Below are positions 1-64,000 of a stretch of DNA of 64,000 nucleotides, piece after piece. The DNA comes from a virus. The notes under the pieces are model-generated. The model was not told where the DNA came from. It was given only the letters and a program-made list of their open reading frames with translations, and searched no databases. The stretch lies in the IMG/VR virus record IMGVR_UViG_3300044972_002389, positions 102,892-166,891 of that record. The stretch is one strand, 5' to 3'. Position 1 is the stretch's first letter, and each line of letters begins with the position of its first letter. A program made the translations under genes and the position numbers.

Positions 1-9
1 TTATTTTCA

Positions 10-942
10 TCAGCGTGTTTTCCTTTCAATATCTGCAACAATCTTTTGATAGATGTCGTCTAGTTCTTTGGTTGAGAATTTCATTGTGCCTTCATTCAGC
101 CTATTGCTGAGATTTACGTCCAGACCAGCAATACGAATAGGACTATATTTCCTAGCAGCAGGCTTTTCAATTATTTGAAAGTAATCTGGATAGCTGGTGT
201 TCTTGGGAAACGTACTCCCAATAATTACTGTGCCTGGTACTCCAGAGGCTCTAGCAATATGCTGGCCTACACTGTCACATCCTACAAAATAGTCAGAGTT
301 GGCAACTAGAGCTGACCAAACTCTTAAATCAGCAGTGTATTTGGCACTCCAGTTGTCGTCTTTCAATTGAAAGTCAGGCTCGCCAAAAAAGATCATGTTG
401 TATTTTTGATTAAGACGCCGGCTCAGGCTCAAATAGTCGTTTGAGCTTAAGCTTCTGCTTTCTTCGTCAATCACTGTGGCACGATCCAGTTTGGCACCAC
501 GGCCAAAGGGTTGAAATACAATAGTTTTGTTCTTTTTGCTCACACTTTTGAGATCAGCTATGGTATTCTTGGCTACTAGAGTTTCTTGTTGATTGAATGC
601 CAAGCGTGGTGGCAATAAATCACTGTGATCTGTAGTTTGGTTGATTTCCCTGTCAAAAGCTTCAGCCAAACTTATCTCTTGCCTAAAATATGCTGGGATA
701 CGATAAGGCTCCGGGGTTACTATTTGATCAGCATTCTTGACTACGTTGTCAAAAACACCTTTTGTATCAAGATTGTAGGTGCGATCTTGCAGCTCGGGAA
801 TACCCCAGTATAAGAAATCCCATGCCCCAACCAACACAGCCCATTCGCTGTTGGGATGCAATCGACCGTATTTGATTAATGCAGGAATAGCGGTGATTAC
901 TCTACCAGCACCACCGTCTATCCAAAATATCTTTTTTGTCAT
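10..942 (-). CDS. GT9-family (heptosyltransferase-like) glycosyltransferase
   Basis: C-terminal VGCDSVGQHIARASGVPGTVIIGSTFP matches the GT9 D-S-G-x-x-H-L/I-A...G-T-P...G-P-T signature. The ORF-track start at 996 is a TTG; ATG at 942 is preceded by GAGGAA. Confidence 0.6.
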   Translation of the reverse strand: MTKKIFWIDGGAGRVITAIPALIKYGRLHPNSEWAVLVGAWDFLYWGIPELQDRTYNLDTKGVFDNVVKNADQIVTPEPYRIPAYFRQEISLAEAFDREINQTTDHSDLLPPRLAFNQQETLVAKNTIADLKSVSKKNKTIVFQPFGRGAKLDRATVIDEESRSLSSNDYLSLSRRLNQKYNMIFFGEPDFQLKDDNWSAKYTADLRVWSALVANSDYFVGCDSVGQHIARASGVPGTVIIGSTFPKNTSYPDYFQIIEKPAARKYSPIRIAGLDVNLSNRLNEGTMKFSTKELDDIYQKIVADIERKTR

Positions 943-1064
943 TCTAGTTCCTCGAAGCTTCAAGATATTATAAGGCAAATTGACTATTTTTGCCAAAATT
1001 TAAGATTCATCTGCCTATAATAGACTAAAAAGCTGTTGAGAACTTGACCAACACTTGTAGGTAG

Positions 1065-1763
1065 TCACAATTGCCGGCCTTTTGTCTGTCCCAGCCCTGT
1101 GTACCATTGTAGGAAGTCACCCTGATATTGCTTATAGCCGCCGTGCTTGCAAGTGATTGTGGTGTCAAGATATATGGGAAATCCGCCTTCCTGAAGTTTT
1201 TCAAACATACGTATGTCCTCACTCATAAGACCGGTGTTGGTAACTATCACATCACAGATCATTCGGCGTTGCTTCATGTCTTTGGGATCAATATAGGCTT
1301 GACTGGTGTTCCACAAATGGTTTATAGCTTGTCGACTCATGCGTGCAAATCCTGTGCCCAAGCCATCAACTTCCATCAAACCAGTTTGCGGGTCAATAGG
1401 GCGTTTAGTCATTTGTCTTACAACATATTCTGGACGATCCCCTTTTTTGGGATATGTGCCACCCACAACATCTACAGGATGATCCAGTAGTTTAAAAAAC
1501 TGTTGCGGGGTCCATTCAATATCTTGATCAATCCATACGAGATCATCAACACCGATCTCATATGCTAATTGCAAGGTGTCATTTCTAGCTCTTTGAATCA
1601 ATGCATCGAAGCTGACCCATAAGGGTAAAAGTTCAATGTTTCTTTTTTCAGCAGCTTTAGTAGTATAAAATAAACTGCTAGTGTAGCTGACCTCTACCTT
1701 GCCATCATAGCTAGGGGTGCCTATCATTACTCTGCGACGAGTTGATTGATTAAAATTTGCCAT
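1065..1763 (-). CDS. putative glycosyltransferase (fold unassigned)
   Basis: 232-aa ORF that overlaps and is co-oriented with two glycosyltransferase genes. It has a WIDQD acidic motif, and no confident family match can be made from sequence alone. Confidence 0.4.
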   Translation of the reverse strand: MANFNQSTRRRVMIGTPSYDGKVEVSYTSSLFYTTKAAEKRNIELLPLWVSFDALIQRARNDTLQLAYEIGVDDLVWIDQDIEWTPQQFFKLLDHPVDVVGGTYPKKGDRPEYVVRQMTKRPIDPQTGLMEVDGLGTGFARMSRQAINHLWNTSQAYIDPKDMKQRRMICDVIVTNTGLMSEDIRMFEKLQEGGFPIYLDTTITCKHGGYKQYQGDFLQWYTGLGQTKGRQL

Positions 1764-2635
1764 TCGTGTATTCTAGTGTTCCAACTGTAGAGTTTGTCAA
1801 ATAATAATGCTTGATTTTGCCATTGAGGGTTATTTGAATCATATTTGCTCAATTGGTTATCAAGAGATTTAGCAAAGGCTGCTGACAATACCCGTTTGTT
1901 GGTAGTATAGTCTACAAAACAAGCACTTTCGCCAAGGGTTTCTTCAAGAGCACCAAGTCGAGTGGTGACCACCTGGCACCCAGCACTAGCAGCCTCTATT
2001 GCTGAGATGCAGCTGGTTTCTGGGAAAGTGCTGGGATATACCCATAAGTGACTGCCTTGCAATCTCTTTCTCACAGCTTGATTGAGCCCGTAACCAACAT
2101 ACTGGATTTGAGTGTGCTGGCGACAGCGATCAAACAAAGACTGATAGCCTCTCATGGTGCTGTCACTGAAACCTTTGCCATAGATAATGGTGCTGCTGTA
2201 AACTGTGAGACGCCAGTTTTGATATTGCAGTTGGTCTACAGCATCCAGCAACACATCAAGTCCTCTCCAAGGAGTGCTGGTGTAGATCATTTCAATTTGC
2301 TGAGAGGCGGGTTTGAGTTGCCAATTGAAAGAGTGTATGGCATTGCGGATCACAACTGTTTTGTTTGGATCTATGCCAAAATAGTTTATCCATTTTATAC
2401 GTTGCCATTCACTTACAAATATCCAGCAAGCAACAGCCTGTTGAAACTGTGGATTAGCCGCACCTTGACTGGCCTCTTGGTCGGTGTCGAGATGCTGCCA
2501 AACAACGTTCTTTTTGTTGGGATCTATTTGATGTAAGCTGCAATTGCTTACTATGAGATTCAACGATGTTGGCCAACCTCCCAGTTGTTGAGAGAGATTG
2601 GCCATCATGAGTTCAGTGCCACCGCGTGGGATCAT
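1727..2635 (-). CDS. GT4-family glycosyltransferase
   Basis: FPETSCISAIEAASAGCQVVTT is the GT4 E-x7-E motif region. 302 aa. Confidence 0.6.
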   Translation of the reverse strand: MIPRGGTELMMANLSQQLGGWPTSLNLIVSNCSLHQIDPNKKNVVWQHLDTDQEASQGAANPQFQQAVACWIFVSEWQRIKWINYFGIDPNKTVVIRNAIHSFNWQLKPASQQIEMIYTSTPWRGLDVLLDAVDQLQYQNWRLTVYSSTIIYGKGFSDSTMRGYQSLFDRCRQHTQIQYVGYGLNQAVRKRLQGSHLWVYPSTFPETSCISAIEAASAGCQVVTTRLGALEETLGESACFVDYTTNKRVLSAAFAKSLDNQLSKYDSNNPQWQNQALLFDKLYSWNTRIHEWQILINQLVAE

Positions 2636-2646
2636 AAGCCTAAAGT

Positions 2647-5600
2647 CTACACACCTTTGGCAGTGAGTGCAAGTTCAAGAGCTGTCACACGCTGATTGAG
2701 CTGATCGTTGCTTTCAGCCAACTCTTGCACAGCTCGAATCAACACAGGGAACACGTTAGCTACTGTGGCTTCAAGCTTCTCTGGGTTGTCCTCAAGCACC
2801 AAATGCAGCCAGTCTTGTAGATTATATCGATTGCTGACTTCCAGTACTTCTTGAGCAATAAATCCAGCGCTCTTGACCCCTACTCGGCTGCCATCTCTAG
2901 TATTCCATGTGAATTTTACTGGACGTAGATCACGTATCAGCTGCAATCCCAAAGGAATATCTTCGATGTCAGTTTTGTCTCTAGCATCAGACAAAGCAGT
3001 AATAGTAGTTACCTGAGCTCGCAGTGTAGTAATGCTGGAATCACCAAAAGTTATTGTGTTGTTGCTGGTTGCTGTTGCTCCACTTGCACCGCATCCCAAA
3101 AACACGTTGTTACTGCCATTTGTGTTGCTCGTACCTGCTGATCGTCCTATTGCAGTGTTGTTTGTGCCATTGGTATTCTGCTGTAGGGCAGCGCCGCCAA
3201 TTGCTATGTTTGAATTGGTGGTATTGTTCCTTAGAGCACATGCCCCCAATGCAATGTTGTCACTGCCACAAAAGTTAGTGCCAAGGGCATCAAAGCCCAG
3301 GCCTATATTATTGATACCACTTGTATTAAATTGGAGTGCCCAACAACCAACTGCAATGTTATTGCTACCAGTTGTATTGCATCGTAGAGCACAAGCACCG
3401 ATAGCTGTATTATTACTACCATTTTGGTTGCAACAAAGCGCAGCTAGGCCAAATGCCATGTTAAATAGCCCAGTGCTGCTGGTATTGGATGTGCCTATTT
3501 TATAACTGCTAGTGCAGTCCAAACACGCATATCCACAACAGCCCACAGGGTTGCCGTTTATAGCAAATCCATTCCCATCTATAGCCAGTCGCAGACAACT
3601 GCCAGCAGCAATCAGCACACAAGATACACTGCCTGCTGCTGGTGTTACATTGCCAATTACCGTGTTGTTGAACCCAGTTGTGATCAGACTTCCAGCGTTT
3701 TGGCCAATTGCTATGTTACATGTTCCAGTGGTGTTGGCAGTCAGCGCACCAATACCCAGTGCTATGTTACCAGTCCCAGTAGTATTCTGCTGTAGGGCAG
3801 CGCCGCCAATTGCTATGTTTGAATTGGTGGTATTGTTCCTTAGAGCACATGCCCCCAATGCAATGTTGTCACAGCCACCAGGGTTAATTCCAAGGGCATC
3901 AAAGCCCATGCCTATGTTATTGTTACCACTTGTATTAAATTGGAGTGCTAAACAACCAACTGCAATGTTGTGACACCCGCTAGTATTGCATCGTAGAGCA
4001 GACGCACCGATAGCTGTATTGCTACAACCATTACGGTTGCAACAAAGCGCAGCTAGGCCAAATGCCATGTTAAATAGCCCAGTGCTGCTGGTATTGGATG
4101 TGCCTATTTTATAACTGCTAGTGCAGTCCAAACACGCATATCCACAACAGCCCACAGGGTTGCCGTTTATAGCAAATCCATTCCCATCTATAGCCAGTCG
4201 CAGACAACTGCCAGCAGCAATCAGCACACAAGATACACTGCCTGCTGCTGGTGTTACATTGCCAATTACCGTGTTGTTGAACCCAGTTGTGATCAGACTT
4301 CCAGCGTTTTGGCCAATTGCTATGTTACATGTTCCAGTGGTGTTGGCAGTCAGCGCACCAATACCCAGTGCTATGTTACCAGTCCCAGTAGTATTCTGCG
4401 ATAGGGCAAAGTAACCAATTGCTATGTTGCAACCGGTGGTGTTTGAGCAAAGGGCCAATGCCCCCAATGCTATGTTGTCACTTCCATTCAAGTTAGTGCC
4501 TAGGGCATTAACTCCCATGCCTATGTTATTGCAACCTAGTGTGTTGAATTGAAGTGCCAAACAACCAATTGCAATATTATGAGACCCGTTCTGGTTGCAT
4601 CGTAGAGCAGACGCACCGATAGCTGTATTGCTACAACCAGTTAAATTACAACAAAGCGCCCCTTGGCCAAATGCCATGTTAAATGTCCCAGCACTGCTGG
4701 ACATAAATGTGCCTATTTTATAACTGGAAGTGCAGTCCAAACATGCATATCCACAGCTACCAATAGATGCTCCATTAACATAAAGCCCAGTTCCGTCTAC
4801 TCGCAGTCGTTCACATGCGCCAGCACCAATCAATACAGTGCAAACCAAACCCCCGGTGCCAGACAAATTGCCAATTACCGTGTTGTTGAACCCAGTGGTT
4901 ATTAGGGAGCCAGCGTTTTGGCCAATTGCTATGTTACATGTTCCAGTGGTGTTGGCAGTCAGCGCACCAATACCCAGTGCTATGTTAAATGTGCCATTGG
5001 TATTCTGCTGTAGGGCAGCGCCGCCAATTGCTATGTTTGAATTGGTAAGATTGTTCCTTAGAGCACATGCCCCCAATGCAATGTTGTCACAGCCACCAGG
5101 GTTAATGCCAAGGGCATCAAAGCCCATGCCTATGTTATTGTTACCAGTTAGGTTTAATTGGAGTGCCAAACAACCAACTGCAATGTTATTGCTACCAGCA
5201 GTATTGCATCGTAGAGCAGACGCACCGATAGCTGTATTGCTACTACCATTACGGTTGCAACAAAGCGCACCTAGGCCAAATGCCATGTTATATAACCCAG
5301 TGCTGCTGGACATAAATGTGCCTATTTTATAACTGCTAGTGCAGTCCAAAGACGCATATCCACAGCTACCAATAGATGCCCCATTAACATAAAGCCCACT
5401 TGAGTCTACTTTCAGTCGTTCACAACTGCCAGCACCAATCAATACAGTGTTATTCAAACCCGTAGTGCCAGACAAATTGCCAATTATTGTGTTGTTGCAC
5501 CCAGTTGTGATCAGACTTCCAGCGAGTTGGCCAATTGCTATGTTACATGTTCCAACGGTGTTTGCACCTAGCGCACCAATACCCAGTGCTATGTTAAATG

Positions 5601-8600
5601 TGCCACTGCAATTCTGCTGTAGGGCAGCGCCGCCAATTGCTATGTTTGAATTGGTCTGATTGTTCCTTAGAGCACATGCCCCCAATGCAATGTTGTCACT
5701 GCCACCAGAGGTAGTGCCAAGGGTGCCAAGGGCATCAAAGCCCATGCCTATGTTATTGTTACCACTTGTATTAAATTGGAGTGCCAGACAACCAACTGCA
5801 ATGTTATTGCTACCAGTTGTATTGCATCGTAGAGCAGACGCACCGATAGCTGTATTATTACTACCATTTAGATTAAGACAAAGCGCAGCTAGGCCAAATG
5901 CCATGTTATATAACCCAGTGCTGCTGGACATAAATGTGCCTATTTTATAACTGCTATAGACGTCCAAACACGCATATCCACAGCTACCAATAGATGCCCC
6001 ATTAACATAAAGCCCACTTGAGTCTACTTTCAGTCGTTCACAACTGCCAGCACCAATCAATACAGTGTTATTCAAACCCGTAGTGCCAGACAAATTGCCA
6101 ATTATTGTGTTGTTGCACCCAGTTGTGATCAGACTTCCAGCGAGTTGGCCAATTGCTATGTTACATGTTCCAACGGTGTTTGCACCTAGCGCACCAATAC
6201 CCAGTGCTATGTTAAATGTGCCACTGCAATTCTGCTGTAGGGCAGCGCCGCCAATTGCTATGTTTGAATTGGTCTGATTGTTCCTTAGAGCACATGCCCC
6301 CAATGCAATGTTGTCACTGCCACCAGAGGTAGTGCCAAGGGTGCCAAGGGCATCAAAGCCCATGCCTATGTTATTGTTACCAGTTAGGTTAAGTTGGAGT
6401 GCTAAACAACCAACTGCAATATTGTGACACCCGCTAGTATTGCATCGTAGAGCAGACGCACCGATAGCTGTATTGCTACAACCATTTCGGTTACAACAAA
6501 GCGCACCTTGGCCAAATGCCATGTTAAATGTCCCAGTGCTGCTGGTATTGAATGTGCCTATTTTATAACTGCTAGTGCAGTCCAAACACGCATATCCGCA
6601 ACAGCCCACACCGCTGCCGTTTATAGCAAATCCATTCACATCTATAGCCAGTCGCTGACAACTGCCAGCAGCAATCAGCACACAACATACACTGCCGGCT
6701 GCTGGTGACAAATTGCCAATTATTGTGTTGTTGAACCCAGTTGTGATCAGACTTCCAGCGAGTTGGCCAATTGCTATGTTACATATTCCAGCGGTGTTTG
6801 CAGTCAGCGCACCAATACCCAGTGCTATGTTAAATGTGCCACTGGTATTCTGCTGTAGGGCAGCGCCGCCAATTGCTATGTTTGAATTGGTAATATTGTT
6901 CCTTAGAGCACATGCCCCCAATGCAATGTTGTCACTGCCATTAAAATTAGTGCCAAGGGCATCAAAGCCCATGCCTATGTTATTGTTACCACTTGTATTA
7001 AATTGGAGTGCCAAACAACCAACTGCAATGTTATTGCTACCAGTTGTATTGCATCGTAGAGCACTCGCACCGATAGCTGTATTGCTACAACCATTTCGGT
7101 TACAACAAAGCGCACCTTGGCCAAAAGCAAAGTTGTTTGTTCCTGTACTGACTGTAAGGCCGTTACCAACCTTATAGCTGGCATAGATGTCCAAATTGGC
7201 AGTAGTAGCCGCAACACCTGTTAAAGCAGCGCCGCAACCAAAATAACATCTTGCACACACGTCCCCTGTGCCGTTGTTGACAACCAAACAGTTTGCGTCA
7301 ACTCTTAGTCTTTCGTTTGTTCCAGCGCCTATCAACACTGTGTTCACACAATCAGCTGTGCCAGCCAAGTTACCAATTACTGTATTACTGCACCCAGTTG
7401 TTATTGAAAAACCTGCACAAACGCCTATACCAATGTTGCTGTTACCAGTTGTGTTGCAGTTCAGGGCCATGAATCCAAGTGCTGTATTGAAACAGCCTAT
7501 AGTATTTGACTTAAGACTATTCCCGCCAACCGCAGTATTGCACAAACCTATTGTGTTAGCTGTAAGGCTGCAAGTGCCTATACCAACATTTTCCACTCCT
7601 GTGGTATTGGCGTCTACAGCATAAGCCCCAATTCCAATGTTGTTAAAGCCTGAGGTATTAGCCCCCAATGCAAAGGCACCAAAACCTATGTTTTGGCATC
7701 CTATTGTATTGTTTTGAAGTACTTGCTCACCAACCGCAGTGTTGTAGCCACCAGTTGTAGTCCTTCTCAAGGCAAAATGTCCCAGAGCCACATTGGCTGT
7801 TCCCTGTGTGCCACTTACGCAACAAAGAGCCCCGTTACCAACACCAATGTTACCACACGGCCCGCCTCCTAACATCATGGTGTCAATGCCTATTGCGATA
7901 TTACTGCGCCCAGTTGTGCTTGCACACATGCTGCTGCTGCCAAATGCCAAGTTTTGACATCCAAAACCGTTGTTGACCAAAGCTAGACAACCAACTGCAA
8001 TGTTATCTGCTCCAGTAGCAGTAGTATTGCCAGCATTATATCCCAACTGCACATTCGACCCAACAGGAGTGTTGGCATAAACTGTCCCCAAACTTGTGGG
8101 AGTAGCAGCAGACACACTTCCGCCGCTAATGCCAGTTAAACCAGCACCACAGCCAAAGAAGCAGCGAGCACACACATCACCAGTGCCATTGTTTACAACT
8201 AGACAATTGGCGTCAACACGGATACGTTCAGTAGCCCCTGCGCCAATCAATACAGTGGCGGTGAGGCCAGCACAACCTGATAAATTACCTATAATAGTAT
8301 TGCTGGTTCCGGTTGTGATATTACCCCCACTGCTGTTGCCAATTGCTATATTACATGCACCAGTAGTTGTGTTGAGTAGCGAAAGAACACCAATGCCAAT
8401 GTTGCAGTTGCCAGTATTAGCGGCCAAAGCACATCTGCCCATTGCAATGTTACGAACTCCTACTGTATTGCTGGCCAAAGCAAATGGCCCAACAGCAACG
8501 TTGCTACCACCCGATGTGTTTGCAGCTAGTGAGCATGCGCCAAGAGCAATATTGCATGCTCCAATGGTGTTGGCACATGATGCGTAGTGGCCGATAGCTG

Positions 8601-9783
8601 TATTCAAGGTTCCTGTTGTGTTGGCAGAGAGGGCAAACGATCCAAATGCAGCATTGTCTGAACCAACTGAGCTGCTGCACATGCTGGAGAATCCCAAAGC
8701 AATATTGTTGCAGCCTGTGGTGTTGCAGCGCAAAGCATTTGAGCCCACAGCGATGTTCCATAAGCCGTTAGTGAGTCCTCCCAGGGCACTGCTGCCAACA
8801 GCTACGTTGTCTGATCCACTCACACTATTGAACAGGGCACAGTCACCAACAGCAATGTTCCGACTGCCACTGGTGTTGTTAAACAAACTGTTGTTGCCAA
8901 CAGCAATGTTCAAGTTGCCTTGGGTATTGCAACGCAAGGCGCTTGTGCCCAGTGCAGTATTGTAGCTGCCTGTTGTGTTGCACAACAGGGTGGCTTCACC
9001 AAATGCGGCATTGAAGCTGCCAGTGGTATTAGTGCACAGACTGTTCCGCCCAACAGCCACATTCATTTGGCCCACAGTGTTGGCATATAGTGCACACCGC
9101 CCTACAGCCACGTTCCAATTGCCAGTTGTGTTTGAGAACAACGCGTCGCTGCCAAGGGCAGTATTTTCTTGCCCAATCGTATTGGATTTGAGCGCGTCTA
9201 CCCCCACGGCAGTGTTTTGAACGCCAGTTGTGTTATTGCTGAGCGCCAAACAACCAATAGCAATATTTTCTGTGCCTGTGCTGGTTGTGCTGCCTGCACA
9301 GTATCCTATTGCAGTGTTGGAGTTGTTGCTTGTGAGGCCATACACAGTTCCCAATTGAATTGGAGTTGCTGCTGAAACTGCCCCGCCAGAAATGCCAGTT
9401 AAACCAGCACCACAACCAAAGAAGCAGCGGGCACACACATCACCAGTGCCATTGTTGACAACTAGACAATTGGCGTCAACACGCAATCTCTCAGTTGTGC
9501 CAGCACCAATCAGCACAGTGTCAACGAGGCCTGGGGTACCAGCCAACTGCCCAATCACTGTGTTGGCACAGCCTGTTGTGATGCTACCACCAGCATAGAC
9601 ACCTAGACCCATGTTCAGAGAGCCGGTTGAGACAGCCAGAAGAGCCCCACCACCAAAAGCTGTATTGCTAACACCTGTGTTGAGATTACAAAGTGCATTG
9701 ATACCCACGGCTGTGTTAAGTGCAGTCGTATTGCATCCTGTACTATTGGGAATCACTATATTCCCACAAATTTTTATCGCCAT
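2647..9783 (-). CDS. giant tail fibre/spike protein with Hep_Hag-like NxAxG beta-helix repeats and C-terminal intramolecular chaperone (peptidase S74-type) domain
   Basis: 2378 aa, extremely Gly/Asn/Thr/Ala rich, with NIAIG/NTAIG repeat units. The C-terminus (TITALSDARDKTDIEDIPLGL...VQELAESNDQLNQRVTALELAL) matches the autoproteolytic intramolecular-chaperone module of endosialidase and T5 L-shaped fibre (Ser-Asp...Lys). Confidence 0.8.
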   Translation of the reverse strand: MAIKICGNIVIPNSTGCNTTALNTAVGINALCNLNTGVSNTAFGGGALLAVSTGSLNMGLGVYAGGSITTGCANTVIGQLAGTPGLVDTVLIGAGTTERLRVDANCLVVNNGTGDVCARCFFGCGAGLTGISGGAVSAATPIQLGTVYGLTSNNSNTAIGYCAGSTTSTGTENIAIGCLALSNNTTGVQNTAVGVDALKSNTIGQENTALGSDALFSNTTGNWNVAVGRCALYANTVGQMNVAVGRNSLCTNTTGSFNAAFGEATLLCNTTGSYNTALGTSALRCNTQGNLNIAVGNNSLFNNTSGSRNIAVGDCALFNSVSGSDNVAVGSSALGGLTNGLWNIAVGSNALRCNTTGCNNIALGFSSMCSSSVGSDNAAFGSFALSANTTGTLNTAIGHYASCANTIGACNIALGACSLAANTSGGSNVAVGPFALASNTVGVRNIAMGRCALAANTGNCNIGIGVLSLLNTTTGACNIAIGNSSGGNITTGTSNTIIGNLSGCAGLTATVLIGAGATERIRVDANCLVVNNGTGDVCARCFFGCGAGLTGISGGSVSAATPTSLGTVYANTPVGSNVQLGYNAGNTTATGADNIAVGCLALVNNGFGCQNLAFGSSSMCASTTGRSNIAIGIDTMMLGGGPCGNIGVGNGALCCVSGTQGTANVALGHFALRRTTTGGYNTAVGEQVLQNNTIGCQNIGFGAFALGANTSGFNNIGIGAYAVDANTTGVENVGIGTCSLTANTIGLCNTAVGGNSLKSNTIGCFNTALGFMALNCNTTGNSNIGIGVCAGFSITTGCSNTVIGNLAGTADCVNTVLIGAGTNERLRVDANCLVVNNGTGDVCARCYFGCGAALTGVAATTANLDIYASYKVGNGLTVSTGTNNFAFGQGALCCNRNGCSNTAIGASALRCNTTGSNNIAVGCLALQFNTSGNNNIGMGFDALGTNFNGSDNIALGACALRNNITNSNIAIGGAALQQNTSGTFNIALGIGALTANTAGICNIAIGQLAGSLITTGFNNTIIGNLSPAAGSVCCVLIAAGSCQRLAIDVNGFAINGSGVGCCGYACLDCTSSYKIGTFNTSSTGTFNMAFGQGALCCNRNGCSNTAIGASALRCNTSGCHNIAVGCLALQLNLTGNNNIGMGFDALGTLGTTSGGSDNIALGACALRNNQTNSNIAIGGAALQQNCSGTFNIALGIGALGANTVGTCNIAIGQLAGSLITTGCNNTIIGNLSGTTGLNNTVLIGAGSCERLKVDSSGLYVNGASIGSCGYACLDVYSSYKIGTFMSSSTGLYNMAFGLAALCLNLNGSNNTAIGASALRCNTTGSNNIAVGCLALQFNTSGNNNIGMGFDALGTLGTTSGGSDNIALGACALRNNQTNSNIAIGGAALQQNCSGTFNIALGIGALGANTVGTCNIAIGQLAGSLITTGCNNTIIGNLSGTTGLNNTVLIGAGSCERLKVDSSGLYVNGASIGSCGYASLDCTSSYKIGTFMSSSTGLYNMAFGLGALCCNRNGSSNTAIGASALRCNTAGSNNIAVGCLALQLNLTGNNNIGMGFDALGINPGGCDNIALGACALRNNLTNSNIAIGGAALQQNTNGTFNIALGIGALTANTTGTCNIAIGQNAGSLITTGFNNTVIGNLSGTGGLVCTVLIGAGACERLRVDGTGLYVNGASIGSCGYACLDCTSSYKIGTFMSSSAGTFNMAFGQGALCCNLTGCSNTAIGASALRCNQNGSHNIAIGCLALQFNTLGCNNIGMGVNALGTNLNGSDNIALGALALCSNTTGCNIAIGYFALSQNTTGTGNIALGIGALTANTTGTCNIAIGQNAGSLITTGFNNTVIGNVTPAAGSVSCVLIAAGSCLRLAIDGNGFAINGNPVGCCGYACLDCTSSYKIGTSNTSSTGLFNMAFGLAALCCNRNGCSNTAIGASALRCNTSGCHNIAVGCLALQFNTSGNNNIGMGFDALGINPGGCDNIALGACALRNNTTNSNIAIGGAALQQNTTGTGNIALGIGALTANTTGTCNIAIGQNAGSLITTGFNNTVIGNVTPAAGSVSCVLIAAGSCLRLAIDGNGFAINGNPVGCCGYACLDCTSSYKIGTSNTSSTGLFNMAFGLAALCCNQNGSNNTAIGACALRCNTTGSNNIAVGCWALQFNTSGINNIGLGFDALGTNFCGSDNIALGACALRNNTTNSNIAIGGAALQQNTNGTNNTAIGRSAGTSNTNGSNNVFLGCGASGATATSNNTITFGDSSITTLRAQVTTITALSDARDKTDIEDIPLGLQLIRDLRPVKFTWNTRDGSRVGVKSAGFIAQEVLEVSNRYNLQDWLHLVLEDNPEKLEATVANVFPVLIRAVQELAESNDQLNQRVTALELALTAKGV
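3200..7400 (-). repeat. about 7 tandem coding repeat units of 609-618 bp (203-206 aa) inside the tail fibre gene
   Basis: Opposite-strand ORF translations are identical at 3512/4121 (offset 609) and at 5447/6065 (offset 618). The protein unit CGYACLDCTSSYKIGTF..STG.FNMAFG..ALCCN recurs about 7 times. Boundaries are approximate. Confidence 0.7.
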
Positions 9784-9964
9784 AGTGGATTACACCTTGT
9801 TTTCGTTTTCAGAGTTCTTTCCTGCACTACAACAAAAATGGCTGAACCATCTTCGCTCTCCCCTGCTGGATCAAACTCGGCTACCCCTATTTACGGAATG
9901 GTCTTGGAGCTAGGTAGTTGATTACCGTTTTGCCTCTACCTTTTTAAGGTGTCCTGACACCGTC

Positions 9965-9981
9965 GGGAAAAATTTTTTCCC
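9965..9981. promoter_or_regulatory. perfect palindrome GGGAAAAA/TTTTTCCC between divergent fibre and HExxH-vWA genes
   Basis: gggaaaaattttttccc lies in the divergent intergenic region 9784-10056. Confidence 0.25.
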
Positions 9982-9989
9982 AAATTTCC

Positions 9990-10020
9990 ACGTGACTTAA
10001 GAGTTTTTGGTTGTATATTA
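9990..10020 (+). promoter_or_regulatory. candidate sigma70-type promoter for the 10057 gene
   Basis: GTGACT, about 16 nt, TGTATATT, then AAGGAGG RBS and ATG 10057. Confidence 0.3.
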
Positions 10021-10056
10021 TGCTGAATATGCCACTACGCAAGGAGGCCACTTATT

Positions 10057-11319
10057 ATGTCTATCGCCAATGACGATTCAGCTATGACCAAGATCCGCAA
10101 GGCTCGATTGAAGTTGATGTTCACCCATCCTTTTTTCGGAACATTGGTCATGAACCTTCCGGTTAAGGACGCAACTGATGCTGGATGGTGCCCGACTGCT
10201 GCGGTTGATGGTCGATATATCTACTACAACCGAAATTTCATCAACGACCTATCAGTTGATGAAGTGCTGTTTGTTTTTGCGCACGAGTGCTACCATTGTA
10301 TCTTTGATCACTTTGGTCGACGCAGCCATCGTGATCCGCAGTGGTTTAACATGGCCAATGATTACGTTATAAACGGCCTACTTGTGCAAGACAAGATTGG
10401 CAAAATGCCAGAAAAAAAGGTAGAAGTTAAAGACGCTGATGGCAAATCCACCCAGCGTGTTGGCCTCTACGACAGCAAGTATCTGGGCTGGACGTCAGAA
10501 AAAGTCTATGACGACCTTGTAAAGCGCAAGGTGAAGAAACAGCTTACTCTCGACGTGCACATTGAGATGGGCAAAGATGCCCAAAACTCAGATGGGCAAA
10601 AAAGCAACCAAGGCATTCCTGTTGAGATTGATGAGGAAAGCCTCAAACAGCTTCGAGCTGAGCTCAAAGACAAGGTTCTGCAAGCTGCCAATGCCTCTGC
10701 TGGAAATCTTCCAGCCAGCATTGCACGTCTTGTGGACCATCTTGTGGAGCCCAAGATCAACTGGCGTGACTTCATTCGCGAGACTATTCAAAGCCAACTC
10801 ACAAGCGACTACACCTACCGGCGCCCCAATCGTCGCCATCATGGTGGTGATGTGGTGTTTGCCAGCCTGGAGCGTGAGGAAACTGTGGATGTGGAGGTCA
10901 GCATTGACCAAAGCGGCAGCATCTCTGCTGACATGGCACGCGACTTTCTAAGTGAAGTTTTGGGGATAACTTCACAATATGATAATTTCCGGCTTGCAGT
11001 CAGCACCTTTGATACCCGGCTCTATAATCGCCAGGAGTTTACTCCAGAAAACATTGAAGAGCTGCTGGAGTATGAGCCCATGGGTGGCGGCGGAACCGAC
11101 ATTTCTGTGGTTATTAGATCACTCAAGGAAATGAATGTTGAGCCCAAGGTATTGATCATCTTCACAGATCTTGAATCAAGTGAGTTTGGCGAGCCCAATT
11201 TCTGTCCCGTTGTTTGGCTTGTCAACAATCCTTGGAACAAGAATATCGTTCCGCCGTTTGGTACCTGGGTGCGGTTCACAAAAGAAGAAGGGGTGGCTGA
11301 AACAGGAGATGCAGGCTAG
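10057..11319 (+). CDS. putative metallopeptidase (HExxH) fused to vWA domain, DUF2201-like
   Basis: FAHECYHCIFDH (HExxH) is in the N-terminal half. VEVSIDQSGSIS (D-x-S-x-S MIDAS) is in the C-terminal half. Strong RBS. Confidence 0.6.
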   Translation: MSIANDDSAMTKIRKARLKLMFTHPFFGTLVMNLPVKDATDAGWCPTAAVDGRYIYYNRNFINDLSVDEVLFVFAHECYHCIFDHFGRRSHRDPQWFNMANDYVINGLLVQDKIGKMPEKKVEVKDADGKSTQRVGLYDSKYLGWTSEKVYDDLVKRKVKKQLTLDVHIEMGKDAQNSDGQKSNQGIPVEIDEESLKQLRAELKDKVLQAANASAGNLPASIARLVDHLVEPKINWRDFIRETIQSQLTSDYTYRRPNRRHHGGDVVFASLEREETVDVEVSIDQSGSISADMARDFLSEVLGITSQYDNFRLAVSTFDTRLYNRQEFTPENIEELLEYEPMGGGGTDISVVIRSLKEMNVEPKVLIIFTDLESSEFGEPNFCPVVWLVNNPWNKNIVPPFGTWVRFTKEEGVAETGDAG

Positions 11320-11333
11320 ATAATTGCCTCAAT

Positions 11334-11360
11334 AGGCGGAAGTTATTTCCGCCTATTTTT
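11334..11360 (+). terminator. rho-independent terminator
   Basis: aggcggaa-gttat-ttccgcct 8-bp stem followed by ATTTTT. It sits between convergent genes and overlaps the last codons of the HNH gene. Confidence 0.5.
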
Positions 11361-12278
11361 AGCACTTGCAGACATTTTTCTTTTTGACTCGTCAGAATGT
11401 TTGAGACCTTGTCTGCTTTCACTGATTTTCTTTTTTGTCTCATCCGAAAGCTTGCGACCTTTGTTATTTTCGCTGATTTTCCTTTTTGTTTCTTCAGATT
11501 GAGTTTTACCCTTTTTAATCTCGCTCATTTTCTGTTTTGACAAATCGCTGTGTTTCTTTCCTTTGAACGGGTTAACCATTCCGTTGGTGTAATTCTGCTT
11601 GTTTTTTTGACGTGATTTTTCTTTTACTTCTTCGCTGCGCGGAATGCCACGGAGTTTACTGACCTTGCCCATATTGATTTGGGATAATAAGGCTCTAGTT
11701 TGCTCGGATACAATACGACCCTTCAATTTAGCTGCGCGTTTAGCCACTAATTCTAGTGGCTGTTTTTTACCTTTCAAAGCTTCTGATCTTTTTCTATTGG
11801 ACTCCTCTGAGGGAGTTCTGCCTTTGCTACTTTCTCCTATCTTCTTGCAGGTTTCTGGTGAATGTTTTCTGCCTGTCCTGACTTGTGATACCATCTTTCT
11901 GCACTTCTCATATAGAGATGCAGTAACAAAATGTGAATTTGTTCGATAACCTACCATATAATTCAGTGCATAAATCATTTTAGCTTTCGCTGAGTCAGTA
12001 GATACTATATAAATCAATAGTTGATGACATAACAAATGTTCTCTTGCTGTGAGGCGAACTAAATTCGAAGGGTCATTTGAATTTCCTTCAATCCATCCTC
12101 TTGTACCCTTCCGATTACGATGTAAAAAGAAAGAGTCAGGGACTATGTGATGTTGTTCTGTATACCCAACAAGTTGACGAATTCTTGCTGATTCAATTAT
12201 ACTGTAATACCATTGAGTGTATTTGTTGTCTAAATACGGATGGTTGATAGGCAAAGATACCCTAGGCAATAATTTCAT
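11343..12278 (-). CDS. HNH homing endonuclease with C-terminal NUMOD3 repeats
   Basis: EQHHIVPDSF...NLVRLTAREHLLCH is an HNH motif. Downstream lie 4-5 repeats of GKKHSDLSKQKMSEIKKGK/TQSEETKRKISENNKGRKLSDETKKKISE (NUMOD3-like). ATG at 12278 with AAGGAG RBS; the ORF-track start at 12374 is upstream. Confidence 0.75.
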   Translation of the reverse strand: MKLLPRVSLPINHPYLDNKYTQWYYSIIESARIRQLVGYTEQHHIVPDSFFLHRNRKGTRGWIEGNSNDPSNLVRLTAREHLLCHQLLIYIVSTDSAKAKMIYALNYMVGYRTNSHFVTASLYEKCRKMVSQVRTGRKHSPETCKKIGESSKGRTPSEESNRKRSEALKGKKQPLELVAKRAAKLKGRIVSEQTRALLSQINMGKVSKLRGIPRSEEVKEKSRQKNKQNYTNGMVNPFKGKKHSDLSKQKMSEIKKGKTQSEETKRKISENNKGRKLSDETKKKISESRQGLKHSDESKRKMSASAKNRRK

Positions 12279-12392
12279 GCTGAATGCTCCTTCATAGCGT
12301 TTAGAGCGGTCGGAGAGGTTAGAGGCTCGCGGACCGCAATTGTATTTAGTGTCAATTTTGACACGTACACACATAATTGTACAAACTCTGCT

Positions 12393-12662
12393 ATGAGCAC
12401 CAACATATCAACCCAACTTGAAGAACTGGCTGTGGGCATTGTCACCAGAGTCAGTGAAATGCTGTATGTGGCCAGCAAAGATCTTGAGCCCAGCAAGCGG
12501 GAAAAGATCGTAGAGATGATTGAAAACCAACTGCCTACAGTGGTTGTCAACACTCTCTTCCGAACAGAGGCTCTTCACACACCAAAAGGCATTGATCATC
12601 TCAGAGAGAATATCGAAGATTATTCAATGCAGTTCACACAAATGTTCATCAGGAACGATTGA
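12393..12662 (+). CDS. hypothetical protein (89 aa)
   Basis: ORF with ATG, followed by a 6-bp stem hairpin at 12671-12690. Confidence 0.4.
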   Translation: MSTNISTQLEELAVGIVTRVSEMLYVASKDLEPSKREKIVEMIENQLPTVVVNTLFRTEALHTPKGIDHLRENIEDYSMQFTQMFIRND

Positions 12663-12914
12663 GCTTAAATAGGGGTGTGACCCAACCCCTCACTGTTTGT
12701 CTCAAATTTCCACGAGACTGTTCCATGACACTGCTAAGAATAGCAGTACTGGAAACTCAAATCACAAACACATATGAAAATGTAGGTTTCCGCAAACAGG
12801 AAACAATTTATGACATTGACGTCACCATAGAGTTTAACTCAGTTGGTGACCAAATACATTGGGAATTTACCAATTCCTCCTTGACACAAGTGGCTGGCAT
12901 GTTATTTTGGCCCC

Positions 12915-13493
12915 ATGAGCAAGAAAACAACAGCTTATTTTTCCATAGACATCGAAACCGATGGACCCTGTCCAGGACTCAATAGTATGTTGAGCTTGGG
13001 TTGTGTGGCTTTTGATGAACAGGGCAACAATCTTGACACCTACTATGTGAACTTGAATCTGTTGCCTGAGGCCAAACCAGACCCCAAAACAATGGATTTC
13101 TGGGCACAACATCAAAAATATTATGATGAGACGCGAGTGTGGTGTCAAAGCCCAGAGGAGGCTATGCCCCATTTCAGTCAGTGGGTGGCAAGTTTTCCTG
13201 GTAGTCCAGTGGCAGTGTGCATGCCCAGTGGATTTGACTTCACTTGGGTGTATTACTATCTCATGCGTTTCACAGGGAAAAGTGTGTTCAGTTTCAGTGT
13301 GTTAGACATGAAGACCATGGCCATGTGCATGCTGCGGCTGCCTTACCGTGAGAGTGTGAAAAGGAATTGGCCACGACATTGGTTTAGCAAGTTGCCGCAC
13401 ACTCACAACGCTCTTGCAGATTCGCTCGAGCAGGCTGAGACCTTCAAACTCATGCTGAAGGATTTGATGGGAAGTGATGATGAGAAAGCTTGA
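12915..13493 (+). CDS. DEDDh 3'-5' exonuclease (DnaQ/RNase T-like)
   Basis: FSIDIETDG (Exo I), FDFTWVYYY (Exo II region) and HNALADSLE (Exo III with His). Confidence 0.75.
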   Translation: MSKKTTAYFSIDIETDGPCPGLNSMLSLGCVAFDEQGNNLDTYYVNLNLLPEAKPDPKTMDFWAQHQKYYDETRVWCQSPEEAMPHFSQWVASFPGSPVAVCMPSGFDFTWVYYYLMRFTGKSVFSFSVLDMKTMAMCMLRLPYRESVKRNWPRHWFSKLPHTHNALADSLEQAETFKLMLKDLMGSDDEKA

Positions 13494-13776
13494 CCGATGG
13501 CAGTGCATTGATGCTGGTGGGCACTGGCGCTACCCATTAGCCGACAATTTCCTCAACCATCATTTGGAGAACATTTTCCACCAGTATGGTGGTCGCAAAG
13601 GGTGGCTACAACACTATTTTCCTGAACTTTGGTGTTGGCTAGAGTTGAATGTGCCGCATTATGAGTGGGATATAGGCTACAAGATACCTTTTGAAACCCT
13701 TGATTTGTTGCTGGTCTATAATGTGAGACCTCTGTTTGAAGCTGCCTGGGAGGATCAGATCCTTGACACCGTTTGA
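13474..13776 (+). CDS. small protein, PDLYTW-family paralogue 1
   Basis: YFPELWCWLELN motif; overlaps its neighbours; 100 aa. Confidence 0.5.
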   Translation: MMMRKLDRWQCIDAGGHWRYPLADNFLNHHLENIFHQYGGRKGWLQHYFPELWCWLELNVPHYEWDIGYKIPFETLDLLLVYNVRPLFEAAWEDQILDTV

Positions 13777-14068
13777 CTACAACCCCCCTTATAGTCGAGG
13801 AGATGGTGTGTTTGTGTATCCATTGGCTAACAATCTCACCAAACATGAAAAAGTCCTGGCTACAAGGAACGCACACTCAAGACTTCTGTTGTTTCAAGAA
13901 AATTTCCCTGATCTCTATACCTGGTGTATCTTGAATTTAGATGGTGAAGAGTGGGACTTAGTGACTGCCTGGGACACAAGCACCAATTGGCAATTTGAGC
14001 TGCTGTTGGGAGAAAGGGCCTTTGAGAGATTTCAAGCTGCTTGGGGAGAAGATGATGAGGCAGCTTGA
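13736..14068 (+). CDS. small protein, PDLYTW-family paralogue 2
   Basis: NFPDLYTWCILNLDGEEW. The N-terminal region aligns with paralogue 1 (WRYPLADNFLNHH versus FVYPLANNLTKHE). TTG start. Confidence 0.45.
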   Translation: MKLPGRIRSLTPFDYNPPYSRGDGVFVYPLANNLTKHEKVLATRNAHSRLLLFQENFPDLYTWCILNLDGEEWDLVTAWDTSTNWQFELLLGERAFERFQAAWGEDDEAA

Positions 14069-14366
14069 TCCCATTCGTGCCACTCGGCGTTTTGCCAATG
14101 GTTTTTTCTATACTCTCTCTGATGATCTTGATGAGAATGAAACAACACAAGTTACTAAAGATGAAACTGAGAGAATGCGGTTTTTCCAGACACATTGGCC
14201 TGATCTCTACACCTGGCTGATGTTGAACAGTAATGAGGAACACTTGAGTTTGTATTACAGAGGGATCTATCCCAATGTGAGTTTTATATTGGCAATCTAT
14301 TTTGATGATGCACTCTATTTCAACAGTGCATTCAGGAATCGAATAGAGTTTGTAGATATACTATAA
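14052..14366 (+). CDS. small protein, PDLYTW-family paralogue 3
   Basis: MMRQLD start parallels the MMMRKLD of paralogue 1. HWPDLYTWLMLN motif. Confidence 0.5.
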   Translation: MMRQLDPIRATRRFANGFFYTLSDDLDENETTQVTKDETERMRFFQTHWPDLYTWLMLNSNEEHLSLYYRGIYPNVSFILAIYFDDALYFNSAFRNRIEFVDIL

Positions 14367-14573
14367 ACACCTGATTATACAATTGGGTATTTCCTGGTTG
14401 GCTCAGAGAACATACTCTCCCTGAGCAAGTCAGGGAGATAAAAGCTTTCCCGGCAGTACGCAGAGACTGGGTTTTGATGCTGTATGTCTACAGAAGTGGT
14501 TACTCGGTACTTCTTGATCCTTGGGGATCCACATCCTATCTCGAACAAAAATTGTTCAGTAGCGGCAAAAAAC

Positions 14574-14602
14574 TGGAGGAGACCCAATCAACCTCCAGTT
14601 TT
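14574..14602 (+). terminator. candidate terminator hairpin
   Basis: A-run, then ctggagg-(11 nt)-cctccag, then TTTT, inside the 600-bp non-coding stretch. Confidence 0.3.
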
Positions 14603-14960
14603 CCTGATCGTTGTCAATGCACAGACAGAGCGATCCATTTGAACACAGTGCCTCACACTGCGAAGATGATTTGAGCCTATTCTGTGACTGGGCTTGTTAT
14701 TCCGGGTTCGCGCTGGAGAGTTTCTTTGCATAACAGACAGCGGTGCTTCCCGGTCCGGTGGGCAGAGTTCCACCGACTTGTTTGCGTTCCTGACAGGTCA
14801 CCTGTCCCTTCCGCCAGCGGATGCCATTTACCGCCATATCAATACTGCTGTTGCTCATATGTTAAGCTCCAAGGCGCATTCATGCTATCAAAATCACCAA
14901 CTTTTCTGTTGACTTGGTAGGAGAGTGTTATATTGTTGAGTCAATGAGAAAGGACTCCAA

Positions 14961-15320
14961 TTGAATATAGTGGCCTTATTTTTGTCAGTGTTCTTTTGGT
15001 CACAAGTGGCTATAATGGCCATTTGTGTGGGCCTCATGCTTCCCCTGATAATTTGGTATGAGTGGCGCAAGGGCAACGATCTCACATATGAACAGTTTTT
15101 CAAACTGTTGATTTTGTTCTCTGCAATGGGCGCCACCGGACTTGGGTTGGTATTGTTGGCGCTTATCTTGTGGAAATTTCCACCAGACAGTGTGGAATTG
15201 TTGGGCCAATATCAACCCAACAGCATTTACGAGCCAGTTGGCTCTCAAACCCTTATGCTGCCAGGCAGCCGGAGTGCCAAAACAATGCGAGCATTGCTTA
15301 GCTCAAGTGAGGATTCTTGA
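14961..15320 (+). CDS. small membrane protein, paralogue a
   Basis: Hydrophobic segments. C-terminus LPGSRSAKTMRALLSSSEDS parallels the neighbouring gene. Confidence 0.5.
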   Translation: MNIVALFLSVFFWSQVAIMAICVGLMLPLIIWYEWRKGNDLTYEQFFKLLILFSAMGATGLGLVLLALILWKFPPDSVELLGQYQPNSIYEPVGSQTLMLPGSRSAKTMRALLSSSEDS

Positions 15321-15613
15321 ACATGGACGCAGTTATTTTTTGGATAGTAATGTATTTTGGAACAGGTTTCTTAGTTGGAGTGATAGGTGGAGCTGTTTCA
15401 ATTTGGGAAAAATGGCGGCAAGGCGATGATGTACTGCTATGCGATCTCTTTGATCTCGTTGGGGCAATGATGGTATGCTTGTTCGTATGGCCGGCCGTAA
15501 TCTGGATGGTGATTGTAGACGTCACAAAAAGCAAGTTCAAAATCAACAAAAACAGCGTTGTGCTCAAAGGTAGCAGGAGTGCCAAAACCTATCGAGCATT
15601 GACTGAGGAATAG
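15317..15613 (+). CDS. small membrane protein, paralogue b
   Basis: Hydrophobic segments. C-terminus LKGSRSAKTYRALTEE. ATGA overlap with paralogue a. Confidence 0.5.
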   Translation: MNMDAVIFWIVMYFGTGFLVGVIGGAVSIWEKWRQGDDVLLCDLFDLVGAMMVCLFVWPAVIWMVIVDVTKSKFKINKNSVVLKGSRSAKTYRALTEE

Positions 15614-15625
15614 CTTAAATATCTC

Positions 15626-16225
15626 ATGAAGATAAATGAGATCACACAACGCATAGTTTGGCACAGCAGCCATGTTCCTGATATTCAAGAGTTTAGGTTT
15701 TTAACACATCTTGGAACCTGGGCTGCTGCTGTTGAACGTGCGTTGCAAAAAGATTTTTATACCGACATGCTCATGGCCGATCTGGGCCCAAAAACCTACA
15801 TGTATCAAGTCAACATAGATGCCTGTGAGCGAGGCATTAGAATCAAGGACGATCCTGATTATGGTGATCCCTGGGATCACATTGCCTACAACTGGGATCG
15901 CATGCCAACGGAAATACAAACCAACATATCAAAAGATGCTCCTTATCATGAGCTGGCAGAAAAGCTTCCTGATATGTTCAAAAGCCTAGGCATTGACTAT
16001 CTTTGGTACTACAACCGAATTGAAAGTCCACGCAGCAAAAGCTATATTGCACTCAACCCCAAATGTTTCAAAATAATAGACATTCATGCATACGCTCCGC
16101 GCGAGCTACTTTTAGCTGATCCGAGAGTGATTGATTTACAGGTAAGGCGCGGAATGTGGGCCAAATCAACAGCTCAGAAAATCAAAAGCATCCTTCGAGC
16201 CCGAGACCCAAACATCAAATTTTAG
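15626..16225 (+). CDS. hypothetical protein (199 aa)
   Basis: Long ORF in consistent plus-strand gene order. Confidence 0.5.
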   Translation: MKINEITQRIVWHSSHVPDIQEFRFLTHLGTWAAAVERALQKDFYTDMLMADLGPKTYMYQVNIDACERGIRIKDDPDYGDPWDHIAYNWDRMPTEIQTNISKDAPYHELAEKLPDMFKSLGIDYLWYYNRIESPRSKSYIALNPKCFKIIDIHAYAPRELLLADPRVIDLQVRRGMWAKSTAQKIKSILRARDPNIKF

Positions 16226-16226
16226 G

Positions 16227-16254
16227 TTGACTCTAGTGTAAACTTTGTTACTGT
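16227..16254 (+). promoter_or_regulatory. candidate sigma70-type promoter
   Basis: TTGACT-16-TGtTACTGT, followed by the (AGTAAC)3 microsatellite and ATG 16286. Confidence 0.35.
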
Positions 16255-16285
16255 AGTAACAGTAACAGTAACAGGAACATTTCAC

Positions 16286-16471
16286 ATGTTTGACCATAAG
16301 CAACAAGTTTTAGCTGCACTCGAGGCAGCACGAGCGAGAATTGATTCAGAGGATTGGCATGGAGAATGTGTATGCCTTCACAGGACACTAGGACGATGCC
16401 CTTGCCATGAGGATCATCAAACTCTGTTGATTCAGTTGGAAGCTGCCATCAAAACCATGCAAACTGTTTGA
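16286..16471 (+). CDS. small Cys/His-rich protein (61 aa)
   Basis: CVCLH...CPCH suggests a small metal-binding module. Confidence 0.45.
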   Translation: MFDHKQQVLAALEAARARIDSEDWHGECVCLHRTLGRCPCHEDHQTLLIQLEAAIKTMQTV

Positions 16472-16483
16472 CAGGAGACTGGG

Positions 16484-17371
16484 ATGCTGCTGCACACATT
16501 AGTTGACCGAAAACTCATACACCCGCCCAAGTGGTTGCCCGACAACACTCAATTTCTGGGCTATGCTGGTAGTGCTGCCTATGGTGTCAGCAACGACACG
16601 AGTGACATGGACTGCTTTGGCTTCTGCATCCCGCCCCGTGAGATTGTGTTCCCCTTCACCGACGGCGGCAGGGTGTATGGCTTTGGCACACAGGAACAGC
16701 GGTTTCGAGTGTGGAGCGAGCATCACATTCAGCTGCCGGATCAACGGAAAGAGTTGGACTTTTCTATTTATAATATCGTTGATTTTATGCAACTGGCGAT
16801 GGAAAATAATCCAAATGTTTTGGACGTTCTCTTTCTTCCCCGCCGCTGCATTCTCCACAGCACCAAAATCGCAGAGCATGTGAGAGAGCATAGGAAAGAG
16901 TTCCTCCACAAAGGAGCTATGGGAAAACTTCGGGGATACGCATTTTCACAAATTTCAAAAATTCGCAACAAAACCAACAGCAGCAATCCCAAAAGAGCTG
17001 CCACTATTGCTGAACACGGATGGGATCTGAAGTTTGGAGTGCATGTAGTGAGGCTCATGCTGCAATGCGAGCAGATCCTGGTAGAGCATGACCTTGACAT
17101 TGAGCGCAACAGCGAGGTGCTCAAGAGCATTCGGCGAGGTGAGTGGACACTAGAGCAGCTGGACAGTTGGTTTGATGTCAAGGAAAAATCTCTAGAGACA
17201 CTACATGCCAACAGCACGTTGCGAGATAAGCCAGATGAGAAGAGGATCAAACATCTACTTCTTGACTGTTTGTCAATGCACTATGGCCCTCTCACCACCG
17301 GTGTCAAGCGAGAAACTGGTGTTGATCAACTGGTAAATGAGCTGCAAACTGTGCTGGATAGATATCGATAA
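16484..17371 (+). CDS. predicted nucleotidyltransferase (Pol-beta superfamily)
   Basis: GSAAYGVSNDTSDMD fits the GS-x9-13-D-x-D nucleotidyltransferase motif. 295 aa. Confidence 0.5.
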   Translation: MLLHTLVDRKLIHPPKWLPDNTQFLGYAGSAAYGVSNDTSDMDCFGFCIPPREIVFPFTDGGRVYGFGTQEQRFRVWSEHHIQLPDQRKELDFSIYNIVDFMQLAMENNPNVLDVLFLPRRCILHSTKIAEHVREHRKEFLHKGAMGKLRGYAFSQISKIRNKTNSSNPKRAATIAEHGWDLKFGVHVVRLMLQCEQILVEHDLDIERNSEVLKSIRRGEWTLEQLDSWFDVKEKSLETLHANSTLRDKPDEKRIKHLLLDCLSMHYGPLTTGVKRETGVDQLVNELQTVLDRYR

Positions 17372-17379
17372 GGTCTAGG

Positions 17380-17407
17380 TTGACAAGATCGTCAACCGTG
17401 CTATATT
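17380..17407 (+). promoter_or_regulatory. sigma70-type promoter (consensus family)
   Basis: TTGACA-16-TGcTATATT, then AAGGAG RBS and ATG 17432. Confidence 0.5.
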
Positions 17408-17431
17408 CCCTACACAAAAAAGGAGCCACAC

Positions 17432-17776
17432 ATGAGTTACCTCCGTAAGCGTATGATGGAGCAAACCGAACTTTTGCGCACTGTGGACTTCAGCACAGTA
17501 GCTAATTACCAGGTGATGAAACGAGTGTATCACCAGCTGGTGAGCCAGCACCATTTCCCAGGCGATCTAGCCGCCGAAATCTCCGCTAGCATGCAGATCA
17601 ATGTAAGTGATGCTGCACTACTTGATGAGGAGTTCATCACAGCCATCATCACCAGCACATGTGTGGCAGCGAGCCGACTGTATCGCCAACTGGAGATTGA
17701 TTTTGGAGTCAATCGTGCCAACGTGATGCTGACGAGCCTCACCGGTCAGTTCAGCATCACTTACGACGTGCCATGA
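17432..17776 (+). CDS. hypothetical protein (114 aa)
   Basis: ORF preceded by a consensus promoter and RBS. Confidence 0.5.
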   Translation: MSYLRKRMMEQTELLRTVDFSTVANYQVMKRVYHQLVSQHHFPGDLAAEISASMQINVSDAALLDEEFITAIITSTCVAASRLYRQLEIDFGVNRANVMLTSLTGQFSITYDVP

Positions 17777-17982
17777 TCCTTGACGTTGCCATGCTGGTGA
17801 TTGCAGCTGGCTTTTGGTACACAGGCTACCTTCTGTGGACCATGAGGCAGGGGTTCAAAGCGTCAGCAAGCTTGGCTCTGCTATGTGGGTTTTTCAGCTT
17901 CTTGGCCTTTTGGGCAGTGGTTGAGTGGTTGCCGTTGGCAGCGGGCCTGTTTTGTCTATTCACTCTAGTCATGTTGAGTTGA
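17773..17982 (+). CDS. small two-TM membrane protein
   Basis: 69 aa, two hydrophobic helices, ATGA overlap with the upstream gene. Confidence 0.4.
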   Translation: MILDVAMLVIAAGFWYTGYLLWTMRQGFKASASLALLCGFFSFLAFWAVVEWLPLAAGLFCLFTLVMLS

Positions 17983-17985
17983 GCC

Positions 17986-18519
17986 ATGGATGACAAGTTT
18001 CGCAAGATACTGGAACGAGCGCTGCATCCCAGCACCATGGAGGGCGAGTGGGACTCGGCTTTCCGTGCAGCACGTCGCATGGTTGGGGCCAGCAGCTTGG
18101 ACAAGCTGTTGGGTGCTGCCTCGCAGCCACAGGTGCGGGAGGTGGTGCGTGAACGTGTGGTGTATCGGGAACCCAACTACAGCCACAGCATGGAAGTCAG
18201 TCTCAAGATCTCTGCTCGTTGGCAGCACAGCTTCATGGAAACCATCTGGAAGGACGCCCAGAGTGGTGGCTTGAAGATTGAGATCTTGCACCTGCGATGC
18301 CGAGACAAAACCTTGAACAGCGGCTTGGACATGCGCGTGAAGGTGCACGGTAGTGCAAGTGGTTTGGCATGGTGGAATGGTCGAGTGGACGATTATTTAG
18401 CGGAGATGAACAGCAAGAACAAGAACAACACGAGGCCTACAGGTCCAGATGTAGCTGGTGAAACCATCCCCAAAAAGCCTGGATTTTGGCAGCGTTTGGC
18501 GAACGTCCTTCGGGGATAA
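17986..18519 (+). CDS. hypothetical protein (177 aa)
   Basis: ORF in an operon-like arrangement. Confidence 0.5.
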   Translation: MDDKFRKILERALHPSTMEGEWDSAFRAARRMVGASSLDKLLGAASQPQVREVVRERVVYREPNYSHSMEVSLKISARWQHSFMETIWKDAQSGGLKIEILHLRCRDKTLNSGLDMRVKVHGSASGLAWWNGRVDDYLAEMNSKNKNNTRPTGPDVAGETIPKKPGFWQRLANVLRG

Positions 18520-18522
18520 CCG

Positions 18523-18780
18523 GTGAGGAAGCTCACTCCAGATACTGCGGTGAACCGCCGGCAATTTCCCTACTTTGTGCGAGTCGTCAACGTGAGTAAT
18601 TTTTCGCACTACACGGAAATTTGCAGCTGGACTAAACAGCGTTGGGGCTCACCAAGTAGACTCCACAAAGACGCATTGTGGGCATGTCAGATTGAAACAA
18701 GCACTGCTGGAGAGCAGGAGATGTGGATTTGGTTCCGGCATGAAGATGACATGGTGCTGTTCTCTCTCACTTGGTGCTAG
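18523..18780 (+). CDS. LTW-motif small protein family, array A member 1
   Basis: C-terminus WIWFRHEDDMVLFSLTWC. Confidence 0.6.
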   Translation: MRKLTPDTAVNRRQFPYFVRVVNVSNFSHYTEICSWTKQRWGSPSRLHKDALWACQIETSTAGEQEMWIWFRHEDDMVLFSLTWC

Positions 18781-18786
18781 GGCAAC

Positions 18787-18996
18787 ATGACAGACGTTGA
18801 AAGAGAACTAATCAACCTTGGGTTTGATATCCTCAAAGGCTGGCACAGTTGTCGACTGAGCAGTCCGTTGCCTGATCAAAAATCCGTTTACAACTGGCTC
18901 AACACTACAGATGGCGGACGCTATTGGGTTGGTGTCATCTCCATTTATTTTGAACGAGAAGAAGACATGATCCTGTTCCAGCTCACATGGTGTTGA
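18787..18996 (+). CDS. LTW-motif small protein family, array A member 2
   Basis: WLNTTDGGRYW...YFEREEDMILFQLTWC. Confidence 0.6.
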   Translation: MTDVERELINLGFDILKGWHSCRLSSPLPDQKSVYNWLNTTDGGRYWVGVISIYFEREEDMILFQLTWC

Positions 18997-19012
18997 TTGG
19001 TAGGAAGAATAA

Positions 19013-19234
19013 ATGATCGATATTGATCAACAATACCCCAGCGACTACCACACTAACCACACTAAAATCCAGGAATGGCATAGCTGTTCTATTCGCCAAT
19101 TTGTTGGGCCTGATCGACATACCATCCTCCAGTGGCTCAAAACAACAGATGGTGGCCGCTTTTGGGAGGGCGGAACTCGAGTATGGTTTGAGAGAGAAGA
19201 AGACATGATCTTGTTCACGCTCACGTGGTCATAG
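19013..19234 (+). CDS. LTW-motif small protein family, array A member 3
   Basis: WLKTTDGGRFW...WFEREEDMILFTLTWS. Confidence 0.6.
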   Translation: MIDIDQQYPSDYHTNHTKIQEWHSCSIRQFVGPDRHTILQWLKTTDGGRFWEGGTRVWFEREEDMILFTLTWS

Positions 19235-19237
19235 CCC

Positions 19238-19468
19238 GTGCACGATATCGACAACGACTATCTCGCCAAAGGTCACAACCAGAGACGTGACTACAGCATG
19301 CTGGACCAATGGCATCTCTGCCAAGTGAATTTCTCCGCCGTTAACGGAGACAAGATGTTTAGTTGGCTTGACGCAGCACCTGGGGAACGGTATTATTGGA
19401 CACGAGCTGGTAACATTTGGTTTGAGAGGGAAGAAGACATGCTCTTGTTCAAGCTCACATGGTGTTGA
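19238..19468 (+). CDS. LTW-motif small protein family, array A member 4
   Basis: WFEREEDMLLFKLTWC. Confidence 0.6.
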   Translation: MHDIDNDYLAKGHNQRRDYSMLDQWHLCQVNFSAVNGDKMFSWLDAAPGERYYWTRAGNIWFEREEDMLLFKLTWC

Positions 19469-19567
19469 GGGATGCAAGCCGGCAAAGTGTCAGAGCATGG
19501 CACGCTTTTGCTCCCTGTTGCCATTCAAAGACGTGATAGTGATCAGCTGTTTCCATCGTGCATAAAG

Positions 19568-19589
19568 CCTTGTTTGCTGTCAAACAAGG
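19568..19589 (+). promoter_or_regulatory. perfect 9-bp stem hairpin abutting the -35 box
   Basis: ccttgtttg-ctgt-caaacaagg has no U-tract and sits immediately 5' of TTGACA at 19591. Confidence 0.3.
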
Positions 19590-19590
19590 G

Positions 19591-19618
19591 TTGACACCCT
19601 GCCTAAATCTGCTATACT
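19591..19618 (+). promoter_or_regulatory. sigma70-type promoter (consensus family)
   Basis: TTGACA-16-TGcTATACT. Confidence 0.5.
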
Positions 19619-19645
19619 CACCACACAAGGAAAGAGGACAAGTTG

Positions 19646-20026
19646 ATGAGCAACAAGCGAGCACTAGTTAAGCTGGGTCAGTTTATGATGCAGAGTGCTA
19701 GTAATTTTAAGTGCGATGTGACCTTCAACAAGTGGGCACGAGTAGGACAAGCACTTACTGAGCTGGACAGAATTTTTGCGCCGCAACTGCGCGAGTTTCC
19801 TGTAGAGGACCAACTGGTGGTGAAGTCTGCTGCGGCTGTGATGATGGGCAAGCTTGAAATGCCTGATATGCTGGTGCCTCGCGAGAGTATTCCTCGACGC
19901 ACGCGTCGTGCTCGCATGACCCGGGTTATGAGCAAGAAGGAGCCCAAGGCTGCCAAGCCAACACTGTCCCAAGACAGTGTGGCGCCTCGCAAGCGTGGTC
20001 GACCCCGTAAAGTGGTGGCTGCATGA
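19646..20026 (+). CDS. hypothetical protein with C-terminal AT-hook-like motif
   Basis: C-terminus PRKRGRPRKVV. ATG one codon after the TTG the ORF track used. Confidence 0.5.
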   Translation: MSNKRALVKLGQFMMQSASNFKCDVTFNKWARVGQALTELDRIFAPQLREFPVEDQLVVKSAAAVMMGKLEMPDMLVPRESIPRRTRRARMTRVMSKKEPKAAKPTLSQDSVAPRKRGRPRKVVAA

Positions 20027-20232
20027 GCCACTCTCTGCAAGCGGGCTGCGATGAAAACACCCTCAACCATATCACAATGGTGCTGAGTGAGCTGAGCAAG
20101 CATTTTGATGTGAGTTTCCGTCATGCAGCAATGCGAGCTGTGGGGTTGGAACTGATCTCTCAGGACCAATGGGTGGCACTCCAAGAACTAGCCAAGAGCG
20201 AAGCTGTTCATCAAGCTTTGATGAAAGAATAG
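20023..20232 (+). CDS. hypothetical protein (69 aa)
   Basis: ATGA overlap with the upstream gene. Confidence 0.4.
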   Translation: MSHSLQAGCDENTLNHITMVLSELSKHFDVSFRHAAMRAVGLELISQDQWVALQELAKSEAVHQALMKE

Positions 20233-20349
20233 GAAAACTGCACATGCGAGTTTTGTATCTAGACTGGGACCCTGCCACTCGGTGCTACTTTGCTGTTACC
20301 AGCCAGGGCAGCCGCATTACATTGAAAAGCTCAACTGAGCCTGACGCAG

Positions 20350-20631
20350 ATGCTGAGGCTTCTCAACTGGAAGCTGATGAAATGGTTCACGATGAGTTCT
20401 GAACGAAAAGTGCTGTATCAGCGGAATACTATGGGCTATTGGATCTTGCAGCATCCATCAGGTTTGTATCCTGCTGATACAGCACAGGGTTTTTGGAGTA
20501 ATCACCAGGTGGAAGCCATGAGATTCCTCACAAAAGAGGAAGCCAACGCCTGTGCTGAGTATCTCTCCACGAGCGTTATAAGCGGTATCAAATGTGACAG
20601 TCTCTTGGTGGAGCCGCTGTTTCAGATGTGA
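20350..20631 (+). CDS. hypothetical protein (start uncertain, possibly 20377/20392)
   Basis: ORF with several in-frame Met. Converges on the minus-strand GT25-like gene. Confidence 0.3.
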   Translation: MLRLLNWKLMKWFTMSSERKVLYQRNTMGYWILQHPSGLYPADTAQGFWSNHQVEAMRFLTKEEANACAEYLSTSVISGIKCDSLLVEPLFQM

Positions 20632-21350
20632 ACATCAGGGTTGTAGTTGGCATTGTGACAGAGATCATGCCACTGAGTTTGAGTGTCATCTCTATAAGCT
20701 TTGCCACCACCCTTCTCTTCTACAGCTAACATTGGGTAGATAAGGGCCCTGCGGCCGCTTTTGGTGATAGTCCAGTCAGCATTGTTTGAAATGCTATAAT
20801 GAGGATCAATCAAAGTTTTCCATTGGTGAACTGGGTCCTCAAATGTGTCTACAGCCCATTGAGCATGACGTCGGCGTATCATATACATTTGAGTACCATA
20901 AACATTGAATTCAAAGCTGTGATACGTGTAGGGCTGACTGATAATTGGCATAGTGGCCTCTACTCTAGAGATGGTTTCAGGCCTTAGGTATCCCAGCATC
21001 AATATATCCAAATCAAGCTTCTGGAAATTGGCTACCACACAAGGCAATTCTTCAGCAAAGTCTCGGCGGATCATAACATCATCCTCCACTACTATACAAA
21101 TTTCGTCACCTGAATAGATAAACTTTTTGAGAATCTTCATGTGACCAGCCATGCAACTCCAAGCCAGCTCGCTCCATTTGTTTTCTTTTTTGATCCTTTC
21201 TTTTTGCCAGTTATCTGGTGCCAGTGTGGGGTGCGATGCAGCAACACTCTCCACAAGAGAGATGTCTAGCCCCACTTGCTCAAACCGGTGTCGCATGCGT
21301 TCTGCTTTGCTGAGATTGCGAAAAGTTAGGCAATAGATCGTGGGAATCAT
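20622..21350 (-). CDS. GT25-like glycosyltransferase (LPS/LOS biosynthesis family)
   Basis: 242 aa. N-terminal IYCLTFRNLSKAERMRHRFEQVGLD resembles the GT25 I-x-V-I-N-L...R-R...L...G pattern. One of only two minus-strand genes inside the plus block. Confidence 0.45.
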   Translation of the reverse strand: MIPTIYCLTFRNLSKAERMRHRFEQVGLDISLVESVAASHPTLAPDNWQKERIKKENKWSELAWSCMAGHMKILKKFIYSGDEICIVVEDDVMIRRDFAEELPCVVANFQKLDLDILMLGYLRPETISRVEATMPIISQPYTYHSFEFNVYGTQMYMIRRRHAQWAVDTFEDPVHQWKTLIDPHYSISNNADWTITKSGRRALIYPMLAVEEKGGGKAYRDDTQTQWHDLCHNANYNPDVHI

Positions 21351-21443
21351 AATCCATAGTAGTTGACGTTGTGGAAAATCACAAATAACTTGTTGACAAA
21401 GATGTCGTCTGTCCTACACTGGAAGGATATGGAGAATCTTACA

Positions 21444-21866
21444 ATGGGTAAATCAACAAGTTGTGGTGTGGTGATAACTGACGGGAACAAGTTGGTTGTT
21501 GGGCATGTAACACGTGGTAAATGGTGGGACCTACCTAAAGGAGGCATGAACCCTGGAGAAAGCTTTCTTGAAGCTGCACTGAGGGAACTAAATGAAGAAA
21601 CTGGTTTGGTAGTGGAAGACACCTCAGCCCTTACGCCTCTGGGCGTGTTCCTATATAAGCCAAAAAAGGATCTAGTGCTGTATCTTTGGAAGGTCGAACA
21701 AATGCCAGACCCCACTTCCCTAGTCTGCAAGAGCACGTTTAAAGACTCCAAAGGTCGTGATGTCAAAGAATTGGATCAATTTAAAGTAGTCACCTGGCAA
21801 GAAGCTGCAAACTTAGTCAATCCAGATATGCAAAAAGTATTGAAAAAAGTAGAGAAGGAAATTTAA
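21444..21866 (+). CDS. Nudix hydrolase
   Basis: GGMNPGESFLEAALRELNEETGL is the Nudix box. Internal ATG with GGAG RBS; the ORF-track start at 21363 is upstream. Confidence 0.75.
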   Translation: MGKSTSCGVVITDGNKLVVGHVTRGKWWDLPKGGMNPGESFLEAALRELNEETGLVVEDTSALTPLGVFLYKPKKDLVLYLWKVEQMPDPTSLVCKSTFKDSKGRDVKELDQFKVVTWQEAANLVNPDMQKVLKKVEKEI

Positions 21867-22162
21867 TGACACGAGATCAATTTGTTGAAAAACTGTTGTC
21901 TGGTGAAGTCAACCTAGTGTTTGAGAAACGAGATGGCTCTCACCGAAAAATGAAGGCCACATTATCTGAACAACTTGTGCCGCAAGTATCCACGACGCAA
22001 GTATCAACCAATAGAAAGTCAAAGGGGCAAAACTTGAATCTAGTGGTCCTCTGGGATCTAGATAAGGGAAATTGGCGCAGTCTGAGGTTTGATAGTCTGC
22101 TGTCTGTTAATGGAATAGACATGTCTCAACTCATCAAAAATACTGAACGCTCCACAAATTGA
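21866..22162 (+). CDS. hypothetical protein (98 aa)
   Basis: ATGA overlap with the Nudix gene. Confidence 0.4.
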   Translation: MTRDQFVEKLLSGEVNLVFEKRDGSHRKMKATLSEQLVPQVSTTQVSTNRKSKGQNLNLVVLWDLDKGNWRSLRFDSLLSVNGIDMSQLIKNTERSTN

Positions 22163-22242
22163 GATTGAGGTATGTGTTTTGAGCATGCCTGTCTGGTAGC
22201 TATGCAACTTGTTGATCGCATAAATCTAGTGTAAATATTGCA

Positions 22243-22449
22243 GTGCAACATAGAGAAAGAGAGAAAGCAATGTTTACTACACTTATCCGCGCTATTTTTG
22301 GCGACGTTTCAACCCACAACAGCAACATGAACCTGCGTTGGTCCAGCAACACTGAACTAGCCAATTATTTCCGCGCAGAGTACAAGGAAAATGCTCCAGA
22401 AGCATATGACTACTTCATGTGCACAGGCAAGGGCAACTTTGCTGGCTGA
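22243..22449 (+). CDS. hypothetical protein (68 aa)
   Basis: ORF followed by a strong terminator. Confidence 0.45.
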   Translation: MQHREREKAMFTTLIRAIFGDVSTHNSNMNLRWSSNTELANYFRAEYKENAPEAYDYFMCTGKGNFAG

Positions 22450-22475
22450 GTGCTAGCCCACATCTAAGATAGTGC

Positions 22476-22505
22476 AAAAAGCCCGGTGTATTCCGGGCTT
22501 TTTCC
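22476..22505. terminator. rho-independent terminator (A-run/hairpin/T-run, bidirectional-looking)
   Basis: aaaaa-gcccgg-tgtatt-ccgggc-ttttt. Confidence 0.65.
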
Positions 22506-22547
22506 TTGACATCGTAAGCAGCTATTTGGTAGTGTGATTACACTGGC

Positions 22548-22748
22548 ATGACACTTTCTCATTGTTACAACACACGGCTAATCAGGATGAGTATTCAAGA
22601 AGCCAACAGTCGTATCTGTTGGTGTGCTGATAATTTTGGTGACCGGGATATCAAGTGGACTGTGCGATGCCACGACAGAAGTCGTTATGAATGGTGGTTT
22701 ACAAATAAGGATGATTTAATTTGGTTTGGCCTTGTTTGGGAAAGTTGA
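22548..22748 (+). CDS. LTW-motif small protein family, array B member 1
   Basis: CWCADNFGDRDIKW...WWFTNKDDLIWFGLVWES. Confidence 0.55.
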   Translation: MTLSHCYNTRLIRMSIQEANSRICWCADNFGDRDIKWTVRCHDRSRYEWWFTNKDDLIWFGLVWES

Positions 22749-22791
22749 CTGAACAACAGGGTGTGTTAAGTTTCAGATTGTTGAAACACTC

Positions 22792-23088
22792 GTGTATGGA
22801 GTAGGAAAAATGAACACTCGCGTTTCTGAGTCTCAGCGTCGGGAAAATTCTCGAGCTATTGCTCGTAGGGATAAATGGCGTCAACAATATGTGGTTGTGG
22901 TGAAGGCTATTCGTGAACTCAAAAGCCAAACTCGCGGCCGGCCATATGATCCGGTGATCAAAGTGCAACTGCGTACAATGAGGCAGCTGGCTTGCGACAT
23001 GATGTTTGAACGGACGCATTACATCCGTTTTGATCTGGTGAATACAGCATATCCTTATGCAGCTACAACACTGGAACAAGCTGCATGA
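22792..23088 (+). CDS. hypothetical basic protein (98 aa)
   Basis: ORF only. Confidence 0.4.
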   Translation: MYGVGKMNTRVSESQRRENSRAIARRDKWRQQYVVVVKAIRELKSQTRGRPYDPVIKVQLRTMRQLACDMMFERTHYIRFDLVNTAYPYAATTLEQAA

Positions 23089-23600
23089 ACAAAGAAACTG
23101 TGTTAATGCAGGAGGTAATTGTAAATTATCACCCGCAATTCGCTGACAGCACTCAACTTCGTGAGATCGGCATGTTGCGGCCAGAGATTTTCAAGGTGGA
23201 AATGCTGATTGAAGAATGTCTGGCGGCATGGGGTCCTTACAACTTGGTCAGAGGGGATCATCAAGATTTCAGTGATGGAAGTGATTGTAAAACTGCAAGT
23301 ATTCGATCAGAACCGGTTAAAGCTGGTACAGCATCTCATAAAGGTGAAATCTCAGGTGTACAAACCAGTGCTGGTGTTGTCAAGCAGGGAGCATTACGGT
23401 GTGTAGTTTATAACCCTTGCGAAAACAATATCTTGTATTTTTACTTACCCAAAGAGTTTTGGACACAAAATATCAATCGGCATCCCACAACTGGTATGGG
23501 ACGGATCTTTTTCACGTATAATCGTAACACAATGGTAATTCCCAAACTTATTCAATATCAAGTGAATAATTTTGAAGAATTAGCAAGGACCACAGGGTAA
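23085..23600 (+). CDS. hypothetical protein (171 aa)
   Basis: ORF with ATGA overlap. Confidence 0.45.
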   Translation: MNKETVLMQEVIVNYHPQFADSTQLREIGMLRPEIFKVEMLIEECLAAWGPYNLVRGDHQDFSDGSDCKTASIRSEPVKAGTASHKGEISGVQTSAGVVKQGALRCVVYNPCENNILYFYLPKEFWTQNINRHPTTGMGRIFFTYNRNTMVIPKLIQYQVNNFEELARTTG

Positions 23601-23605
23601 CAAGC

Positions 23606-23791
23606 ATGCAGAACCTGGGTGCAGAACTTTGGCCCCACAGAGTTGAAACTCTGGGGGGCAGTGATCAAGCTGGCATGCGTGGTTGGCTTGAGCGGAACGT
23701 GGACTGCACTGCTTGGTTCTTTGCAGCAGCCAATGTTGTGTATTTTTCGCACAAAGAAGATGCTATGCGATTCAGTTTGATTTGGACATGA
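23606..23791 (+). CDS. LTW-motif small protein family, array B member 2
   Basis: FSHKEDAMRFSLIWT. Confidence 0.55.
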   Translation: MQNLGAELWPHRVETLGGSDQAGMRGWLERNVDCTAWFFAAANVVYFSHKEDAMRFSLIWT

Positions 23792-24000
23792 AGTATTGGG
23801 CAGCAACCACGTTGGATGAGCCCAGACGTCAGGAAATGTCACGCTGGTGCAACCAAAGTTTTGGCTACACTGGGTGGATGGTTCACCCCCAGTTTGGGCA
23901 ATGTGAGGAAGAATGCTATCTCAAATGGAGTTTTTGGTATCAAGCGGATGTTGTTCTTTTCACCTTGGTTTGGGATGTCGCTGCCAATGAAGATAAGTGA
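23788..24000 (+). CDS. LTW-motif small protein family, array B member 3
   Basis: WCNQSFGYTGW...WYQADVVLFTLVWD. Internal ATG with ATGA overlap; the ORF-track start at 23713 is upstream. Confidence 0.55.
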   Translation: MKYWAATTLDEPRRQEMSRWCNQSFGYTGWMVHPQFGQCEEECYLKWSFWYQADVVLFTLVWDVAANEDK

Positions 24001-24188
24001 ACCAACGTGGGACAAAATTATAGCCTATTACCAAACAAAATCTCACATAGATGATTATAATTGGGCGAGCTTCAAACAGTGGGTATGTACAACCTATAAC
24101 GTTGATAAAGTCTATTTGGGTGTTGAGGTTGAACTTGTTTTTTATCTCCCAAGAAGATGAGGCTGTGTTCGCATTAAGTTGGCTATAA
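23987..24188 (+). pseudogene. LTW-family member interrupted by +1 frameshift at a T6 tract
   Basis: Frame A gives MKISEPTWDKIIAYY...KVYLGVEVELVF then YLPRR-stop. Skipping one T in gttttttat continues as ISQEDEAVFALSWL-stop (24188), which aligns with neighbour KWMYIGQGRWLFPSEEQAAEFALIWT. Confidence 0.4.
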
Positions 24189-24386
24189 ATGGGCCCTACA
24201 CCGTGGAGCCACTTGCCTTATGAAGTTACCTTGCCCATCAACTCAGTTCACAATCTGTTGAAGATCAGCATCTGGTGCAACAACAACTTTGGTGACCAAC
24301 CCATCAAATGGATGTATATTGGGCAAGGTCGCTGGTTGTTTCCTTCAGAGGAGCAAGCTGCTGAGTTTGCGTTGATTTGGACATGA
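24189..24386 (+). CDS. LTW-motif small protein family, array B member 4
   Basis: IWCNNNFGDQPIKW...FPSEEQAAEFALIWT. Confidence 0.55.
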   Translation: MGPTPWSHLPYEVTLPINSVHNLLKISIWCNNNFGDQPIKWMYIGQGRWLFPSEEQAAEFALIWT

Positions 24387-24478
24387 ACAAAATTTGACAG
24401 CAGCGATAGCTACCTGTTTTGGCTGCTGACCGTCAGTTGACACAAACCAAATTGGCCTGCATAAATTGGAGTATGACA

Positions 24479-25531
24479 ATGGAAACTCTCAAACTACTGG
24501 CGGCCAATTTGCGTTGCACTGATGCAGATTTTGAAGCAAAATACGCTGATTTATTGAATCAAATCAACGTTGAACTGGACCAACGCGAGTTGAAGAAGCA
24601 GCTGGCCACTTATGCAGCTTCCTTAGGCAAAGAAAACAGTGTGCTGGATTTGAGCAGCAGTGTTGTTGGCCTCGAAGGCAAGATTGCATTTTGTTTGAAC
24701 CATGGTGCTGAGTTGAACGCAAGCAGTCTCACCCGAGTGGTGTTGCTGCTGGACCGCCTGGCAGAGCAAACTGAGCGAGCTACTCCCACATGGCAAAATT
24801 TGCCCATTACTAGCCAAACACGGCAGCGGGATCAGTATGTTAACTGTTACAGTCGAATTGACAACCTCAAAACACAAACGTTACAAGGCACTCGAACAAT
24901 ACGTGAGGTGGCAGCAGGTGTGCGAGACATTGTATCAGCGTATGCACCCAGCAACAGCGGAGTTCATCGTCAGTTATTGACTCATTACAAAGACTGTTTG
25001 CATGAAGCCCAAAGTGACCCCACTGTCAGCAATTGGGTGCCTGTGTTACGAACAGTGGTTGAAACCCTCACACTACTTAACAGCAATCGTGGCAGCATCA
25101 AACAAGGCAAGCGAACTGCACGGGCTAGGTTGATGAGCAGCACTGTTGACACTAGAGATCGCCAAGGAGAAGCTGCTGCCACTCGTATCAAAGTGAAGTC
25201 AACAGACACTGATTTGGGTATCACGTCAGTGGATCCCACTAATGTGGTTGGTGCTGAACTGGCCGTAGTCTACAACACCAAAACTCATCACGTGGAAGTG
25301 TATCGAGCCAGTGGAGAGCAAAAGCTCAGTGTGCAAGGGGCTCGCATCACCAATTTTGACCCTGCCTTGAGTCAAGGGCGAGCTTTGCGTGAGCCCGACA
25401 GTTGGCTGCCACGATTTACCAGCATTACCACAGTTCGACGTGCAGAAGTGTTGATGACCAGCCTCAAGGGCAAAAAGTGGGCACTCTCTGGCAAACTAAA
25501 CAGCAACCATCTTATCCTGAAAACTCTCTAA
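24479..25531 (+). CDS. hypothetical protein (about 350 aa)
   Basis: GGAG RBS 8 nt before ATG 24479. The ORF-track start at 24419 is upstream. Confidence 0.5.
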   Translation: METLKLLAANLRCTDADFEAKYADLLNQINVELDQRELKKQLATYAASLGKENSVLDLSSSVVGLEGKIAFCLNHGAELNASSLTRVVLLLDRLAEQTERATPTWQNLPITSQTRQRDQYVNCYSRIDNLKTQTLQGTRTIREVAAGVRDIVSAYAPSNSGVHRQLLTHYKDCLHEAQSDPTVSNWVPVLRTVVETLTLLNSNRGSIKQGKRTARARLMSSTVDTRDRQGEAAATRIKVKSTDTDLGITSVDPTNVVGAELAVVYNTKTHHVEVYRASGEQKLSVQGARITNFDPALSQGRALREPDSWLPRFTSITTVRRAEVLMTSLKGKKWALSGKLNSNHLILKTL

Positions 25532-25591
25532 AAAATCTTGCATTAGTGAAACGCCCTGTTACAACTGTTGGGCATATAGAGGAACAACGCT

Positions 25592-25897
25592 GTGGAACCC
25601 AAAGACCAACCAAACCCATTTGGTAAGTGGACCATTATTGGTGGGAATTTTCCACCGGAATGGAAAGATGACCCAGAAATGGCTCGGATCATGCAAGCAC
25701 TCTTGGAGGCTAGCATCATTGCTGCTCAGCGCGAAGAGGCTCTTGAACGACTTATGGGGGTCCAGCAGGATCCGGATCCTGAACTGGATGATGCCATTAC
25801 TGACATTATCCTTGACGATGTGCAGGAATATCCTGAGGCACTGGGTTGGATCATGGGCGCATATCGCAAGGGTGAAGAACTGGGCTGGAAACGCTAA
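25592..25897 (+). CDS. hypothetical acidic protein (101 aa)
   Basis: ORF only. Confidence 0.4.
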   Translation: MEPKDQPNPFGKWTIIGGNFPPEWKDDPEMARIMQALLEASIIAAQREEALERLMGVQQDPDPELDDAITDIILDDVQEYPEALGWIMGAYRKGEELGWKR

Positions 25898-25905
25898 AAC
25901 CACTG

Positions 25906-25934
25906 TTGACAACCCCGTAACCCCCTGCTACTTT
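25906..25934 (+). promoter_or_regulatory. candidate sigma70-type promoter
   Basis: TTGACA-17-TGcTACTTT, 7 nt before ATG 25941. Confidence 0.35.
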
Positions 25935-25940
25935 AGGCAC

Positions 25941-26177
25941 ATGAACAACAAACCCAAACCCACTCCCGCCCGTCTTGTGCGCAGCCTCATCACCCTGCTG
26001 GGTACACCTCGAATCCTGTTCAGCGACCGCATTCAAAATGGTCGCAGCATCAAGGTATGGGGGTGGGATGAACGCCTCTACAGCGAGGCCAGCATGATCC
26101 TTGCGCGGCATGGCTACCGTGTGCGCAAGGTAAAGACCTCGTTTGGCAGCACTCGTCTTCACGTGTTTGAGAAATAG
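25941..26177 (+). CDS. small basic protein (78 aa)
   Basis: MNNKPKPTPARL... is the internal start of ORF 25620..26177, placed directly after the candidate promoter. Confidence 0.35.
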   Translation: MNNKPKPTPARLVRSLITLLGTPRILFSDRIQNGRSIKVWGWDERLYSEASMILARHGYRVRKVKTSFGSTRLHVFEK

Positions 26178-26188
26178 GAAAACCGGTT

Positions 26189-26560
26189 ATGACCGATGAT
26201 CTCGGAAACCTTTCTGACAATGACTTCAAGCGCCTAGTGCACCTGGTGAACGAGATCATCCACCTAAGCCACGAAGGTGCTCGAGAAGGGCAAGCTCGGG
26301 CACACGACATCTACGCACTGTCACGAGATGCACGCGACATCTTGATCCTGGACGAAACCAGTCGGGAAGCTATGCGACGCCTCACAAATACTGAACGTCC
26401 CACCATGTATGGGGTCACCATCAGCAAGTCTGTGGAAGACTATGTTCGTGCTGGCATGAAGATCAATGCCATCAAAGAGCTGCGAACTGAAACGGCTCTG
26501 GGCCTGAAAGAGGCCAAGGACGTTGTGGAGGCTTTTGCCAGCACAATTACGCCCTTTTAG
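26189..26560 (+). CDS. protein with ribosomal bL12 (L7/L12) C-terminal-domain-like segment
   Basis: C-terminal [23 protein letters not shown] versus E. coli bL12 [21 protein letters not shown], about 14 of 20 identical. The N-terminal 75 aa are unrelated and the protein ends shortly after the motif. Confidence 0.55.
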   Translation: [123 protein letters not shown]

Positions 26561-26572
26561 GCACATCTTTGG

Positions 26573-26600
26573 TTGACAACACTCAATATCCTGCTATGTT
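26573..26600 (+). promoter_or_regulatory. sigma70-type promoter (consensus family)
   Basis: TTGACA-16-TGcTATGTT. Confidence 0.5.
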
Positions 26601-26624
26601 GCGCTGGTAAATGGAGTACATGAC

Positions 26625-27212
26625 ATGACCAACAAGCCTCAGAAGATCGTTGTTCACAAGCACGCCGCCAAGCGGTTGTTTCATGTGAGCATTCACAATG
26701 TTGACAGCAAGGCTGCTAACACCACTTGGCAGGGTATTGCAGGCAAGAGCCGTTATGCATATGAACAGGGCTTGGTAGGCAACTACAAGAACGATCGCGT
26801 TCTCACTGGTGGGCTGATGCTGGCTTTTGTCAACACCCAATATGAGGGTTGGGAAACACAGGACGTGGAGGGCGAGTTTCCCAACATGATCCGTGCTGCT
26901 GAACACAAGGAACAGGTGGCGGATCAGCTGATCCAGGAGGGTCTTACAAACGTTGGTGTGCGCAATGTGAACAGCAAGCGCGATCCCAGCAGTGATGGCA
27001 TGGGCAGCAACTGGAACGCCAAGTTCAACCCCAACCGGATGACAATGGCCAAGGTGAACGAGAAGATTGACTGGATCAACACAAGCCTGCAGATGAACAT
27101 CTCTCGAGACGTTCGGAGCCGGGCACTGCGGGCAGTGATTGGTGCTAACGGCAATGTGGACAGCATGGCTGGCCTGCTCCGCTTCATCCGACAGGAAATG
27201 GGCCTGGTTTGA
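26625..27212 (+). CDS. hypothetical protein (195 aa)
   Basis: ORF after a consensus promoter. Confidence 0.5.
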   Translation: MTNKPQKIVVHKHAAKRLFHVSIHNVDSKAANTTWQGIAGKSRYAYEQGLVGNYKNDRVLTGGLMLAFVNTQYEGWETQDVEGEFPNMIRAAEHKEQVADQLIQEGLTNVGVRNVNSKRDPSSDGMGSNWNAKFNPNRMTMAKVNEKIDWINTSLQMNISRDVRSRALRAVIGANGNVDSMAGLLRFIRQEMGLV

Positions 27213-27505
27213 TGGCTGCTGTTTATCGGATCCTGCATGTGCCTACTAGCATGTATTTTTGCCCCAGCAGGGAAGTGCGAGTCAAGCTCGCAGACCTACC
27301 CAGCTATTATGGCAGCGGCACGATTGCAGTAAAGAGCAATCTCAGCAAAACTGGTAAGACCTATCTCAAACTGCCTACCATCAAGCAAATTGGCCAAAGA
27401 TACTACACTCACTTGTTCAATTCTGTGACAGACATGGCTCCTGGAACACATTACTGTGTGAGGGCTGTGGTGGTGGATGAGTGGGTGGTTGAGGAAATGG
27501 CATAA
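27209..27505 (+). CDS. hypothetical protein (98 aa)
   Basis: ATGA overlap. Confidence 0.4.
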   Translation: MMAAVYRILHVPTSMYFCPSREVRVKLADLPSYYGSGTIAVKSNLSKTGKTYLKLPTIKQIGQRYYTHLFNSVTDMAPGTHYCVRAVVVDEWVVEEMA

Positions 27506-27514
27506 AGTTTTTGG

Positions 27515-27541
27515 TTGACACATAGCTACACCTAGTCTAAT
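27515..27541 (+). promoter_or_regulatory. candidate promoter (weak -10)
   Basis: GGTTGACA followed by TAGTCTAAT; weaker than the other family members. Confidence 0.25.
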
Positions 27542-27574
27542 GTGCGTTGATAAGACAGTTTTTGTGAGGACGAG

Positions 27575-28786
27575 ATGAGCAAGTTCAGTTGCCCTGTGGT
27601 GCGTGTGGCCGCAGTCGAAGAACATCCGAATGCGGATCGCCTTTCTCTTGTGCGCCTTGAAGGCCTCGGTTATCTCTGCATCGCAAACAAACTAGAGGAT
27701 GGTAGCCCGCGCTACAAGCCCGGTGACTGGGTCGTATACATTCCCTCAGCCTCGGTGCTGCCTGAATGGCTGCTCAAGGACATGGGATTTTGGAACGAAG
27801 ACGCTGGTAAGGGTGTGCTGGCAGGCAGTGATGGCAACCGTGTGAAGCCACTCAAGCTGCGTGGTATTTTCAGCGAAGGTGTGCTGTATGGGCTCATTGC
27901 ATATGGTGATGACGATTGCCTTTCTGCTGATTTTGGGTCGGCGACGGATGTACATGTAGTAGGCAAAGACAGTCTTGAATATCCAGTCAAGCTAGGCGAG
28001 GATGCTGCTGCAATCTTGGGCATCACCAGGTGGGAGCCGCCCATTCCCGCTGCGATGTCTGGTGAAGTTGCCAGTGTTGCTGAGGCTGCTCTTACCTACG
28101 ATTTTCAGCGTTGGGAGAGCGTGCCTGACATCTTCGAACCTGGTGAGGTGGTGGTGGCCCAAGAAAAAATTCATGGATCTTGTACCATCATCCAGTACTT
28201 CCCAGGCATGGACCATCCCGAGATGTTCCCCGACCATGCAGGCTACCGCAGCATCACTGTCAGCAGCAAGGGACTAGGCGGTCAGGGTTTGGTGTTCAAG
28301 AACAACGAAGCCAACGCCAACAACCTCTATGTGCGGGCACTTGGCACACTGCTAGCCGACCATGACCTCGCCGGGCTCCTCCACAGGATGAGCAAGGTGG
28401 ACGGCGGTGCTCATCCGGTGGCTATCCTGGGAGAAGTTTTCGGCAAGGGCGTGCAGGACCTCGACTACGGCACCACTAAGCCCACGTTCCGGGTGTTCGA
28501 CATGCGGATCGGGCGGGAGTGGCTAAGTCCCGATGCCGTGGCCTACTGGGCAAAGGACCTGCCCTGTGTACCTACCCTCTACACTGGCCCCTTTGACCAA
28601 ACTGCCATTGAGGCTGTGAGAGACGGTGTCACAACGGTGGGTGGCACCAATGTGCGGGAAGGTGTGGTGGTGCGCAGCCTGGTTCCCACCGAGCATCCCC
28701 TGCACGGTAGGAAAATCTGCAAATTCATCTCTCCGGCGTATCTGCTCCGCCGAGTGAAGAACGGCGAGGCAACGGAGTTCAACTGA
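27575..28786 (+). CDS. ATP-dependent RNA ligase, Rnl2-like nucleotidyltransferase domain fused to N-terminal tRNA-binding OB domain
   Basis: N-terminal VAAVEEHPNADRLSLVRLEGLGYLCIANK resembles the tRNA_bind (Trbp111/EMAP-type) OB fold. VAQEKIHGSCTII matches T4 Rnl2 motif I (VAREKIHGTNFSLII). EVFGKGVQDLDYG, REGVVVR and RKICKFISP parallel motifs III to V. Confidence 0.7.
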   Translation: MSKFSCPVVRVAAVEEHPNADRLSLVRLEGLGYLCIANKLEDGSPRYKPGDWVVYIPSASVLPEWLLKDMGFWNEDAGKGVLAGSDGNRVKPLKLRGIFSEGVLYGLIAYGDDDCLSADFGSATDVHVVGKDSLEYPVKLGEDAAAILGITRWEPPIPAAMSGEVASVAEAALTYDFQRWESVPDIFEPGEVVVAQEKIHGSCTIIQYFPGMDHPEMFPDHAGYRSITVSSKGLGGQGLVFKNNEANANNLYVRALGTLLADHDLAGLLHRMSKVDGGAHPVAILGEVFGKGVQDLDYGTTKPTFRVFDMRIGREWLSPDAVAYWAKDLPCVPTLYTGPFDQTAIEAVRDGVTTVGGTNVREGVVVRSLVPTEHPLHGRKICKFISPAYLLRRVKNGEATEFN

Positions 28787-28868
28787 TGCGCTACGATCTA
28801 CTGGAGGTCTACTGCTGCCTATGCCCAAGTCCCTAGACATATTGATCCCAGAAACAGAAACTTTCTGG

Positions 28869-28896
28869 TTGACAATGTCCGGAACTGTGCTAATAT
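28869..28896 (+). promoter_or_regulatory. sigma70-type promoter (consensus family)
   Basis: TTGACA-16-TGcTAATAT, plus a second TATAAT at 28901. Confidence 0.5.
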
Positions 28897-28923
28897 GACG
28901 TATAATACATAAAGGACTAACAA

Positions 28924-29196
28924 ATGAGCGATCTCCCCAAGCCTATGTTTGCTAACGTTGGCCGCGCGTATGTGGCTGCTGCCGCGTTGGGTCTAGACAC
29001 TAGCAATCTCAGTCGTGATCGTGCTGATACTGTGCTCCGCGCGCTGGTCAAAATGCCTGGTTGGCTGGAACAAAACCTGGATGTGTATCAGATGTGGATG
29101 GCTGATGTTGACCCCTGGCATTGCTTCATCCGTGACCTGAGCGCGTACACCAAGCAAGTGCGGGCTCACACGAAAGCTACCACGCGGGCCAAGTGA
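28924..29196 (+). CDS. hypothetical protein (90 aa), moron-like cassette
   Basis: Own promoter and RBS. Flanked by direct repeats of the ligase 3' end. Confidence 0.45.
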   Translation: MSDLPKPMFANVGRAYVAAAALGLDTSNLSRDRADTVLRALVKMPGWLEQNLDVYQMWMADVDPWHCFIRDLSAYTKQVRAHTKATTRAK

Positions 29197-29208
29197 GTAT
29201 CGACTGCA

Positions 29209-29290
29209 TAGCAGGAAAATCTGCAAGTTCCTCTCTCCGTCATATCTTCTCCGACGGGTGAAGAACGGTGAAACAACAGAGTTCAACTGA
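29209..29290 (+). pseudogene. orphan 3' fragment of an RNA-ligase homologue (last about 26 codons)
   Basis: About 86% nt identity to 28705-28786. Translation RKICKFLSPSYLLRRVKNGETTEFN-stop versus GRKICKFISPAYLLRRVKNGEATEFN-stop. The differences are mostly synonymous. Confidence 0.5.
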
Positions 29291-29302
29291 GTCGGGGCCA
29301 CG

Positions 29303-29581
29303 ATGACCGAAAACTATATTCTCTTGAAATGGGGCACACTCAAGGGCTATCGGGTAGCTGACAACCCTGTGGCGCAAGGTTTGATTAAACAGTACATGGA
29401 GTTGGGTGCCAGCGCCATGCACCAACAGGACACTCCCGAACAAAAACAAATCATATGCGAACTGCTGCCTGCTCTGGCGTGCCCGCGCCGTGCCTTCCCC
29501 AACCCATACGACCCCACAGGGCTGCTGCACTGGATCGCAACCCAGGAGCCGGTCATTCTCGGACGCGACCCCGCTGGCTAG
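29303..29581 (+). CDS. hypothetical ORF spanning the low-GC/high-GC junction
   Basis: GC content rises sharply inside this ORF from about 29450. It may be a junction artefact. Confidence 0.3.
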   Translation: MTENYILLKWGTLKGYRVADNPVAQGLIKQYMELGASAMHQQDTPEQKQIICELLPALACPRRAFPNPYDPTGLLHWIATQEPVILGRDPAG

Positions 29582-30745
29582 CCGGCTGGCCATTTCAGGA
29601 TGCCGCCATGTCACGCCGCTTTCTCGTTACCGGAGGTGCCGGCTTCGTCGGCAGCCATCTCGTCGCCGCCCTGCTGGACCAAGGCGCGGAGGTGGTGGTG
29701 TTCGACAACCTGCGCACCGGCCATCGCGAAGCCGTGCTCCCCGGCGCCACGCTGGTCACCGGCGCGCTGGAGGACCCCGATGCGATCGCGTCCGTGCTGG
29801 CGCAGGGGCCGTGGCATGCGGTGTTCCACTTCGCCGCGCTGTCGCTGGTGGGCGATTCCATGCGCGACCCGATCGGCTATCTCTCGGCCAATGTCGGCAA
29901 CGGCCTGCGCCTGTTGGAGGCCTGCGTGAAGCACGGCGTGCCCCGCTTCGTGTTCTCCTCCACCGCCGCCCTGTTCGGCACGCCAGACCGCATGCCGATC
30001 GACGAGGAAACCGCGATCGACCCCGGCTCACCCTACGGCGAAAGCAAATGGATGATGGAGCGCGCGCTGGGCTGGGCCGAACGCATCCACGGCATGCGCT
30101 CCGCCTGCCTGCGCTACTTCAACGCCGCCGGCGCCGACCCGCAGGGCCGCCTGGGCGAGGACCACACGCCGGAAACCCATCTGATCCCGTTGGCCATCGA
30201 CGCCATGCTCGGCCGTCGCGCCGAACTCGCCGTGTTTGGCACCGATTACGACACGCCGGACGGCACCTGCATCCGCGACTACATCCATGTCACCGACCTC
30301 GCCGCCGCCCACCTCGCGGCGCTGGAGCGGCTGGACCACGCCAGCGTCACCTACAACCTCGGCACCGCCGCCGGGCATTCGGTGCTGGAGGTGATCCAGA
30401 GCGTGGAGCGCGTCAGCCGCCGCCCGGTGCCGCACCGCTTCGCCCCACGCCGCCCTGGCGACCCCGCCCGCCTTGTTGCCAGCCCGGCGCGGATCATGCG
30501 CGAAACCGGCTGGCAGCCGCGCCTCGCAGCACTGGATGACATCGTCGCCACCGCCCTGGCCTGGCGCGAAGCCCATCCGCGCGGCTACGGCGGATGAGTT
30601 ACCGCATCCCGGCGCATCGGCCTGTGCGTGTTCTCAGAAGTGCATTTTTCACCTACTTATGTCCTCATCCGCCCAGCCGCCGCAGCGAGGACCGCCACGC
30701 CATGAGCCAGCCTGCCGCGACCACGGTCGCCAAGAACCTGGGCGC
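29450..30745 (+). other. high-GC (about 70%) island of foreign origin carrying galE
   Basis: Abrupt compositional shift relative to the roughly 45% GC flanks. It contains intact galE plus about 150 bp of donor 3' flank with a truncated downstream start (MSQPAATTVAKNLGA). Confidence 0.6.
29608..30597 (+). CDS. galE: UDP-glucose 4-epimerase
   Basis: LVTGGAGFVGSH Rossmann motif, YGESK catalytic Y-x-x-x-K, and full-length SDR-extended GalE architecture. High-GC codon usage. ATG at 29608; the ORF-track start at 29455 is upstream. Confidence 0.85.
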   Translation: MSRRFLVTGGAGFVGSHLVAALLDQGAEVVVFDNLRTGHREAVLPGATLVTGALEDPDAIASVLAQGPWHAVFHFAALSLVGDSMRDPIGYLSANVGNGLRLLEACVKHGVPRFVFSSTAALFGTPDRMPIDEETAIDPGSPYGESKWMMERALGWAERIHGMRSACLRYFNAAGADPQGRLGEDHTPETHLIPLAIDAMLGRRAELAVFGTDYDTPDGTCIRDYIHVTDLAAAHLAALERLDHASVTYNLGTAAGHSVLEVIQSVERVSRRPVPHRFAPRRPGDPARLVASPARIMRETGWQPRLAALDDIVATALAWREAHPRGYGG

Positions 30746-30885
30746 ATGACGCTGGAAGTCCTGCATGGAGTTTCCCAACCAAGAAACTTATCTGCAATGT
30801 TTGCTCACATGGAGTTGACGGCATCTGTGAGTCTGTTGCGTGTGATACAATGTACCAACACCCTCTCTATGGACGGAGATAAAAA

Positions 30886-30914
30886 GGTTGACACAGTCTG
30901 TCTGTGCTGTATAT
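30886..30914 (+). promoter_or_regulatory. sigma70-type promoter (consensus family)
   Basis: GGTTGACA-17-TGTATATT, then AAGGAG RBS and ATG 30940. Confidence 0.45.
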
Positions 30915-30939
30915 TGAAGCTACACAAGGAGAACAACAA

Positions 30940-31422
30940 ATGGAAGCCACGCCTGATCTAGCTGTCTACGTGCTGGCCCGAACTGATCTGCCCAGTATGA
31001 ACCCAGGAAAGCTGGCTGCACAAGTACATCATGCTGGAACCCAGATGATGAGCCTATTTGCAGATCATCCACTAGTTCAACAGTATGTTGCCGACGGTGT
31101 CTCACAAGGTGCCTACTACTTCAACACCACAATTGTGCTGGGTGCCACAATGGACCAGCTTCATGGTCTGAGATGCACTTATGGTTGGGAATACCACCTC
31201 ACTGTCAAGGGGTCAGTCGTCGACCCCAGCTACCCATTTTTTGTGGAAAATCAAGAGGTAGCTGATCTTGTTGCAGCTAATGGCAAGGCAGCTGTCATCA
31301 AAACCATGGATGATGGGCGTGTGCTGATGACTCGCCAAGAGACCACTTGCATTTGGTGCCTTGTGGATCGCAACAAGCCCGAAGTTTCAGACATTCTAGG
31401 CCATCTCAAACTCTATCCCTAA
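30940..31422 (+). CDS. PTH2-like (peptidyl-tRNA hydrolase 2 family) protein
   Basis: LAVYVLARTDLPSMNPGKLAAQVHHAG parallels the PTH2 N-terminal motif MVLVVRxDLxMGKGKIAAQxxHA. The remainder is divergent. Confidence 0.45.
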   Translation: MEATPDLAVYVLARTDLPSMNPGKLAAQVHHAGTQMMSLFADHPLVQQYVADGVSQGAYYFNTTIVLGATMDQLHGLRCTYGWEYHLTVKGSVVDPSYPFFVENQEVADLVAANGKAAVIKTMDDGRVLMTRQETTCIWCLVDRNKPEVSDILGHLKLYP

Positions 31423-31570
31423 CAACAAAGGACACTGCCTGTGCTATTGCTGATTGAACTCATCGGTGCTCTGGTGCTCATTGGCGTATGTGCCTATGGT
31501 GCCAGCAAACTGATCGAAAGTTTCTACGATCGCAACCGAACCCCTCCCGACCGCAAGGACCCCAACTGAT

Positions 31571-32491
31571 ATGTGGAATCAACCTCCGCGTGACTCCAAT
31601 CCTCGAATCAACCCTCTACAGGAGACTCCCCGAGTGAACGCTCGATTCATCGCTACCATGGTAGGTGGCGCAATGGCTGCTCTGCTGGCACTCACAGTGA
31701 TCCTCGGCAGCTGGTACACAGTTGATGAGCGTCAGCGCGGTGTGCTGCTCCGCAACGGCAAGCTGGTGAGCGTGGTGCAGCCAGGGCTGGGATTCAAAAT
31801 CCCCTTCATCGACAATGTGGTGCTCATGAGCACCGAGACCGTCCTGCTGCGACTGGACAAGGAAGCGGTCTACAGCCGAGACCAGCAACCTGCAACTATC
31901 ACCTTCTCGGTGAGCTGGCGTGTGAGCGAAGACAATGTGGACGATGTCTACAAGGAGTTTGGCGGGCTCCGAGGAGTTCAAGACCGTGTGATCCTGCCGG
32001 GTGTGCGTGACGAGCTCAAGAACGTAATGGGTCGCTACAACGCAGTCACAGCGATTCAGGATCGCACCCGACTGGGCACAGATGTCAAGGCGGCCATTGT
32101 GGCCAACATCAAAGGGCCGTTTGTGATCGAGAATCTGGCTATTGAAAACATTGATTTCAGTGACGCTTACGAAAAATCCATCGAACAGCGAATGCTCGCG
32201 GAGGTGGCTGTTGAAAGAGATCGACAGGATGCGATCCGAGAGAAGGTGCAGGCTGAAATTGTTGTAACCAAAGCGCAGGCCGAAGCTGATGCAGTCAAGG
32301 CACGAGCTGGAGCTGAAGCTGAAGCTATCCAACTGCGCGGCGAAGCTGAAGCCAAGGCCATCCGGGCCCGAGGCGATGCACTTCGCGCGAACGCAGAGCT
32401 AGTCACACTTACGGCTGCAGAGCGATGGGACGGTAAGCTCCCTACCACTATGGTCCCAGGTGCAGCACTGCCCTTTGTGCATGTGAAGTAA
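31571..32491 (+). CDS. SPFH/band-7 (HflC/prohibitin-like) membrane protein
   Basis: N-terminal TM segment. TVDERQRGVLLRNGKL...PGLGFKIPFID is SPFH-like. C-terminal Ala/Glu-rich coiled coil AEADAVKARAGAEAEAIQLRGEAEAKAIRARGD. Confidence 0.7.
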   Translation: MWNQPPRDSNPRINPLQETPRVNARFIATMVGGAMAALLALTVILGSWYTVDERQRGVLLRNGKLVSVVQPGLGFKIPFIDNVVLMSTETVLLRLDKEAVYSRDQQPATITFSVSWRVSEDNVDDVYKEFGGLRGVQDRVILPGVRDELKNVMGRYNAVTAIQDRTRLGTDVKAAIVANIKGPFVIENLAIENIDFSDAYEKSIEQRMLAEVAVERDRQDAIREKVQAEIVVTKAQAEADAVKARAGAEAEAIQLRGEAEAKAIRARGDALRANAELVTLTAAERWDGKLPTTMVPGAALPFVHVK

Positions 32492-32498
32492 TCAAACA

Positions 32499-32527
32499 GA
32501 AAGGTGGGTGAAAGCTCACCTTTCTCC
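32499..32527 (+). terminator. rho-independent terminator
   Basis: gaaaggtg-(10 nt)-cacctttc followed by a T-rich tract; 8 nt after the SPFH stop. Confidence 0.45.
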
Positions 32528-32555
32528 TTGACAAAAGTGTCAAACCCGCTAAATT
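32528..32555 (+). promoter_or_regulatory. candidate sigma70-type promoter
   Basis: TTGACA-16-cgcTAAATT, preceding ATG 32560. Confidence 0.4.
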
Positions 32556-32559
32556 ACAG

Positions 32560-32745
32560 ATGTTGATAAACCAAGTGAGCTATCCACACATGACCGAAGA
32601 TCAGATTGAGCGTACCGTGGAACGTGCAACAGATCGCCTGGACGAGCGTTATATGCGAGGGGAGATCAGCCGGGCACGCTATGCTGATGAAGCTGACAAG
32701 CTGAGTACATGGGCTGAACGCGAGTATCGCAGGGCGCGTCGGTGA
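32560..32745 (+). CDS. hypothetical protein (61 aa)
   Basis: ORF between a promoter and a terminator. Confidence 0.4.
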   Translation: MLINQVSYPHMTEDQIERTVERATDRLDERYMRGEISRARYADEADKLSTWAEREYRRARR

Positions 32746-33083
32746 AATTGGGACAACACCTACACCAACGCCAAATGCTGTTGGATCAAGAGCTGTTGAG
32801 AACCACGTTGTTGGCAGTGCAACGTGAGCGAGAACGTGTGCATGACCAGCACTATGATCTGGAACGCTTTAAAAGCCAGATCATCAGTTGTGTTTTGGAA
32901 AATCGGCCCATGCTCATGTTTACTCCTGGAAATAACTGGACTGACCCTCAAAATCCTGAACACCCTCCACGTTTTGTGTGCCATCGAGACCACAAGTTAT
33001 GGCAAGAGTTCCTAGTTTGGTTGGAAAGTGAACACATGGAAATCCAATACCATGGATGGAATTTCACTGTGATAGCCAAGTGA
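32742..33083 (+). CDS. hypothetical protein (113 aa)
   Basis: ATGA overlap. Confidence 0.45.
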   Translation: MKLGQHLHQRQMLLDQELLRTTLLAVQRERERVHDQHYDLERFKSQIISCVLENRPMLMFTPGNNWTDPQNPEHPPRFVCHRDHKLWQEFLVWLESEHMEIQYHGWNFTVIAK

Positions 33084-33364
33084 CAGAAGACAGAGTCTTC
33101 CACAATGCGCTGCTTTTGTTTCCCAAAGATCTTTTCTGCTGCTCTGTTACACTTGGCGAGGAATACTACCGCCAACAATACGAAATCTTGGATTGGCTAC
33201 GCCAACAAGGACCTGGTGACACTGGAATTGGTGATCCACCACAAGGTGAGTGCGTTTGGGCATATACACAGCTTTTTGGATACCAGTATATCGCTTTCCC
33301 CACTAGGGAACTGGTGACGCATTTTCAGCTGGTTTGGCAAAACAACACAGGACATAGTGGTTGA
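33056..33364 (+). CDS. possible LTW-family relative
   Basis: C-terminus FPTRELVTHFQLVWQN resembles the family motif. Cys/Trp-rich. Confidence 0.4.
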   Translation: MEFHCDSQVTEDRVFHNALLLFPKDLFCCSVTLGEEYYRQQYEILDWLRQQGPGDTGIGDPPQGECVWAYTQLFGYQYIAFPTRELVTHFQLVWQNNTGHSG

Positions 33365-33389
33365 CACGGATGTGCAGACTCTGTATGTT
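33361..33389 (+). promoter_or_regulatory. candidate sigma70-type promoter
   Basis: TTGACA-17-TGTATGTT, then AAGGAG and ATG 33414. Confidence 0.4.
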
Positions 33390-33413
33390 GTGGGTGTTGC
33401 AAAGGAGACGGAT

Positions 33414-34139
33414 ATGCGAATTGATGTGCCCAGCATCGTAAATGATCCCCAGATGAGAACCTTGCCCTATTGGCTGGAGGTATATCCCAATCAGGATCAA
33501 GCTCGCCGGGCTCGAGCACTGGCTCGCAAGGCGTATGATCGCACACGGCTAGCTGAGGTGCAGCGTTGGCGCTGCTGCTGGTGTCACTGCGAGATGCGTG
33601 GCGAACAAGGCTTCAAGAACAGTGCCACCATTGAGCACATCACTCCTCGCAGTTGTGGTGGCACTGACCACATCACCAACTTGGCTGTGGCGTGTGGCCG
33701 ATGCAACAACCGTCGAGGCAACACGCCCTGGGAAGATTTCCTGCAGGCTATGGAAATGAGTCGGCCCGCGCCTGAGACTGGCAGCTTTCGCTCACTGGCT
33801 TTTGAACGTAAGATGCGCCGAGAGGCTGCTGAGCAGAACAAGCGCATCAAGCAGTTGACTCATTTGGTGCGCAACCACGAGGTGCAAGCCACTGCTACTC
33901 AAACGCGACGCGAACAGTGCAAGTCACTGGAAGCCCAATACTCAGACATGCTGCCAGGATTGCAGCTGGCTGGTTTCCAACGAGCCAAGAGGATGCGTCG
34001 CGAAGTTGACCGTCAACTGGCACTGCAAGCCCTCTCACAAAAGGTCAGCAACCCTTTTGAAGTGGACAGTCGGCCCTGGCGCATCTACGAGCGTATGCGT
34101 AACAAGCAGAGTGTTGACACACTGCAAGCAGCCGCTTAA
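33414..34139 (+). CDS. HNH endonuclease
   Basis: CCWCHCEM...ATIEHITPRSCGGTDHITNLAVACGRCNNRRGN is an HNH motif with a C4 zinc site. ATG at 33414; the ORF-track start at 33357 is a GTG. Confidence 0.7.
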   Translation: MRIDVPSIVNDPQMRTLPYWLEVYPNQDQARRARALARKAYDRTRLAEVQRWRCCWCHCEMRGEQGFKNSATIEHITPRSCGGTDHITNLAVACGRCNNRRGNTPWEDFLQAMEMSRPAPETGSFRSLAFERKMRREAAEQNKRIKQLTHLVRNHEVQATATQTRREQCKSLEAQYSDMLPGLQLAGFQRAKRMRREVDRQLALQALSQKVSNPFEVDSRPWRIYERMRNKQSVDTLQAAA

Positions 34140-34147
34140 ATAAGGTT

Positions 34148-34441
34148 ATGAAAAGGTTCCTTGTTGCATTCATGTTGCTGTCCTCCAGTCCCTGTTGGGC
34201 GCAAGGATACCACTACCGCCCCTATGGCTATACTCCTGCGCCTCACTACCGCCACCATCACCATAACCACGGTGGCGGAAACTGGGTAGCCCCTCTTGTA
34301 GGGGGCATTGTTGGCGGTGCAGTGTTGGGCGCTATCATTGCACCAAACATCTATGCTCCTGCACCAGAGCCCATTTGCACTGATAGGCTAGTGGGATATG
34401 ATGTTTATGGTCGTGCCGTTGTGGAACGTTTTTGTAGGTAA
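34148..34441 (+). CDS. small secreted/membrane-anchored His-rich protein
   Basis: Signal-peptide-like MKRFLVAFMLLSSSPCWA, then an HYRHHHHNHGGG segment and a Gly-zipper hydrophobic helix. Confidence 0.5.
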   Translation: MKRFLVAFMLLSSSPCWAQGYHYRPYGYTPAPHYRHHHHNHGGGNWVAPLVGGIVGGAVLGAIIAPNIYAPAPEPICTDRLVGYDVYGRAVVERFCR

Positions 34442-34485
34442 AGTGTGCCTGCAGCCAGCACATCAATCATCCGAAAACAAACCAG

Positions 34486-34513
34486 TTGACAACCTTGCAA
34501 AACCTGCTATAAC
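34486..34513 (+). promoter_or_regulatory. sigma70-type promoter (consensus family)
   Basis: TTGACA-16-TGcTATAAC. Confidence 0.5.
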
Positions 34514-34540
34514 TCACGCAACGCAACAGAGGATACAGCA

Positions 34541-35443
34541 ATGAGTCACTTCACCGTTATGGTTATTGGGCCTGACCATGAAGCCCAGCTTGCTCCCTAC
34601 CACGAGTTTGAATGCACTGGTGTGGCAGACCAGTATGTGGTGGATGTGGACGTCACTGACAAGTTCCTTGCCGATATGAAAGATGCGGAGGAACATGCAG
34701 AGGAAGACCAATCTGCCCTTGACTATGCGCTGGAATATTACGGTTTTGAAGACCAGGTAGTTGAAGATGAGAGCGAAGTTGATCGAGAGGGTGAGCACAA
34801 GTTTGGATTTGTGGTGGTCCGGGACGGTGAGCTCGTCCGGGCTGTGAAGCGCACCAACCCCAACAAGCAGTGGGACTGGTACGAGGTTGGTGGGCGATGG
34901 ACTGGCACGCTCAAGCTCAAGCCTGGTGCAAAGGGTGTGCAAGGCCGCCCTGGACTGGGAACCCAAGGAGCAAAACAAGGGTATGCTGACCAGGCGAGGA
35001 TGGGAGACATCGACTGGGCAGGCATGCGTGACGAGGCAGGCGAGAAGGCCGGAGTCTATTGGGATCGGGTGCGGGCACTTGCTCCAAATGTTTGGGAAAG
35101 CTGGGACAGTGTGATTTCACGCTTCCCCAGGGACACTGACGGTGCTCGAAATTTCTATCATAACCAAACGGGCAGGCAGGCCCTGCACCAAGCCAAAGAC
35201 TTGTTTTGGTGTGAGGACTCGGTGCTGGTCGGCCGTGAAGAGTATGTGCAAACTGCTCGAGACAGTGCTGGCATGACCTTTGCATTTGTCAAGGACGGTG
35301 CGTGGATGGAGCGCGGCAGCATGGGCTGGTGGGGCATGAGCACAGACGACATGCCCAAGAGTGAGTGGTATGCTCGGATGAATGAGATGATCAACGGACT
35401 GCCCGAGGACACACTGATCACCATTGTTGACTGCCACATCTAG
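34541..35443 (+). CDS. hypothetical protein (300 aa, acidic N-terminus)
   Basis: Long ORF after a consensus promoter. Confidence 0.55.
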   Translation: MSHFTVMVIGPDHEAQLAPYHEFECTGVADQYVVDVDVTDKFLADMKDAEEHAEEDQSALDYALEYYGFEDQVVEDESEVDREGEHKFGFVVVRDGELVRAVKRTNPNKQWDWYEVGGRWTGTLKLKPGAKGVQGRPGLGTQGAKQGYADQARMGDIDWAGMRDEAGEKAGVYWDRVRALAPNVWESWDSVISRFPRDTDGARNFYHNQTGRQALHQAKDLFWCEDSVLVGREEYVQTARDSAGMTFAFVKDGAWMERGSMGWWGMSTDDMPKSEWYARMNEMINGLPEDTLITIVDCHI

Positions 35444-35455
35444 CCAAAAAACGGG

Positions 35456-35483
35456 TTGACAGCCCTGAAAATCGTGCTATACT
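35456..35483 (+). promoter_or_regulatory. sigma70-type promoter (consensus family)
   Basis: GGTTGACA-16-TGcTATACT. Confidence 0.5.
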
Positions 35484-35511
35484 GCCCACAGTAGCTGGAA
35501 AGGCGCTGAAC

Positions 35512-36729
35512 ATGCACTACACGTTTCCCGAGATCACGCACCTGGATCAAGTGCTGGAAGCTGTCCAGGGTGTGGAAGGCTTCATTGTAGCCCAGCGGCC
35601 CTGGGGCACTGTGGTCAACTACATTCAGATGGGCCCGGACATGTTCCCCGAGGTCCATACTGCTGGAGGCAGCGCCAGCATGCGCGAGCGGCAGACTCGA
35701 CTCAAGGCTATCCGCCGGGAGTGTAGGGGGCTGCTGTTCAGCCTTGATGGAAAGTTGGTGAGCCGCGCATTTCAGAAGTTTTGGAACGTGGGCGAACGGC
35801 GCGAGACTTTGATTGAAAACATCGATCTCACTCAGCCACACATCATCCTTGAGAAGTTGGATGGAAGTATGATTCGTGCTCTACCTCTAGGTAAGGGCTA
35901 CTGTCTTGCAACCAAGATGGGGCCCACTGCTGTAGCAGCACAGGTTGAGCCGTTCGTGGCAACTCGAGACAACTATGACCGATTTATCCGAGACACACTG
36001 GAGCAGGGATACACTGCCTGTTTCGAGTGGTGTACTCGTCAACAAAAGATTGTGTGTGATTATCCAGTTGATCGACTGGTGCTGACTGCTGTGCGTCACA
36101 TCAACTCGGGTGAGTATCTCACCTACTCTCAGATGCAGGAACTGGCGGCCGAGTATGAGCTGGATCTAGTCAAGGCCTATCCTGGTACTGTGGCTAGCAT
36201 GGAGCAGCTCGTTCGGGAGACGCATGAGCTGGAAGGCGAGGAGGGGTGGATCATCCGGTGGGATGATGGACATATGGCCAAGTTGAAATCGGCCTGGTAT
36301 GTGCGTATCCACCGTGCCAAGGATGCTCTCACGCAGGAGAAGAACCTCATCGACCTCATGCTGGCGGAAAAGCTGGACGACGTCAAGAGCTTTCTGCCTG
36401 TGGAGGACCTGGCTCGCATCGACGCCTACGAGAACGCCTTCTGGACGGGTGTGGGGCAAACTGCCTACATATGGAAGGACCAGTATGTCAAGCTCCGGCG
36501 GCAGTTTGGTGACGATAGAAAGCGGTTTGCACTGGAGGCAGCACCGGGTCTTGAGCCCAACCTGCGTAGTGCTGTGTTCAAGGTCTGGGCCCGTGAGGGC
36601 CACGTGGACTGGCGTGAGCTGGTGTGCGATGTGATCCGCAAATGCACTGGCACGCAGACCCGGGTGGACGAGGCACGCTCACTGTTCCGTGCGCCGCGGT
36701 GGAGCCAGCAAAGTGTGGGAGACGAATGA
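35512..36729 (+). CDS. rnlA: T4 Rnl1-family RNA ligase
   Basis: Collinear matches to T4 Rnl1: [25 protein letters not shown] vs [40 protein letters not shown] vs ILTKEDGSLV (motif I KxDG); [19 protein letters not shown] vs [43 protein letters not shown] vs [24 protein letters not shown]. Confidence 0.8.
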   Translation: [405 protein letters not shown]

Positions 36730-36920
36730 TGGCCTACAAAGGTGACACGGTGAAGTTTCGAGTGAGCAGTCCCAACGGCACTTGGCGCACAGTCTCCACG
36801 CTGGAAGAGGCTGAGCAAGAGATCAAAACTCTGGTGGACACCTATGGTGTGGCCTGGGCCGCAGTGGATAGGATTGAGACCACAAGGATCCTTGTTCGGC
36901 AAGTCAAGGCTGATGAGTGA
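36726..36920 (+). CDS. hypothetical protein (about 64 aa)
   Basis: ATGATG overlapping the ligase stop. Internal Met of ORF 36624..36920. Confidence 0.4.
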   Translation: MMAYKGDTVKFRVSSPNGTWRTVSTLEEAEQEIKTLVDTYGVAWAAVDRIETTRILVRQVKADE

Positions 36921-37140
36921 CTCTTACCTTGTAACTTTGGTAGCGCCTATGTGCGATGATTTTGATCAAGTGTGTGATTGGTGCATGCAACAATGGCCGT
37001 GTAAGGAGCGGCGCTGGCATATACACTGGGCTGGATTAACAACTAGAGGCAAGGGGTGGCAAATCACTTGCAGTTTCTGGCACCAAGATGATCTCACCAT
37101 GTTCCTGCTCACATGGGCGCACCTGGTTGAATCTAGATAA
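36913..37140 (+). CDS. LTW-motif small protein family, array C member 1
   Basis: VTLVAPMCDDFDQVCDWCMQQWPC...HQDDLTMFLLTWAHLVESR. ATGA overlap. Confidence 0.55.
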   Translation: MSDSYLVTLVAPMCDDFDQVCDWCMQQWPCKERRWHIHWAGLTTRGKGWQITCSFWHQDDLTMFLLTWAHLVESR

Positions 37141-37153
37141 ACAGGCGATAGTG

Positions 37154-37393
37154 ATGGCTATACTGCCCTACACAGCCACATTGGTAGCACCCAAACTCCG
37201 GGAGCTTGACCAAGTTCAGGAATGGTGCCTACAAATGTGGCCTTGTACTCATCGAGCCACATGGTATCAAGATAATATGACAATGCAAGTATTTGCAAGG
37301 TTTGAATTCAAATGCACCTGGAGTTTTCAGTTTCGAGAAGATCTCACCATGTTCCTGCTGACCTGGAGTCATTTGGTGGACAGCCATGAGTGA
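37154..37393 (+). CDS. LTW-motif small protein family, array C member 2
   Basis: TLVAPKLRELDQVQEWCLQMWPC...FREDLTMFLLTWSHLVDSHE. Confidence 0.55.
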   Translation: MAILPYTATLVAPKLRELDQVQEWCLQMWPCTHRATWYQDNMTMQVFARFEFKCTWSFQFREDLTMFLLTWSHLVDSHE

Positions 37394-37640
37394 TGCATAT
37401 GTTGTGACAGTGATGGCTTACTCACTTGAAGAATTTATCCCAGTTTACAACTGGTGCTGCCGCATGTGGGGCGATACAAGCTTGTATCAGACTTGGTGTA
37501 TGGGTTGGGCTAATTCAGATCTTTTGCGTGGAGTATATGTTTGCGATTGGGCTTTTCAACACAAGGATGATCTCATCATGTTTTTACTGACTTGGGGTCA
37601 TTTGGTTGACTCTAGCCAAGAGGCAGAAAGTTGTGAATGA
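37386..37640 (+). CDS. LTW-motif small protein family, array C member 3
   Basis: HKDDLIMFLLTWGHLVDSSQ. Confidence 0.55.
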   Translation: MSDAYVVTVMAYSLEEFIPVYNWCCRMWGDTSLYQTWCMGWANSDLLRGVYVCDWAFQHKDDLIMFLLTWGHLVDSSQEAESCE

Positions 37641-37909
37641 CAAGTTCAAGATAACATTGAGTGCCCACACAAAGGGAGAACTCGAAGCTGTGAATCTATG
37701 GTGCCAACAGTTGTGGCCAGGTGAGTGCGGGACAGTATGGGACAGCGGATGGCCACTACCTACAACTTTTTTTTAGAGCAGGTGGCATCACTGCGTGGCG
37801 TTGCAGTTGGTGGTTGACACGCAGGGAAGATCATGCTATGTTCCTGTTGACATGGGCACATTTGGTAGAGCCGCCCCAGAATTACACAAGGTATCCTCAA
37901 AGTGAATAA
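37640..37909 (+). pseudogene. LTW-family array C member 4, split by a frame shift at a T8 homopolymer
   Basis: Frame 1 gives NDKFKITLSAHTKGELEAVNLWCQQLWPGECGTVWDSGWPLPTTFF then TAG immediately after T8 (37767-37774). The +1 frame continues RAGGITAWRCSWWLTRREDHAMFLLTWAHLVEP. Skipping one T restores a full-length paralogue. Confidence 0.45.
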
Positions 37910-37921
37910 GGACAACAAACG

Positions 37922-38305
37922 ATGACCCCGGCACAGAAAATCAAACAGCGAATCCTTCTCGATCTTGTTAACCAGGGTTCACTCAGCATTGACCCTGCTG
38001 CTATCACATCAGACAATGTGGACGAGCTTTACGAGGAGCAAGATGCCTGGGACATTGAGTGTGACTTTCGCCAAGGCGAAGTTGAAACTGGTATTCCCTG
38101 CGAATATTCCCGGCACTACGAAAGCCAGAGCGTGGCTGCCCAGATGGCAGATGGTTCCTGGGTAGGCTGGACCTACTGGTATGGTGGCGGCAAGCATGGT
38201 GAACCCGAATCCATTCCTTGGATGAGCGAGGCCTACGAACTAGACGTCAAGGAAGAGGAGAAGTTGGTGATTGTTCAAACGTTCTCAAAGAAGGGAAAAG
38301 AATGA
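37922..38305 (+). CDS. hypothetical acidic protein (127 aa)
   Basis: ORF only. Confidence 0.5.
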   Translation: MTPAQKIKQRILLDLVNQGSLSIDPAAITSDNVDELYEEQDAWDIECDFRQGEVETGIPCEYSRHYESQSVAAQMADGSWVGWTYWYGGGKHGEPESIPWMSEAYELDVKEEEKLVIVQTFSKKGKE

Positions 38306-38514
38306 ACCAGGATCTCAAAACTCGGCATATAGCACTGGCCTTGGCTCGAGCTGATGATGAATACCGTGGCTTTGAGCCTTTTCCGGAACCTCCCCTGGAT
38401 GCTGATGCGGACTGGTATCATGATCACGTGGATGGATGGCCATGGTATAAGCACATGGCAGAAAGGCTGTTGACGCAACCCAACCTCTGTGCTATCCTAC
38501 AAAACAATACATGA
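38302..38514 (+). CDS. hypothetical protein (about 70 aa)
   Basis: Internal ATG with ATGA overlap. The 3' end overlaps the next promoter. Confidence 0.4.
   Translation: MNQDLKTRHIALALARADDEYRGFEPFPEPPLDADADWYHDHVDGWPWYKHMAERLLTQPNLCAILQNNT
38470..38498 (+). promoter_or_regulatory. candidate sigma70-type promoter
   Basis: TTGACG-17-TGcTATCCT, preceding ATG 38524. Confidence 0.35.
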
Positions 38515-38523
38515 GGTAAATCC

Positions 38524-38778
38524 ATGCAATACCTGCTCACCCAAGAAGAGTATGACGCACTCCGAGCTCGACAGGAGCATGAACTCAAGCTGAGTAGAGC
38601 CAAGCTTCAGAAACTCTGCACCAGGATTGCGGACACTATGCCTGTGAAGTGGGGATGGAGCAAGGACGAGGAAGCCAAGCCCTGGGGTTGTATCCACTCT
38701 CAGCAAGAAGAATGGTATTGCGATAGCTGTCCTGTGCAGGAAATCTGTCCTGAGCCCCACAAAGAGTGGAGCAAGTGA
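38524..38778 (+). CDS. hypothetical protein (84 aa) with CxxC pair
   Basis: ORF with YCDSCPVQEICPEP. Confidence 0.5.
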   Translation: MQYLLTQEEYDALRARQEHELKLSRAKLQKLCTRIADTMPVKWGWSKDEEAKPWGCIHSQQEEWYCDSCPVQEICPEPHKEWSK

Positions 38779-39035
38779 CAGCACTCCTACTCACCATCGC
38801 ACTGGTCACAGGACTATGCTATCTGGTCAGCTTGTATCTGTCATTGTGGGTTGGTGTGTTTATGATCCTATGGATACTGTTCAGCATCGGCTGGTTTTTC
38901 CGAACCTGGGCAGTCAAGGACAAGGATGGCCCGGAAACCATGTTTGATCGGATAGTGATCTCAAGCATAATACCAGTTGCCATGCTGTTTGGATTTTTGA
39001 ATAATCTCCTACAAAAAAGGTTGGGATTGCCCTGA
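38766..39035 (+). CDS. small two-TM membrane protein
   Basis: Two long hydrophobic helices. Confidence 0.45.
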   Translation: MEQVTALLLTIALVTGLCYLVSLYLSLWVGVFMILWILFSIGWFFRTWAVKDKDGPETMFDRIVISSIIPVAMLFGFLNNLLQKRLGLP

Positions 39036-39304
39036 TGAAATCAGATATTATCAATCGCCTCACAGATCAAGCTGATGAGCATGCCAGTGACTATGTTGGC
39101 AGTCTACGCCAGCGTGGTCTTCAAGTGCTGCCCGAATACTACGAGCAAGCGTTCAGGAATAAGTTTGCTGAACTGATTGTGAGAGAATGTGCTGACATTG
39201 TGGACCGGATGGATGAGGGTCGCAATGAATACTTCCAGCGACTGGACGGGACCAAGGTCGTCACCGGAGACGTATTGAAACACTATTTTGGTATCCGGGA
39301 ATAA
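39035..39304 (+). CDS. hypothetical protein (89 aa)
   Basis: ATGA overlap. Confidence 0.45.
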   Translation: MKSDIINRLTDQADEHASDYVGSLRQRGLQVLPEYYEQAFRNKFAELIVRECADIVDRMDEGRNEYFQRLDGTKVVTGDVLKHYFGIRE

Positions 39305-39309
39305 CCAAC

Positions 39310-39618
39310 ATGCTGTGCTATAACCCAGCCCACCCACACCATCACAATCAAACATTGTGGTGTGTGTATGGGTTTGAAAGCTTTCCTGAAATTATCTGCT
39401 GCAAGATTGTCCCCCATCCCGAGTTTGGGCCCATCATCTGGGGCTACAGCGTCTACCGGGGCGTGCCAGGGTTCCGCACGCTGGGCCAAAATGTCATCAA
39501 CTGGCAGAGGGGATTGGAAGAGCGGTTTGGCCACACCATGTTTGAATTCTATACCACGCAAGAAGAGGCCTTGGAGAGGCTGCGGGAGCTTACCACCCCA
39601 GCGGCAGAGGCAGTGTGA
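39310..39618 (+). CDS. hypothetical protein (102 aa)
   Basis: ORF only. Confidence 0.45.
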   Translation: MLCYNPAHPHHHNQTLWCVYGFESFPEIICCKIVPHPEFGPIIWGYSVYRGVPGFRTLGQNVINWQRGLEERFGHTMFEFYTTQEEALERLRELTTPAAEAV

Positions 39619-39621
39619 CTT

Positions 39622-39834
39622 ATGCACTTGATGCGCACCTGGCTGTTGAATCTCAGTGATGAAGAAATCACCCAGGCTATTGACAGTTGGTTTGATCGGG
39701 AGATTTGGGATCAAACTCCCGACAAGCTGCGATGGATAGTGATTGATCTTGATCTCTACGAACAAGCCGTGCATTTGCAAAAGTGTAACTTTGATCGTGC
39801 ATATGCCCAACTCACCTGGAAAGGACCCAGCTAG
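39622..39834 (+). CDS. hypothetical protein (70 aa), possible distant LTW relative
   Basis: Ends ...AYAQLTWKGPS. Confidence 0.4.
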   Translation: MHLMRTWLLNLSDEEITQAIDSWFDREIWDQTPDKLRWIVIDLDLYEQAVHLQKCNFDRAYAQLTWKGPS

Positions 39835-40112
39835 TGCTCTATACCGTAGCTGTGAGTTATTTTGCCACAGGCGAGGGACATACCTTGAGCCTGTGGATTG
39901 GCGTTGCTAGAGACCCCCAGGATGCCCGAGAAAAGTTTCAGCAGGCTGTGCCCAATGGCAGTTTTTGGGTGCAGGGTGCAGAAACTTTTGAAGGTGTCAA
40001 TCGTGAGCATGTGGCATGCAAGTATCTGCTCACACCATTGGCACTCACAAATCTAGAGGATCCTCATTGCATGCGTGAGTTTTCTGCTCAGCTGCATTTC
40101 AACTACAGTTGA
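39834..40112 (+). CDS. hypothetical protein (92 aa)
   Basis: ORF only. Confidence 0.4.
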   Translation: MLYTVAVSYFATGEGHTLSLWIGVARDPQDAREKFQQAVPNGSFWVQGAETFEGVNREHVACKYLLTPLALTNLEDPHCMREFSAQLHFNYS

Positions 40113-40163
40113 CATAGTGACAGACATGTGCTACTGTGCAAGCTGCACAATAAGGTGTGTTCA

Positions 40164-40370
40164 ATGTTTAGGATTGAAAAACGGCTCAGCAGTTTCTTCC
40201 GCAAAAACAGCTTGCGTGGTGCTCCATTCAAGCAATGGACCTTGCACAAAACCTATGACAGGCTAGCTGATGCAGTTCAAGCCTATGATACGATGATCTC
40301 CAAACCCGGATACGGTATGAATTGGCGCATTGTATCTGGAGATACTGTAGTCAAACAAAAGAACAAATAG
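40164..40370 (+). CDS. hypothetical protein (about 68 aa)
   Basis: Internal Met of ORF 40128..40370. Confidence 0.35.
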   Translation: MFRIEKRLSSFFRKNSLRGAPFKQWTLHKTYDRLADAVQAYDTMISKPGYGMNWRIVSGDTVVKQKNK

Positions 40371-40483
40371 ACATGGTAGCCGTATTATGAATTGGGAAAG
40401 TTTGTTGTTCCTTCTGCTGAGCATGTTGTTTGCCAGCTTGGTTGTGTTGACCACATTATTCCCATAGCACAAGGATTGAAGAA

Positions 40484-40759
40484 ATGAGCCAAGACTTGGA
40501 CGACGATTGGGATTGGGAAGAATTTTTCCGTCAATTTCCCTGTGGTGCGGCTGTGATTTTTGGTAACCATGTGGTGCATGCTGAGGGGTATCCTGAACCA
40601 GTCTCGGACATTGACGAAACTGAATTGCGCAAAGAGTTGGCAGAAGATCACGAGCTGGAACTGACCCTTCTCCGAGATTACTCAGTCATACGATTGGAAG
40701 GAGATAACTGGCGCCAGTTGATGCAGCAGTATGCAGGTGCAGATGGCACGCAGAAATAA
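40484..40759 (+). CDS. hypothetical acidic protein (91 aa)
   Basis: ORF only. Confidence 0.45.
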   Translation: MSQDLDDDWDWEEFFRQFPCGAAVIFGNHVVHAEGYPEPVSDIDETELRKELAEDHELELTLLRDYSVIRLEGDNWRQLMQQYAGADGTQK

Positions 40760-40982
40760 GACGCCACAACGGATCAAACCCCGCCGAGGATGGCACCGCG
40801 TGGTGTTGCCCAATGTACCCAATCCTTGGCGTGAGTTACTGACGGGCATGCCATCAACTGTGTCAAAGATTGACGACTGGCTGGCAGAAAACACCTCTGG
40901 CAAATGTGAGCAGTTTCGCTACAACACATGGGACTTCAAACGCCAAGAAGATGCCCTGTTGTTTACCTTGACGTGGGGATAG
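40743..40982 (+). CDS. LTW-motif small protein family, array D member 1
   Basis: WDFKRQEDALLFTLTWG. Confidence 0.5.
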   Translation: MARRNKTPQRIKPRRGWHRVVLPNVPNPWRELLTGMPSTVSKIDDWLAENTSGKCEQFRYNTWDFKRQEDALLFTLTWG

Positions 40983-40983
40983 C

Positions 40984-41319
40984 ATGGAAATAAAAATCAC
41001 CAAACAAACTGTCCTTGCCCCTGTGCGTAAGTTGAGCGCAACTTGGACAATGGAAAAACCACAAACATTGAAACACACTGTGAGCGATGAGATCGAGCAA
41101 CTTATCCAGGAAGAGATCAACAGTGAAATTTTAGCCGAAATATATCGAGTCCAAGGATGGTATCTTGTACCCCTCACTGCTCACAGCGTCTGGACAAAAG
41201 GCGCAGTGACGCCATGGCTCTTGGAACATTACCCAGATGGTGGTTACTATCTCTTCACTGGTGGTTGCATGTTCCGGGACAAAGAGATGGCTGTGGAGTT
41301 TGAGCTCACATGGACATAA
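40984..41319 (+). CDS. LTW-motif small protein family, array D member 2
   Basis: FRDKEMAVEFELTWT. Confidence 0.5.
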   Translation: MEIKITKQTVLAPVRKLSATWTMEKPQTLKHTVSDEIEQLIQEEINSEILAEIYRVQGWYLVPLTAHSVWTKGAVTPWLLEHYPDGGYYLFTGGCMFRDKEMAVEFELTWT

Positions 41320-41522
41320 TACCCAAGTTCAGTTTCCTGCATCGTGTGGAATATCGGGATCTGCCCGAAGACCCGAGAGTTATGAACTATGGAGAATCTC
41401 GCACACAAATGATCATATGGTGCTGGAAAAATCTTCCTTTGAGCGATTGGTCGCATGACCCCTTGGGTATTGATTTCAAGCATCAAGAAGGTCTCATGCA
41501 GTTTATGTTAACGTGGACATGA
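41310..41522 (+). CDS. LTW-motif small protein family, array D member 3
   Basis: FKHQEGLMQFMLTWT. Confidence 0.5.
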   Translation: MDIIPKFSFLHRVEYRDLPEDPRVMNYGESRTQMIIWCWKNLPLSDWSHDPLGIDFKHQEGLMQFMLTWT

Positions 41523-41740
41523 TTGTTACCAAGTGCTTGCCCGGCGGTGGATGGTATGCCGAAGTCATGCTGGACGATAGTGAATGGCCACCAATTGATG
41601 AAAATGACCAATGGTTAGACAGACCCATTCGACGTTGGGTAAGAGAACACACTGAGGGAGCACATTTTTTCAGTTTTAGGGGAACAATACTGTTCAGTAA
41701 CGAAAGTGATCTCACAGCGTTTGTGGTCTCTTGGTCATAA
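41513..41740 (+). CDS. LTW-motif small protein family, array D member 4
   Basis: SNESDLTAFVVSWS. Confidence 0.5.
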   Translation: MDMIVTKCLPGGGWYAEVMLDDSEWPPIDENDQWLDRPIRRWVREHTEGAHFFSFRGTILFSNESDLTAFVVSWS

Positions 41741-41988
41741 CACGTAGAGTGGCCCGCTTTTTGGAAAAGGAGAAGGATCCTCTCTACCCTTATCCGGTTG
41801 TGTTTGACAACATGGAAGTCTCTGAGGCTGAAATACTTCGAGCCTGGCTAAGACAGCATGGTGGCCGAGAAAACGAGGATTGGGCTTGGACTCATGGATG
41901 GTGGGGAGATACCGTTCACTGTTTTAGGTTTCGAGATCCTTGCACAGCAGAGTTTTTCCGCTTGACTTGGCACCCAACAAGCGTATAG
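41731..41988 (+). CDS. LTW-motif small protein family, array D member 5
   Basis: FRDPCTAEFFRLTWHP. Confidence 0.5.
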   Translation: MVITRRVARFLEKEKDPLYPYPVVFDNMEVSEAEILRAWLRQHGGRENEDWAWTHGWWGDTVHCFRFRDPCTAEFFRLTWHPTSV

Positions 41989-42149
41989 TTGCAGTATGAA
42001 ATACGACTCAGATATATGGTGTTGTGAGATTCTGCTGGCACGCTATCAGCAAGGATGTTTACAACATACCAATCTATCTTCTTGCCCTGATTTTTTGGTG
42101 AATTGGGCAGCACAATCTCAATTGTTTTGTAGGCAGTGGAAAACAAAAA

Positions 42150-42578
42150 ATGAACACCAATAATCCCAAAACTGTTTGGCACGAGGATGGAACCAGCCCA
42201 GTTCCTGGCTCGCGTGTATTTGTTTTTGGCAGCAATCTCGCTGGCATTCACGGTGCCGGAGCGGCCCGGGAGGCTGCCGCTAAATTTGGTGCCCTGTATG
42301 GTTGCGGCCATGGCTGGCAACCTCTCAATCAAAGCTATGCCATTCCCACCAAGGACCGTCGAATCCACACCCTAGCTTTGGATGAGATCAAACTCTATAT
42401 TGATGAATTTGTGCGACTCACACAAAGCCCGTTTGTTATGAATAGTGGTTATTGGGTCACCCGAGTGGGCTGTGGCCTAGCTGGTTACCAAGACCACGAC
42501 ATTGCACCATTGTTCCGTGGCGCAGTAAATTGCAGTTTTCCTTTGCCTTGGCGCCAGTATTTGGAGCTTGAGACTTGA
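42150..42578 (+). CDS. hypothetical protein with Gly-rich GSNxxGxHGxGAA motif
   Basis: VFVFGSNLAGIHGAGAAREAAAKFGALYGCGHG suggests a nucleotide-binding Rossmann/SLOG-like fold, unassigned. Confidence 0.5.
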   Translation: MNTNNPKTVWHEDGTSPVPGSRVFVFGSNLAGIHGAGAAREAAAKFGALYGCGHGWQPLNQSYAIPTKDRRIHTLALDEIKLYIDEFVRLTQSPFVMNSGYWVTRVGCGLAGYQDHDIAPLFRGAVNCSFPLPWRQYLELET

Positions 42579-42883
42579 TTGACATAGCTTTTCCTAATAG
42601 CCGCATTGGGCACTACATGCGGGTCACAAAGAGGTCTGGAAAGTGGGTGATGCAACAAAGCTACATTGCACTGATTCACAAAATCGCCACCACCGAAGAC
42701 TGCTATTACCTTGACTTCTACAAAAGCCGAGATAATGCCACAATGCTGGAGTGGTGCCAAAACGCATGGGGTCCGCCAGAGGTTGGTGAAACATGGTGGC
42801 AAAAGCTCACTGGGCAAGCTCAACTCACACTTGTGATACGTGGCGAAGAGCGTGTCACGCAATGGCAACTAACCTGGGAGTAA
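42575..42883 (+). CDS. LTW-motif family member (array E)
   Basis: WCQNAWGPPEVGETWW...RGEERVTQWQLTWE. Confidence 0.45.
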   Translation: MIDIAFPNSRIGHYMRVTKRSGKWVMQQSYIALIHKIATTEDCYYLDFYKSRDNATMLEWCQNAWGPPEVGETWWQKLTGQAQLTLVIRGEERVTQWQLTWE

Positions 42884-42887
42884 GCCA

Positions 42888-43175
42888 ATGAGCAGTGAAT
42901 ATCAGCATTTGAAAACTCTTGCATCGGAAATTTTCCGGCTGATGGGCGAGGAGAGTTTCACAGAGATAGACAGCATCTTGAGCAATATGCAGCCTACACT
43001 TCAAACAGAAGTAGAGATGGTGGCACTGCTACGCTACAGTTTTACAGCTCGGCATCATCTCACCTGTTACCATATCTATCTTGACGCAGTAGCACAGGAA
43101 TTGCTGCGTCGTGGCAAAGATGTGGAGAGGATTTTGCAGGGACTGCCCTTCTACAGCATCGATAGGTATCCATGA
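42888..43175 (+). CDS. hypothetical protein (95 aa)
   Basis: ORF only. Confidence 0.4.
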   Translation: MSSEYQHLKTLASEIFRLMGEESFTEIDSILSNMQPTLQTEVEMVALLRYSFTARHHLTCYHIYLDAVAQELLRRGKDVERILQGLPFYSIDRYP

Positions 43176-43438
43176 GTCAGCAGGCTGCGCAGACTAGGGA
43201 GGCACATTTGTTGAATCACCAACCAGTTGACTGGGCAGATGATGTGATGGGGTTTCCCTACGCAGTCGCATGCAAGGTCACAGTGGTGGATTTGTGGCTT
43301 CGAACCAACTGGTGCAAGCAAAACATTGGCTGCTGGTTGGTAGATTGGACTCACACATATGATAACCACCGGCAGGTGTATTGGTACTGTTTCTCTAGTC
43401 AGGAGCAATTGACACAGTTTCAACTCACATGGTGTTGA
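43172..43438 (+). CDS. LTW-motif family member (array E)
   Basis: WLRTNWCKQNIGCW...SSQEQLTQFQLTWC. Confidence 0.5.
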   Translation: MSQQAAQTREAHLLNHQPVDWADDVMGFPYAVACKVTVVDLWLRTNWCKQNIGCWLVDWTHTYDNHRQVYWYCFSSQEQLTQFQLTWC

Positions 43439-43702
43439 ACGTTTCACAAGAAGGAAGGAACAGGTGATTCGTATGGTTTTGCAGAAAATTTATCAACAAA
43501 ATCAATGGTATGATAGCTTAAGTGGACATTACGTGCACCCCTACAAAGTTCCTGTTGTTTCTCACGCCCCAAGCGGTTGCATTCGCCCGGGACATCTATT
43601 GGGTTATACTTTTCTCAGGCACTCCTATGTTCCTCTATCTCATGTGGGGCTTATGGCACTGTGGCGCTTTCCGTATGTGATCAAGAACAAGCGTCAGCAA
43701 CG

Positions 43703-43733
43703 TTGACACACAACAACAATCCGTTACTATAAT
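43703..43733 (+). promoter_or_regulatory. candidate sigma70-type promoter
   Basis: CGTTGACA followed by TACTATAAT, then AAGGAG and ATG 43753. Confidence 0.4.
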
Positions 43734-43752
43734 ATTACAAAAGGAGACTACT

Positions 43753-44124
43753 ATGCGAATTCAGGTGCCATTCAAGCCAGGCTACCGTTTCTGGAGCCCG
43801 CGTGTGCTCCGTCGAAGCGAGCTGGTCACCATCACGCATGAGTGCAAGGAGTATTCTCGGCGAGAAGAAACTCTTGAGATCAGTGCCCGGCACAAGGAGA
43901 TCACCAGTGTTGAAATCACACTGAACCAAACTGGTGAGTCCAAGTTTCGCTATTGGGCTGTGACTGTGGGAAAGACAATGGCTATACACACTCTTGTTGA
44001 TCCCTATTCGGGATTCAGCAATGAGCAAGATGCAACAGAGTTCGCTCGTCTCTGGCGAGATACACAGAGCACTGAATATTTTGGTAGCCCAATTGGCGAG
44101 TGCCATGATTACGACCATGAGTGA
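43753..44124 (+). CDS. hypothetical protein (123 aa)
   Basis: Promoter and RBS upstream. Confidence 0.5.
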   Translation: MRIQVPFKPGYRFWSPRVLRRSELVTITHECKEYSRREETLEISARHKEITSVEITLNQTGESKFRYWAVTVGKTMAIHTLVDPYSGFSNEQDATEFARLWRDTQSTEYFGSPIGECHDYDHE

Positions 44125-44317
44125 CGAAGTCATCAATTATGTGATTGCACGTCCTTGGGATACTCAAGAGCCCAACAATCTCTGCATCTATCACTTGCAC
44201 AGTGAAGTGCATCGTGGCACAATAGAGGATGCAATGCTGACCTTGTCTCGTGTGCAACAGAGTAATCCTGGTTTTGAATATGAGGTATATGAGGTGTTTT
44301 ACAGGAAGTTAAGTTGA
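44119..44317 (+). CDS. hypothetical protein (about 66 aa)
   Basis: ATGAGTGA start/stop overlap. Internal Met of ORF 43994..44317. Confidence 0.35.
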
Positions 44318-44592
44318 TGGGTTGGTTTGATAACTGCACAAAGGTTTGTCTATCGGGCCAAATACCCTGTAACTGTGATTTCATGCCGGGTCAGCAGGTG
44401 TTTCTCACAAGCAAGGACAGAGATCGTCATGCTGAAGACTATGCAAGTAGGAAAACCAATTGGAGTGCGCCTTTTGAACCTTGGGTTGTGGAAACATGGC
44501 GCAGGTGTAGTGAAGCAACAGGCGCAGACAAAGTTGCCCAGAAAGTGCGTGACCGTTTGACCAACAGGCCTGTCTTTGCCAAACGACCTTAA
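44314..44592 (+). CDS. hypothetical protein (92 aa)
   Basis: ATGA overlap. Cys-rich N-terminus. Confidence 0.4.
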   Translation: MMGWFDNCTKVCLSGQIPCNCDFMPGQQVFLTSKDRDRHAEDYASRKTNWSAPFEPWVVETWRRCSEATGADKVAQKVRDRLTNRPVFAKRP

Positions 44593-44872
44593 TACCTGCT
44601 GTATTTTTGAATTTCCTATGGGAGGTGTTACCAGCTGGGTAGTGCGGTTGCCCAACAGCACCAACGGCCACGAACCCCAAGTAGTCAATTGGCTAATTGA
44701 GAGATTTGGCATCGACGATCACGAATATTGGACAAAAATCTTCAACCAGAAGAGAGAGACGCCCAACAGCCTTTGGAAACGAGGCAGCATCTGCACCTAT
44801 GTGTATCAGGAATACTGGTTCACCAACAGAGATGATGCATTTGAGACCTATTTGGTGTTCTCAAAAATTTAA
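44576..44872 (+). CDS. possible degenerate LTW-family relative
   Basis: WFTNRDDAFETYLVFSKI resembles WFTNKDDLIWFGLVWES of 22548..22748. Confidence 0.35.
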   Translation: MPNDLNTCCIFEFPMGGVTSWVVRLPNSTNGHEPQVVNWLIERFGIDDHEYWTKIFNQKRETPNSLWKRGSICTYVYQEYWFTNRDDAFETYLVFSKI

Positions 44873-44887
44873 ATTGAAAGGAAAATT

Positions 44888-45544
44888 ATGTTAGATACTA
44901 TGGCAGATGTGATGCGCACAGCCTACGAGAGAGGTTGGATCACCACAAGAGACGGAAATGTAAGCATGCGACGAGCAGTACAAAACTGCATGTATATTAC
45001 ACCAACAGGAGTTCGCAAACAGGTTCTCACCAGCGAGAGCATGATCAAGCTGTATTTTCCTGAAGACCGGATGAGTTCAGATGCATGGAGCAGGATGACT
45101 CGTGCTGATGACCTTTACCAACAGCGAATCATTGGCTTGCGTCCCAGTGGTGAACTGCCCTTCCACTATTGGCTACAAGTTAACACGCCTACTTCAAATC
45201 GTGTTGTGTTGCATCTTCATCCCACTCACATTGTGGCTGCAATGTATGCTGGTATGGATCTACAACAGATTGTACGTGATTTTCCTGAGCTTGAGAACCA
45301 CACAACTGTAGGCCCAACTGTGGGCAAAGTACAAGCGCAAAGCACAGATCTTGGCTCAGCTGTTGCCCAAGCTTTTGATGTGCAACCTGATGGAGGCATC
45401 AATAGCCACATAATTGGGTTGCACATGCATGGCGTAGTAGCAGTGGATGTGGATCCTTGGTCAGCCTATGGTCACATCGAGAGATTGAACCATGTGTGTG
45501 AGATTGTGTTGGCTGCTGGAGGAATGCGTGACCAAACCCGTTGA
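44888..45544 (+). CDS. class II aldolase/adducin-fold protein (AraD/FucA/MtnB-like)
   Basis: AYERGWITTRDGNVSMRR...CMYITPTGV is the G-N-x-S-x-R...I-T-P-S/T-G motif. HLHPTHIVAAM and IGLHMHGVVAV are candidate metal-binding His clusters. Confidence 0.65.
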   Translation: MLDTMADVMRTAYERGWITTRDGNVSMRRAVQNCMYITPTGVRKQVLTSESMIKLYFPEDRMSSDAWSRMTRADDLYQQRIIGLRPSGELPFHYWLQVNTPTSNRVVLHLHPTHIVAAMYAGMDLQQIVRDFPELENHTTVGPTVGKVQAQSTDLGSAVAQAFDVQPDGGINSHIIGLHMHGVVAVDVDPWSAYGHIERLNHVCEIVLAAGGMRDQTR

Positions 45545-45824
45545 GCATGACCTCAACTCACTACCCCTTGGTCAAATCCACGAGGCCATGATTTGGTTTT
45601 ACGACACATATGATGTACGAGAAGCTGAGGCTGACAAGTCTACTGGCGTAATAAACGTTAAACTGCCTATTGACAACTTCTCTGAGGTGGCACTGACTTT
45701 GCACGAGCTGTGGCAGGAAACCTTCCTGCGCAGCCAGCACAGTGATCTCAAGGACGAGTATCAACGCTATGAAAGTTTGCGTCTGTTGATCAAAAGCTTG
45801 ACTGAAAAAACAATTCGCGTATAA
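45492..45824 (+). CDS. hypothetical protein (start uncertain, possibly 45588)
   Basis: ORF overlaps the aldolase gene by 53 nt. The first internal ATG lies downstream. Confidence 0.3.
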   Translation: MCVRLCWLLEECVTKPVEHDLNSLPLGQIHEAMIWFYDTYDVREAEADKSTGVINVKLPIDNFSEVALTLHELWQETFLRSQHSDLKDEYQRYESLRLLIKSLTEKTIRV

Positions 45825-45852
45825 CAAGACAACACTGCACTCAGGAAGCATC

Positions 45853-46953
45853 ATGTTTGAAAATGTAGATTTTGGCATTCGAGAAGATCATTTTGGCCAT
45901 GGGCTGTGTAGCCGGATGCGGTTGGAGTTTCTCAGCCAGCAAACCGGCGCGACAATGGTAGTGTGTCGAGCTGTGAAGCTGGAAATGCGCCGCAACATCG
46001 TAGACGTGTTCACTGGTATGGAAAGCCTCCTAAACAAGACTTTTCCTGAGGCAGAGGGCACTTGGCAGTTTGTGCAAGTAGATCCTGACTACTGGATGAT
46101 CCAGAATAGCAGTATGTTCATTATTGGTGAGCAGCGCAGTGCAAACAGCCGACGCAGTTGGGGGTATGATGAAGGCAGCGTTCGTGTGAACCGTGCCAGC
46201 ATCGAGGCATATGGAACTCCAGACCGGGTTAACCAGCTGCTGACTGCTGTGGAAGACACGTTCCAAGATCGCACTTTTACCAAAATCACGTGGTATTACA
46301 AGGATGGTTCTTCGGTGGACTATCGCAGCCTCTACGTTGATCAGGACAACCAGATTCAAAACAGCTTTTATCCTTGGTTCACACAAGGTGTTGATGCCTT
46401 CATTGAAGATTACCTGACTAGCACAGGCACAGTGCTACTCCTCTATGGGCCACCTGGAACTGGCAAAACCAGCTTTCTCAAGCATCTCATTTGTAGCCGG
46501 CGCATGAATGCGATCGTCAGCTACGATGAAGACATCCTGCGTGATGATCGCTTTTTCATTGACTTTTTGGCTGATGATGAGCACAACATCATGATCATCG
46601 AGGATGCTGACCTGCTGCTGAGCAATCGAGAAAGTGAACAGAACAAGATCATGAGCAAGTTCTTGAATGTCAGTGATGGCATTGTGAAGGTGGCCAGCAA
46701 GAAGATGGTGTTCACTACCAATATTAGCCAACTAAACAAGGTGGACCCAGCTTTGCTACGCAAGGGGCGTTGCTACAGTGCAGTGGAGTTCCGCAACATG
46801 AGTCCAAATGAGGCTGCCCTTGCTGCTGAGTCTGCTGGTGAACCCCAGCAAAACTGGAAAGGTAAGGAGCATTGGACACTAAGTGAAGTTTTCAATCGCG
46901 ATATTGCCACAGCAGAAGTTACGCCTACAATGGGATTTGGTTTCCGGGTTTGA
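45853..46953 (+). CDS. classic-clade AAA+ ATPase
   Basis: Walker A GPPGTGKTS, Walker B IMIIEDADLL, and second region of homology VFTTNISQLNKVDPALLRKGRC. Confidence 0.75.
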   Translation: MFENVDFGIREDHFGHGLCSRMRLEFLSQQTGATMVVCRAVKLEMRRNIVDVFTGMESLLNKTFPEAEGTWQFVQVDPDYWMIQNSSMFIIGEQRSANSRRSWGYDEGSVRVNRASIEAYGTPDRVNQLLTAVEDTFQDRTFTKITWYYKDGSSVDYRSLYVDQDNQIQNSFYPWFTQGVDAFIEDYLTSTGTVLLLYGPPGTGKTSFLKHLICSRRMNAIVSYDEDILRDDRFFIDFLADDEHNIMIIEDADLLLSNRESEQNKIMSKFLNVSDGIVKVASKKMVFTTNISQLNKVDPALLRKGRCYSAVEFRNMSPNEAALAAESAGEPQQNWKGKEHWTLSEVFNRDIATAEVTPTMGFGFRV

Positions 46954-46999
46954 AAATCATAGGAAATCTATAAATAAGGAACTATTACCAAGGCAGGCA

Positions 47000-47206
47000 A
47001 TGAAAACAATAGCAGTAATATTTCTTTCATATGTAGGCGCGTTGTGCGCCTTTGCTGCTAGTGGTTTTCTTGCCAGCTGGGCATATCAGTTAAATGGATG
47101 TATATGGACCTCAAGCGGTGTGTTTGGGGTCAGTTTTTTGGCTATTGTAACTGGATTTGCTGGTGTAATTACAAACTTGTTTGACTTCTCCGACTGGTTC
47201 CGTTGA
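47000..47206 (+). CDS. small membrane protein (about 68 aa)
   Basis: Internal Met of ORF 46883..47206. Two to three hydrophobic helices. Confidence 0.4.
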   Translation: MKTIAVIFLSYVGALCAFAASGFLASWAYQLNGCIWTSSGVFGVSFLAIVTGFAGVITNLFDFSDWFR

Positions 47207-47230
47207 CAGCCAAAAGTTTCATGCTATAGT
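47203..47230 (+). promoter_or_regulatory. sigma70-type promoter (consensus family)
   Basis: CGTTGACA-16-TGcTATAGT, 5 nt before ATG 47236. Confidence 0.5.
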
Positions 47231-47235
47231 TAAGC

Positions 47236-48468
47236 ATGAAAAAGTTATCCTTACATAGTATAGTAGTTTTGATTGGTCCCACTAAGAGTGGCAAAAGCAC
47301 ATGGGCCCAAAACCAGTTTGACGCTGATGAAATCATAAGCCTTTCTTCAATCAAGAAAGAGTTGACAGGCAACAATTCAACAGTGGATATTTTGCCAAAT
47401 ATTTGGCACGAACTCTATCGTAGAGTTGATATTCGTATCGCCAACGGGCAACGTGCAGTAGTTGATTCCACTAATCTAAAAGACAAGGACAGATTTACTT
47501 TTCTTGATATTGCCGAAAAGTATGGTGTGGAAGTCTATTACAAACCTTTTGACCTTGAATGGGGCACAATACAGCAAAACTCTGGTTCTTGTTATGACTT
47601 TGACTCTTTGAGAAAAAGCTATAGTATATGGAAAAATGCTCGCACACAGGTGTTACAGGGCGATAATAAACGAGCTGTTGTGCTGTGTGGTGACGAAACC
47701 ACTGTTGGATTTCCAAATGAATTGCAGAGTGCAAGGATTTTAGCAGTAGGCGATGTTCATGGCAATTTTCCAGCTATGCAGCAGGCAGTGCAAATGGCAC
47801 AACAGTTACACGCAAAGCTAGTGTGGCTGGGAGATATTGTGGACTATGGCGCCAATAATCTCAAATGTTTGAAACTTGCATATGACACTGTTCGAGACGG
47901 GCAAGCACTTATGATTTGGGGAAATCACGAAAGAAAAATTGATCGCTGGATTAGGAGCGACTTGGGTGAAACCTTTAATGGCAAACTTAGCGAGTCAAAT
48001 CTATCTACTATAAGAGAAATCAACAGTTTGAATGACTTGCGGAAAAAGAAGTTTCTTGCAGCTTGGACAGCACTAAGAAACTGGAGTTTTAACCACCTAA
48101 CAGTGGGAAAATTTTTGTTTACTCATGGTGCAGCAACACCTGCCATGTGGGCCAACAAGGATCGCAGATTGCAAGGTGTTTGTGCAAATATGGCCTATTT
48201 TGGTGAGGTAGACACTGTTTCACCGACCAAGAATGATGGATATCCAAACCGTATCTGGAATTGGGTTCAAAACATACCTGCTGATCATACTGTTGTTGTA
48301 GGGCATGATTGGCTTGATCGTGTCAGTTACAACGTTGTGGAAAAAGCAAATTCTTGTGGCGGCCGGGCATTTGTTACAGATTGTGGTAGCAGCAAAGGCG
48401 GTCGTTTGGGTGCACTTTTTGTTGATCAACATAGCAAAGAAGTTTTGCCTTACTATTTTGACACTTAA
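47236..48468 (+). CDS. pnk: polynucleotide kinase-phosphatase: T4 Pnk-like P-loop kinase domain fused to calcineurin-like metallophosphoesterase
   Basis: [20 protein letters not shown] vs T4 Pnk [58 protein letters not shown] vs T4 [36 protein letters not shown]. The C-terminal half has GDVHGN, GDIVDYG and GNHE, which are MPE/PPP phosphoesterase motifs rather than the T4 HAD phosphatase. Confidence 0.75.
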   Translation: [410 protein letters not shown]

Positions 48469-48496
48469 ATATCATAGCAGTTAAAAAAGGTGTGTT

Positions 48497-49078
48497 ATGA
48501 ATGCCACTCTGGTACTCAATGCTGATTACAGTCCTTTAGGTGTAGCTCCGTTGAGCACACTCAATTGGAAAGAAGCTATCAAGCTGATTTATCTTTCTCA
48601 AGTTAATGTAATAGAGCAGTATGACGATTGGTTTGTTCATAGCCCCAGCGTAACTATGCAAGTGCCCAGTGTTGTTGTTTCAAAAACCTATGTTAAGAGC
48701 AGTAGGACTGTGAAGTTCAATAAACAAAATTTGTGTATACGAGACAACTATACTTGTCAGTATTGTAATCAAATATTTGAGCTGAAAAGCCTTACTATTG
48801 AGCACGTTATTCCACGATGCTGTGGAGGCAAAACAACCTGGACTAACGTTTCAATGGCTTGTTCTAGATGCAACACCCGAAAAGGACATCGATTAGATAT
48901 ACATCCACAAATCTTACCTTACAGACCCAGTATTGGTGAAATTATAAGCAAAGTTAAAAGACAGCCAGTTGTTGTGCCCAACAGCAACTGGCTGCCTTAC
49001 ATTGGGTGGACACCCAGTTTGGTTTCAGTACGAGAGCCTTACAAAAATATTGACACGGTTGCATCAAAACACACATAG
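48497..49078 (+). CDS. HNH endonuclease
   Basis: CQYCNQ...LTIEHVIPRCCGGKTTWTNVSMACSRCNTRKGH. Confidence 0.7.
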   Translation: MNATLVLNADYSPLGVAPLSTLNWKEAIKLIYLSQVNVIEQYDDWFVHSPSVTMQVPSVVVSKTYVKSSRTVKFNKQNLCIRDNYTCQYCNQIFELKSLTIEHVIPRCCGGKTTWTNVSMACSRCNTRKGHRLDIHPQILPYRPSIGEIISKVKRQPVVVPNSNWLPYIGWTPSLVSVREPYKNIDTVASKHT

Positions 49079-49104
49079 TGATACACCCCTATAGGAGAAT
49101 ACCA

Positions 49105-49329
49105 ATGAGTGAAACAACAGAGGCAACAATGCCTCCCACATCTGCCTCTGGAGCAGCAGAAATAACCATTACTGATTTAAAAAATGTTTTAGTCCTTATT
49201 GATTTGTGCACCCAACGAGGTGCTTTTCGAGGACCTGAATTGAGTTCTGTTGCAGCTTTATACGACAAGATTCAAGGCTTTGTTGGTGTGGCTGAAGAAG
49301 GCAAAAACACTAAACCAACCGGCATTTAA
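49105..49329 (+). CDS. hypothetical protein (about 74 aa)
   Basis: AGGAGA RBS before an internal ATG of ORF 49078..49329. Confidence 0.4.
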   Translation: MSETTEATMPPTSASGAAEITITDLKNVLVLIDLCTQRGAFRGPELSSVAALYDKIQGFVGVAEEGKNTKPTGI

Positions 49330-49337
49330 GGAGCACA

Positions 49338-50054
49338 ATGATGTTTGACAATATGTACCGACACACAGGCCAGCTAAACAACACTGGCAAAAATGTAGTA
49401 GTTGTATTCATGCAACTGCCAGAAGATCCTGCACATGCATTAGTAATTGACACAGATGCATTGCCTGACATGTATAATGAGGCTCTCAGGAAGGTTGTCG
49501 AAAGCACTGAAGGACAGCAAGCCAAGAATCTTGCTGACGTTTTGGCCCGTCGTCCCAGCCCAGATGGCAGTTCCAGTAACATGCTAGCTAAGTTTCACCA
49601 AAGCAATAGACTGCAAAAAACACCTGTATCTAATGTCACAATGGTTCCTCGCCGCGGAGTTCGTTGGCCTCTCTCTGATGTAATTGCAGCAATGGCATCA
49701 CAGGAAACTGTTCCACAAGGCTTTAATGACCTAGACCCTGAAACAAAGGCTATGGTGGCTGCCGATCTCAGGAAGTTCAATGTTCATGCTGTGAACTCAG
49801 AAAATGACAACACCGGGCAGATAAAAGCACAGGCTGCCAATCTCTTGGAAATGGCACGCATGTTGGAAACAGATGCACATAGCAAAAGAGAACAAGCATA
49901 CCGGATTGATCCCAGTCTTAGGCCCGCAAAACGTAATCAACCAGCCGCAACAGCAGCACCTGTGGAGATAGCAGCACCTGTGGAGATAGCAGCTGACCCT
50001 CTTCCGGTTGTGCCTACTCTTAAGAAACCAAGTAAGGCTAAGCGAGCTGCCTAA
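49338..50054 (+). CDS. hypothetical protein (238 aa)
   Basis: AAGGAG RBS. C-terminal PVEIAA x2 mini-repeat. Confidence 0.5.
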   Translation: MMFDNMYRHTGQLNNTGKNVVVVFMQLPEDPAHALVIDTDALPDMYNEALRKVVESTEGQQAKNLADVLARRPSPDGSSSNMLAKFHQSNRLQKTPVSNVTMVPRRGVRWPLSDVIAAMASQETVPQGFNDLDPETKAMVAADLRKFNVHAVNSENDNTGQIKAQAANLLEMARMLETDAHSKREQAYRIDPSLRPAKRNQPAATAAPVEIAAPVEIAADPLPVVPTLKKPSKAKRAA

Positions 50055-50115
50055 GTAAAAATCTCAAGAGCTGGACAAACTGATAAATAAAGGAACTCCA
50101 GTTCTTGAGGTAGCT

Positions 50116-50481
50116 ATGGCAAAGAAGAAAACAACTGAAGACTTGGAATGGGAGTCTATATTCAACAGTATCTCTTTTAATACTGAACCTCCCGCCAAAT
50201 ATATAAAAGATGCTGTAGTACGCACGAGATACGGAAAGCGCATCAAATTATCAGGCAAAGAATTTGTTTCTGTAATGGAACAAGAGCGTATGATGGATCC
50301 TGAAGATGCGCTTATTGAAAGCTGCAAGGTAACCTTGGACTTTGATCGACTCAAGCAAGATATCTCACGTTTTGCCAACAGTGTGCTCAAGAAGGCCAGC
50401 AGTCGTTACAAAAAAAGTCGTGCACAAACAAGTCAAGCAGCTAAGTTACGCAAACTCTTATCTCAGCAGAAACAAAGTTAA
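50116..50481 (+). CDS. hypothetical Lys-rich protein (121 aa)
   Basis: ORF only. Confidence 0.45.
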   Translation: MAKKKTTEDLEWESIFNSISFNTEPPAKYIKDAVVRTRYGKRIKLSGKEFVSVMEQERMMDPEDALIESCKVTLDFDRLKQDISRFANSVLKKASSRYKKSRAQTSQAAKLRKLLSQQKQS

Positions 50482-50558
50482 TTTTATTTCCCAGCTGTTC
50501 AACTTGATTTAACCCAGTATCCTAGGACAAAATAGCAGTATAGGTATTGGAGATTGAG

Positions 50559-51491
50559 ATGACAACTTGGGAACAGGTGGCTGACGACAGCAGATACACA
50601 AAGGTACTTGACAAGGGCTTTGTGGGCTTGATTGACCACATGGGCAGTGATCAAGCCATTGTGCAAGCTGCTCGAGTCAGCTATGGCGAGGGCACAAAAT
50701 CTGTAAATGAGGATCGCGGTTTGATCCGCTATCTCATGAGGCACATGCACTCGACTCCATTTGAGATGGTGGAATTCAAGTTTCATCTCAAAATGCCAAT
50801 CTTTGTAATGCGTCAACATGTGCGACACCGAATGGCCTCAATCAACGAATACAGTGGTCGTTATAGTGTTATGACGGATGAGTTTTATATTCCTGAACCA
50901 ACTCGAATTCAAGCGCAAAGCAGTGACAACAAACAGGGCAGTGCCGGACAACTTGCAAAGCAAGAACTGGAAATAGCACTCAACACAATCCAGCGAGTAA
51001 GTGCTGAAAACTATCTAGACTATCTCAGCCTCATAAATGACCCCAATGGACGAGACTATAAATTTGGTGAGCGTCAGGGCCTGGCACGCGAGCTGGCACG
51101 TATGGTGCTGCCAGTAAACAACTACACTGAATTGTATTGGAAAATTGACCTCAAAAACCTGTTTCACTATCTCAATCTCAGAATTGATTCTCACGCGCAA
51201 TATGAGATCCAACAGTTGGCCTTACCTATTGCAGAGCATGTGAAACGCATTTGTCCAATTGCATGGGAAGCGTTTGAAGACTATTGGCAGCAAGCCACAA
51301 CTGTGAGTAGGCTTGAAAAAAACCTATTGCAGGAGCTTATCAACTTCAGTAACGTACAGAGCGTGAGTTTTGCAGACAGTTATGAGACTATGATCCAAAC
51401 CGCAGGTAGCAAATCACAACTGCAAACACAGTTTGGAATGAGCAAACGTGAGTTGGCAGAATTTGAGAAGCAGTGGAAGCTGGCCCTTTAG
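50559..51491 (+). CDS. thyX: flavin-dependent thymidylate synthase
   Basis: RHRMASINEYSGRY is the ThyX R-H-R-x7-S-x-R signature. LIDHMGSDQAIVQAARVSYG. GGAG RBS before ATG 50559; the ORF-track start at 50547 is upstream. Confidence 0.85.
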   Translation: MTTWEQVADDSRYTKVLDKGFVGLIDHMGSDQAIVQAARVSYGEGTKSVNEDRGLIRYLMRHMHSTPFEMVEFKFHLKMPIFVMRQHVRHRMASINEYSGRYSVMTDEFYIPEPTRIQAQSSDNKQGSAGQLAKQELEIALNTIQRVSAENYLDYLSLINDPNGRDYKFGERQGLARELARMVLPVNNYTELYWKIDLKNLFHYLNLRIDSHAQYEIQQLALPIAEHVKRICPIAWEAFEDYWQQATTVSRLEKNLLQELINFSNVQSVSFADSYETMIQTAGSKSQLQTQFGMSKRELAEFEKQWKLAL

Positions 51492-53299
51492 GCCAGCTTC
51501 GCTTCTAGGGCTGCAAGTTTTTGACTTAGTTCTTGCACTGCTGCCCATAATATAGGTACTAACTTGCTGTTGTCTACTGACTGATAGACTGGATGGCCGT
51601 TTTCATCAACTTCATCTTTCTGGCCCTTAACAGCTTGTGGTACCACAGCTTGAAGTTCATGAGCTAAGAAGCCACTAGACCTTTCAGTCCGCATTGAGTC
51701 AACCCAGTTATAGGTTTTGGCATGAACTTTGCCTACTAAATCCAGGGCTTGGCTTAACGGAGCAATGTTTGTTTTGCGTCGATAATCAGATAGGCTGTTG
51801 TAATAGGTGCCGGCATCATCGAAAAGTATACTTCCTGACTCATATGCGTTTAGGATTGATGTTGTATTGATTTTGAATGATATACCTTTTTGGACCGCAG
51901 GTGTTATTGGATAACTGCCCCAAAGATTTATCATAGTATTTGGCTGAGGGTTGAAGGGCTGACTTACGGTTGACCTGATGTTGATACCATCGGTGTTGGC
52001 TTGATTCATATTGATAGTAAGAAATGAATCATTGAACGCTGGGGAGGCAGTGGCATTTGCTGCAATTGTTACGTCACCCAACCTCAAACCACGGTTTACA
52101 AACCGGGCAGTCTCAACACCAGATATGAAACAGCTTAGCTGATTTGACGCCACTTGGCCTAGTCCTGTTTGTAAATCACCTTTGAAAACATATTTCATAG
52201 GGCCATCAGATTCAGAAGGGGAGCCAGCACAGAATTTGTGAGAAAACACTGTCCACAATTTTGTGTTCAAGCTACCAAGGTCAAATACGGCATCCACAGT
52301 AGGAATATTTGTAGCATCTTTCCGCATGAAAATTGTGGGACTGACGGGAGGCGTCCCAAGGGTATCAGCATTTAAGGCGCTTGTGGCTTTGCCATCAAAA
52401 TTTGTGGCGTAGATAGTATTGTATTTGAAGCTGGTACTACCAAGGTTGTATAAGTTGTCATTTATTGGTAGATTTGTTTGGTCGCGACGCATGTAGCTTC
52501 CTGATGGTATGCCACCAAGGAAAACGCTGTTTTGGGCCAACAAAGTGCTTGTGCTTTCGCCATAAAATTTGGCATTGGGCAATGTGGGATTTAAGGTTAT
52601 TCCTGGATAGACACTTGTGAACCCTTGTAATGGATTGGTTGGTGTTGCTGCTGGAGCGAAAGTTGCATCATTACTTACTACTGCAACCAGTTGTCCACCT
52701 ACAGTCAATCTCAATACCTTATGGATTGCATTTAAGGTGTCTGTTACCAACAGTGCATCAACATTTGTATAGACTGGTATGCTGGGACTATTTGCATCGT
52801 TGCCGTCAGCGGCACCCAGCGGACCAACTAAGTTCCACTGTGATGAACCATACACAAAAAGTTGTTTTTTAGTTTGATCATACAACAGCTCTCCGTCAAC
52901 AGGATTTACAGGGCCAGGAGGAGAGGGAGGGCCTGGAGGAGTAGGACCAGGTGGTGTGGGTGGAGGTATGTTGGGTGTAGTTTGTACCGGGGCTGCACTT
53001 TTCCAGGCAGTGCCGTCATATACTTTCAATTGAGCGTTGGCAACGTCATACCATAATTGACCAACTCTTGGATTACTGGGCCCAGATAATGGTGCCCCAG
53101 CAAAGTTTTCCAACATCCATACTAAGTTTTCAACAACAGGCTCACCGTAATTGGGATAATTACGCCCAGGCAACCGCAACGAAGTTGCGGTTGTGTTGAT
53201 TGTCTTGTCAGGAATGGATGCAATCGGAGTTCCGCTGTAACTGTTGATCACATATGTCATATTGCTTGCCTCAGAGTATTTCTGATATTTATGCAGCAA
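51488..53299 (-). CDS. tail fibre protein with Pro-rich linker and C-terminal intramolecular chaperone domain
   Basis: PPPTPPGPTPPGPPSPPGP linker. C-terminus SDYRRKTNIAPLSQALDLVGKV...LWAAVQELSQKLAALEAKLA parallels the chaperone domain of the 2647..9783 fibre. Confidence 0.7.
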   Translation of the reverse strand: MLHKYQKYSEASNMTYVINSYSGTPIASIPDKTINTTATSLRLPGRNYPNYGEPVVENLVWMLENFAGAPLSGPSNPRVGQLWYDVANAQLKVYDGTAWKSAAPVQTTPNIPPPTPPGPTPPGPPSPPGPVNPVDGELLYDQTKKQLFVYGSSQWNLVGPLGAADGNDANSPSIPVYTNVDALLVTDTLNAIHKVLRLTVGGQLVAVVSNDATFAPAATPTNPLQGFTSVYPGITLNPTLPNAKFYGESTSTLLAQNSVFLGGIPSGSYMRRDQTNLPINDNLYNLGSTSFKYNTIYATNFDGKATSALNADTLGTPPVSPTIFMRKDATNIPTVDAVFDLGSLNTKLWTVFSHKFCAGSPSESDGPMKYVFKGDLQTGLGQVASNQLSCFISGVETARFVNRGLRLGDVTIAANATASPAFNDSFLTINMNQANTDGINIRSTVSQPFNPQPNTMINLWGSYPITPAVQKGISFKINTTSILNAYESGSILFDDAGTYYNSLSDYRRKTNIAPLSQALDLVGKVHAKTYNWVDSMRTERSSGFLAHELQAVVPQAVKGQKDEVDENGHPVYQSVDNSKLVPILWAAVQELSQKLAALEAKLA

Positions 53300-53323
53300 A
53301 TGACCTTGCTAGCCACAAAAAGC

Positions 53324-53908
53324 TTAGGCTGTTTGAATACGGATAGTATAAACCACTTCAATTTCGCGATTCAAAGATTTTTGAACTGGTGAAAATACTA
53401 CATGGCTTATCAACAATCCTGTATCTGCAACTGCTTTTTTGGTTTTCAAGCCCAACTCATTGAACACGTAAGGACTTGACACATCTGTTGCTGTATCAAA
53501 TGCATCTTGGCCAGCTGGTTCACCCAAGCCCAAAACACATGTGATTTTCACATCAGTATATACTGTACCAGGTCTGTGAATAACTTTGATAAAGTTACGA
53601 GTGGGGTCACTGTTGTCTGGACTGAGATCATTTACAACTTTGTAATATGTTTCGTTGTATAGTTGTGCATCAAGGCCCTGTACATTGGGTGGGAGATAAA
53701 TTACTGTTCCTACACCAGAAACAACAGCAGCACCATTGCCGAACACCATTTCTTGAATATAACCTTCGGGGCGATAAGCCAACCCTTGTGCCAATGCAAT
53801 GCTGAAATTCTCAAAATTGATGGCATTGTATTTGTCTACCAAAACTTCCTTGGTATGAAAGTCGCGGATCAAAACGTGTCCTGTAATATTATTCAAGGGA
53901 GTTTCCAT
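53324..53908 (-). CDS. hypothetical virion/fibre-associated protein (194 aa)
   Basis: Co-oriented, between two fibre-like genes. Confidence 0.45.
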   Translation of the reverse strand: METPLNNITGHVLIRDFHTKEVLVDKYNAINFENFSIALAQGLAYRPEGYIQEMVFGNGAAVVSGVGTVIYLPPNVQGLDAQLYNETYYKVVNDLSPDNSDPTRNFIKVIHRPGTVYTDVKITCVLGLGEPAGQDAFDTATDVSSPYVFNELGLKTKKAVADTGLLISHVVFSPVQKSLNREIEVVYTIRIQTA

Positions 53909-54047
53909 TTTTAGGAGAGCCTTTTGTCTAGGATTATTTTGTTTGAGTTTAAATCTTTTATCAGTAGATGACTGCTTACTACTAATTTTTGACAGTCATC
54001 TACTTTTGTATCAACTATTTTTTCTGTCTGCTGTTCCATGGCTATAT

Positions 54048-57000
54048 TTATGCTGGTATCGACCCAGGTTGTGACAACAAAAATTGAGCTTGGTAAGTGC
54101 TGCTATATTGTAGCCCTAGTCCACCATAAGGCCACTGATACCCACCTGGGATAACTTGCCGCACACTACCATCTCGCACTACGCTGGTAGTTGGGTGAGA
54201 CATAGCTGTTGTTTTCCAGTCTTGTTTGAAGATTATAAGTCCAATATTTTTATTGCCTGCAGGAGGTGGTTCAAAAATTGGAGCCAATGTCTGAGAGGGG
54301 AATTGCAGATAAAATCCAGGGGCTGCATTTGAGGGGTTGCTTACTAGCATCCAATCGTTTTGGAGCTTGCCATCCACAATAACATACGCATTTACCATTC
54401 CTGCTTGCCATTCTCCTGCGTTTGTAATAGTTACAGGATACAAATCACTGTTGCCTGTGCTACTCCAATACTGTGCCACAAATTTATCACTAATGCCGCC
54501 AGGTGTTCCCAGTGTGCCACGATTGATTTTTCTCAAAACAGCTTGGTTAGGAAATGCAGTTGAGGCCGCAGGAGCTTTGTCAAAATATTCAATTCTTTCA
54601 CCCTCAATCCAAATAACCCCAGGTCGTTTGTCATCAGGTTCAAGAAGAGTGTCGCCATTTGCTACAAAAATTTCCTGATCATTCCAGTTCAACACCTGAG
54701 TAAGAACGGTCCTGTCCTGATTCCCAAGGCGTAGGTATTGTGTGTCGTTATACACATTTGTCACAGCACGGAATGCAACACCATCTTTGCTGGGCAACGC
54801 TGTGGGATAATAGGCTTGAATCTCATCAGCTGCTGTCAAAGTGTAATGATTTCCTAACTTTAGGTACCAACTGTTTCCGGTTTTGACTATGGTATAGTCT
54901 AAAATCCAGCTTAAGCTACTGCCGTTGAGCCATACTTGCACACTTTGGAACTCCAACGGAGTATTGGTGAATAGGTATTGGTTGCTGGAATCACCTGTCC
55001 AGACATCGTTATAAAAGGCACTTGCGCTGTCTTCACCCCAAGTTCTTACAACAATAGTATCGCCGTCAACCACCGCCCAACTTGCCAAAAGTAGGTTTGT
55101 TCCTTGGATTTGATAATCATAGTTTTGGGCGACTGGATCAGCCACTTCAATGTAAATGAAACTTTTATCTGATGGCGCTGTAGTGAATATTATTTGATTT
55201 CCAGCCAATGTATATTCTGTGTTAGGCAATACTGAGGCATTTAACCAAACTTGAATAAATGACCCAGGATCTGGGAAAATAGCCAAATTATATGCTGTTG
55301 TGTTGTTGTCACCAATTGCACTCAAAAGGTAGGGTGGCTTCAATCGCTTGCCGTTACTGTAGACCAGTGCATTGTTACTTTGTGCAGGATTGAATCCGCT
55401 CAAGGGATTATTTGGTGTATTCAAATTCAGCGGATACGTGAGCAATGGCAAGGTTACTACCAAACTCTGTAATTTTTGTAGACTTTGATATTGACTGCTG
55501 TATACCAAAATTACAATAGTGTCGCCAGGCAAAGGTGTAAATCCCAGTCCAATTTGACGATTGTCGGCAGGGTTTACACCAAAACTCACTGTAGGCACTC
55601 CATTCCAAGTCATCAGAATAGTGTTAGCGCCTATGGGTTGATCCATTGTGATCACAAAACTTGTGATGTCAAAAACAACAGTTTTAGTTTCTTGAATATG
55701 GCTGGAATAGTTAGCAATGCTGAACCCTGTGCCAGTACCAGGTGCTCCACCACTTATGGTTACACCCACTTGTTGGAGGCCAACATTCTTATTCAAATAA
55801 CTACCACGAGTCAACGGCAAGATGCTGGCTACTCCCCATTGTGGAGTAATCAACCCTCCTATACCTGTTCCATTTGTATACCATTCATTTTGACTTATGC
55901 TGGGCTGAGTATAATAGCCTTGATTTACAATACTCACAGCAGTAATTTGTCCAGCTACACCACCAAAAGCAGTAGTGCTGTCAACCTTGATTACCAAAGT
56001 TTGCGTTCCGCTCCCGTATTTGAAATACAAGAGATCTCCTACCTTGTAGCCAGATCCTGGCTGATTTACATTTACAGCAGTTGCACGTATTGCAGTGACT
56101 AACACTGTTGTAGATGTGTAGCTCTGTGATGTATCACTTAACACGATAGTATCGTTCAAGTTGTAATCAATTCCTTGATTTACTATGCTCCAATTTCCGA
56201 GACCAGGGGTTGCTCCACCAAAACCAAAGCTGGTAATTACAACTGATCCCACTGGCGGGAAAACAAAAACAATGCTATTGCTGCTGGGATCATATACATA
56301 ATCAGAGGTTGGTCCTAGAGTTTTCAAAATTCCGCCTACACTGACAATAATGTCAGCAGCACTGAACACTGGTTGGCCAATATAAAATCTATCAGTAATG
56401 CTGTCGCCAAGCCAACTTTCAGACAACACATTCCCAAAGCCCACTGTGGGTTGATTGGCAACATCTATTATCAAGGTTTCTTTTCCTTGAAGCGGGAACA
56501 ACTCTTCAGGATGATTGCCTTCCACATGTGGTCGACTCAACCCCTGTCCATCATATACAGCATCAAGCGTGCCTCCTAGGGCACTTTCAAATGTGCTGCC
56601 TGCTTCTGCTACCCAAATGTTGGGTTTGGCTACAGCACTAAGTGGCGCCAGTGCAAATTCAAGACTTGTGCCGCCCCAACGTAGGACAAAGGTGGCATTT
56701 ACGCCTGAACCGCCAGAGGCTTGCACTGCTGTTCCACTGGGAGTCAGTGTGTATGCCCCTGGAAAGACCACCTCAATTTTCAAAATTGCACCTGTCAAAC
56801 TTGTGTTGACTACTTTCAGCTGAGCAGGAATAGTATAAGTGCCTCCAGATACAGAGAGTATATCATTTACACTATATCCTAATCCTTGATTAGCAACATC
56901 CACAGCAGTTATCCAGTTTTTGACTGTCCAATTGAGAGGAGTGTTTTGAAGATTACCATTTACCCAAACACGCAAGTCATTTGGAGCTTGTGGGGCCTGA

Positions 57001-60000
57001 GGCAGGGCAAACTTTGTTTGCAGCCCGTCCCCTTTGAATACCCAATATTGTGGCCTTGCTCCACCATTTATGTATTGATCAAATAACCGATCAACTTCTT
57101 GGCTAGTGTTGTCCCAGCCCAATACGCCATCCCACACTGGCTCGCCCCAACGACCATTTAGATTGAAATCCAAACCATCCAACACTGTTCCTTTGGGAGC
57201 ACATCCACTGATCAGTAAGGGATCATTTGGAGGAGGCATGCTAGGAGTGGGCTGATACAACTGTTGAATTCTGTCTGCTGCTCCGTTATCCAGTTGATAT
57301 CCAACCAATTCAAATATGCCTTGATTGAACACAAACAAACTCCAAAGCCCAATGTTGTCGTAAATTACTTTGATTATTTCTCCATTAGGCAAGTTTGTCA
57401 GAGCTTTCATTTCTTCGATAGTGTCAATAAACCTATTTGGCACAGTATTCTCGCTGTATCCAGGACTGTAATAGTCTTCTGCGGGCACACACGCCAGTCG
57501 GTCCAACACAATTTTTGTCCTTGTGCTGCGTACACTGAGGTTTGCTATATCAAATACAGTCACAGTAACAATATCTCCAACACCTGGTGTGAAGTTGAGT
57601 TCAACGAGAGTGCTGTCGTCTAAATTTATCTCATAATCATTAGTTAATAAGTTGTTCCATCGAACTTGTGTAAATTGCCAAGTTATGGGATTTGTCATGC
57701 TTACTATTTGAGAAATGCCGTCACCAATAAATGTCTTACGCTCAAGATAGCTAGATGCGTATACATACGCCTGCACAACATCGTTAGTGTTAGGCACAAA
57801 GACCAAATCAATTATTGAGTTGTCTCCAGGACGCAAATTCCAAGCTTGAGAAAGCTTGCTATTCCAGTATACCAAAACATTTTCAGGTTTGGTGCTAGTG
57901 CTTAGTTGAAGAGATTTGGTTGATCCGTTACCAGTTAAGGTCACTGTTTCAATCAATGCACCACTGCTGGCTTTGTAGTTGTCGTACCACGGCTTGTATA
58001 TGGTATCTCCGGACAAAATCGCAAGATCAACTGGGTTACTGACATTCAAGATTGAAACATTATTGTTCAGGTCAATATAGGGAGGGTTATCCAAATCGCT
58101 GCTGTTGCTTTCCCAATAGTCCGAGACCACTCTGTAATCCACAAATTGGCGTATGACAACGTGGTAGGGTTTAACCTCTTGAATATATTTTTCCAAGCTG
58201 TCTATTTTACTTGGGTCATAATAGGCTGAACTCAAGAGTTGTTGGCTGAAACCTTTCAAATTGATAAAGCTTGTTTTGAAACACCAATCTACGAAATTTT
58301 GTTCAGCCAGCACATGGCTCACTAGCTCAAAAAATACCATGTTACGTTCATTTACATCACTGTCAACTTTCAAAAGTCCCACAGCTTTGTTGTTTTCAGG
58401 CCACAATCCCTGCAAAATATAGCTCAATTCTAGGCGTGTATCATACTCCCAACCTTGATAATCAACTGCATAACTTCCTCCACTGAAGCCCATGCTGTAC
58501 TTTTCGTAGTCATAGAGATTGTCACTGAGTTGTAGATTGCCGTTTTGTACACCTACTACGGTCCATAAGGTTTCAGAATCAGGCGTGTATTCAAAAAGAT
58601 TCCAACGGCCATTGCCTGTATTCAACACTTTGACCAAAGTTCCAGAGTCAACCACAAGAGTGTCACGGTCAGCCAAAGTGGCAACAGTAGCCCCAATCAG
58701 GGTGTCGGCACTGATGCCGCTGGCATACCAATCTACCAAGTACCAAACTTGGTTAGTGTCCCATGCTTGCATACGCTCTAATGAAAACTGGTTTTGTCCT
58801 TGATAAAGCCAAATGGTCCAGCGGTTGTTGGTGGCAGCACTTACATCTACCAAAACTTTGTTACCAGGTATTAGGCTGGGAATCAAAGCATCTCTTGCCG
58901 CCAAAGTAGCTACGTAATAATCCCAATTGCAGGGCAATATGCCTTTTACTGGCCGTACAATTTGCCACTCTAGGGGATCAATTCCCAATTTCAAAATGTT
59001 CTTGTTGTTTTGAATATAGGTTGTTGGCAATAGCTGTGATGCACCTTCCAAAACCAACACTTGTGCATCTATTAGGTTGTCATCTATGCTGTCAAAATCT
59101 GCAGACCTCATCAAGATCCATGGATTGTTGAGCGAGCCAATGTCCACTACATCATAAATTCCATTTTGATTAGGTGTTTGTGTGACAATAGAGCTGGTAA
59201 GAGTAACTGGATTTTGATTTTTAACAATTATTCGGTCTCCCAAATTTACTGTTATACCATCAACAACCAATGCACTATAAGATGAGCCATTATAGGTTAA
59301 GGTAGCACCCTTGCCATTTTCCCCAGGATAGTAAACAGTGTCTAGAGCAGTTGTGGTTGCCACTCGAGCATTGGCTTTGGTATTTTTTTGGAGAGGCTGT
59401 GGCTCTACGCTCTGAAAATACTGTAACCAGCCAAGCCTGTCAGGGTCATCCAATGGCGGCACACTGCTGCTGCTAAGGAGGCTGTTGATTTTTTTAACAA
59501 AAGCTCTCCTAGCAGTAATACCATCCTTGAACCAACTTTGTGAAGGTCGTGTCAGCATGCCATACTTGCTCATTTCAGGCAGTCGCAAATTGGGAACACT
59601 GTTGCCTACGTTGTTGAATTCCACAAGACTATCACACATTTTGCTCCACAAATCTAGTGTAGGTGTGCTCAAAGGATCGTTGGGTCTCAACAATGTCCAC
59701 TCTTTGTAGATTTTATCTACATTTTCTCTACTTGTATAATTCACTTGCCAGACAGTGTTGTTTTCATCCAAGAAACTGCCAATGTTTGCTAACAATGCGC
59801 CTGTGCTGCTGATTGCGGCCCACCAGCTTTGGTTTTGTGTTTGTGGACTTTCAACAATTTGACTCAAAGATGCAACACTTATCTTGCGATCTGGCACGTT
59901 GGGCACTGTGGTTTTGTTTTTTACCCAAAAGTAATAGGCATTTGTGTATTGGCCGCTTTCATTACGCTCACTTGCCAACACGTAGGGATAATCAGCACCT

Positions 60001-63000
60001 TTTACTGATCCTGTAGGGGTTTGATCTCCCCCTGTGGCTGCTGAGTTGCCCGCTGTAACAGCGCCTGCCCAAGATGAAGGAGGCACAAGGCTTCGTATCC
60101 ATTCATAAATGTCAATGCTGATTCCTGGAGCAATTTGTCCCCAATGTCTCCGGCGGTAGCTGTCTGTTCCAATTTCATAATCAATAAACCTTGTTGTGCT
60201 TAAATCCCACCAAGTTTGCCCCACTTGGTTTGGGCCCCACGCTGTAGAGGGGTCAACTTGATACAATCTTGAATCTCCAGCATTATAGCTCGCTGGATCC
60301 CAGTGTGTGCGATATGTTACTTCCTCATTTACAAGCCCTGGCAATGCACCTTTGCTGGGGTCCCAAATATTCAAATGAGCTAGTGTTTGTAATGTTGTTT
60401 TGTTATAAAGTGTGCTGGTCAATAATAGGCTGGTGTCAACTTTCTTGTCTTCTCTGCGATATTCAAACCAGACACCATATTTTTGATAGACTTTCCAAGG
60501 TTCATCTTGATTACCATCAACATAGGCAAAATCTCTTTGTGTCCAACCACCAGGAGGGGTTGCGTTATTGAATGCAGCATATGTGGGAAATCTTATACTC
60601 CAGTATTGTAACACTTGTCCATTGGCACCAGTAGCAGAGGTGGTTGCCTGCACATCAAAAGTATTCCTAGTGACATTGAAAACTGAAAAAGTACCATCCA
60701 GTCTACCATTTACCCCTGTAACTCCGCTCAATACAAGGATGTTGCCATTTTGCAGATTGTGAGGCAAGCTGGTTGATATTGTTGTTTGATTCAATGTTAC
60801 AGGAGTAGTTTGTTGAATTTGCCAGGCTGGCCGGCATACTTTGTAAATGTTCCATCCAATAGCAGTGTCAATAAATTGCCAAACTCTGTCATGTGCCTGC
60901 AAGGGAGTATTTTTAGTTTCAAGAGTTTGAGAGAGACTAAACAACTCTGCTTGATCTTTGACATAATAAGTGGCCTCGGAAAATAACACGTATCCGCTGT
61001 TTGGCAAATCCCCTGGGGCTGAACCGTAGTGGCTTCTCAATGAGAAGTTTGGCGTTGCCTCACTTTTATACAAGACTCTACTGTCTTTGGGGGTTATTGT
61101 AATTGTGTCGTCATAAGCCAAATCTTCAATAGAGCCAGAGAAAAACTCAACCAACTGCGGATTACTTCTCACTTCAGTTTGCAGTAGCAGCACGTCAATG
61201 CCGTGAATAAGTTCGTTGCTGCCATAAGTACCCAAACGGAAAGCGTACTCTTCGTAGTAGCTAAAGCTTTCATTGGCATCAACCAGTTGAGTGTTTCGCA
61301 ACAAACTATCAATAGTGCCTTTTGTGCCTTTTTGTTTGATCATGCCTTGATAAAATTGAAACTGTGTGGTTTCATCCACAAGGAGATTGGTCAAATATTC
61401 GCGTTGTTGATAGCCCACTAAGTGAGTAGCCAACATGTTATATCTTTTAGGCAAGGCTTGCGACAGTGCGCTGGTGGCATTTGTATGCATCCCTGTGCTG
61501 TCGCTGTAATTGTAGGGAGTTGGCACATCTATGTTGTATAACTTGCGAATATCGTCAACAGTTTTTTCAAAGTTAGCTAAGATCTGGTTATTGACAATTA
61601 TCCGATCACCAATGGTAGATGTGGTTTGTGTTACTAGATAACCAGGCGCCTCAAGACGGCCTGCCCAGTCCATGCTCTTGTAAGTCTGTATCTTGAATCG
61701 GCTTTGTCTTACGTCAAACAGTGGGTCATACACAATATCGCCAAAAATTGTTTTGTTTTGGAACAGGAGTGCATGTTCAAGGCCAGTAGTGTAGAGTCTA
61801 ATGCCAAAAATGCCTTGATCATTCAAAGGTCTTACTGAAACTTGATCATCAATGCGCAAGAAATCTATATTTTGGACTTGAATTGGTCGTCCGCCACGAT
61901 CTAAAATCGTGTAGCTGCCATTTACTATGCCGCCGATGTTTTGAATAGTTCCAAAACTTGTGACAAATTTTGTTTTGAGTGCCAAAGGACTCAAGGCAAT
62001 GTAATTGCCTGCTGCCCAAGGTCCTTGACTCCAGAACAAGAACTCTCGGCCGCTCAGGCTCCAATCTTGCAATTGGCCAGTGGTGCTGGAATATTCATCA
62101 AAAATCCAACCTTGGCTGACTTGCCAACGCCCCAAGCTTACCAAAAAGTCAAATACATCTTGCTGTGTAGGCAAAATGGTACCATACGGCACTTTTTTAA
62201 CAGATGGCAACCCCAGCTTGTATTCAATAACCTTGATTTTGTCTACAATCACTGTTGTTTTTGGACCAGTAAGGTTACTGGGAATTACATAAAAGTTGGG
62301 ATCATAGCTGTCGTATCCAATGACTCGGTAACCCTCAGATCCTCTATATTCCACAATTACGCCGCTATAGAAGAACTCTTTTAAGCTGGCACTGCGTATG
62401 AGATTGTTGGTCACATCTTCTTGGGGGATCAACAAACTGTCGTTGGAGCTTAGACCAAAGCTGTCAACCAAAAGCTTAACACTTGTGCCATCAATAAATC
62501 CTCCAGCTCTGTATCCTAGAGTTACATCACTGTTGCGGATAACATTACCAAAATATTCTGTGACGGAACGACTGTCATTTATCAAATACTCACTTATCCA
62601 GTGTTGAATGCCGCATGATCCATAATAGCTTAAGTCACTGCTTAAGGTTGTTACATTTTGTGGATCTTCACGATGAACAAAAATGTCACTGTTGCTGATT
62701 CTTTTCCTGTAATCCTTCCAAACCCATTGACTGTTGGTTTGTGTGGCAAAAATCTGTTGGGCCCGTGGGCCGTCCCAGAGGTATTCAATAAATTGCGCTG
62801 GCTTGGCCAGATATCCTATCTGCGCCCAAATTTGGTCACTGTCAACTGCTGTAAGCCAGACATTTTCCAAAGGACCGCGGTCCCCAAATTTCCAATCGGC
62901 CCGGGCTTCAATTTCGCTAGGCAATGTGGTGACTATGCGAGCTGGACCAGGAGGCAACAGTTGCCCAAATTCGTCCACTGGCAAATATTGCATCAACCCA

Positions 63001-64000
63001 GGACGAGCATACGCCGGATCAATTCCCTGTCGTTGTCCTTGGCGTATCCTGCCATCTCTTAAATCATACCACAATTGGGTGTTGCCACTGGTGTAAGGTG
63101 CGGCACCATATTCTGCATTCCACCAAAGTGGTTGCTGACTGAAGCCCAACATTTCCCAAGGGCAAGAGTTGGGGCGATCAGTATCAAAAAAGAGAAAATA
63201 GATACCGCGCCAATGACCAGGCACTGGGTTGTTTTCTTGATCAGTGCAACTGCTGTAATTCCAACTAAAGGGATCATCTATTTTGTAGGTTGTGTTCTTA
63301 AATGCATCCAACTGATTTGTTGTTAACCAACGTTCAAAAACTGGATACAACATTGTTAACTGATCTTTGTAAGAGTAGTTTGTGGTTCTCCACTTGCCAG
63401 AAAATATCGTTTTGATATCAAGCTTTTGCACACTGTCAGGATTTCTGTAGCTGGCTGGCAGAGAGTTGAACAAATTTACTTCCAATTGCATCCAAGCTCT
63501 AGCCACAGGATGCGTCAACAGTTGAGGATCAACGGTGCTTGATTGCTGGTCAGCTATTGTTCCCAAGTCAGCACCGTTAAAATCTTGTAATACAACAACT
63601 GCACCATTGTGGCATCGGAGACTCAAGGGACTGTTGGGCTGGGTGACATCAAAAAATGCTGTTGGCACAAAACTGGGGGTGACTCCCAGCCGGGCTGCGC
63701 TTGCTGGGACAAATGTGGGTGTTATTGACTTTTCACTGCAATATCGGCCAGGAACGCCGTCAAAGCCGCTCATTGCCCAAGGACTGCTAAGTGTTTTGCC
63801 GACATTTATGGATTTCAATGCCTTATCTAGCCATTCACTAATGGGATTGGCCAAAGTCAGGCCTCCACTGTTGAATAAGTTAACTAAACTGTTGATGTAT
63901 TTGTTGTAAAAGCGGAGATATTCTTTTTGTGACCATTGCATAACACCAATGGGATCCAACAATGCATTACTGCTGGTCAAAGCAGATGTTTGTGCTATGC
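54048..64000 (-). CDS. giant virion structural protein (more than 3310 aa), 5' end beyond window
   Basis: Uninterrupted minus-strand frame to the window edge. The ORF-track start at 63980 is a TTG and the frame stays open upstream. No enzymatic motifs recognised. Confidence 0.7.
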   Translation of the reverse strand, partial: IAQTSALTSSNALLDPIGVMQWSQKEYLRFYNKYINSLVNLFNSGGLTLANPISEWLDKALKSINVGKTLSSPWAMSGFDGVPGRYCSEKSITPTFVPASAARLGVTPSFVPTAFFDVTQPNSPLSLRCHNGAVVVLQDFNGADLGTIADQQSSTVDPQLLTHPVARAWMQLEVNLFNSLPASYRNPDSVQKLDIKTIFSGKWRTTNYSYKDQLTMLYPVFERWLTTNQLDAFKNTTYKIDDPFSWNYSSCTDQENNPVPGHWRGIYFLFFDTDRPNSCPWEMLGFSQQPLWWNAEYGAAPYTSGNTQLWYDLRDGRIRQGQRQGIDPAYARPGLMQYLPVDEFGQLLPPGPARIVTTLPSEIEARADWKFGDRGPLENVWLTAVDSDQIWAQIGYLAKPAQFIEYLWDGPRAQQIFATQTNSQWVWKDYRKRISNSDIFVHREDPQNVTTLSSDLSYYGSCGIQHWISEYLINDSRSVTEYFGNVIRNSDVTLGYRAGGFIDGTSVKLLVDSFGLSSNDSLLIPQEDVTNNLIRSASLKEFFYSGVIVEYRGSEGYRVIGYDSYDPNFYVIPSNLTGPKTTVIVDKIKVIEYKLGLPSVKKVPYGTILPTQQDVFDFLVSLGRWQVSQGWIFDEYSSTTGQLQDWSLSGREFLFWSQGPWAAGNYIALSPLALKTKFVTSFGTIQNIGGIVNGSYTILDRGGRPIQVQNIDFLRIDDQVSVRPLNDQGIFGIRLYTTGLEHALLFQNKTIFGDIVYDPLFDVRQSRFKIQTYKSMDWAGRLEAPGYLVTQTTSTIGDRIIVNNQILANFEKTVDDIRKLYNIDVPTPYNYSDSTGMHTNATSALSQALPKRYNMLATHLVGYQQREYLTNLLVDETTQFQFYQGMIKQKGTKGTIDSLLRNTQLVDANESFSYYEEYAFRLGTYGSNELIHGIDVLLLQTEVRSNPQLVEFFSGSIEDLAYDDTITITPKDSRVLYKSEATPNFSLRSHYGSAPGDLPNSGYVLFSEATYYVKDQAELFSLSQTLETKNTPLQAHDRVWQFIDTAIGWNIYKVCRPAWQIQQTTPVTLNQTTISTSLPHNLQNGNILVLSGVTGVNGRLDGTFSVFNVTRNTFDVQATTSATGANGQVLQYWSIRFPTYAAFNNATPPGGWTQRDFAYVDGNQDEPWKVYQKYGVWFEYRREDKKVDTSLLLTSTLYNKTTLQTLAHLNIWDPSKGALPGLVNEEVTYRTHWDPASYNAGDSRLYQVDPSTAWGPNQVGQTWWDLSTTRFIDYEIGTDSYRRRHWGQIAPGISIDIYEWIRSLVPPSSWAGAVTAGNSAATGGDQTPTGSVKGADYPYVLASERNESGQYTNAYYFWVKNKTTVPNVPDRKISVASLSQIVESPQTQNQSWWAAISSTGALLANIGSFLDENNTVWQVNYTSRENVDKIYKEWTLLRPNDPLSTPTLDLWSKMCDSLVEFNNVGNSVPNLRLPEMSKYGMLTRPSQSWFKDGITARRAFVKKINSLLSSSSVPPLDDPDRLGWLQYFQSVEPQPLQKNTKANARVATTTALDTVYYPGENGKGATLTYNGSSYSALVVDGITVNLGDRIIVKNQNPVTLTSSIVTQTPNQNGIYDVVDIGSLNNPWILMRSADFDSIDDNLIDAQVLVLEGASQLLPTTYIQNNKNILKLGIDPLEWQIVRPVKGILPCNWDYYVATLAARDALIPSLIPGNKVLVDVSAATNNRWTIWLYQGQNQFSLERMQAWDTNQVWYLVDWYASGISADTLIGATVATLADRDTLVVDSGTLVKVLNTGNGRWNLFEYTPDSETLWTVVGVQNGNLQLSDNLYDYEKYSMGFSGGSYAVDYQGWEYDTRLELSYILQGLWPENNKAVGLLKVDSDVNERNMVFFELVSHVLAEQNFVDWCFKTSFINLKGFSQQLLSSAYYDPSKIDSLEKYIQEVKPYHVVIRQFVDYRVVSDYWESNSSDLDNPPYIDLNNNVSILNVSNPVDLAILSGDTIYKPWYDNYKASSGALIETVTLTGNGSTKSLQLSTSTKPENVLVYWNSKLSQAWNLRPGDNSIIDLVFVPNTNDVVQAYVYASSYLERKTFIGDGISQIVSMTNPITWQFTQVRWNNLLTNDYEINLDDSTLVELNFTPGVGDIVTVTVFDIANLSVRSTRTKIVLDRLACVPAEDYYSPGYSENTVPNRFIDTIEEMKALTNLPNGEIIKVIYDNIGLWSLFVFNQGIFELVGYQLDNGAADRIQQLYQPTPSMPPPNDPLLISGCAPKGTVLDGLDFNLNGRWGEPVWDGVLGWDNTSQEVDRLFDQYINGGARPQYWVFKGDGLQTKFALPQAPQAPNDLRVWVNGNLQNTPLNWTVKNWITAVDVANQGLGYSVNDILSVSGGTYTIPAQLKVVNTSLTGAILKIEVVFPGAYTLTPSGTAVQASGGSGVNATFVLRWGGTSLEFALAPLSAVAKPNIWVAEAGSTFESALGGTLDAVYDGQGLSRPHVEGNHPEELFPLQGKETLIIDVANQPTVGFGNVLSESWLGDSITDRFYIGQPVFSAADIIVSVGGILKTLGPTSDYVYDPSSNSIVFVFPPVGSVVITSFGFGGATPGLGNWSIVNQGIDYNLNDTIVLSDTSQSYTSTTVLVTAIRATAVNVNQPGSGYKVGDLLYFKYGSGTQTLVIKVDSTTAFGGVAGQITAVSIVNQGYYTQPSISQNEWYTNGTGIGGLITPQWGVASILPLTRGSYLNKNVGLQQVGVTISGGAPGTGTGFSIANYSSHIQETKTVVFDITSFVITMDQPIGANTILMTWNGVPTVSFGVNPADNRQIGLGFTPLPGDTIVILVYSSQYQSLQKLQSLVVTLPLLTYPLNLNTPNNPLSGFNPAQSNNALVYSNGKRLKPPYLLSAIGDNNTTAYNLAIFPDPGSFIQVWLNASVLPNTEYTLAGNQIIFTTAPSDKSFIYIEVADPVAQNYDYQIQGTNLLLASWAVVDGDTIVVRTWGEDSASAFYNDVWTGDSSNQYLFTNTPLEFQSVQVWLNGSSLSWILDYTIVKTGNSWYLKLGNHYTLTAADEIQAYYPTALPSKDGVAFRAVTNVYNDTQYLRLGNQDRTVLTQVLNWNDQEIFVANGDTLLEPDDKRPGVIWIEGERIEYFDKAPAASTAFPNQAVLRKINRGTLGTPGGISDKFVAQYWSSTGNSDLYPVTITNAGEWQAGMVNAYVIVDGKLQNDWMLVSNPSNAAPGFYLQFPSQTLAPIFEPPPAGNKNIGLIIFKQDWKTTAMSHPTTSVVRDGSVRQVIPGGYQWPYGGLGLQYSSTYQAQFLLSQPGSIPA

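Follow-up and report, generated by a model that had tools for sequence, protein, structure and literature searches.

Is a small phage protein that carries a recognizable piece of ribosomal protein bL12 (L7/L12) a ribosomal subunit, a mimic of one, or a member of some other class of proteins? The question is posed by one gene (positions 26189 to 26560, + strand) in a 64,000-nucleotide stretch of viral DNA from IMG/VR, the whole of which is referred to here as the window. An initial annotation, made from the sequence alone, had described the product as an unrelated N-terminal region joined to a truncated bL12 C-terminal domain (CTD) and had proposed that it acts as a decoy or adaptor for translational GTPases rather than as a true ribosomal subunit. 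Here, we take up that proposal through the setting of the gene, the predicted fold of its product, profile searches with both halves of the protein, and the conservation of individual residues.

The gene and its phage setting

The open reading frame (ORF) was found exactly as annotated: it starts with ATG, is complete with its stop codon included in the span, and encodes 123 aa. An AGGA resembling a Shine-Dalgarno sequence (26176 to 26179, + strand; read directly) lies 9 nt 5' of the ATG and overlaps the stop codon of the small ORF upstream. The identical protein is encoded on 28 contigs with sizes of up to 328 kb, and 81 members of the family were collected. Measured against a homolog with 76% identity, dN/dS is ~0.25 in both halves of the protein, a sequence comparison that indicates purifying selection on each. 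Because of the 81 relatives, this dN/dS value, and the position of the ORF in a phage contig of ~326 kb, the ORF is a real, conserved gene. A scan of the gene region for promoters and terminators found sites to be no more common than expected from shuffled sequence. One good sigma-70-like promoter match (26573 to 26600, + strand; TTGACA, a 16-nt spacer, and TG-TATGTT) sits in the 64-nt gap before the downstream 195-aa ORF (26625 to 27212).

The contig that hosts the gene, ERZ27272062 k141_697863, is metagenomic and 326 kb in length, and, given this size and the tail-fiber chaperone domains of the S74 type, ThyX, homing endonucleases, and RNA ligases encoded in the window, the window is jumbo phage DNA. 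The gene is placed among small co-directional phage genes and not beside rplJ. The downstream 195-aa ORF and an RNA ligase are kept beside it in close relatives only, and no conserved functional neighbor was found around the distant phage homologs. Those homologs also lie on phage contigs, in runs of small co-directional genes, with rIIB, spanin, DNA polymerase III α, and Clp protease genes nearby. A nucleotide search of the 6-kb neighborhood against 50,697 phage genomes returned no match.

Dispersed through the window is a set of genes for RNA repair and translation maintenance, all on the + strand: an RlaP nucleotidyltransferase (16484 to 17371), an RNA ligase with a PHA02142 OB-fold (27575 to 28786), a fragment resembling PTH2 peptidyl-tRNA hydrolase (30904 to 31422), a T4 Rnl1-like ligase (35512 to 36729), and a Pnkp-like protein that combines an AAA_33 kinase with a metallophosphatase (47236 to 48468). 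This set suggests that the phage counters host defenses that target tRNA. Two giant ORFs lie on the − strand, one of 3310 aa with no Pfam domain (54048 to 63980) and one of 2378 aa with a C-terminal Peptidase_S74 intramolecular chaperone domain (2647 to 9783); a 603-aa ORF (51488 to 53299, − strand) likewise has a Peptidase_S74 chaperone domain at its end, and giant tail fibers are the probable products. Also encoded are a DUF2201 metallopeptidase/VWA-like protein (10057 to 11319, + strand), an AAA ATPase (45853 to 46953, + strand), a NUMOD3 homing endonuclease (11343 to 12374, − strand), an HNH endonuclease (33357 to 34139, + strand), and ThyX (50547 to 51491, + strand).

Predicted anatomy of the protein

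AlphaFold2 modeling with the family alignment yielded an all-helical structure with a mean pLDDT of 80 and no β-strands. The N-terminal helical domain (residues 1 to 67; 26189 to 26389, + strand) has modeled helices at residues 10 to 33, 38 to 53, and 56 to 66 and carries the motif ARDARDLLxFDxxSRE. It is followed by a linker (residues 68 to 77; 26390 to 26419, + strand; pLDDT of 58 to 77) that contains a conserved GVTIS turn, whose G75 is near-invariant in the family alignment. The remainder is a short module (residues 78 to 119; 26420 to 26545, + strand) built from a helix that we call helix 0 (80 to 87), an α4-like helix (91 to 102), and an α5-like helix (106 to 119), the last two named after their counterparts in the bL12 CTD. 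In the model of the full protein, this C-terminal three-helix unit is compact, with a pLDDT of ~90, and when the C-terminal 50 residues were modeled alone, three helices formed again (pLDDT of 85 and pTM of 0.64). Foldseek searches retrieved nothing for the whole model against the PDB (best E=4.1) and nothing under E=1 for the module model. What the models show for the module is a generic bundle of three helices and not the α/β domain of bL12. We are thus dealing, with high confidence, with a small, conserved, two-domain, all-helical protein made of a family-specific N-domain and a single module of ~40 residues.

The N-terminal half has no match in Pfam, PHROG, or NCBIfam. When 5.8 billion proteins were searched with a profile of the N-terminal 73 residues, 54 were retrieved, all of which are 100 to 135 aa in length except for fragments of 51 and 73 aa; they share the motif HEIYxLARDxRDLLxFDxxSR and are encoded on contigs that range in size from less than 1 kb to 485 kb. 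Judged by these searches, the N-domain is restricted to this family and occurs in proteins long enough to hold the module as well. Two divergent family members (P0025, 192 aa, and P0144, 206 aa) are weakly related at the N-terminus and carry two modules each, so that duplication of the module also occurs in the phage family.

Relationship to bL12

By direct reading, residues 95 to 114 are identical at 14 of 20 positions (70%) to residues 69 to 88 of Escherichia coli bL12, in a sequence that agrees with the PDB alignments. The level of identity that the initial annotation had given for this helix therefore holds, and the resemblance is beyond chance: residues 90 to 120 (26456 to 26548, + strand) match the Pfam profile Ribosomal_L12 (PF00542) with E=2.1e-7 and 31.6 bits, where the gathering cutoff is 25.9, at the level of a domain and over a part of the profile (31 of 67 positions). 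The aligned profile positions, 11 to 41 of 67, correspond to bL12 helices α4 and α5, and the 23-residue motif singled out in the initial annotation (residues 92 to 114; 26462 to 26530, + strand) lies within the matched segment. In the PDB, a single-sequence phmmer search retrieved bL12 chains only (E=0.004 to 0.04), and a profile built from the last 50 residues of the family retrieved bL12 chains at E=6.5e-9 to 4.7e-7, aligning to residues 62 to 94 of the E. coli protein.

Beyond the hairpin, the likeness ends. The score on the bL12 equivalog model TIGR00855 is 24.3 bits, far below the cutoff of 84.4, with residues 87 to 119 aligned to model positions 66 to 98. The bL12 N-domain (Ribosomal_L12_N; PF16320) has no match in the window protein at E≤10, and hhalign assigns a probability of 0.2% to an alignment of the family's N-domain profile with E. 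coli bL12; a single one of 33 N-domain sequences gave a marginal Ribosomal_L12_N match (E=0.093). A local HMM for the β2-α6-β3 tail of the bL12 CTD found none in the 123-aa protein, which ends 9 residues past α5, and the counterpart of the bL12 β1 segment FDVILKAAG, VEDYVRAG, is modeled as a helix. The complete CTD (β1-α4-α5-β2-α6-β3) is thus absent and the conserved α4-α5 factor-binding hairpin is present. The module consists of an extra helix 0 and of helices homologous to bL12 α4 and α5, without β1, β2, α6, or β3.

A bL12 ortholog was therefore rejected on three grounds, the TIGR00855 score, the absent N-domain, and the absent β-sheet, and it is very probable that the protein is neither an ortholog of bL12 nor a one-off truncation of it. 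Several parts of the initial annotation stand up to these results: the N-terminal region of ~75 aa is indeed unrelated to bL12, and the protein is not a true ribosomal subunit. The suggestion of a truncated CTD fares less simply, since the match is partial as supposed and the piece is really a self-contained three-helix unit of ~40 aa. As modeled, the fold departs from the bL12 α/β architecture; the α4-α5 hairpin is homologous by sequence.

Distribution of the short module

We defined the module class operationally as ~37 to 42 aa that comprise helix 0, an α4-like helix, and an α5-like helix without the β2-α6-β3 tail that follows in bL12; the window ORF falls within this definition, with a module HMM score of 88 bits. 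When the family profile was run exhaustively with HMMER against 1.84 billion cluster representatives, 13,499 proteins matched at E≤1e-3, true bL12 included. The module unit drives this result, and many of the best matches cover only positions ~80 to 122 of the profile, 3 to 6 times per protein. With one local HMM for the module and another for the tail, we classified 440 of 457 copies, in 171 proteins, as short; complete CTDs accounted for 17 copies, in 4 proteins. Successive copies have a median spacing of 62 aa, with linkers rich in Ala, Pro, and Ser between them, and a census of partner domains in 116 multi-module proteins found nearly all to be bare arrays. A 37-residue consensus was derived from 384 short-module copies outside the phage family, and a 35-residue segment of the window protein fits it, helix 0 included. 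In Pfam, short modules register at positions ~10 to 37 of PF00542 only and also at the DUF6793 C-terminus; the NCBIfam match is to the C-terminal end of PRK06771, a “hypothetical protein”; and six PHROG families of unknown function match the module.

A scan of species-representative genomes located 36 chromosomal loci with 1 to 3 short modules each and no bL12 tail. They come from Myxococcota, Chloroflexota, Planctomycetota, Melainabacteria, Actinomycetota (Streptomyces and Brachybacterium), Gemmatimonadota, Acidobacteriota, Verrucomicrobiota, Clostridiaceae, and one Thermoplasmata metagenome-assembled genome, and the 133 ORFs that flank them are heterogeneous. Two layouts recur, one in which a transmembrane (TM) helix is followed by a short coiled segment and the module and another that runs from a zinc ribbon through one or more modules and a TM helix to a β-propeller; in the membrane proteins of both layouts, the modules are predicted to be on the cytoplasmic side. 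Five small bacterial proteins have an N-terminal TM helix, a conserved segment of the form RLxxLExKLDLLLxxLG, and one short module, which is probably the architecture of DUF6793 and PRK06771. In several membrane proteins of Chloroflexota type, a cytoplasmic zinc ribbon and 1 to 3 modules are joined by one TM helix to an extracytoplasmic NHL/β-propeller; such proteins may function in transmembrane signaling with the module as the cytoplasmic output.

Existing labels for module proteins clash: among six examples, some are called “ribosomal protein L7/L12,” some “hypothetical protein,” and one “N-acetylmuramoyl-L-alanine amidase.” Cluster names gave no further information. The ribosomal protein and amidase labels on small module proteins are very likely misannotations. 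Three large, high-GC bacterial proteins carry 4 to 7 tandem complete bL12 CTDs, followed in two of them by LRV/HEAT-type repeats, and represent a separate extraribosomal use of the full CTD.

Among viruses, IMG/VR holds 44 confirmed loci with a related segment, one of which matches the whole protein; the others share the module alone and have different N-termini. A tblastn search of cultured phages with the 123-aa protein matched only Streptomyces phages of the Samistivirus type, at E values of 5e-4 to 3e-3. These phages have genomes of ~130 to 135 kb and are represented by EGole gp3 (L009, 2953 to 3393) and 28 related phage records, each encoding a hypothetical protein of 146 aa whose C-terminus carries the same module. 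The C-terminal module of EGole gp3 is the only part that aligns convincingly with the window protein; its N-terminal part has no convincing kinship. The 146-aa gene is present at two places per record, near an Lsr2-like gene, and the duplicate site is probably in a terminal repeat. The 37-aa consensus, a short query, gave 3 tblastn matches in cultured phages. The Sinorhizobium jumbo phage Phosso (469 kb) encodes a 173-aa hypothetical protein, gp509 (L046, 2219 to 2740), a few genes from a polynucleotide kinase; a 26-residue bL12-like hairpin lies in the middle of this protein with a β1-like stretch ahead of it, and gp509 may be a more complete variant of the CTD. Across these surveys, the short module is a widespread autonomous unit of bacterial and phage proteins.

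Possible functions

What, then, might such a unit do in a phage protein? Our best mechanistic guess, which we hold tentatively and somewhat short of even confidence, is that the module would dock onto a translational GTPase of the host (EF-Tu, EF-G, or IF2) at its G domain. The docking surface would be the exposed, conserved, charged α5 together with the flanking α4 and would include K96, R99, K107, E108, K110, and D111, which are equivalent to K70, R73, K81, E82, K84, and D85 of bL12. According to passages in PMC5770553 and PMC3299993 that draw on Kothe 2004 and Helgstrand 2007, helices 4 and 5 of bL12 contact helix D of EF-Tu and also IF2, EF-G, and RF3. The N-domain, in turn, would supply a phage-specific activity or a second partner, and the protein would act off the ribosome, with no entry into the stalk expected. 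A search of the literature for residue-level bL12 mutants yielded nothing usable, and the roles of individual bL12 residues follow what Kothe 2004 and Helgstrand 2007 reportedly found.

Conservation is the main evidence for docking. Among the 81 members, the positions equivalent (in bL12 numbering) to V66, which is replaced by Ile (0.99), I69 (0.99), K70 (0.93), R73 (1.0), and L80 (0.99) are strongly conserved, as are those of α5, K81 (0.82), E82 (0.76), K84 (0.96), and D85 (0.84). The bL12-equivalent positions are likewise conserved in the 384 short-module copies outside the family, figures that are biased toward similarity by the retrieval of these copies with the family's own profile. The hydrophobic moment of α5 points in the same direction in bL12 (302°), in the family (304°), and in other short modules (308°); the residues at positions 81, 82, 84, and 85 would thus be exposed, so that core packing fails to explain their conservation, which favors docking. 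The arrangement of 3 to 6 modules on Ala/Pro-rich linkers in other proteins resembles the multiple, flexibly tethered bL12 CTDs of the ribosomal stalk. Also in favor are the predicted cytoplasmic location of modules in membrane proteins and the finding of a phage protein with a bL12 domain in 70S preparations (Mizuno et al. 2019; PMC6375957).

The α4 helix tells less in favor of mimicry. Its hydrophobic moment points to 300° in bL12, to 15° in the family, and to 352° in other short modules, a turn of the hydrophobic face by ~50 to 75° toward the I69 and V66 positions; at positions 71 and 75, whose bL12 residues point toward the sheet, the phage protein has Glu. Helix 0 probably packs in part on the hydrophobic patch (V66/I69) that is exposed in bL12 and makes contact with EF-Tu there. 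Given this rotated face, I92 and I95 may be conserved for structural reasons, their burial being read from hydrophobic moments alone, and the rotation weakens the case for mimicry. Searches for other traces of a link to translation returned nothing: the module profile retrieved no EF-Ts chain from the PDB at E≤10, and no recurrent translation-related neighbor was found around the distant phage homologs or among the 133 ORFs that flank the 36 cellular module genes.

The isolated bL12 CTD reportedly binds factors only weakly, and a single copy would therefore need help from the N-domain. The fixed combination of N-domain and module and the purifying selection on both halves fit a two-handed adaptor. 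We accordingly lean, at rather less than even odds, toward an adaptor in which the module takes hold of a conserved partner in the cytoplasm, with a translational GTPase G domain as the most probable candidate, and the N-domain is the phage-specific end. The broader extension is more speculative and on present evidence rather unlikely: short modules in general would be extraribosomal, stalk-like docking sites for translational GTPases, set out in bacteria as tandem arrays that are frequently anchored at the cytoplasmic face of the membrane and used by phages as single copies with private N-domains, capturing or relocating EF-Tu, EF-G, or IF2 in infection. The jumbo phage protein would then link an elongation or initiation factor of its host with a target specific to the phage.

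A close rival to the adaptor, and one that we consider a serious possibility at about one chance in three, holds that the module is a generic, autonomous three-helix interaction or stability unit that binds some other conserved cytoplasmic ligand or associates with itself, with all specificity residing in the N-domain. The likeness to bL12 α4-α5 would then reflect common ancestry only, and the protein would be a small host-takeover or accessory protein without a link to translation factors. Against this reading, charged α5 residues that are exposed and the same as in bL12 are kept at 0.66 to 0.96 across deeply divergent proteins and phyla, which is hard to explain without a shared, universally conserved ligand, and tandem arrays on flexible linkers look stalk-like.

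The same arguments from surface conservation would also serve a decoy or inhibitor that sequesters EF-Tu, EF-G, or IF2 or blocks the bL12-binding site in order to shut off or reprogram host translation, and the gene does have small co-directional neighbors, as is typical of early regions or of those devoted to host takeover. Yet a cell contains tens of thousands of ribosomes, each with at least four bL12 CTDs, and EF-Tu is very abundant, so that one module of weak affinity would compete with four or more CTDs per ribosome and with a large pool of factor. The phage, moreover, needs host translation and carries protective RNA-repair and PTH2-like genes, and a module common in cellular proteins is an unlikely place for a translation poison. 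A pure decoy, the stronger form of the proposal in the initial annotation, is unlikely, and we give it little credence.

Still less probable, and likewise unlikely, is a true stalk component, in which the N-domain would replace that of bL12, bind uL10, and set a phage-made minimal CTD on the ribosome. A phage protein with a bL12 domain has been found in 70S fractions (Mizuno et al., PMC6375957), and one N-domain in 33 gives the marginal Ribosomal_L12_N match (E=0.093). These observations are outweighed by the 0.2% hhalign probability, the lack of a PF16320 match, and the TIGR00855 score of 24.3 against 84.4; the protein lacks the portions of the CTD needed to contact uL11 and to complete the fold, the Ala/Pro-rich hinge is absent, and a tagged viral bL12 proved unusable for ribosome purification in that same study (PMC6375957). 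Chance similarity in a noncoding or spurious ORF, for which only the shortness of the match (31 residues) speaks, is refuted by the Pfam E value of 2.1e-7, the PDB bL12 profile matches (E ~1e-8), the 81 homologs with motifs in both halves, and the dN/dS of ~0.25, and its probability is negligible.

Implications

The phage protein is one among thousands of module-bearing proteins, and the proposed role for it as a translation-factor mimic is plausible. If the module docks translational GTPases, thousands of uncharacterized bacterial and phage proteins would become candidate recruiters of EF-Tu, EF-G, and IF2 off the ribosome, which would amount to a previously unrecognized layer of translation control and phage takeover. 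Should docking prove false, it would still be the case that PF00542 matches confined to positions ~10 to 40 mark a distinct three-helix module and not a ribosomal protein. Counts of viral bL12 and automatic “ribosomal protein L7/L12” labels on small module proteins should accordingly be read with caution, as mislabeled proteins of this kind would inflate counts of viral ribosomal proteins.

Comparison with known systems

Like the bL12 CTD (PF00542; PDB 1CTF), the module has a homologous α4-turn-α5 hairpin with equivalents of V66, I69, K70, R73, L80, K81, E82, K84, and D85. Unlike bL12, the phage protein lacks both the N-domain for dimerization and uL10 binding and the hinge, has helix 0 in place of β1 in what is modeled as a three-helix bundle, and is encoded by a phage gene outside an rplJ-rplL operon. 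A second point of comparison is the N-terminal, UBA-like domain of EF-Ts, whose likeness to bL12 helices 4 and 5 is acknowledged in the literature. It too is a small three-helix domain, with a helix-turn-helix that binds the G domain of EF-Tu, but its third helix comes after the hairpin, whereas the extra helix of the phage module comes before it. Some short modules have weak tsf matches (E ~1e-3); the window protein and the module profile have no tsf/EF-Ts similarity at E≤10.

Viral bL12 genes are on record, as the initial annotation had stated. Mizuno et al. (2019, Nat Commun 10:752; PMC6375957) described phage “bL12 domains” within unrelated proteins in varied contexts and suggested possible interfaces with translation factors, so that both phage bL12-domain fusions and the idea of a translation interface have been known since 2019. 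Their 70S evidence for a phage bL12-domain protein is a single peptide, and affinity purification failed (PMC6375957). The protein described here belongs with theirs in that a phage-encoded segment of PF00542 type is joined to unrelated sequence. Their cases from cultivated phages involve genomes under 80 kb and different proteins, and bL12 of uncultivated phages was reported too; the short three-helix form was not separated from the complete CTD, and the present family of N-domain plus short module is absent from the named examples (PMC6375957). In the literature searched, the distinction between the complete CTD and the short three-helix module, the wide spread of the latter, and the jumbo phage family with its fixed N-domain all appear to be undescribed.

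Closest to the window protein's module are the C-termini of DUF6793 and PRK06771 and the tandem arrays, which share a unit of ~37 to 40 aa made of helix 0 and the hairpin without the bL12 tail. No study of the short module's function turned up in the literature on DUF6793, PF00542, or “bL12-like” proteins that was searched. The window protein is nevertheless distinct from these families, having no DUF6793 match at E≤10 and scoring 16.5 bits against a cutoff of 90 for PRK06771. Cellular module proteins are often membrane anchored or multi-copy, whereas the N-domain to which the single module is joined in the window protein belongs to the phage family alone.

Follow-up and report, generated by a model that had tools for sequence, protein, structure and literature searches.

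A probable partial RNA break-repair repertoire with a degenerate kinase acceptor site among accessory genes of an uncultivated jumbo phage

The window, by which we mean the whole 64-kb stretch of viral DNA that was analysed, is probably a region of accessory genes from an uncultivated jumbo phage in the Atu_ph07/Phosso lineage and carries a partial RNA break-repair repertoire. Five of the seven ORFs considered make up a credible set of this kind, namely a Rnl1-type ligase, a Rnl5-type ligase, RlaP, a PTH2-fold protein, and a Pnkp-like kinase plus metallophosphoesterase. Jumbo phages are known to carry RNA-mending enzymes, with a proposed role against host attacks on tRNA (PMC7824862). In this window, the expected RNA 5'-end kinase has lost two residues essential to its reaction. 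The gene order was syntenic with that of Agrobacterium phage Atu_ph07 and Sinorhizobium phage Phosso as well as with many metagenomic contigs of 300-500 kb, and the genomes related to this phage were about 340-490 kb in size.

A sequence-only reading had named seven ORFs of the window as a dispersed RNA repair toolkit. All seven were found at the positions listed below, all on the + strand, and profile searches with Pfam, PHROGs, and NCBIfam placed each one in the superfamily that had been named for it.

12915-13493, + strand: DEDDh 3'-5' exonuclease (Pfam Rv2179c-like)
16484-17371, + strand: RlaP (RNA-ligase-associated Pol-beta) nucleotidyltransferase (Pfam RlaP, phrog_388)
21444-21866, + strand: Nudix hydrolase, homolog of NudE / NudE.1 of T4-like phages (Pfam NUDIX, identity to NudE)
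27575-28786, + strand: Ligase B, DraRnl/NgrRnl (Rnl5)-type RNA ligase (TIGR02306, Pfam, PDB)
30940-31422, + strand: PTH2-fold protein, 160 aa (partial Pfam PTH2, AlphaFold2, Foldseek)
35512-36729, + strand: Ligase A, T4 Rnl1-type ATP-dependent RNA ligase (Pfam, PDB, NCBIfam, motifs)
47236-48468, + strand: bacterial-Pnkp-like two-domain protein, 410 aa (Pfam, TIGR04075, PDB matches)

When the translations were read, the catalytic motifs of both ligases, RlaP, the Nudix box, the DEDDh exonuclease, and all those of the metallophosphoesterase were intact. The sole exception was the kinase acceptor site, which is without the general-base Asp and the Arg.

The protein encoded at 47236-48468 gave Pfam matches to a P-loop kinase (AAA_33, residues 10-115, 50.9 bits) and to Metallophos (residues 167-358, 50.5 bits). 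The kinase-like domain spans residues 1-150 and the calcineurin-type metallophosphoesterase about residues 166-410; these are its only two domains, and no ligase domain is present. Bacterial Pnkp was the best full-length relative. The best NCBIfam match was TIGR04075 (bacter_Pnkp; 3.8e-28), at 98.2 bits against an equivalog cut-off of 750, and both domains matched CthPnkp structures in the PDB (kinase 4mde, 1.8e-7; phosphatase 4j6o, 1.3e-4). The phosphoesterase contained the motifs GDxHG, GDxxDxG, and GNHE, and its metal ligands D173, H175, D200, N230, H231, H297, and H357 were all intact, each being kept in 118/118 full-length homologs. No match to a HAD-superfamily (DxDxT) 3'-phosphatase domain was found in this protein by Pfam or by motif reading. 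As had been proposed, the architecture is unlike that of T4, with a calcineurin-type phosphoesterase in place of the HAD phosphatase. On the basis of its domains and residues, the protein is predicted to be a 3'-end healing enzyme.

In the kinase-like domain, the P-loop (GPTKSGKST) was intact. However, Ser37 and Lys40 aligned to Asp38, the general base, and Arg41 of CthPnk (hhalign, 99.4% probability), for which the T4 Pnkp equivalents are Asp35 and Arg38, and residues 33-41 included no acidic residue. Asp38 and Arg41 of CthPnk are each experimentally essential, and both CthPnk D38N and T4 Pnkp D35N are inactive (PMC3902929). Among the 118 full-length homologs, the general-base column held D in 56, E in 21, and another residue in 41, and about half of the family showed equal or worse decay of the kinase. 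Nevertheless, the protein might be a fully active bifunctional enzyme that provides Rnl1 and Ligase B with 5'-PO4 and 3'-OH ends in a complete T4-like heal-and-seal pathway. In architecture it corresponds to bacterial Pnkp in both the kinase and the phosphatase module, and the other conserved kinase residues, R62, R63, D77, T79, and N80, are present along with the P-loop. The kinase-like domain changes faster in degenerate clades (divergence ratio 1.5 vs 1.13; dN/dS 0.165 vs 0.058), although a dN/dS of 0.165 means that purifying selection persists, and a Ser at the general-base position is no strict proof of inactivity. Against this stand the replacement of both essential residues, the lack of any nearby acidic residue, and the sister clades that have lost the entire P-loop and still have Rnl1 nearby, which indicates that the kinase is dispensable in this lineage. 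We regard a complete pathway as distinctly unlikely and the kinase as probably inactive.

No second P-loop kinase candidate was found in the 64-kb window. Since the acceptor residues are replaced and no other kinase is present in the window, a complete heal-and-seal pathway is probably not encoded there, and the earlier proposal that the gene set mirrors T4 healing and sealing holds only in part. Its identification of a Pnk-type kinase-phosphatase survives for the Pnkp-like domains and the phosphoesterase ligands but not for the kinase acceptor residues.

Downstream of the phosphoesterase lie the following genes.

48497-49078, + strand: HNH endonuclease (Pfam HNH_5, 5.5e-16)
49078-50054, + strand: two uncharacterised genes, of 83 aa (49078-49329) and 238 aa (49338-50054), conserved operon partners

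The HNH gene was located directly 3' of the kinase-phosphatase gene in 34 of the 41 non-redundant two-domain loci, and its identity to the L005 counterpart was 60.5%, compared with 42% for the kinase-phosphatase; this endonuclease is stably inherited at that place. Of the operon partners of the phosphoesterase, the 83-aa and 238-aa genes are the most conserved. The tightest conserved partners are thus the HNH, 83-aa, and 238-aa genes, not the ligases. The 238-aa protein combines an SH3/KOW-like barrel with helices and a basic tail that is disordered. Its gene was downstream of the phosphoesterase in 51/59 non-redundant loci, including those of standalone phosphoesterases with no ligase nearby, in a tight operon layout (spacings of roughly 45 nt and 300 nt).

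This last count favours an alternative in which the phosphoesterase does not mainly heal RNA ends but acts with the 83-aa and 238-aa proteins in another process, the proximity of Rnl1 being inherited gene order. That process might be the dephosphorylation of proteins, as with lambda NinI, the hydrolysis of alarmone or signalling nucleotides (for example Ap4A, as with PrpE), or a role tied to transcription or nucleic acids. Indeed, weaker matches to PrpE Ap4A hydrolase and Ser/Thr phosphatases were obtained with PHROGs and NCBIfam, the Atu_ph07 homolog is annotated as a protein Ser/Thr phosphatase, and the kinase module was lost repeatedly while the phosphoesterase remained invariant. The relationship of the full-length protein and of both its domains to bacterial Pnkp argues against this alternative, as does the 737-aa PHROGs profile phrog_8238, whose positions 3-310 match the kinase-phosphatase and 457-686 the Rnl1-type ligase. 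This profile, together with the fused bacterial Pnkp that is the best NCBIfam match, provides Rosetta-stone evidence linking the two proteins, and phages do carry fused kinase-phosphatase-ligase proteins. Furthermore, Rnl1 directly adjoins the phosphoesterase in the rearranged contexts of contigs L048 and L064, the fold of the 238-aa protein is not that of an enzyme that would point to a different pathway, and in PA5oct the 83-aa and 238-aa genes do not adjoin the phosphoesterase. We therefore consider this alternative unlikely and retain RNA 3'-end healing as the predicted function.

Comparison of related loci supported the view that relatives place the core RNA-repair genes side by side. Rnl1 was located ≤10 kb from the kinase-phosphatase in 17/34 non-redundant two-domain loci, and at least one of Rnl1, PTH2, RlaP, and Rnl5 was within that distance in 23/34 of them, compared with 2/19 standalone phosphoesterases. 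Many of these neighbourhoods belong to related genomes in synteny with one another and so do not count as independent evidence. In contig L010, the ligase, RlaP (called by Pfam), the kinase-phosphatase, and HNH occupied about 8.2 kb (3741-11985). The order in Rhizobium phage RHph_I1_18 was PTH2-like protein, homing endonuclease, RlaP, and then metallophosphoesterase. In Phosso and contig L008, PTH2 was 1-2 kb upstream, and the interval also contained tRNA synthetase genes; in CcrColossus a gene annotated as a nucleotidyltransferase (by annotation only) was 1.4 kb upstream of the Ligase B homolog. With the profile matches and intact motifs, this grouping agrees with the initial assignment of the core genes to RNA repair.

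Ligase A, whose gene is 10.5 kb upstream of the kinase-phosphatase, matched RNA_lig_T4_1 (92 bits, 6.7e-26) and T4_Rnl1_C (32.3 bits, cut-off 27, 1.3e-7, residues 270-359) in Pfam, and by the latter match carries a C-terminal all-helical tRNA-specificity domain. The alignment with T4 Rnl1 in the PDB (2c5u, 3.8e-26) reached T4 residue 327, and TIGR02308 was matched with 133.7 bits, under its equivalog cut-off of 242.25. Motifs I (K115-LDG), III (E172), IV (E244-G), and V (K257/K259), together with R72 and K89, aligned with T4 K99, E159, E227-G, K240/K242, R54, and K75. The corresponding ligases of Phosso and L005, at a syntenic position, shared 34.6% and 47.6% identity with it, respectively. 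By its TIGR02308 score, Ligase A is a divergent Rnl1 family member.

Ligase B passed the curated cut-off of TIGR02306 (RNA_lig_DRB0094; 169.5 vs 151.15 bits, residues 10-392) and matched RNA_ligase (PF09414; 68.5 bits, 1e-18). Its N-terminal OB match to PHA02142 (residues 8-105) had 26.3 bits, slightly below the cut-off of 27. The domain order is an N-terminal OB followed by a C-terminal nucleotidyltransferase, and the motifs are K198-IHG (motif I), E287, E362-G, and K380/K382. The PDB matches were to NgrRnl structures only (Naegleria RNA ligase 5cot, 2.7e-4), and the nearest phage homologs were in Caulobacter and Brevundimonas giant phages (36-39% identity). The second ligase had been likened to Rnl2; this was rejected in view of the reversed domain order and because neither Rnl2 structures nor the Rnl2 C-terminal domain were matched, and TIGR02306 and the PDB matches identify it as Rnl5/DraRnl-type.

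RlaP was assigned by PF10127 (61.5 bits vs a gathering score of 23, 1.3e-16) and phrog_388 (6.9e-46). It has the catalytic motif G29-S30...D41-x-D43 and shares 50% identity with Caulobacter phage homologs and 47% with the RHph_I1_18 gene; the nearest ligase gene in the window is 10.2 kb away. The RlaP family adds 1-2 NMP to RNA 3'-OH (PMC12776372), and the protein is predicted to add one or two nucleotides to RNA 3'-OH ends before ligation.

The PTH2-fold protein matched PTH2 (PF01981) over residues 9-52 only (28.9 bits, cut-off 23) and has an insertion relative to archaeal Pth2 of roughly 115 aa. Its homologs numbered 165, of about 160 aa, many of them on 300-485 kb contigs. K24, within the GK-AAQ-HA motif, and D95 were invariant in 38 homologs and, from motif position only, would be equivalent to the catalytic residues of archaeal Pth2. 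The AlphaFold2 model had a pLDDT of 91.3, and the top 11 Foldseek matches in the PDB were archaeal Pth2 or its relatives (probability 0.96-1.0, target TM ≤0.72), the best being 3erj, 2zv3, and 1xty (probability 1.0, target TM 0.6-0.72). The model thus confirmed the Pth2 alpha/beta fold, and the protein is predicted to be a peptidyl-tRNA hydrolase.

The Nudix hydrolase (NUDIX, 58 bits, 1.3e-15) had an intact box, G33-x5-E39-x7-R47-E-L-N-E-E-T-G-L, against the consensus GX5EX7REUXEEXGU. It was 37-41% identical to NudE of T4-like phages (1264 records), and T4 NudE.1 decaps NAD-RNA in vitro. A family 25 glycosyltransferase gene adjoins it. The exonuclease (Rv2179c-like, 34.7 bits, 1.9e-8) had the DEDDh residues D12, E14, D108, H174, and D179. 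Its best solved relative was E. coli CBASS Cap18 (7T2S, 2.3e-13), and homologs were found only in Phosso, Atu_ph07, and huge metagenomic phages. For neither was membership in the repair set supported, the one being a T4 NudE.1 homolog and the other closest to Cap18, with no tie to tRNA repair; they are probably unrelated neighbours. Of the additional tRNA-related proteins that had been suggested, RlaP and the PTH2 fold remain and these two do not; under homology searches five of the seven genes stay of the RNA-repair type.

The repair genes are spaced 5-30 kb apart. Unrelated genes separate them, which encode an epimerase, an SPFH protein, an aldolase, and homing endonucleases or are small ORFs, of which there are many. 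Their GC content ranges from 0.41 to 0.57 and their nearest relatives also differ from gene to gene; therefore, they were not acquired as a unit. They are a mosaic of origins dispersed among unrelated accessory genes, not the one system that the sequence-only reading had suggested. With such a layout, each might instead be an accessory gene acting on its own, with no common pathway: Rnl1 could attach tail fibres, as T4 gp63 does, Ligase B and RlaP could take part in phage RNA processing, and PTH2 in general translation housekeeping. The PHROG label of the Ligase A family, 'RNA ligase and tail fiber protein attachment catalyst', and tail-fibre-like genes about 15 kb downstream are in line with it. 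We hold this to be very unlikely, because subsets of the repair genes recur together across unrelated phage lineages, and ligases, end-processing enzymes, and RlaP show matching distributions in jumbo-phage surveys (PMC7824862). The clustering is no chance pattern, yet it is ordinary for a jumbo phage. In the 64-kb window, no tRNA genes were found, nor were RtcB, a CCA-adding enzyme, or a 2H phosphoesterase.

Taken together, these findings suggest a repair sequence that we infer from the predicted activities. Once tRNA or some other structured RNA has been cleaved by a ribonuclease effector of the host, the PTH2-fold hydrolase would release peptidyl-tRNA stuck on stalled ribosomes, and the calcineurin-type phosphoesterase of the Pnkp-like protein would strip the 2',3'-cyclic or 3'-phosphate to leave a 3'-OH. 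RlaP would restore one or two nucleotides if the nuclease had also excised a base. The Rnl1-type ligase, with its tRNA-specificity domain, would then seal anticodon-loop breaks, and the Rnl5/DraRnl-type ligase nicks in duplex RNA. The 5'-phosphorylation is probably not carried out by the Pnkp-like protein, whose kinase-like domain would be a P-loop-only pseudokinase; another part of the genome might encode a kinase that adds the 5'-phosphate, or the breaks might already bear it.

Compared with T4 Pnkp and Rnl1, the window shares a Rnl1-type ligase in which every nucleotidyltransferase motif and the tRNA-specificity domain are present, and the logic of 3'-end healing followed by sealing. It differs in that its phosphatase is calcineurin-type whereas that of T4 is HAD, its kinase is without equivalents of Asp35 and Arg38, its second ligase is Rnl5-type instead of Rnl2, and its genes are dispersed. 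The window protein has the domain order of Pnkp from the Clostridium thermocellum Pnkp/Hen1 system, in which a P-loop kinase fold at the N-terminus precedes a binuclear metallophosphoesterase, and bacterial Pnkp was its closest match in the PDB as well as in NCBIfam. In contrast to CthPnkp, the window protein has no fused C-terminal ligase (Rnl4), a separate Rnl1-type ligase being present instead, has Ser/Lys for Asp38/Arg41, and falls far short of the equivalog cut-off. A Pfam scan of the larger ORFs of the window detected no Hen1-like methyltransferase. Ligase B resembles Deinococcus radiodurans DraRnl and Naegleria gruberi NgrRnl in its N-terminal OB and C-terminal nucleotidyltransferase, but is about 60 residues longer, has KIHG instead of KLDG as motif I, and is phage-encoded, with its closest kin in Caulobacter and Brevundimonas phages.

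In 2021, Iyer et al. catalogued for jumbo phages Rnl1/Rnl2/RtcB, PNK, calcineurin-like phosphatases, RlaP, PTH2, and Nudix, with the Rnl1- and Rnl2-class ATP-dependent ligases in varying combinations and the calcineurin-like phosphoesterase in a minority of phages, and proposed that this repertoire counters host attack on tRNA (PMC7824862). The repertoire itself is thus already described as a recurrent jumbo-phage adaptation, and the toolkit that had been called expanded is not new in its components. Apart from RtcB, the window has the same component list, and it has the same proposed role. It differs from that repertoire in that its second ligase is specifically DraRnl/Rnl5-type, its kinase acceptor site is degenerate, and its PTH2 is a 160-aa variant with an insertion.

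The sequence-only reading of this DNA had proposed a dispersed, T4-like RNA/tRNA repair toolkit of seven genes. All seven open reading frames (ORFs) were present exactly at the coordinates listed there and on the + strand, and every family call was confirmed by profile searches (Pfam, PHROGs, and NCBIfam).

12915-13493, +, DEDDh exonuclease
16484-17371, +, RlaP
21444-21866, +, Nudix protein
27575-28786, +, RNA ligase with an OB domain (ligase B)
30940-31422, +, PTH2-like protein
35512-36729, +, Rnl1-type RNA ligase (ligase A)
47236-48468, +, two-domain protein with a kinase-like domain and a calcineurin-type metallophosphoesterase (K-P)

In the translations, the catalytic motifs were intact in both ligases (KLDG and KIHG as motif I; motifs III, IV, and V), in RlaP (GS...DxD), in the Nudix box, in the DEDDh exonuclease, and at all metallophosphoesterase motifs. 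The interpretation was partly supported: the repair theme was right, the Rnl2 assignment was wrong, the working kinase is probably wrong, the Nudix and exonuclease genes were included too broadly, and the set is not new.

Ligase A scored above the cut-offs for RNA_lig_T4_1 and for the T4_Rnl1_C tRNA-specificity domain (Pfam). It matched T4 Rnl1 structures at 4e-26, with R72, K89, K115, E172, E244, and K257/K259 aligned to essential T4 residues, and is predicted to be a divergent yet complete T4 Rnl1-type enzyme. Ligase B had been taken for Rnl2. However, it carries an N-terminal OB domain and a C-terminal nucleotidyltransferase domain, scored 169.5 bits against TIGR02306 (the Deinococcus DRB0094/DraRnl family; curated cut-off, 151), and had Naegleria RNA ligase structures as its only solved relatives; because of this domain order, the passed cut-off, and the Naegleria-only structure matches, it was assigned to Rnl5. 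Enzymes of the Rnl5 family seal nicks in duplexes with RNA as the 3'-OH strand. A 300-aa ORF directly upstream of the Rnl1-type gene (34541-35443, phrog_10079) was considered as a conserved ligase partner and rejected, its homologs being found in 0 of 92 related loci; the ORF had no match in Pfam or NCBIfam.

RlaP was a clear member of PF10127, and a sequence search against solved structures gave no match for it. RlaP extends RNA 3'-OH ends by one or two NMPs, and the function of a tRNA short of one nucleotide can be restored by it before ligation (PMC12776372). The PTH2-like protein was the weakest family call, the Pfam match being limited to residues 9-52. With its homologs it forms a conserved family of proteins of about 160 aa, encoded on jumbo-sized contigs, with K24 and D95 invariant. 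Its AlphaFold2 model was confident (pLDDT 91.3), and the top 11 matches of the model in the PDB by Foldseek were archaeal Pth2 structures or close relatives. The product is, as modelled, a PTH2-fold protein with an insertion.

The Nudix protein was homologous to NudE of T4-like phages (37-41%), and in vitro T4 NudE.1 acts on NAD-capped RNA by hydrolysing the cap. Nudix enzymes have been connected with NAD/ADPr conflicts in jumbo phages (PMC7824862). An NAD-salvage/ADPr module like that of Agrobacterium phage Atu_ph07 was considered for the gene and set aside: identity to the Atu_ph07 ADP-ribose pyrophosphatase was 26%, and T4-like NudE was the better match. The closest match of the DEDDh exonuclease was Cap18 of E. 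coli (2.3e-13), an exonuclease associated with CBASS, and the gene was shared only with Sinorhizobium phage Phosso, Atu_ph07, and huge metagenomic phages. Neither the Nudix nor the exonuclease gene could be tied to tRNA repair by neighbourhood or by family; their earlier inclusion was too broad, and we do not count them in the predicted repair set.

No DNA-level match to known phages was obtained when 22 kb was compared with 50,697 phage records by megablast, and the relatives of the window are protein-level only. Public contigs no longer than 31 kb encode proteins with 95-99% identity to those of window genes. At the protein level, K-P, ligase A, the downstream HNH gene, two small genes, and thyX were collinear with Phosso (469 kb), Atu_ph07 (490 kb), contigs from JGI, ENA, and Logan (42-493 kb), and many IMG/VR contigs. 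This collinearity places the window in a jumbo phage of the Phosso/Atu_ph07 lineage. The region from about 10 to 51 kb consists mostly of + strand genes, many of them short; giant ORFs flank it, and accessory genes are interleaved with the repair genes.

2647-9783, -, giant ORF of 2378 aa, flanking the accessory region
11343-12374, -, NUMOD3-repeat endonuclease, accessory, interleaved
31571-32491, +, SPFH/Band-7 protein, accessory, interleaved
33357-34139, +, second HNH endonuclease, accessory, interleaved
44888-45544, +, class II aldolase, accessory, interleaved
54048-63980, -, giant ORF of 3310 aa, flanking the accessory region

At the equivalent right-hand position, related contigs carry ORFs of 3500-4300 aa, in one case (the related locus L012) with RCC1/WD40-like repeats. 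In the product of 10057-11319 (+), DUF2201_N, a putative metallopeptidase domain (145.8 bits), occurs together with the VWA-like domain DUF2201 (60.6 bits). A NAD-dependent nucleotide-sugar epimerase/dehydratase gene at 29455-30597 (+) has 70% GC and a GC3 of 84%, the window average being 47%, and looks like a recent horizontal gain from a high-GC organism.

The repair genes lie 5-30 kb apart, separated by this epimerase gene, the SPFH protein, homing endonucleases, the aldolase, an AAA ATPase, and dozens of small ORFs. The nearest relatives of ligase B (36-39%), RlaP (50%), and the PTH2-like protein were in Caulobacter/Brevundimonas giant phages and Rhizobium phage RHph_I1_18, and GC by gene was 0.41 for K-P, 0.49 for RlaP, and 0.57 for both ligases. 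Judging from these differing relatives and GC values, the set is a mosaic that would not have been acquired as a single-unit cassette. In the 64-kb window, a tRNA scan found no tRNA or tmRNA gene and no Rfam family reached the gathering score; neither scan gave a co-located tRNA cluster or Y-RNA-like partner. In Phosso and the related locus L008, aminoacyl-tRNA synthetase genes lie between the Rnl1 and K-P genes; in Phosso, this stretch holds a tRNA gene as well.

Closer arrangements were observed in relatives. The order in RHph_I1_18 is PTH2-like gene, Seg endonuclease, RlaP, small ORF, and metallophosphoesterase; a tRNA cluster follows after about 3.7 kb in the downstream direction. In CcrColossus, a nucleotidyltransferase, so called by annotation and with its homology to the RlaP of the window unconfirmed, lies 1.4 kb upstream of the ligase B homolog. 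One related locus (L010) holds an RNA ligase, RlaP, K-P, and HNH inside about 8.2 kb (3741-11985). Phosso and L008 encode a canonical 110-aa PTH2 upstream of K-P at a distance of 1-2 kb, and the genes for Cys- and Ser-tRNA synthetases occupy that interval too. In the set of 41 non-redundant two-domain K-P loci, 17 of 34 had Rnl1 no more than 10 kb away; at least one of Rnl1, PTH2, RlaP, or Rnl5 lay that close in 23 of 34 two-domain loci versus 2 of 19 standalone phosphoesterases, these counts coming largely from related, syntenic and hence non-independent genomes. In two further loci (L048 and L064), Rnl1 is directly downstream of the phosphoesterase. Furthermore, a 737-aa PHROG profile was matched by K-P in its N-terminal part and by the Rnl1-type ligase in its C-terminal part; therefore, fused kinase-phosphatase-ligase versions exist. 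The rearranged cases and the fusion profile support a real coupling of K-P with the ligase.

We then consider K-P itself. Its best relatives were the kinase and phosphoesterase modules of Clostridium thermocellum Pnkp (CthPnkp), the match to T4 Pnkp being far weaker (1ly1, only 3e-3). In CthPnk, Lys21, Asp38, and Arg41 are each essential; the D38N variant still binds its substrates but is catalytically dead, and T4 Pnkp D35N is inactive (Das et al., PMC3902929). In all three alignments of the site (ungapped phmmer, family alignment, and profile alignment at 99.4% probability), Ser37 and Lys40 of K-P fell on Asp38 and Arg41, so that the working kinase of the sequence-only reading is probably wrong. 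The general-base column of 118 full-length metagenomic homologs held Asp in 56, Glu in 21, and another residue in 41, whereas the phosphoesterase ligands, all present in K-P, were invariant in 118/118. A second set comprised 54 long (at least 340 aa) homologs encoded at the related loci, near-duplicates included. The P-loop, acidic residue, and Arg were all kept in 27 of these; four retained the P-loop only, among them the closest relatives of the window (L013 and L014); and 22 had lost the P-loop wholly. The Phosso and Atu_ph07 proteins are examples of family members whose S-S-D-x-x-R site is intact. Several fully degenerate members (L009, L018-L022, and L024) still adjoin HNH, with Rnl1 a few kb upstream.

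In clades with an intact site, both domains diverge similarly (median ratio, 1.13), whereas in clades that keep only the P-loop or have none, divergence is about 1.5 times faster in the kinase-like domain. Within the clade of the window, the kinase-like domain had a dN/dS of 0.165, compared with 0.058 in the phosphoesterase. Taken together, we conclude that the phosphoesterase is the activity under selection in K-P, and that its kinase-like domain most likely persists as a pseudokinase under continuing constraint. A Walker-A scan of the window gave no other kinase candidate, the only matches being an AAA ATPase (45853-46953, +) and two implausible short overlapping ORFs. This ATPase (phrog_14322), a few genes upstream of K-P, is kept in the 12 closer related loci. 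On the 188-kb contig of L012, a standalone 156-aa AAA_33 kinase is predicted at 6246-6716, 3.3 kb upstream of the two-domain K-P; this case shows that separate small kinases, as identified by domain, occur in the lineage. In about half of the K-P family, that of the window included, residues that the kinase reaction requires are missing, while conservation of the phosphoesterase is strict, and domain-based calls of "polynucleotide kinase-phosphatase" overstate function in this large phage family.

The most consistent neighbours of the phosphoesterase were an HNH gene and two small ORFs.

48497-49078, +, HNH endonuclease
49078-49329, +, 83-aa ORF
49338-50054, +, 238-aa ORF

The 238-aa gene was downstream on the same strand in 36/40 two-domain loci and 15/19 standalone-phosphoesterase loci; in the latter, smaller phages included, the phosphoesterase, 83-aa, and 238-aa genes form a tight operon. 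HNH was found between the phosphoesterase and the 83-aa gene in 34/41 non-redundant jumbo-clade loci. Compared with the related locus L005, HNH was 60% and K-P 42% identical; HNH is more conserved than its neighbour and therefore behaves as a fixed gene, unlike a transient homing endonuclease. Free-standing homing endonucleases are not usually kept in this way, and the pattern suggests domestication or functional partnership. The 238-aa protein, 57-78% identical across its family, annotated solely as hypothetical in Atu_ph07, Phosso, PA5oct, and RaK2-like phages, and giving no match in Pfam, is a highly conserved jumbo-phage core protein. Its model showed an SH3/KOW-like barrel with helices and a tail that is basic and disordered. 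That this partner is an enzyme of nucleotide metabolism, by which K-P would be re-assigned to dNMP metabolism near thyX, was not supported, the model containing only the barrel and helices.

A tentative and rather doubtful reading is that K-P, at roughly 400 aa, is a non-classical end-healer: Pnkp-derived, repeatedly a pseudokinase that perhaps binds NTPs or RNA ends, with an invariant phosphoesterase working alongside the 83-aa and 238-aa proteins and, in the jumbo clade, a domesticated HNH. If this is true, the operon would be an uncharacterised, widespread phage module processing RNA 3' ends or signalling nucleotides, and these phages would seal RNA breaks without a 5'-kinase of their own. 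The phosphoesterase/83-aa/238-aa operon, so far unrecognised, would be a sensible target for studies of damaged-RNA-end processing in jumbo phages.

With this window, the many jumbo phages that carry RNA-repair genes gain a further uncultivated member, which is consistent with tRNA-cleaving host defences as a general pressure on large phages. Of the nucleases that cleave tRNA, PrrC, colicin E5/D, and RloC produce 2',3'-cyclic phosphate and 5'-OH ends, and a VapC-type nuclease would be expected to produce 5'-phosphate and 3'-OH ends. The toolkit is not new. Iyer et al. (2021, PMC7824862) described jumbo-phage RNA repair with combinations of RtcB, Rnl1, and Rnl2-class ligases, polynucleotide kinases, and HAD or, in a minority, calcineurin-like phosphatases; they also reported that RlaP tracks the ligases and that PTH2 rescues ribosomes jammed on cleaved tRNA. 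Because that repertoire is described in the same terms, the window represents a new phage whose gene set is of a known kind. What appears to go beyond the accessible literature is the systematic decay of the kinase site in a Pnkp-derived family and the conserved phosphoesterase-(HNH)-83-aa-238-aa operon.

Follow-up and report, generated by a model that had tools for sequence, protein, structure and literature searches.

The window analysed here is a 64,000-nt stretch of viral DNA, and the locus of interest (Table 1) lies where an intact RNA ligase gene is followed by a module bearing a promoter and a small gene (ORF90), by a second copy of the ligase 3' end (A2, the copy inside the gene being A1), by ORF92 and by a GC-rich island with galE. 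The ligase has the nucleotidyltransferase domain and the N-terminal OB domain of PF09414/TIGR02306 RNA ligases: it matches Pfam PF09414 at 1e-18 and phrog_968 at 2e-31, scores 26.3 bits against PF21189, slightly below the cut-off of 27 for that family, and has 1698 homologues that their sources call TIGR02306 (DRB0094-type). INPHARED holds no close relatives of the DNA, only ligases at 38% identity or less, and the relatives used below (L001 and others) were drawn from IMG/VR and metagenomes. Ligase tails are strongly mosaic among the homologues, and the population contains many mosaic C-terminal alleles, of which that of the window (RKICKF...RRVKNGEATEFN) is one. In more distant relatives, the ligase gene contains an intein (L026) or is interrupted by a GIY-YIG gene (L027-29).

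Table 1. Features of the locus, in coordinates of the window
Feature	Position	Strand	Remarks
RNA ligase gene, 403 aa	27575-28786	+	N-terminal PHA02142 OB domain and RNA_ligase nucleotidyltransferase domain
A1 (copy 1)	28691-28786	+	functional last 31 ligase codons and stop; from the repeat search
B1, 5'-end relic of a DUF6980-family gene	28786-28836	+	MRYDLLEVYCCLCPSP-stop; 13-codon gene start
ORF90 module core	28832-29170	+	upstream region, promoter, RBS and ORF90 codons 1-82; from blastn
Predicted sigma-70-type promoter	28869-28896	+	TTGACA, 16 nt, TG-n-TAATAT; consensus match only, 10/12 with TG
ORF90, small all-helical protein	28924-29196	+	3'-truncated; last codon(s) and TGA from ligase-derived sequence
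A2 (copy 2)	29189-29290	+	probable non-coding relic of the ligase 3' end; nucleotide repeat from 29195
ORF92	29303-29581	+	native part 29303-29465; from 29466 C-terminus replaced by GC-rich island sequence
GC-rich island (~70%) with galE (CDS 29608-30597)	29466-30763	+	from composition; Pfam Epimerase at 4e-57
Relic 3' end of gene displaced by the galE island	30765-30818	+	MEFPNQETYLQCLLTWS-stop; intact end in L001 (ORF ending at 2341)

The repeated ligase tail and the module between its copies

An independent repeat search of the window found a direct ungapped repeat in which 28691-28786 and 29195-29290 match at 79 of 96 nt (82%), with a binomial tail of 9e-32 (about 1e-22 to 2e-22 when corrected for all pairs in the window), and blastn aligned A1 and A2 at E = 3e-23. 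The ligase 3'-end repeat described in the initial annotation is thus real and its self-alignment significant, with an identity lower than the claimed 86% or so: over the narrower span then proposed (28705-28786 versus 29209-29290), 68 of 82 nt are identical (83%). Outside the repeat the flanks are without similarity (4-7 matches per 10-30 nt), while at the protein level the likeness of A2 to the ligase begins earlier than the nucleotide repeat, at 29189 (P-S-E). The longest run identical in the two copies is 14 nt (AGGAAAATCTGCAA). Differences between A1 and A2 are distributed 5/1/11 over the three codon positions, corresponding to an estimated 11 synonymous versus 6 non-synonymous changes; the substitutions are therefore mostly synonymous, as had been noted, and A2 does retain the reading frame and the TGA stop. 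Since the same arrangement occurs, 100% identical, in contigs assembled independently from several samples, it is not an assembly artefact.

Immediately after A1, the start of B1 overlaps the ligase stop (TGATG), and its homology to intact genes extends to about 28820. It aligns with the starts of intact genes located behind the ligase, or behind a ligase tail, in L013, L021, L010 and L004: an intact DUF6980 gene lies after the ligase in the first three of these and after A2 in L004, and the L010 gene matches PF22400 (DUF6980) at 1.6e-14. By hand count on the alignment, 23 of the first 33 nt of B1 agree with the gene starts of L004 and L010, and blastn aligned window positions 28769-28817 with L004 at 79.6% over 49 nt.

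The module core is 86% identical to L007 over 339 nt (blastn). In L007/L008, a free-standing ORF90 homologue stands in another gene context and shares only 28832-29170 with the window; it encodes 121 aa, 31 more than ORF90, and remote homologues found by profile search are small, unannotated proteins of 92-125 aa. The AF2 model of ORF90 is helical (pLDDT 73.8) and has no match in the PDB, and the protein has no Pfam or PHROG match. The promoter claimed at 28869-28896 was reproduced as a consensus match (TTGACA-16-TAATAT with TG); it belongs to a family in the window (GGTTGACA...TGCTATAnT) with further sites at 17377, 19588, 26570, 27512, 30885, 33358, 35453 and 37811, and the predicted site is conserved in all the relatives as well as in the free-standing homologue. 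Upstream of its -35 box lies a weak 7-bp AT-rich hairpin (CCAGAAA/TTTCTGG; z-score -0.54), which is not conserved in L007. No terminator-like site was found on the + strand from 28924 to 30597, and the ORF90 promoter may now drive ORF90, A2, ORF92 and galE together. From 28650 to 29400 the GC content is 0.49-0.55, like that of the neighbouring phage genes, and only the galE island deviates. The region between the copies had been read as a self-contained cassette, but it is not a clean one: the DUF6980 relic lies inside it, and ORF90 takes its stop from the ligase relic. Nor does the galE island begin immediately after the second copy, as had been proposed, since ORF92 intervenes. The island takes the place of 328 nt found in L001; it is missing from L001 and L039 and present in L041 at 98.3% nucleotide identity.

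The ligase junction in related phages

The ancestral arrangement that the initial annotation had suggested looking for was found in L039/L040, L015 and L023, where the ligase is directly followed by an ORF92 homologue and where the duplication is absent. Window positions 29211-29468, which comprise A2 and the native part of ORF92, align as one block with positions 4660-4920 of L039 (73.5% over 268 nt), a segment that consists of the ligase 3' end and the ORF92 homologue without any insert. Because A2 and ORF92 are collinear with these insert-free relatives, A2 marks an old ligase/ORF92 junction, and the spacing between A2 and the ORF92 start resembles the native one. A single sequence, GC(T/C)AAGTGA(G/C)(T/C)AT, forms the junction in the window, L001, L009, L010, L004, L037 and L041, and such identical junctions in at least six related lineages indicate that the scar is old and goes back to one event.

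The region has been rearranged repeatedly. At least eight different gene arrangements separate the ligase from a PTH2-like gene among the relatives, in support of the earlier view of a recombination hotspot, and the galE island is one more variable insert in this hyperplastic interval. In L004, A1, B1, the module and A2 come first, and then the DUF6980 gene, beginning at its start codon. The A2 copies match different functional alleles, that of L037 being like L015/L023 and that of L011 like L039. Independent relics also exist: ORF349-ORF149 is joined to a ligase tail in L011, a nucleotidyltransferase gene with its terminator to a tail of about 19 nt in L041, and a homing endonuclease gene with an ORF92-type start to a 30-nt tail in L037/L010, the latter junction showing an 8-nt microhomology (TCAAGGGC). 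Up to three ligase-tail relics are nested in L010/L037. The relatives are metagenomic contigs, some of them short (1.7 kb for L010), so that single arrangements could be assembly chimeras, although the layout of L010 is corroborated by the 135-kb contig behind L037.

As for A2 itself, a TGA at 29138-29140 closes its reading frame on the upstream side, the first possible start codon is a GTG located 10 codons from the end, and it contains no ORF of at least 25 aa. It thus resembles part of the ligase while lacking the start codon and the rest of the gene, as a pseudogene fragment does, and its orthologous copies are decaying: that of L004 is interrupted by an in-frame TAG and lacks 11 nt, that of L010 lacks 31 nt, and that of L009 carries many non-synonymous changes, including P to L and A to D, stops or indels being found in the copies of L004, L010 and L011. 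When the copies of the window, L001 and L041 are compared with each other, 4-6 synonymous changes stand against 5-7 non-synonymous ones, that is, about half are non-synonymous. Considering that frame and stop are intact in these three copies, that the central 47 nt are identical in the window and L001 and that the spacing to ORF92 looks native, A2 might instead be functional, either translated (through a frameshift from ORF90 or as a small ORF of its own) or serving ORF92 as an RNA element or a regulatory one. The central identity and the intact frames could hint at residual constraint; the sole explanation that we can offer is a recent origin. Against a function speak the missing start codon and the stops and indels in L004, L010 and L011; moreover, the stop at 29138-29140 is present in the window and absent in L001, showing that there is no conserved A2 ORF. 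Neither A2 nor B1 has an Rfam match or folds with excess stability (z-scores of -0.3 to -0.6). We therefore consider a function very improbable: judging from its sequence, A2 appears to be a non-coding leftover of the ligase 3' end, without a function of its own.

Origin of the second ligase tail

We consider it highly probable that A2 is the dead relic of a ligase 3' end that formerly lay directly upstream of ORF92 and that was left behind by misaligned recombination. In the presumed ancestors, the ligase would have been followed at once by ORF92 (as in L039/L040, L015 and L023) or by the DUF6980 gene (as in L013/14 and L021), often with a TGATG stop/start overlap at the boundary. A misaligned, largely non-homologous recombination would then have joined two pieces. 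The left piece would have brought the intact ligase, the first 13 codons of the DUF6980 gene, the promoter and ORF90 cut near its 3' end, and the right piece a diverged ligase allele from about codon 371 onwards, together with the downstream genes of that genome. The product would be one intact ligase (A1), a gained small gene driven by the promoter, and the old tail A2 as a direct repeat of 96-99 nt, within which ORF90 would now terminate at the first out-of-frame stop. A2 is so short and so diverged from A1 (about 18%) that homologous recombination can delete it only inefficiently, and it would therefore persist and decay slowly. Still homologous to the ligase tails of co-infecting relatives, A2 may also have served as a crossover site, which would give distal A2 sequences of differing allele types with differing downstream neighbours across lineages. 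We infer the order of these events, and that the crossover took place between two different genomes: either the insert arose first in a genome with the ligase-DUF6980 order (the L004 layout) and recombination inside A2 with a ligase-ORF92 genome followed, or the reverse. The breakpoints of the module junctions J1 and J2 are approximate rather than exact to the nucleotide, and J2 has no clear microhomology.

The comparative data thus support the initial reading of a recombination scar beside a promoter-bearing small gene. That reading also included a diverged ligase homologue that had mostly been deleted. Its 3' end does appear to come from a diverged allele, as the collinearity of A2 with ORF92 and the 5/1/11 distribution of the differences suggest, whereas a second full-length ligase finds no evidence; a single misaligned crossover yields the same product as the later deletion of such a gene. 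Gene conversion of A1 by A2 was considered as well, given that A1 of the window, unlike A1 of L001, shares RKICKF and EFN with A2; we rejected it because both are common population alleles of functional ligases.

The codon positions also bear on a process within one genome, in which a linear fragment with the promoter and truncated ORF90 would enter at staggered junctions and A2 would then decay neutrally in place. Such an insertion would duplicate about 140 nt (ligase tail and DUF6980 gene start) on both sides, and L004 does show this expected primary product, with A and B twice in the same order. Neutral decay should however give mostly non-synonymous changes, while the A1/A2 differences are concentrated at third positions, and this synonymous excess suggests that A1 and A2 diverged as functional alleles. 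In addition, A2 of the window adjoins ORF92 and not the DUF6980 gene, and the A2 of other lineages match other functional alleles, so that one or more later homologous exchanges inside A2 have to be assumed in any case. We find this scenario rather unlikely on the whole: insertion in place may describe how the process began, but it does not account for the A2 sequence seen today. Still less probable, in our view, is a Campbell-type insertion, in which an excised circle (ligase tail, B1, promoter, ORF90 and J2) would integrate into a related phage through one homologous crossover at the ligase 3' end. This would automatically place the tail repeat on both sides, would be reversible by recombination between A1 and A2, and would be analogous to the PeSL mini-circles of T4-type phages, where mini-circles between flanking repeats are documented (PMC2839356). 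It would also suit the differing left and right neighbours of a module that has ligase tails on both sides and identical J1 and J2, and the frame and stop kept in A2 of the window, L001 and L041, with which a crossover between A1 and A2 would regenerate an intact ligase next to ORF92. Yet no presence/absence polymorphism of the module was seen among contigs with the exact ligase or ORF90 of the window, and the A2-type C-terminus (FLSPSY, GETTEFN) that such excisions would leave as a footprint occurs in 0 of 130 functional ligase sequences. The left junctions of L041 and L037 are non-homologous, and in 4 of 5 comparisons ORF90 and the ligase have diverged to a similar extent at synonymous sites, suggesting that the module is mostly vertically inherited. 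The exception is L004, where ORF90 has diverged less than the ligase (identical codons 0.77 versus 0.63); when recent horizontal spread of the module was considered, this gave a weak hint of it, with none elsewhere.

Two further ideas concern enzymes acting on the ligase end. If a free-standing GIY-YIG/NUMOD3 homing endonuclease cut in or near the ligase tail of genomes that lack it, imprecise repair could produce recurrent junctions, A2 among them. In L037/L038 and L010, such a gene overlaps the ligase 3' end on the opposite strand (NUMOD3 at 3.6e-11; phrog_314 and phrog_655, 'homing endonuclease'). By sequence, the L037 protein has no relatives of solved structure. At least four independent junctions fall within the last 100 nt or so of the ligase, and the mosaic tails, together with the intein and the GIY-YIG split of the distant ligases, would fit as well. 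Against this, the window carries no endonuclease gene at the locus (27.5-31 kb), the nearest being at 11343-12374 and 33357-34139, the cleavage site is only putative, and survivorship alone could concentrate visible junctions at the gene end since a recombinant persists only if its ligase is intact and its repeats are short. We hold this idea as doubtful, and such an enzyme would be a driver of recombination, not an alternative identity for A2. Finally, A1 and A2 have the geometry expected from attL and attR of an element that integrates site-specifically at the ligase 3' end and brings a replacement tail with it, as the target end is duplicated and the gene left intact. However, the larger ORFs that were scanned from about 20.6 to 36.7 kb, a subset of the ORFs in that span, showed no integrase or recombinase domain, the insert has about 400 nt with one small ORF, and with a longest identical run of 14 nt there is no shared core, junction positions in the tail moreover varying among the relatives. 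We regard an integrative element as the least credible of the explanations, with hardly any chance of being correct.

Relation to known systems and implications

Morons and the mosaic junctions of tailed phages are made by illegitimate recombination (the Hendrix-Juhala model). The locus resembles morons in that a small gene with its own predicted sigma-70-type promoter, a consensus match, stands between genes that are adjacent in relatives, in that its junctions are non-homologous or based on microhomology (8 nt in L037/L010), and in that gene fragments lie at the joints. Unlike morons, ORF90 has no terminator behind it, is not foreign in composition and is truncated at its 3' end, and the joint, instead of coinciding with a clean boundary between genes, is set within the tail of a gene, where a direct repeat of 96 nt remains. 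The moron model has been contrasted (PMC2839356) with PeSL-mediated modular shuffling in the hyperplastic regions of T4-type phages (Arbiol et al. 2010, PMC2839356; PMC4122927). Like those regions, the interval is hyperplastic and bounded by conserved genes, with small ORFans that are each preceded by a strong and conserved sigma-70-like promoter, and its flanking repeats could mediate excision or insertion. It differs from them in that the flanking repeat is a coding-sequence relic and not a promoter/stem-loop element: only the weak 7-bp hairpin accompanies the promoter, with no stable stem-loop or terminator, and the promoter stands on the left of the module only, the right flank being the ligase relic and the next promoter of the family lying at 30885.

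Some integrative elements with att sites in tRNA/tmRNA or protein genes leave a second copy of the 3' end of the gene they target. Here too the repeat is the 3' end of the target, the target is intact and the displaced tail lies beyond the insert; unlike in those elements, there is no integrase and no identical core, the insert is 0.4 kb long and the junctions vary in relatives. Free-standing homing endonuclease loci (seg/mob genes) of T4-like phages are local recombination hotspots. Relatives of the window carry a GIY-YIG/NUMOD3 gene exactly at this junction, and the adjoining gene end is strongly mosaic, as at such loci; the difference is that the window locus itself has no endonuclease and that cleavage in the relatives is putative. 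The A2 scar is of an ordinary, known kind, unusually well documented here, and reveals no new mechanism. More speculatively, the last 100 nt or so of the ligase might be where new genes preferentially enter the genomes of this phage group, with endonuclease breaks and/or capture of small circles adding modules on the left and pushing older tails to the right. We think this unlikely to hold; if it did, the nested tail relics would form a readable 'stratigraphy'.

Altogether, the locus illustrates cleanly, at the level of sequence, how a large (~330 kb) uncultured phage may enlarge a hyperplastic region: misaligned recombination would add a promoter-driven ORFan, spare the essential-looking gene next to it and leave a dated relic, which would then offer a landing site for further exchange. 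In annotation, neither A2 nor the 16-codon mini-ORF of B1 should be called a gene, and ORF90 should be treated as a truncated form. J1, J2 and the tail relics may serve as markers for reconstructing the history of this phage group.

A duplicated RNA ligase 3' end and the sequence between its copies

A repeat search of the window revealed a direct, ungapped repeat of 96 nt, in which the final 31 codons and stop of an RNA ligase gene (403 aa) recur at a spacing of 504 nt, with 79/96 positions identical (82%). The chance of such a repeat is very low (binomial tail 9e-32; ~2e-22 corrected for every pair of window positions) and blastn aligned the two copies with E = 3e-23, bearing out the direct repeat proposed in the initial annotation; within the shorter segments that it had named (28705-28786 and 29209-29290), the repeat stands but the identity is 68/82 (83%) rather than about 86%. 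The sequences flanking the repeat on the outside showed no relatedness when compared between copies. The repeated gene matches PF09414 at 1e-18, identifying it as an RNA ligase, and also phrog_968, with a PHA02142 OB domain scoring slightly under its cut-off; its homologues, which carry the source name TIGR02306, belong to a large family whose identities form a graded series. The arrangement was 100% identical across independently assembled contigs (NCBI, JGI, ENA and Logan samples), which excludes an assembly artefact. The phage contig that the window comes from is ~329 kb, and no close relative of this phage was found among deposited phage genomes.

Features of the repeat region and of neighbouring genes (window positions)
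Feature	Position	Strand	Remark
NUMOD3 protein, 343 aa	11343-12374	-	Three NUMOD3 motifs (1e-25); 38% identity over 100 aa to the ligase-junction endonuclease of L037
Phage protein, 123 aa	26189-26560		C-terminal match to ribosomal L7/L12 C-terminal domain (PF00542 at 2e-7); gene conserved upstream of the ligase in relatives
Copy 1 (ligase 3' end)	28691-28786		
Mini-ORF, 16 codons (MRYDLLEVYCCLCPSP, then stop)	28786-28836	+	ATG overlaps ligase stop as TGATG
Promoter-like site TTGACA-16-TG-TAATAT	28869-28896	+	Consensus match
ORF90	28924-29196	+	TGA (29194-29196) overlaps first bases of the repeat
12-nt unit ACGAAAGCTAAC (K-A-x-T)	29166-29193		In ORF90 3' end; copy number differs in relatives (L009, L010 equivalents)
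Copy 2	29195-29290		
ORF92	from 29303		Starts after 12 bases past the copy 2 stop
GC-rich (~70%) island	29466-30763		galE CDS 29608-30597
Relic gene 3' end (MEFPNQETYLQCLLTWS, then stop)	30765-30818		Right edge of the galE island
PTH2-like gene	30904-31422		
HNH endonuclease gene	33357-34139		Between the two RNA ligases
Second RNA ligase, T4 Rnl1 type	35512-36729		PF09511 at 7e-26; 7 kb downstream of the first

Over a stretch of 13 codons, the mini-ORF (B1) can be aligned to the beginnings of intact DUF6980 genes, which lie after the ligase in L013 and L021 and after a ligase tail in L010 and L004 (L numbers designate related loci from IMG/VR and metagenomic contigs), all sharing the TGATG overlap and the pattern M-x-Y-(D/I)-L...(Y/F)-C-C; B1 is thus the stump of the gene once located 3' of the incoming ligase. 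The promoter-like site that follows belongs to a group of nearly identical GGTTGACA...TGCTATAnT sites, which precede numerous genes in this section of the window. Their strong promoter consensus, (T/G)GGTTGACA-N14-16-TGCTATA(A/T/C)T, occurs on the + strand at 17377, 19588, 26570, 27512, 28866, 30885, 33358, 35453 and 37811, ~40-60 nt 5' of gene starts, a pattern suggesting that many small genes are individually promoted and transcribed by a host sigma-70-type polymerase.

Since protein-level likeness to the ligase begins at 29189, two codons before the nucleotide repeat, ligase-derived sequence, read in a different frame, provides the last codon(s) and stop of ORF90. A free-standing homologue in L007 shares only window 28832-29170 and then continues for 31 further codons, and most remote homologues run 5-30 residues beyond the ORF90 end; judging from these longer proteins, ORF90 is most likely 3'-truncated, its reading frame running into the first out-of-frame stop of the relic. 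The final residues of ORF90 vary with the copy number of the 12-nt unit (AHMRAK, AHTKATTRAK and AHTKANTKAKTKAK across the window and relatives). ORF90 belongs to a small family (7 clusters at word-index level, 15 representatives by profile search, 92-125 aa) and no annotation was found among its members; the structure model is all-helical (pLDDT 73.8), and family and structure searches with ORF90 gave no match.

In the frame of copy 2, a TGA (29138-29140) precedes the first start codon, a GTG ten codons from the end, so that copy 2 is not an ORF. Together with the 5' part of ORF92 (window 29211-29468), it forms a single alignment block with L039 4660-4920 (73.5% over 268 nt), which consists of a ligase 3' end and an ORF92 homologue, indicating that copy 2 is the tail of a ligase that formerly abutted ORF92. 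Copy 2 carries an in-frame TAG and an 11-nt deletion in L004, a 31-nt deletion in L010 and many radical replacements in L009; an ORF overlapping it is present in L001 and closed in the window, and about half of the changes among the window, L001 and L041 copies are non-synonymous. These comparisons show that copy 2 is not kept as coding sequence. An Rfam search of it gave no match, and the folding energy of its region is ordinary (z-scores -0.3 to -0.6).

Gene layouts downstream of the ligase in related loci

Genomic contexts of relative loci were fetched and their parts mapped by tblastn and blastn, and layouts were then compared from the conserved ligase to the conserved PTH2-like/42-aa/Band_7 block. 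At its shortest, in L039, the ligase-to-PTH2-like interval measures 0.66 kb, and at its longest, in L041, 2.9 kb; at least eight different gene contents occur in it.

Layouts 3' of the ligase
Loci	Order
L039/L040, L015, L023	Ligase, then directly ORF92 homologue, often as TGATG
L013/14, L021	Ligase, then directly DUF6980 gene (PF22400) as TGATG
L042/43	Ligase, another small gene, DUF6980
Window, L001, L009, L052	Ligase, B1-ORF90-copy 2
L004-6, L012	Ligase, B1-ORF86-copy 2, DUF6980 gene from its start
L041	Ligase, nucleotidyltransferase gene with own hairpin terminator, ~19-nt ligase-tail relic, B1-ORF90-copy 2-ORF88-galE
L037/38, L010	GIY-YIG/NUMOD3 homing endonuclease on opposite strand, overlapping ligase end; 14 first codons of ORF92-type gene fused to last 30 nt of ligase, then B1-ORF90-copy 2 and more
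L011	Ligase, two unknown genes (349, 149 aa), 75-80-nt ligase-tail relic with different left junction, ORF92 homologue
L007/L008	121-aa ORF90 homologue, same promoter, unrelated gene neighbourhood, no ligase sequence on either side

The galE island had been placed immediately downstream of the repeat; it is indeed nearby, but ORF92 intervenes and the GC-rich segment begins only at ~29466. The island stands in place of 328 nt of L001, an IMG/VR contig ~87% identical to the window (order ligase-ORF90-copy 2-ORF88, without galE); these 328 nt include the ~33 terminal codons of ORF92, whose end in the window is now supplied by the island. Also missing from L039, the island recurs in L041, where its nt identity to that of the window is 98.3% (against 85-89% for the flanks), the upstream ORF88 is intact and the left island junction thus differs from that of the window. 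Several independent assemblies break within the island, which is one of the variable inserts between the ligase and the PTH2-like gene. The C-terminal motif of the relic at its right edge, FPNQETYxxCxLTWS followed by a stop, forms tandem pairs around a short insert in L041 (4696-4744, 4921-4969) and L011 (7932-7986, 8149-8201), and these copies may represent further tail relics, forming a second set, or else belong to a family of paralogous small genes whose tail is conserved.

Among more distant relatives, the ligase gene is itself invaded. In L026, it has an intein-like insertion (CLHADSLV...) directly after the EKAHG motif (4001-4909, 5839-5967). In L027-29 (L027 520-2655), a 316-aa GIY-YIG-type gene lies between two ORFs, one for the OB and one for the catalytic domain of the ligase; the former, N-terminal piece is ~80% identical to the window ligase, the latter, C-terminal piece only ~51%. 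The syntenic part of L039 encodes Thg1 and HD_4 domains; with the two ligases and the PTH2-like gene, the region looks like an RNA-repair/tRNA-maintenance cluster.

Origin of the scar and clustering of junctions

The right junction between ORF90 and copy 2, GC(T/C)AAGTGA(G/C)(T/C)AT, and the left junction between B1 and the promoter-ORF90 module are each the same in the window, L001, L009, L010, L004, L037 and L041, even though the ligases of these loci are down to 73% identical to that of the window, which argues for a scar of single origin that is old. Counted by codon position, copies 1 and 2 of the window differ at 5/1/11 sites (~11 synonymous and 6 non-synonymous changes), a pattern that fits divergence inside two working genes and not in-place decay of one copy. 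Consistent with divergence as working tails, copy 2 resembles different functional alleles by lineage: the window/L009-type tail in the window, L001 and L041, the L015/L023 type in L037 and, for the tail relic of L011, the L039 type. Across the population, ligase tails combine a few alternative blocks in mosaic fashion, even inside one 90%-identity cluster, making gene conversion of copy 1 by copy 2 an unnecessary assumption.

The simplest account of the scar would be one misaligned, mostly non-homologous crossover that joined a ligase, DUF6980 stump, promoter and ORF90 severed close to its 3' end to a second ligase allele at codon ~371; both copies would later have undergone ordinary homologous exchange. 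The first product may have had either the L004 layout (copy 2, then DUF6980) or the window layout (copy 2, then ORF92). Illegitimate, microhomology-guided joining at this locus is directly visible in the L037/L010 junction, where the switch from an ORF92-type gene (..CTCAAGGGCTAT..) to a ligase tail (..GTCAAGGGCGGC..) falls inside TCAAGGGC, which both share. The reading of a recombination scar in the initial annotation was essentially right, with the refinements given here.

A Campbell-type mini-circle carrying the module would account for ligase-tail sequence bounding it on both sides, but this is a weak alternative to the crossover, as excision footprints and presence/absence polymorphism were sought and not found and no clear excess similarity of the module was detected. 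A site-specific att pair is unlikely, the copies having no identical core (longest run 14 nt) and junction positions that vary; no recombinase was found among the ORFs scanned between ~20.6 and 36.7 kb. The module is not a PeSL-type cassette either, which requires a stem-loop/terminator and the same element on both flanks (PMC2839356), as it has neither.

At least four independent junctions lie in the last ~100 nt of the ligase (the right junction of the scar and those of L011, L041 and L037/L010), and L010 may have a fifth. Two non-exclusive reasons may explain this clustering. One is survivorship, whereby recombinants last only if their ligase is intact and their repeat short and diverged. 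The other, which we consider rather improbable, is breakage induced by endonucleases: a homing endonuclease sits exactly at the ligase junction in L037/L038/L010 and more distant ligases are interrupted by an intein or by a GIY-YIG gene, but no endonuclease is found at this locus in the window, where the nearest are the NUMOD3 and HNH genes.

Altogether, the feature lies in a hyperplastic region of the phage and is a recombination relic that has no function and belongs to a familiar kind; it points to no new mechanism and is a good marker for the history of this region.
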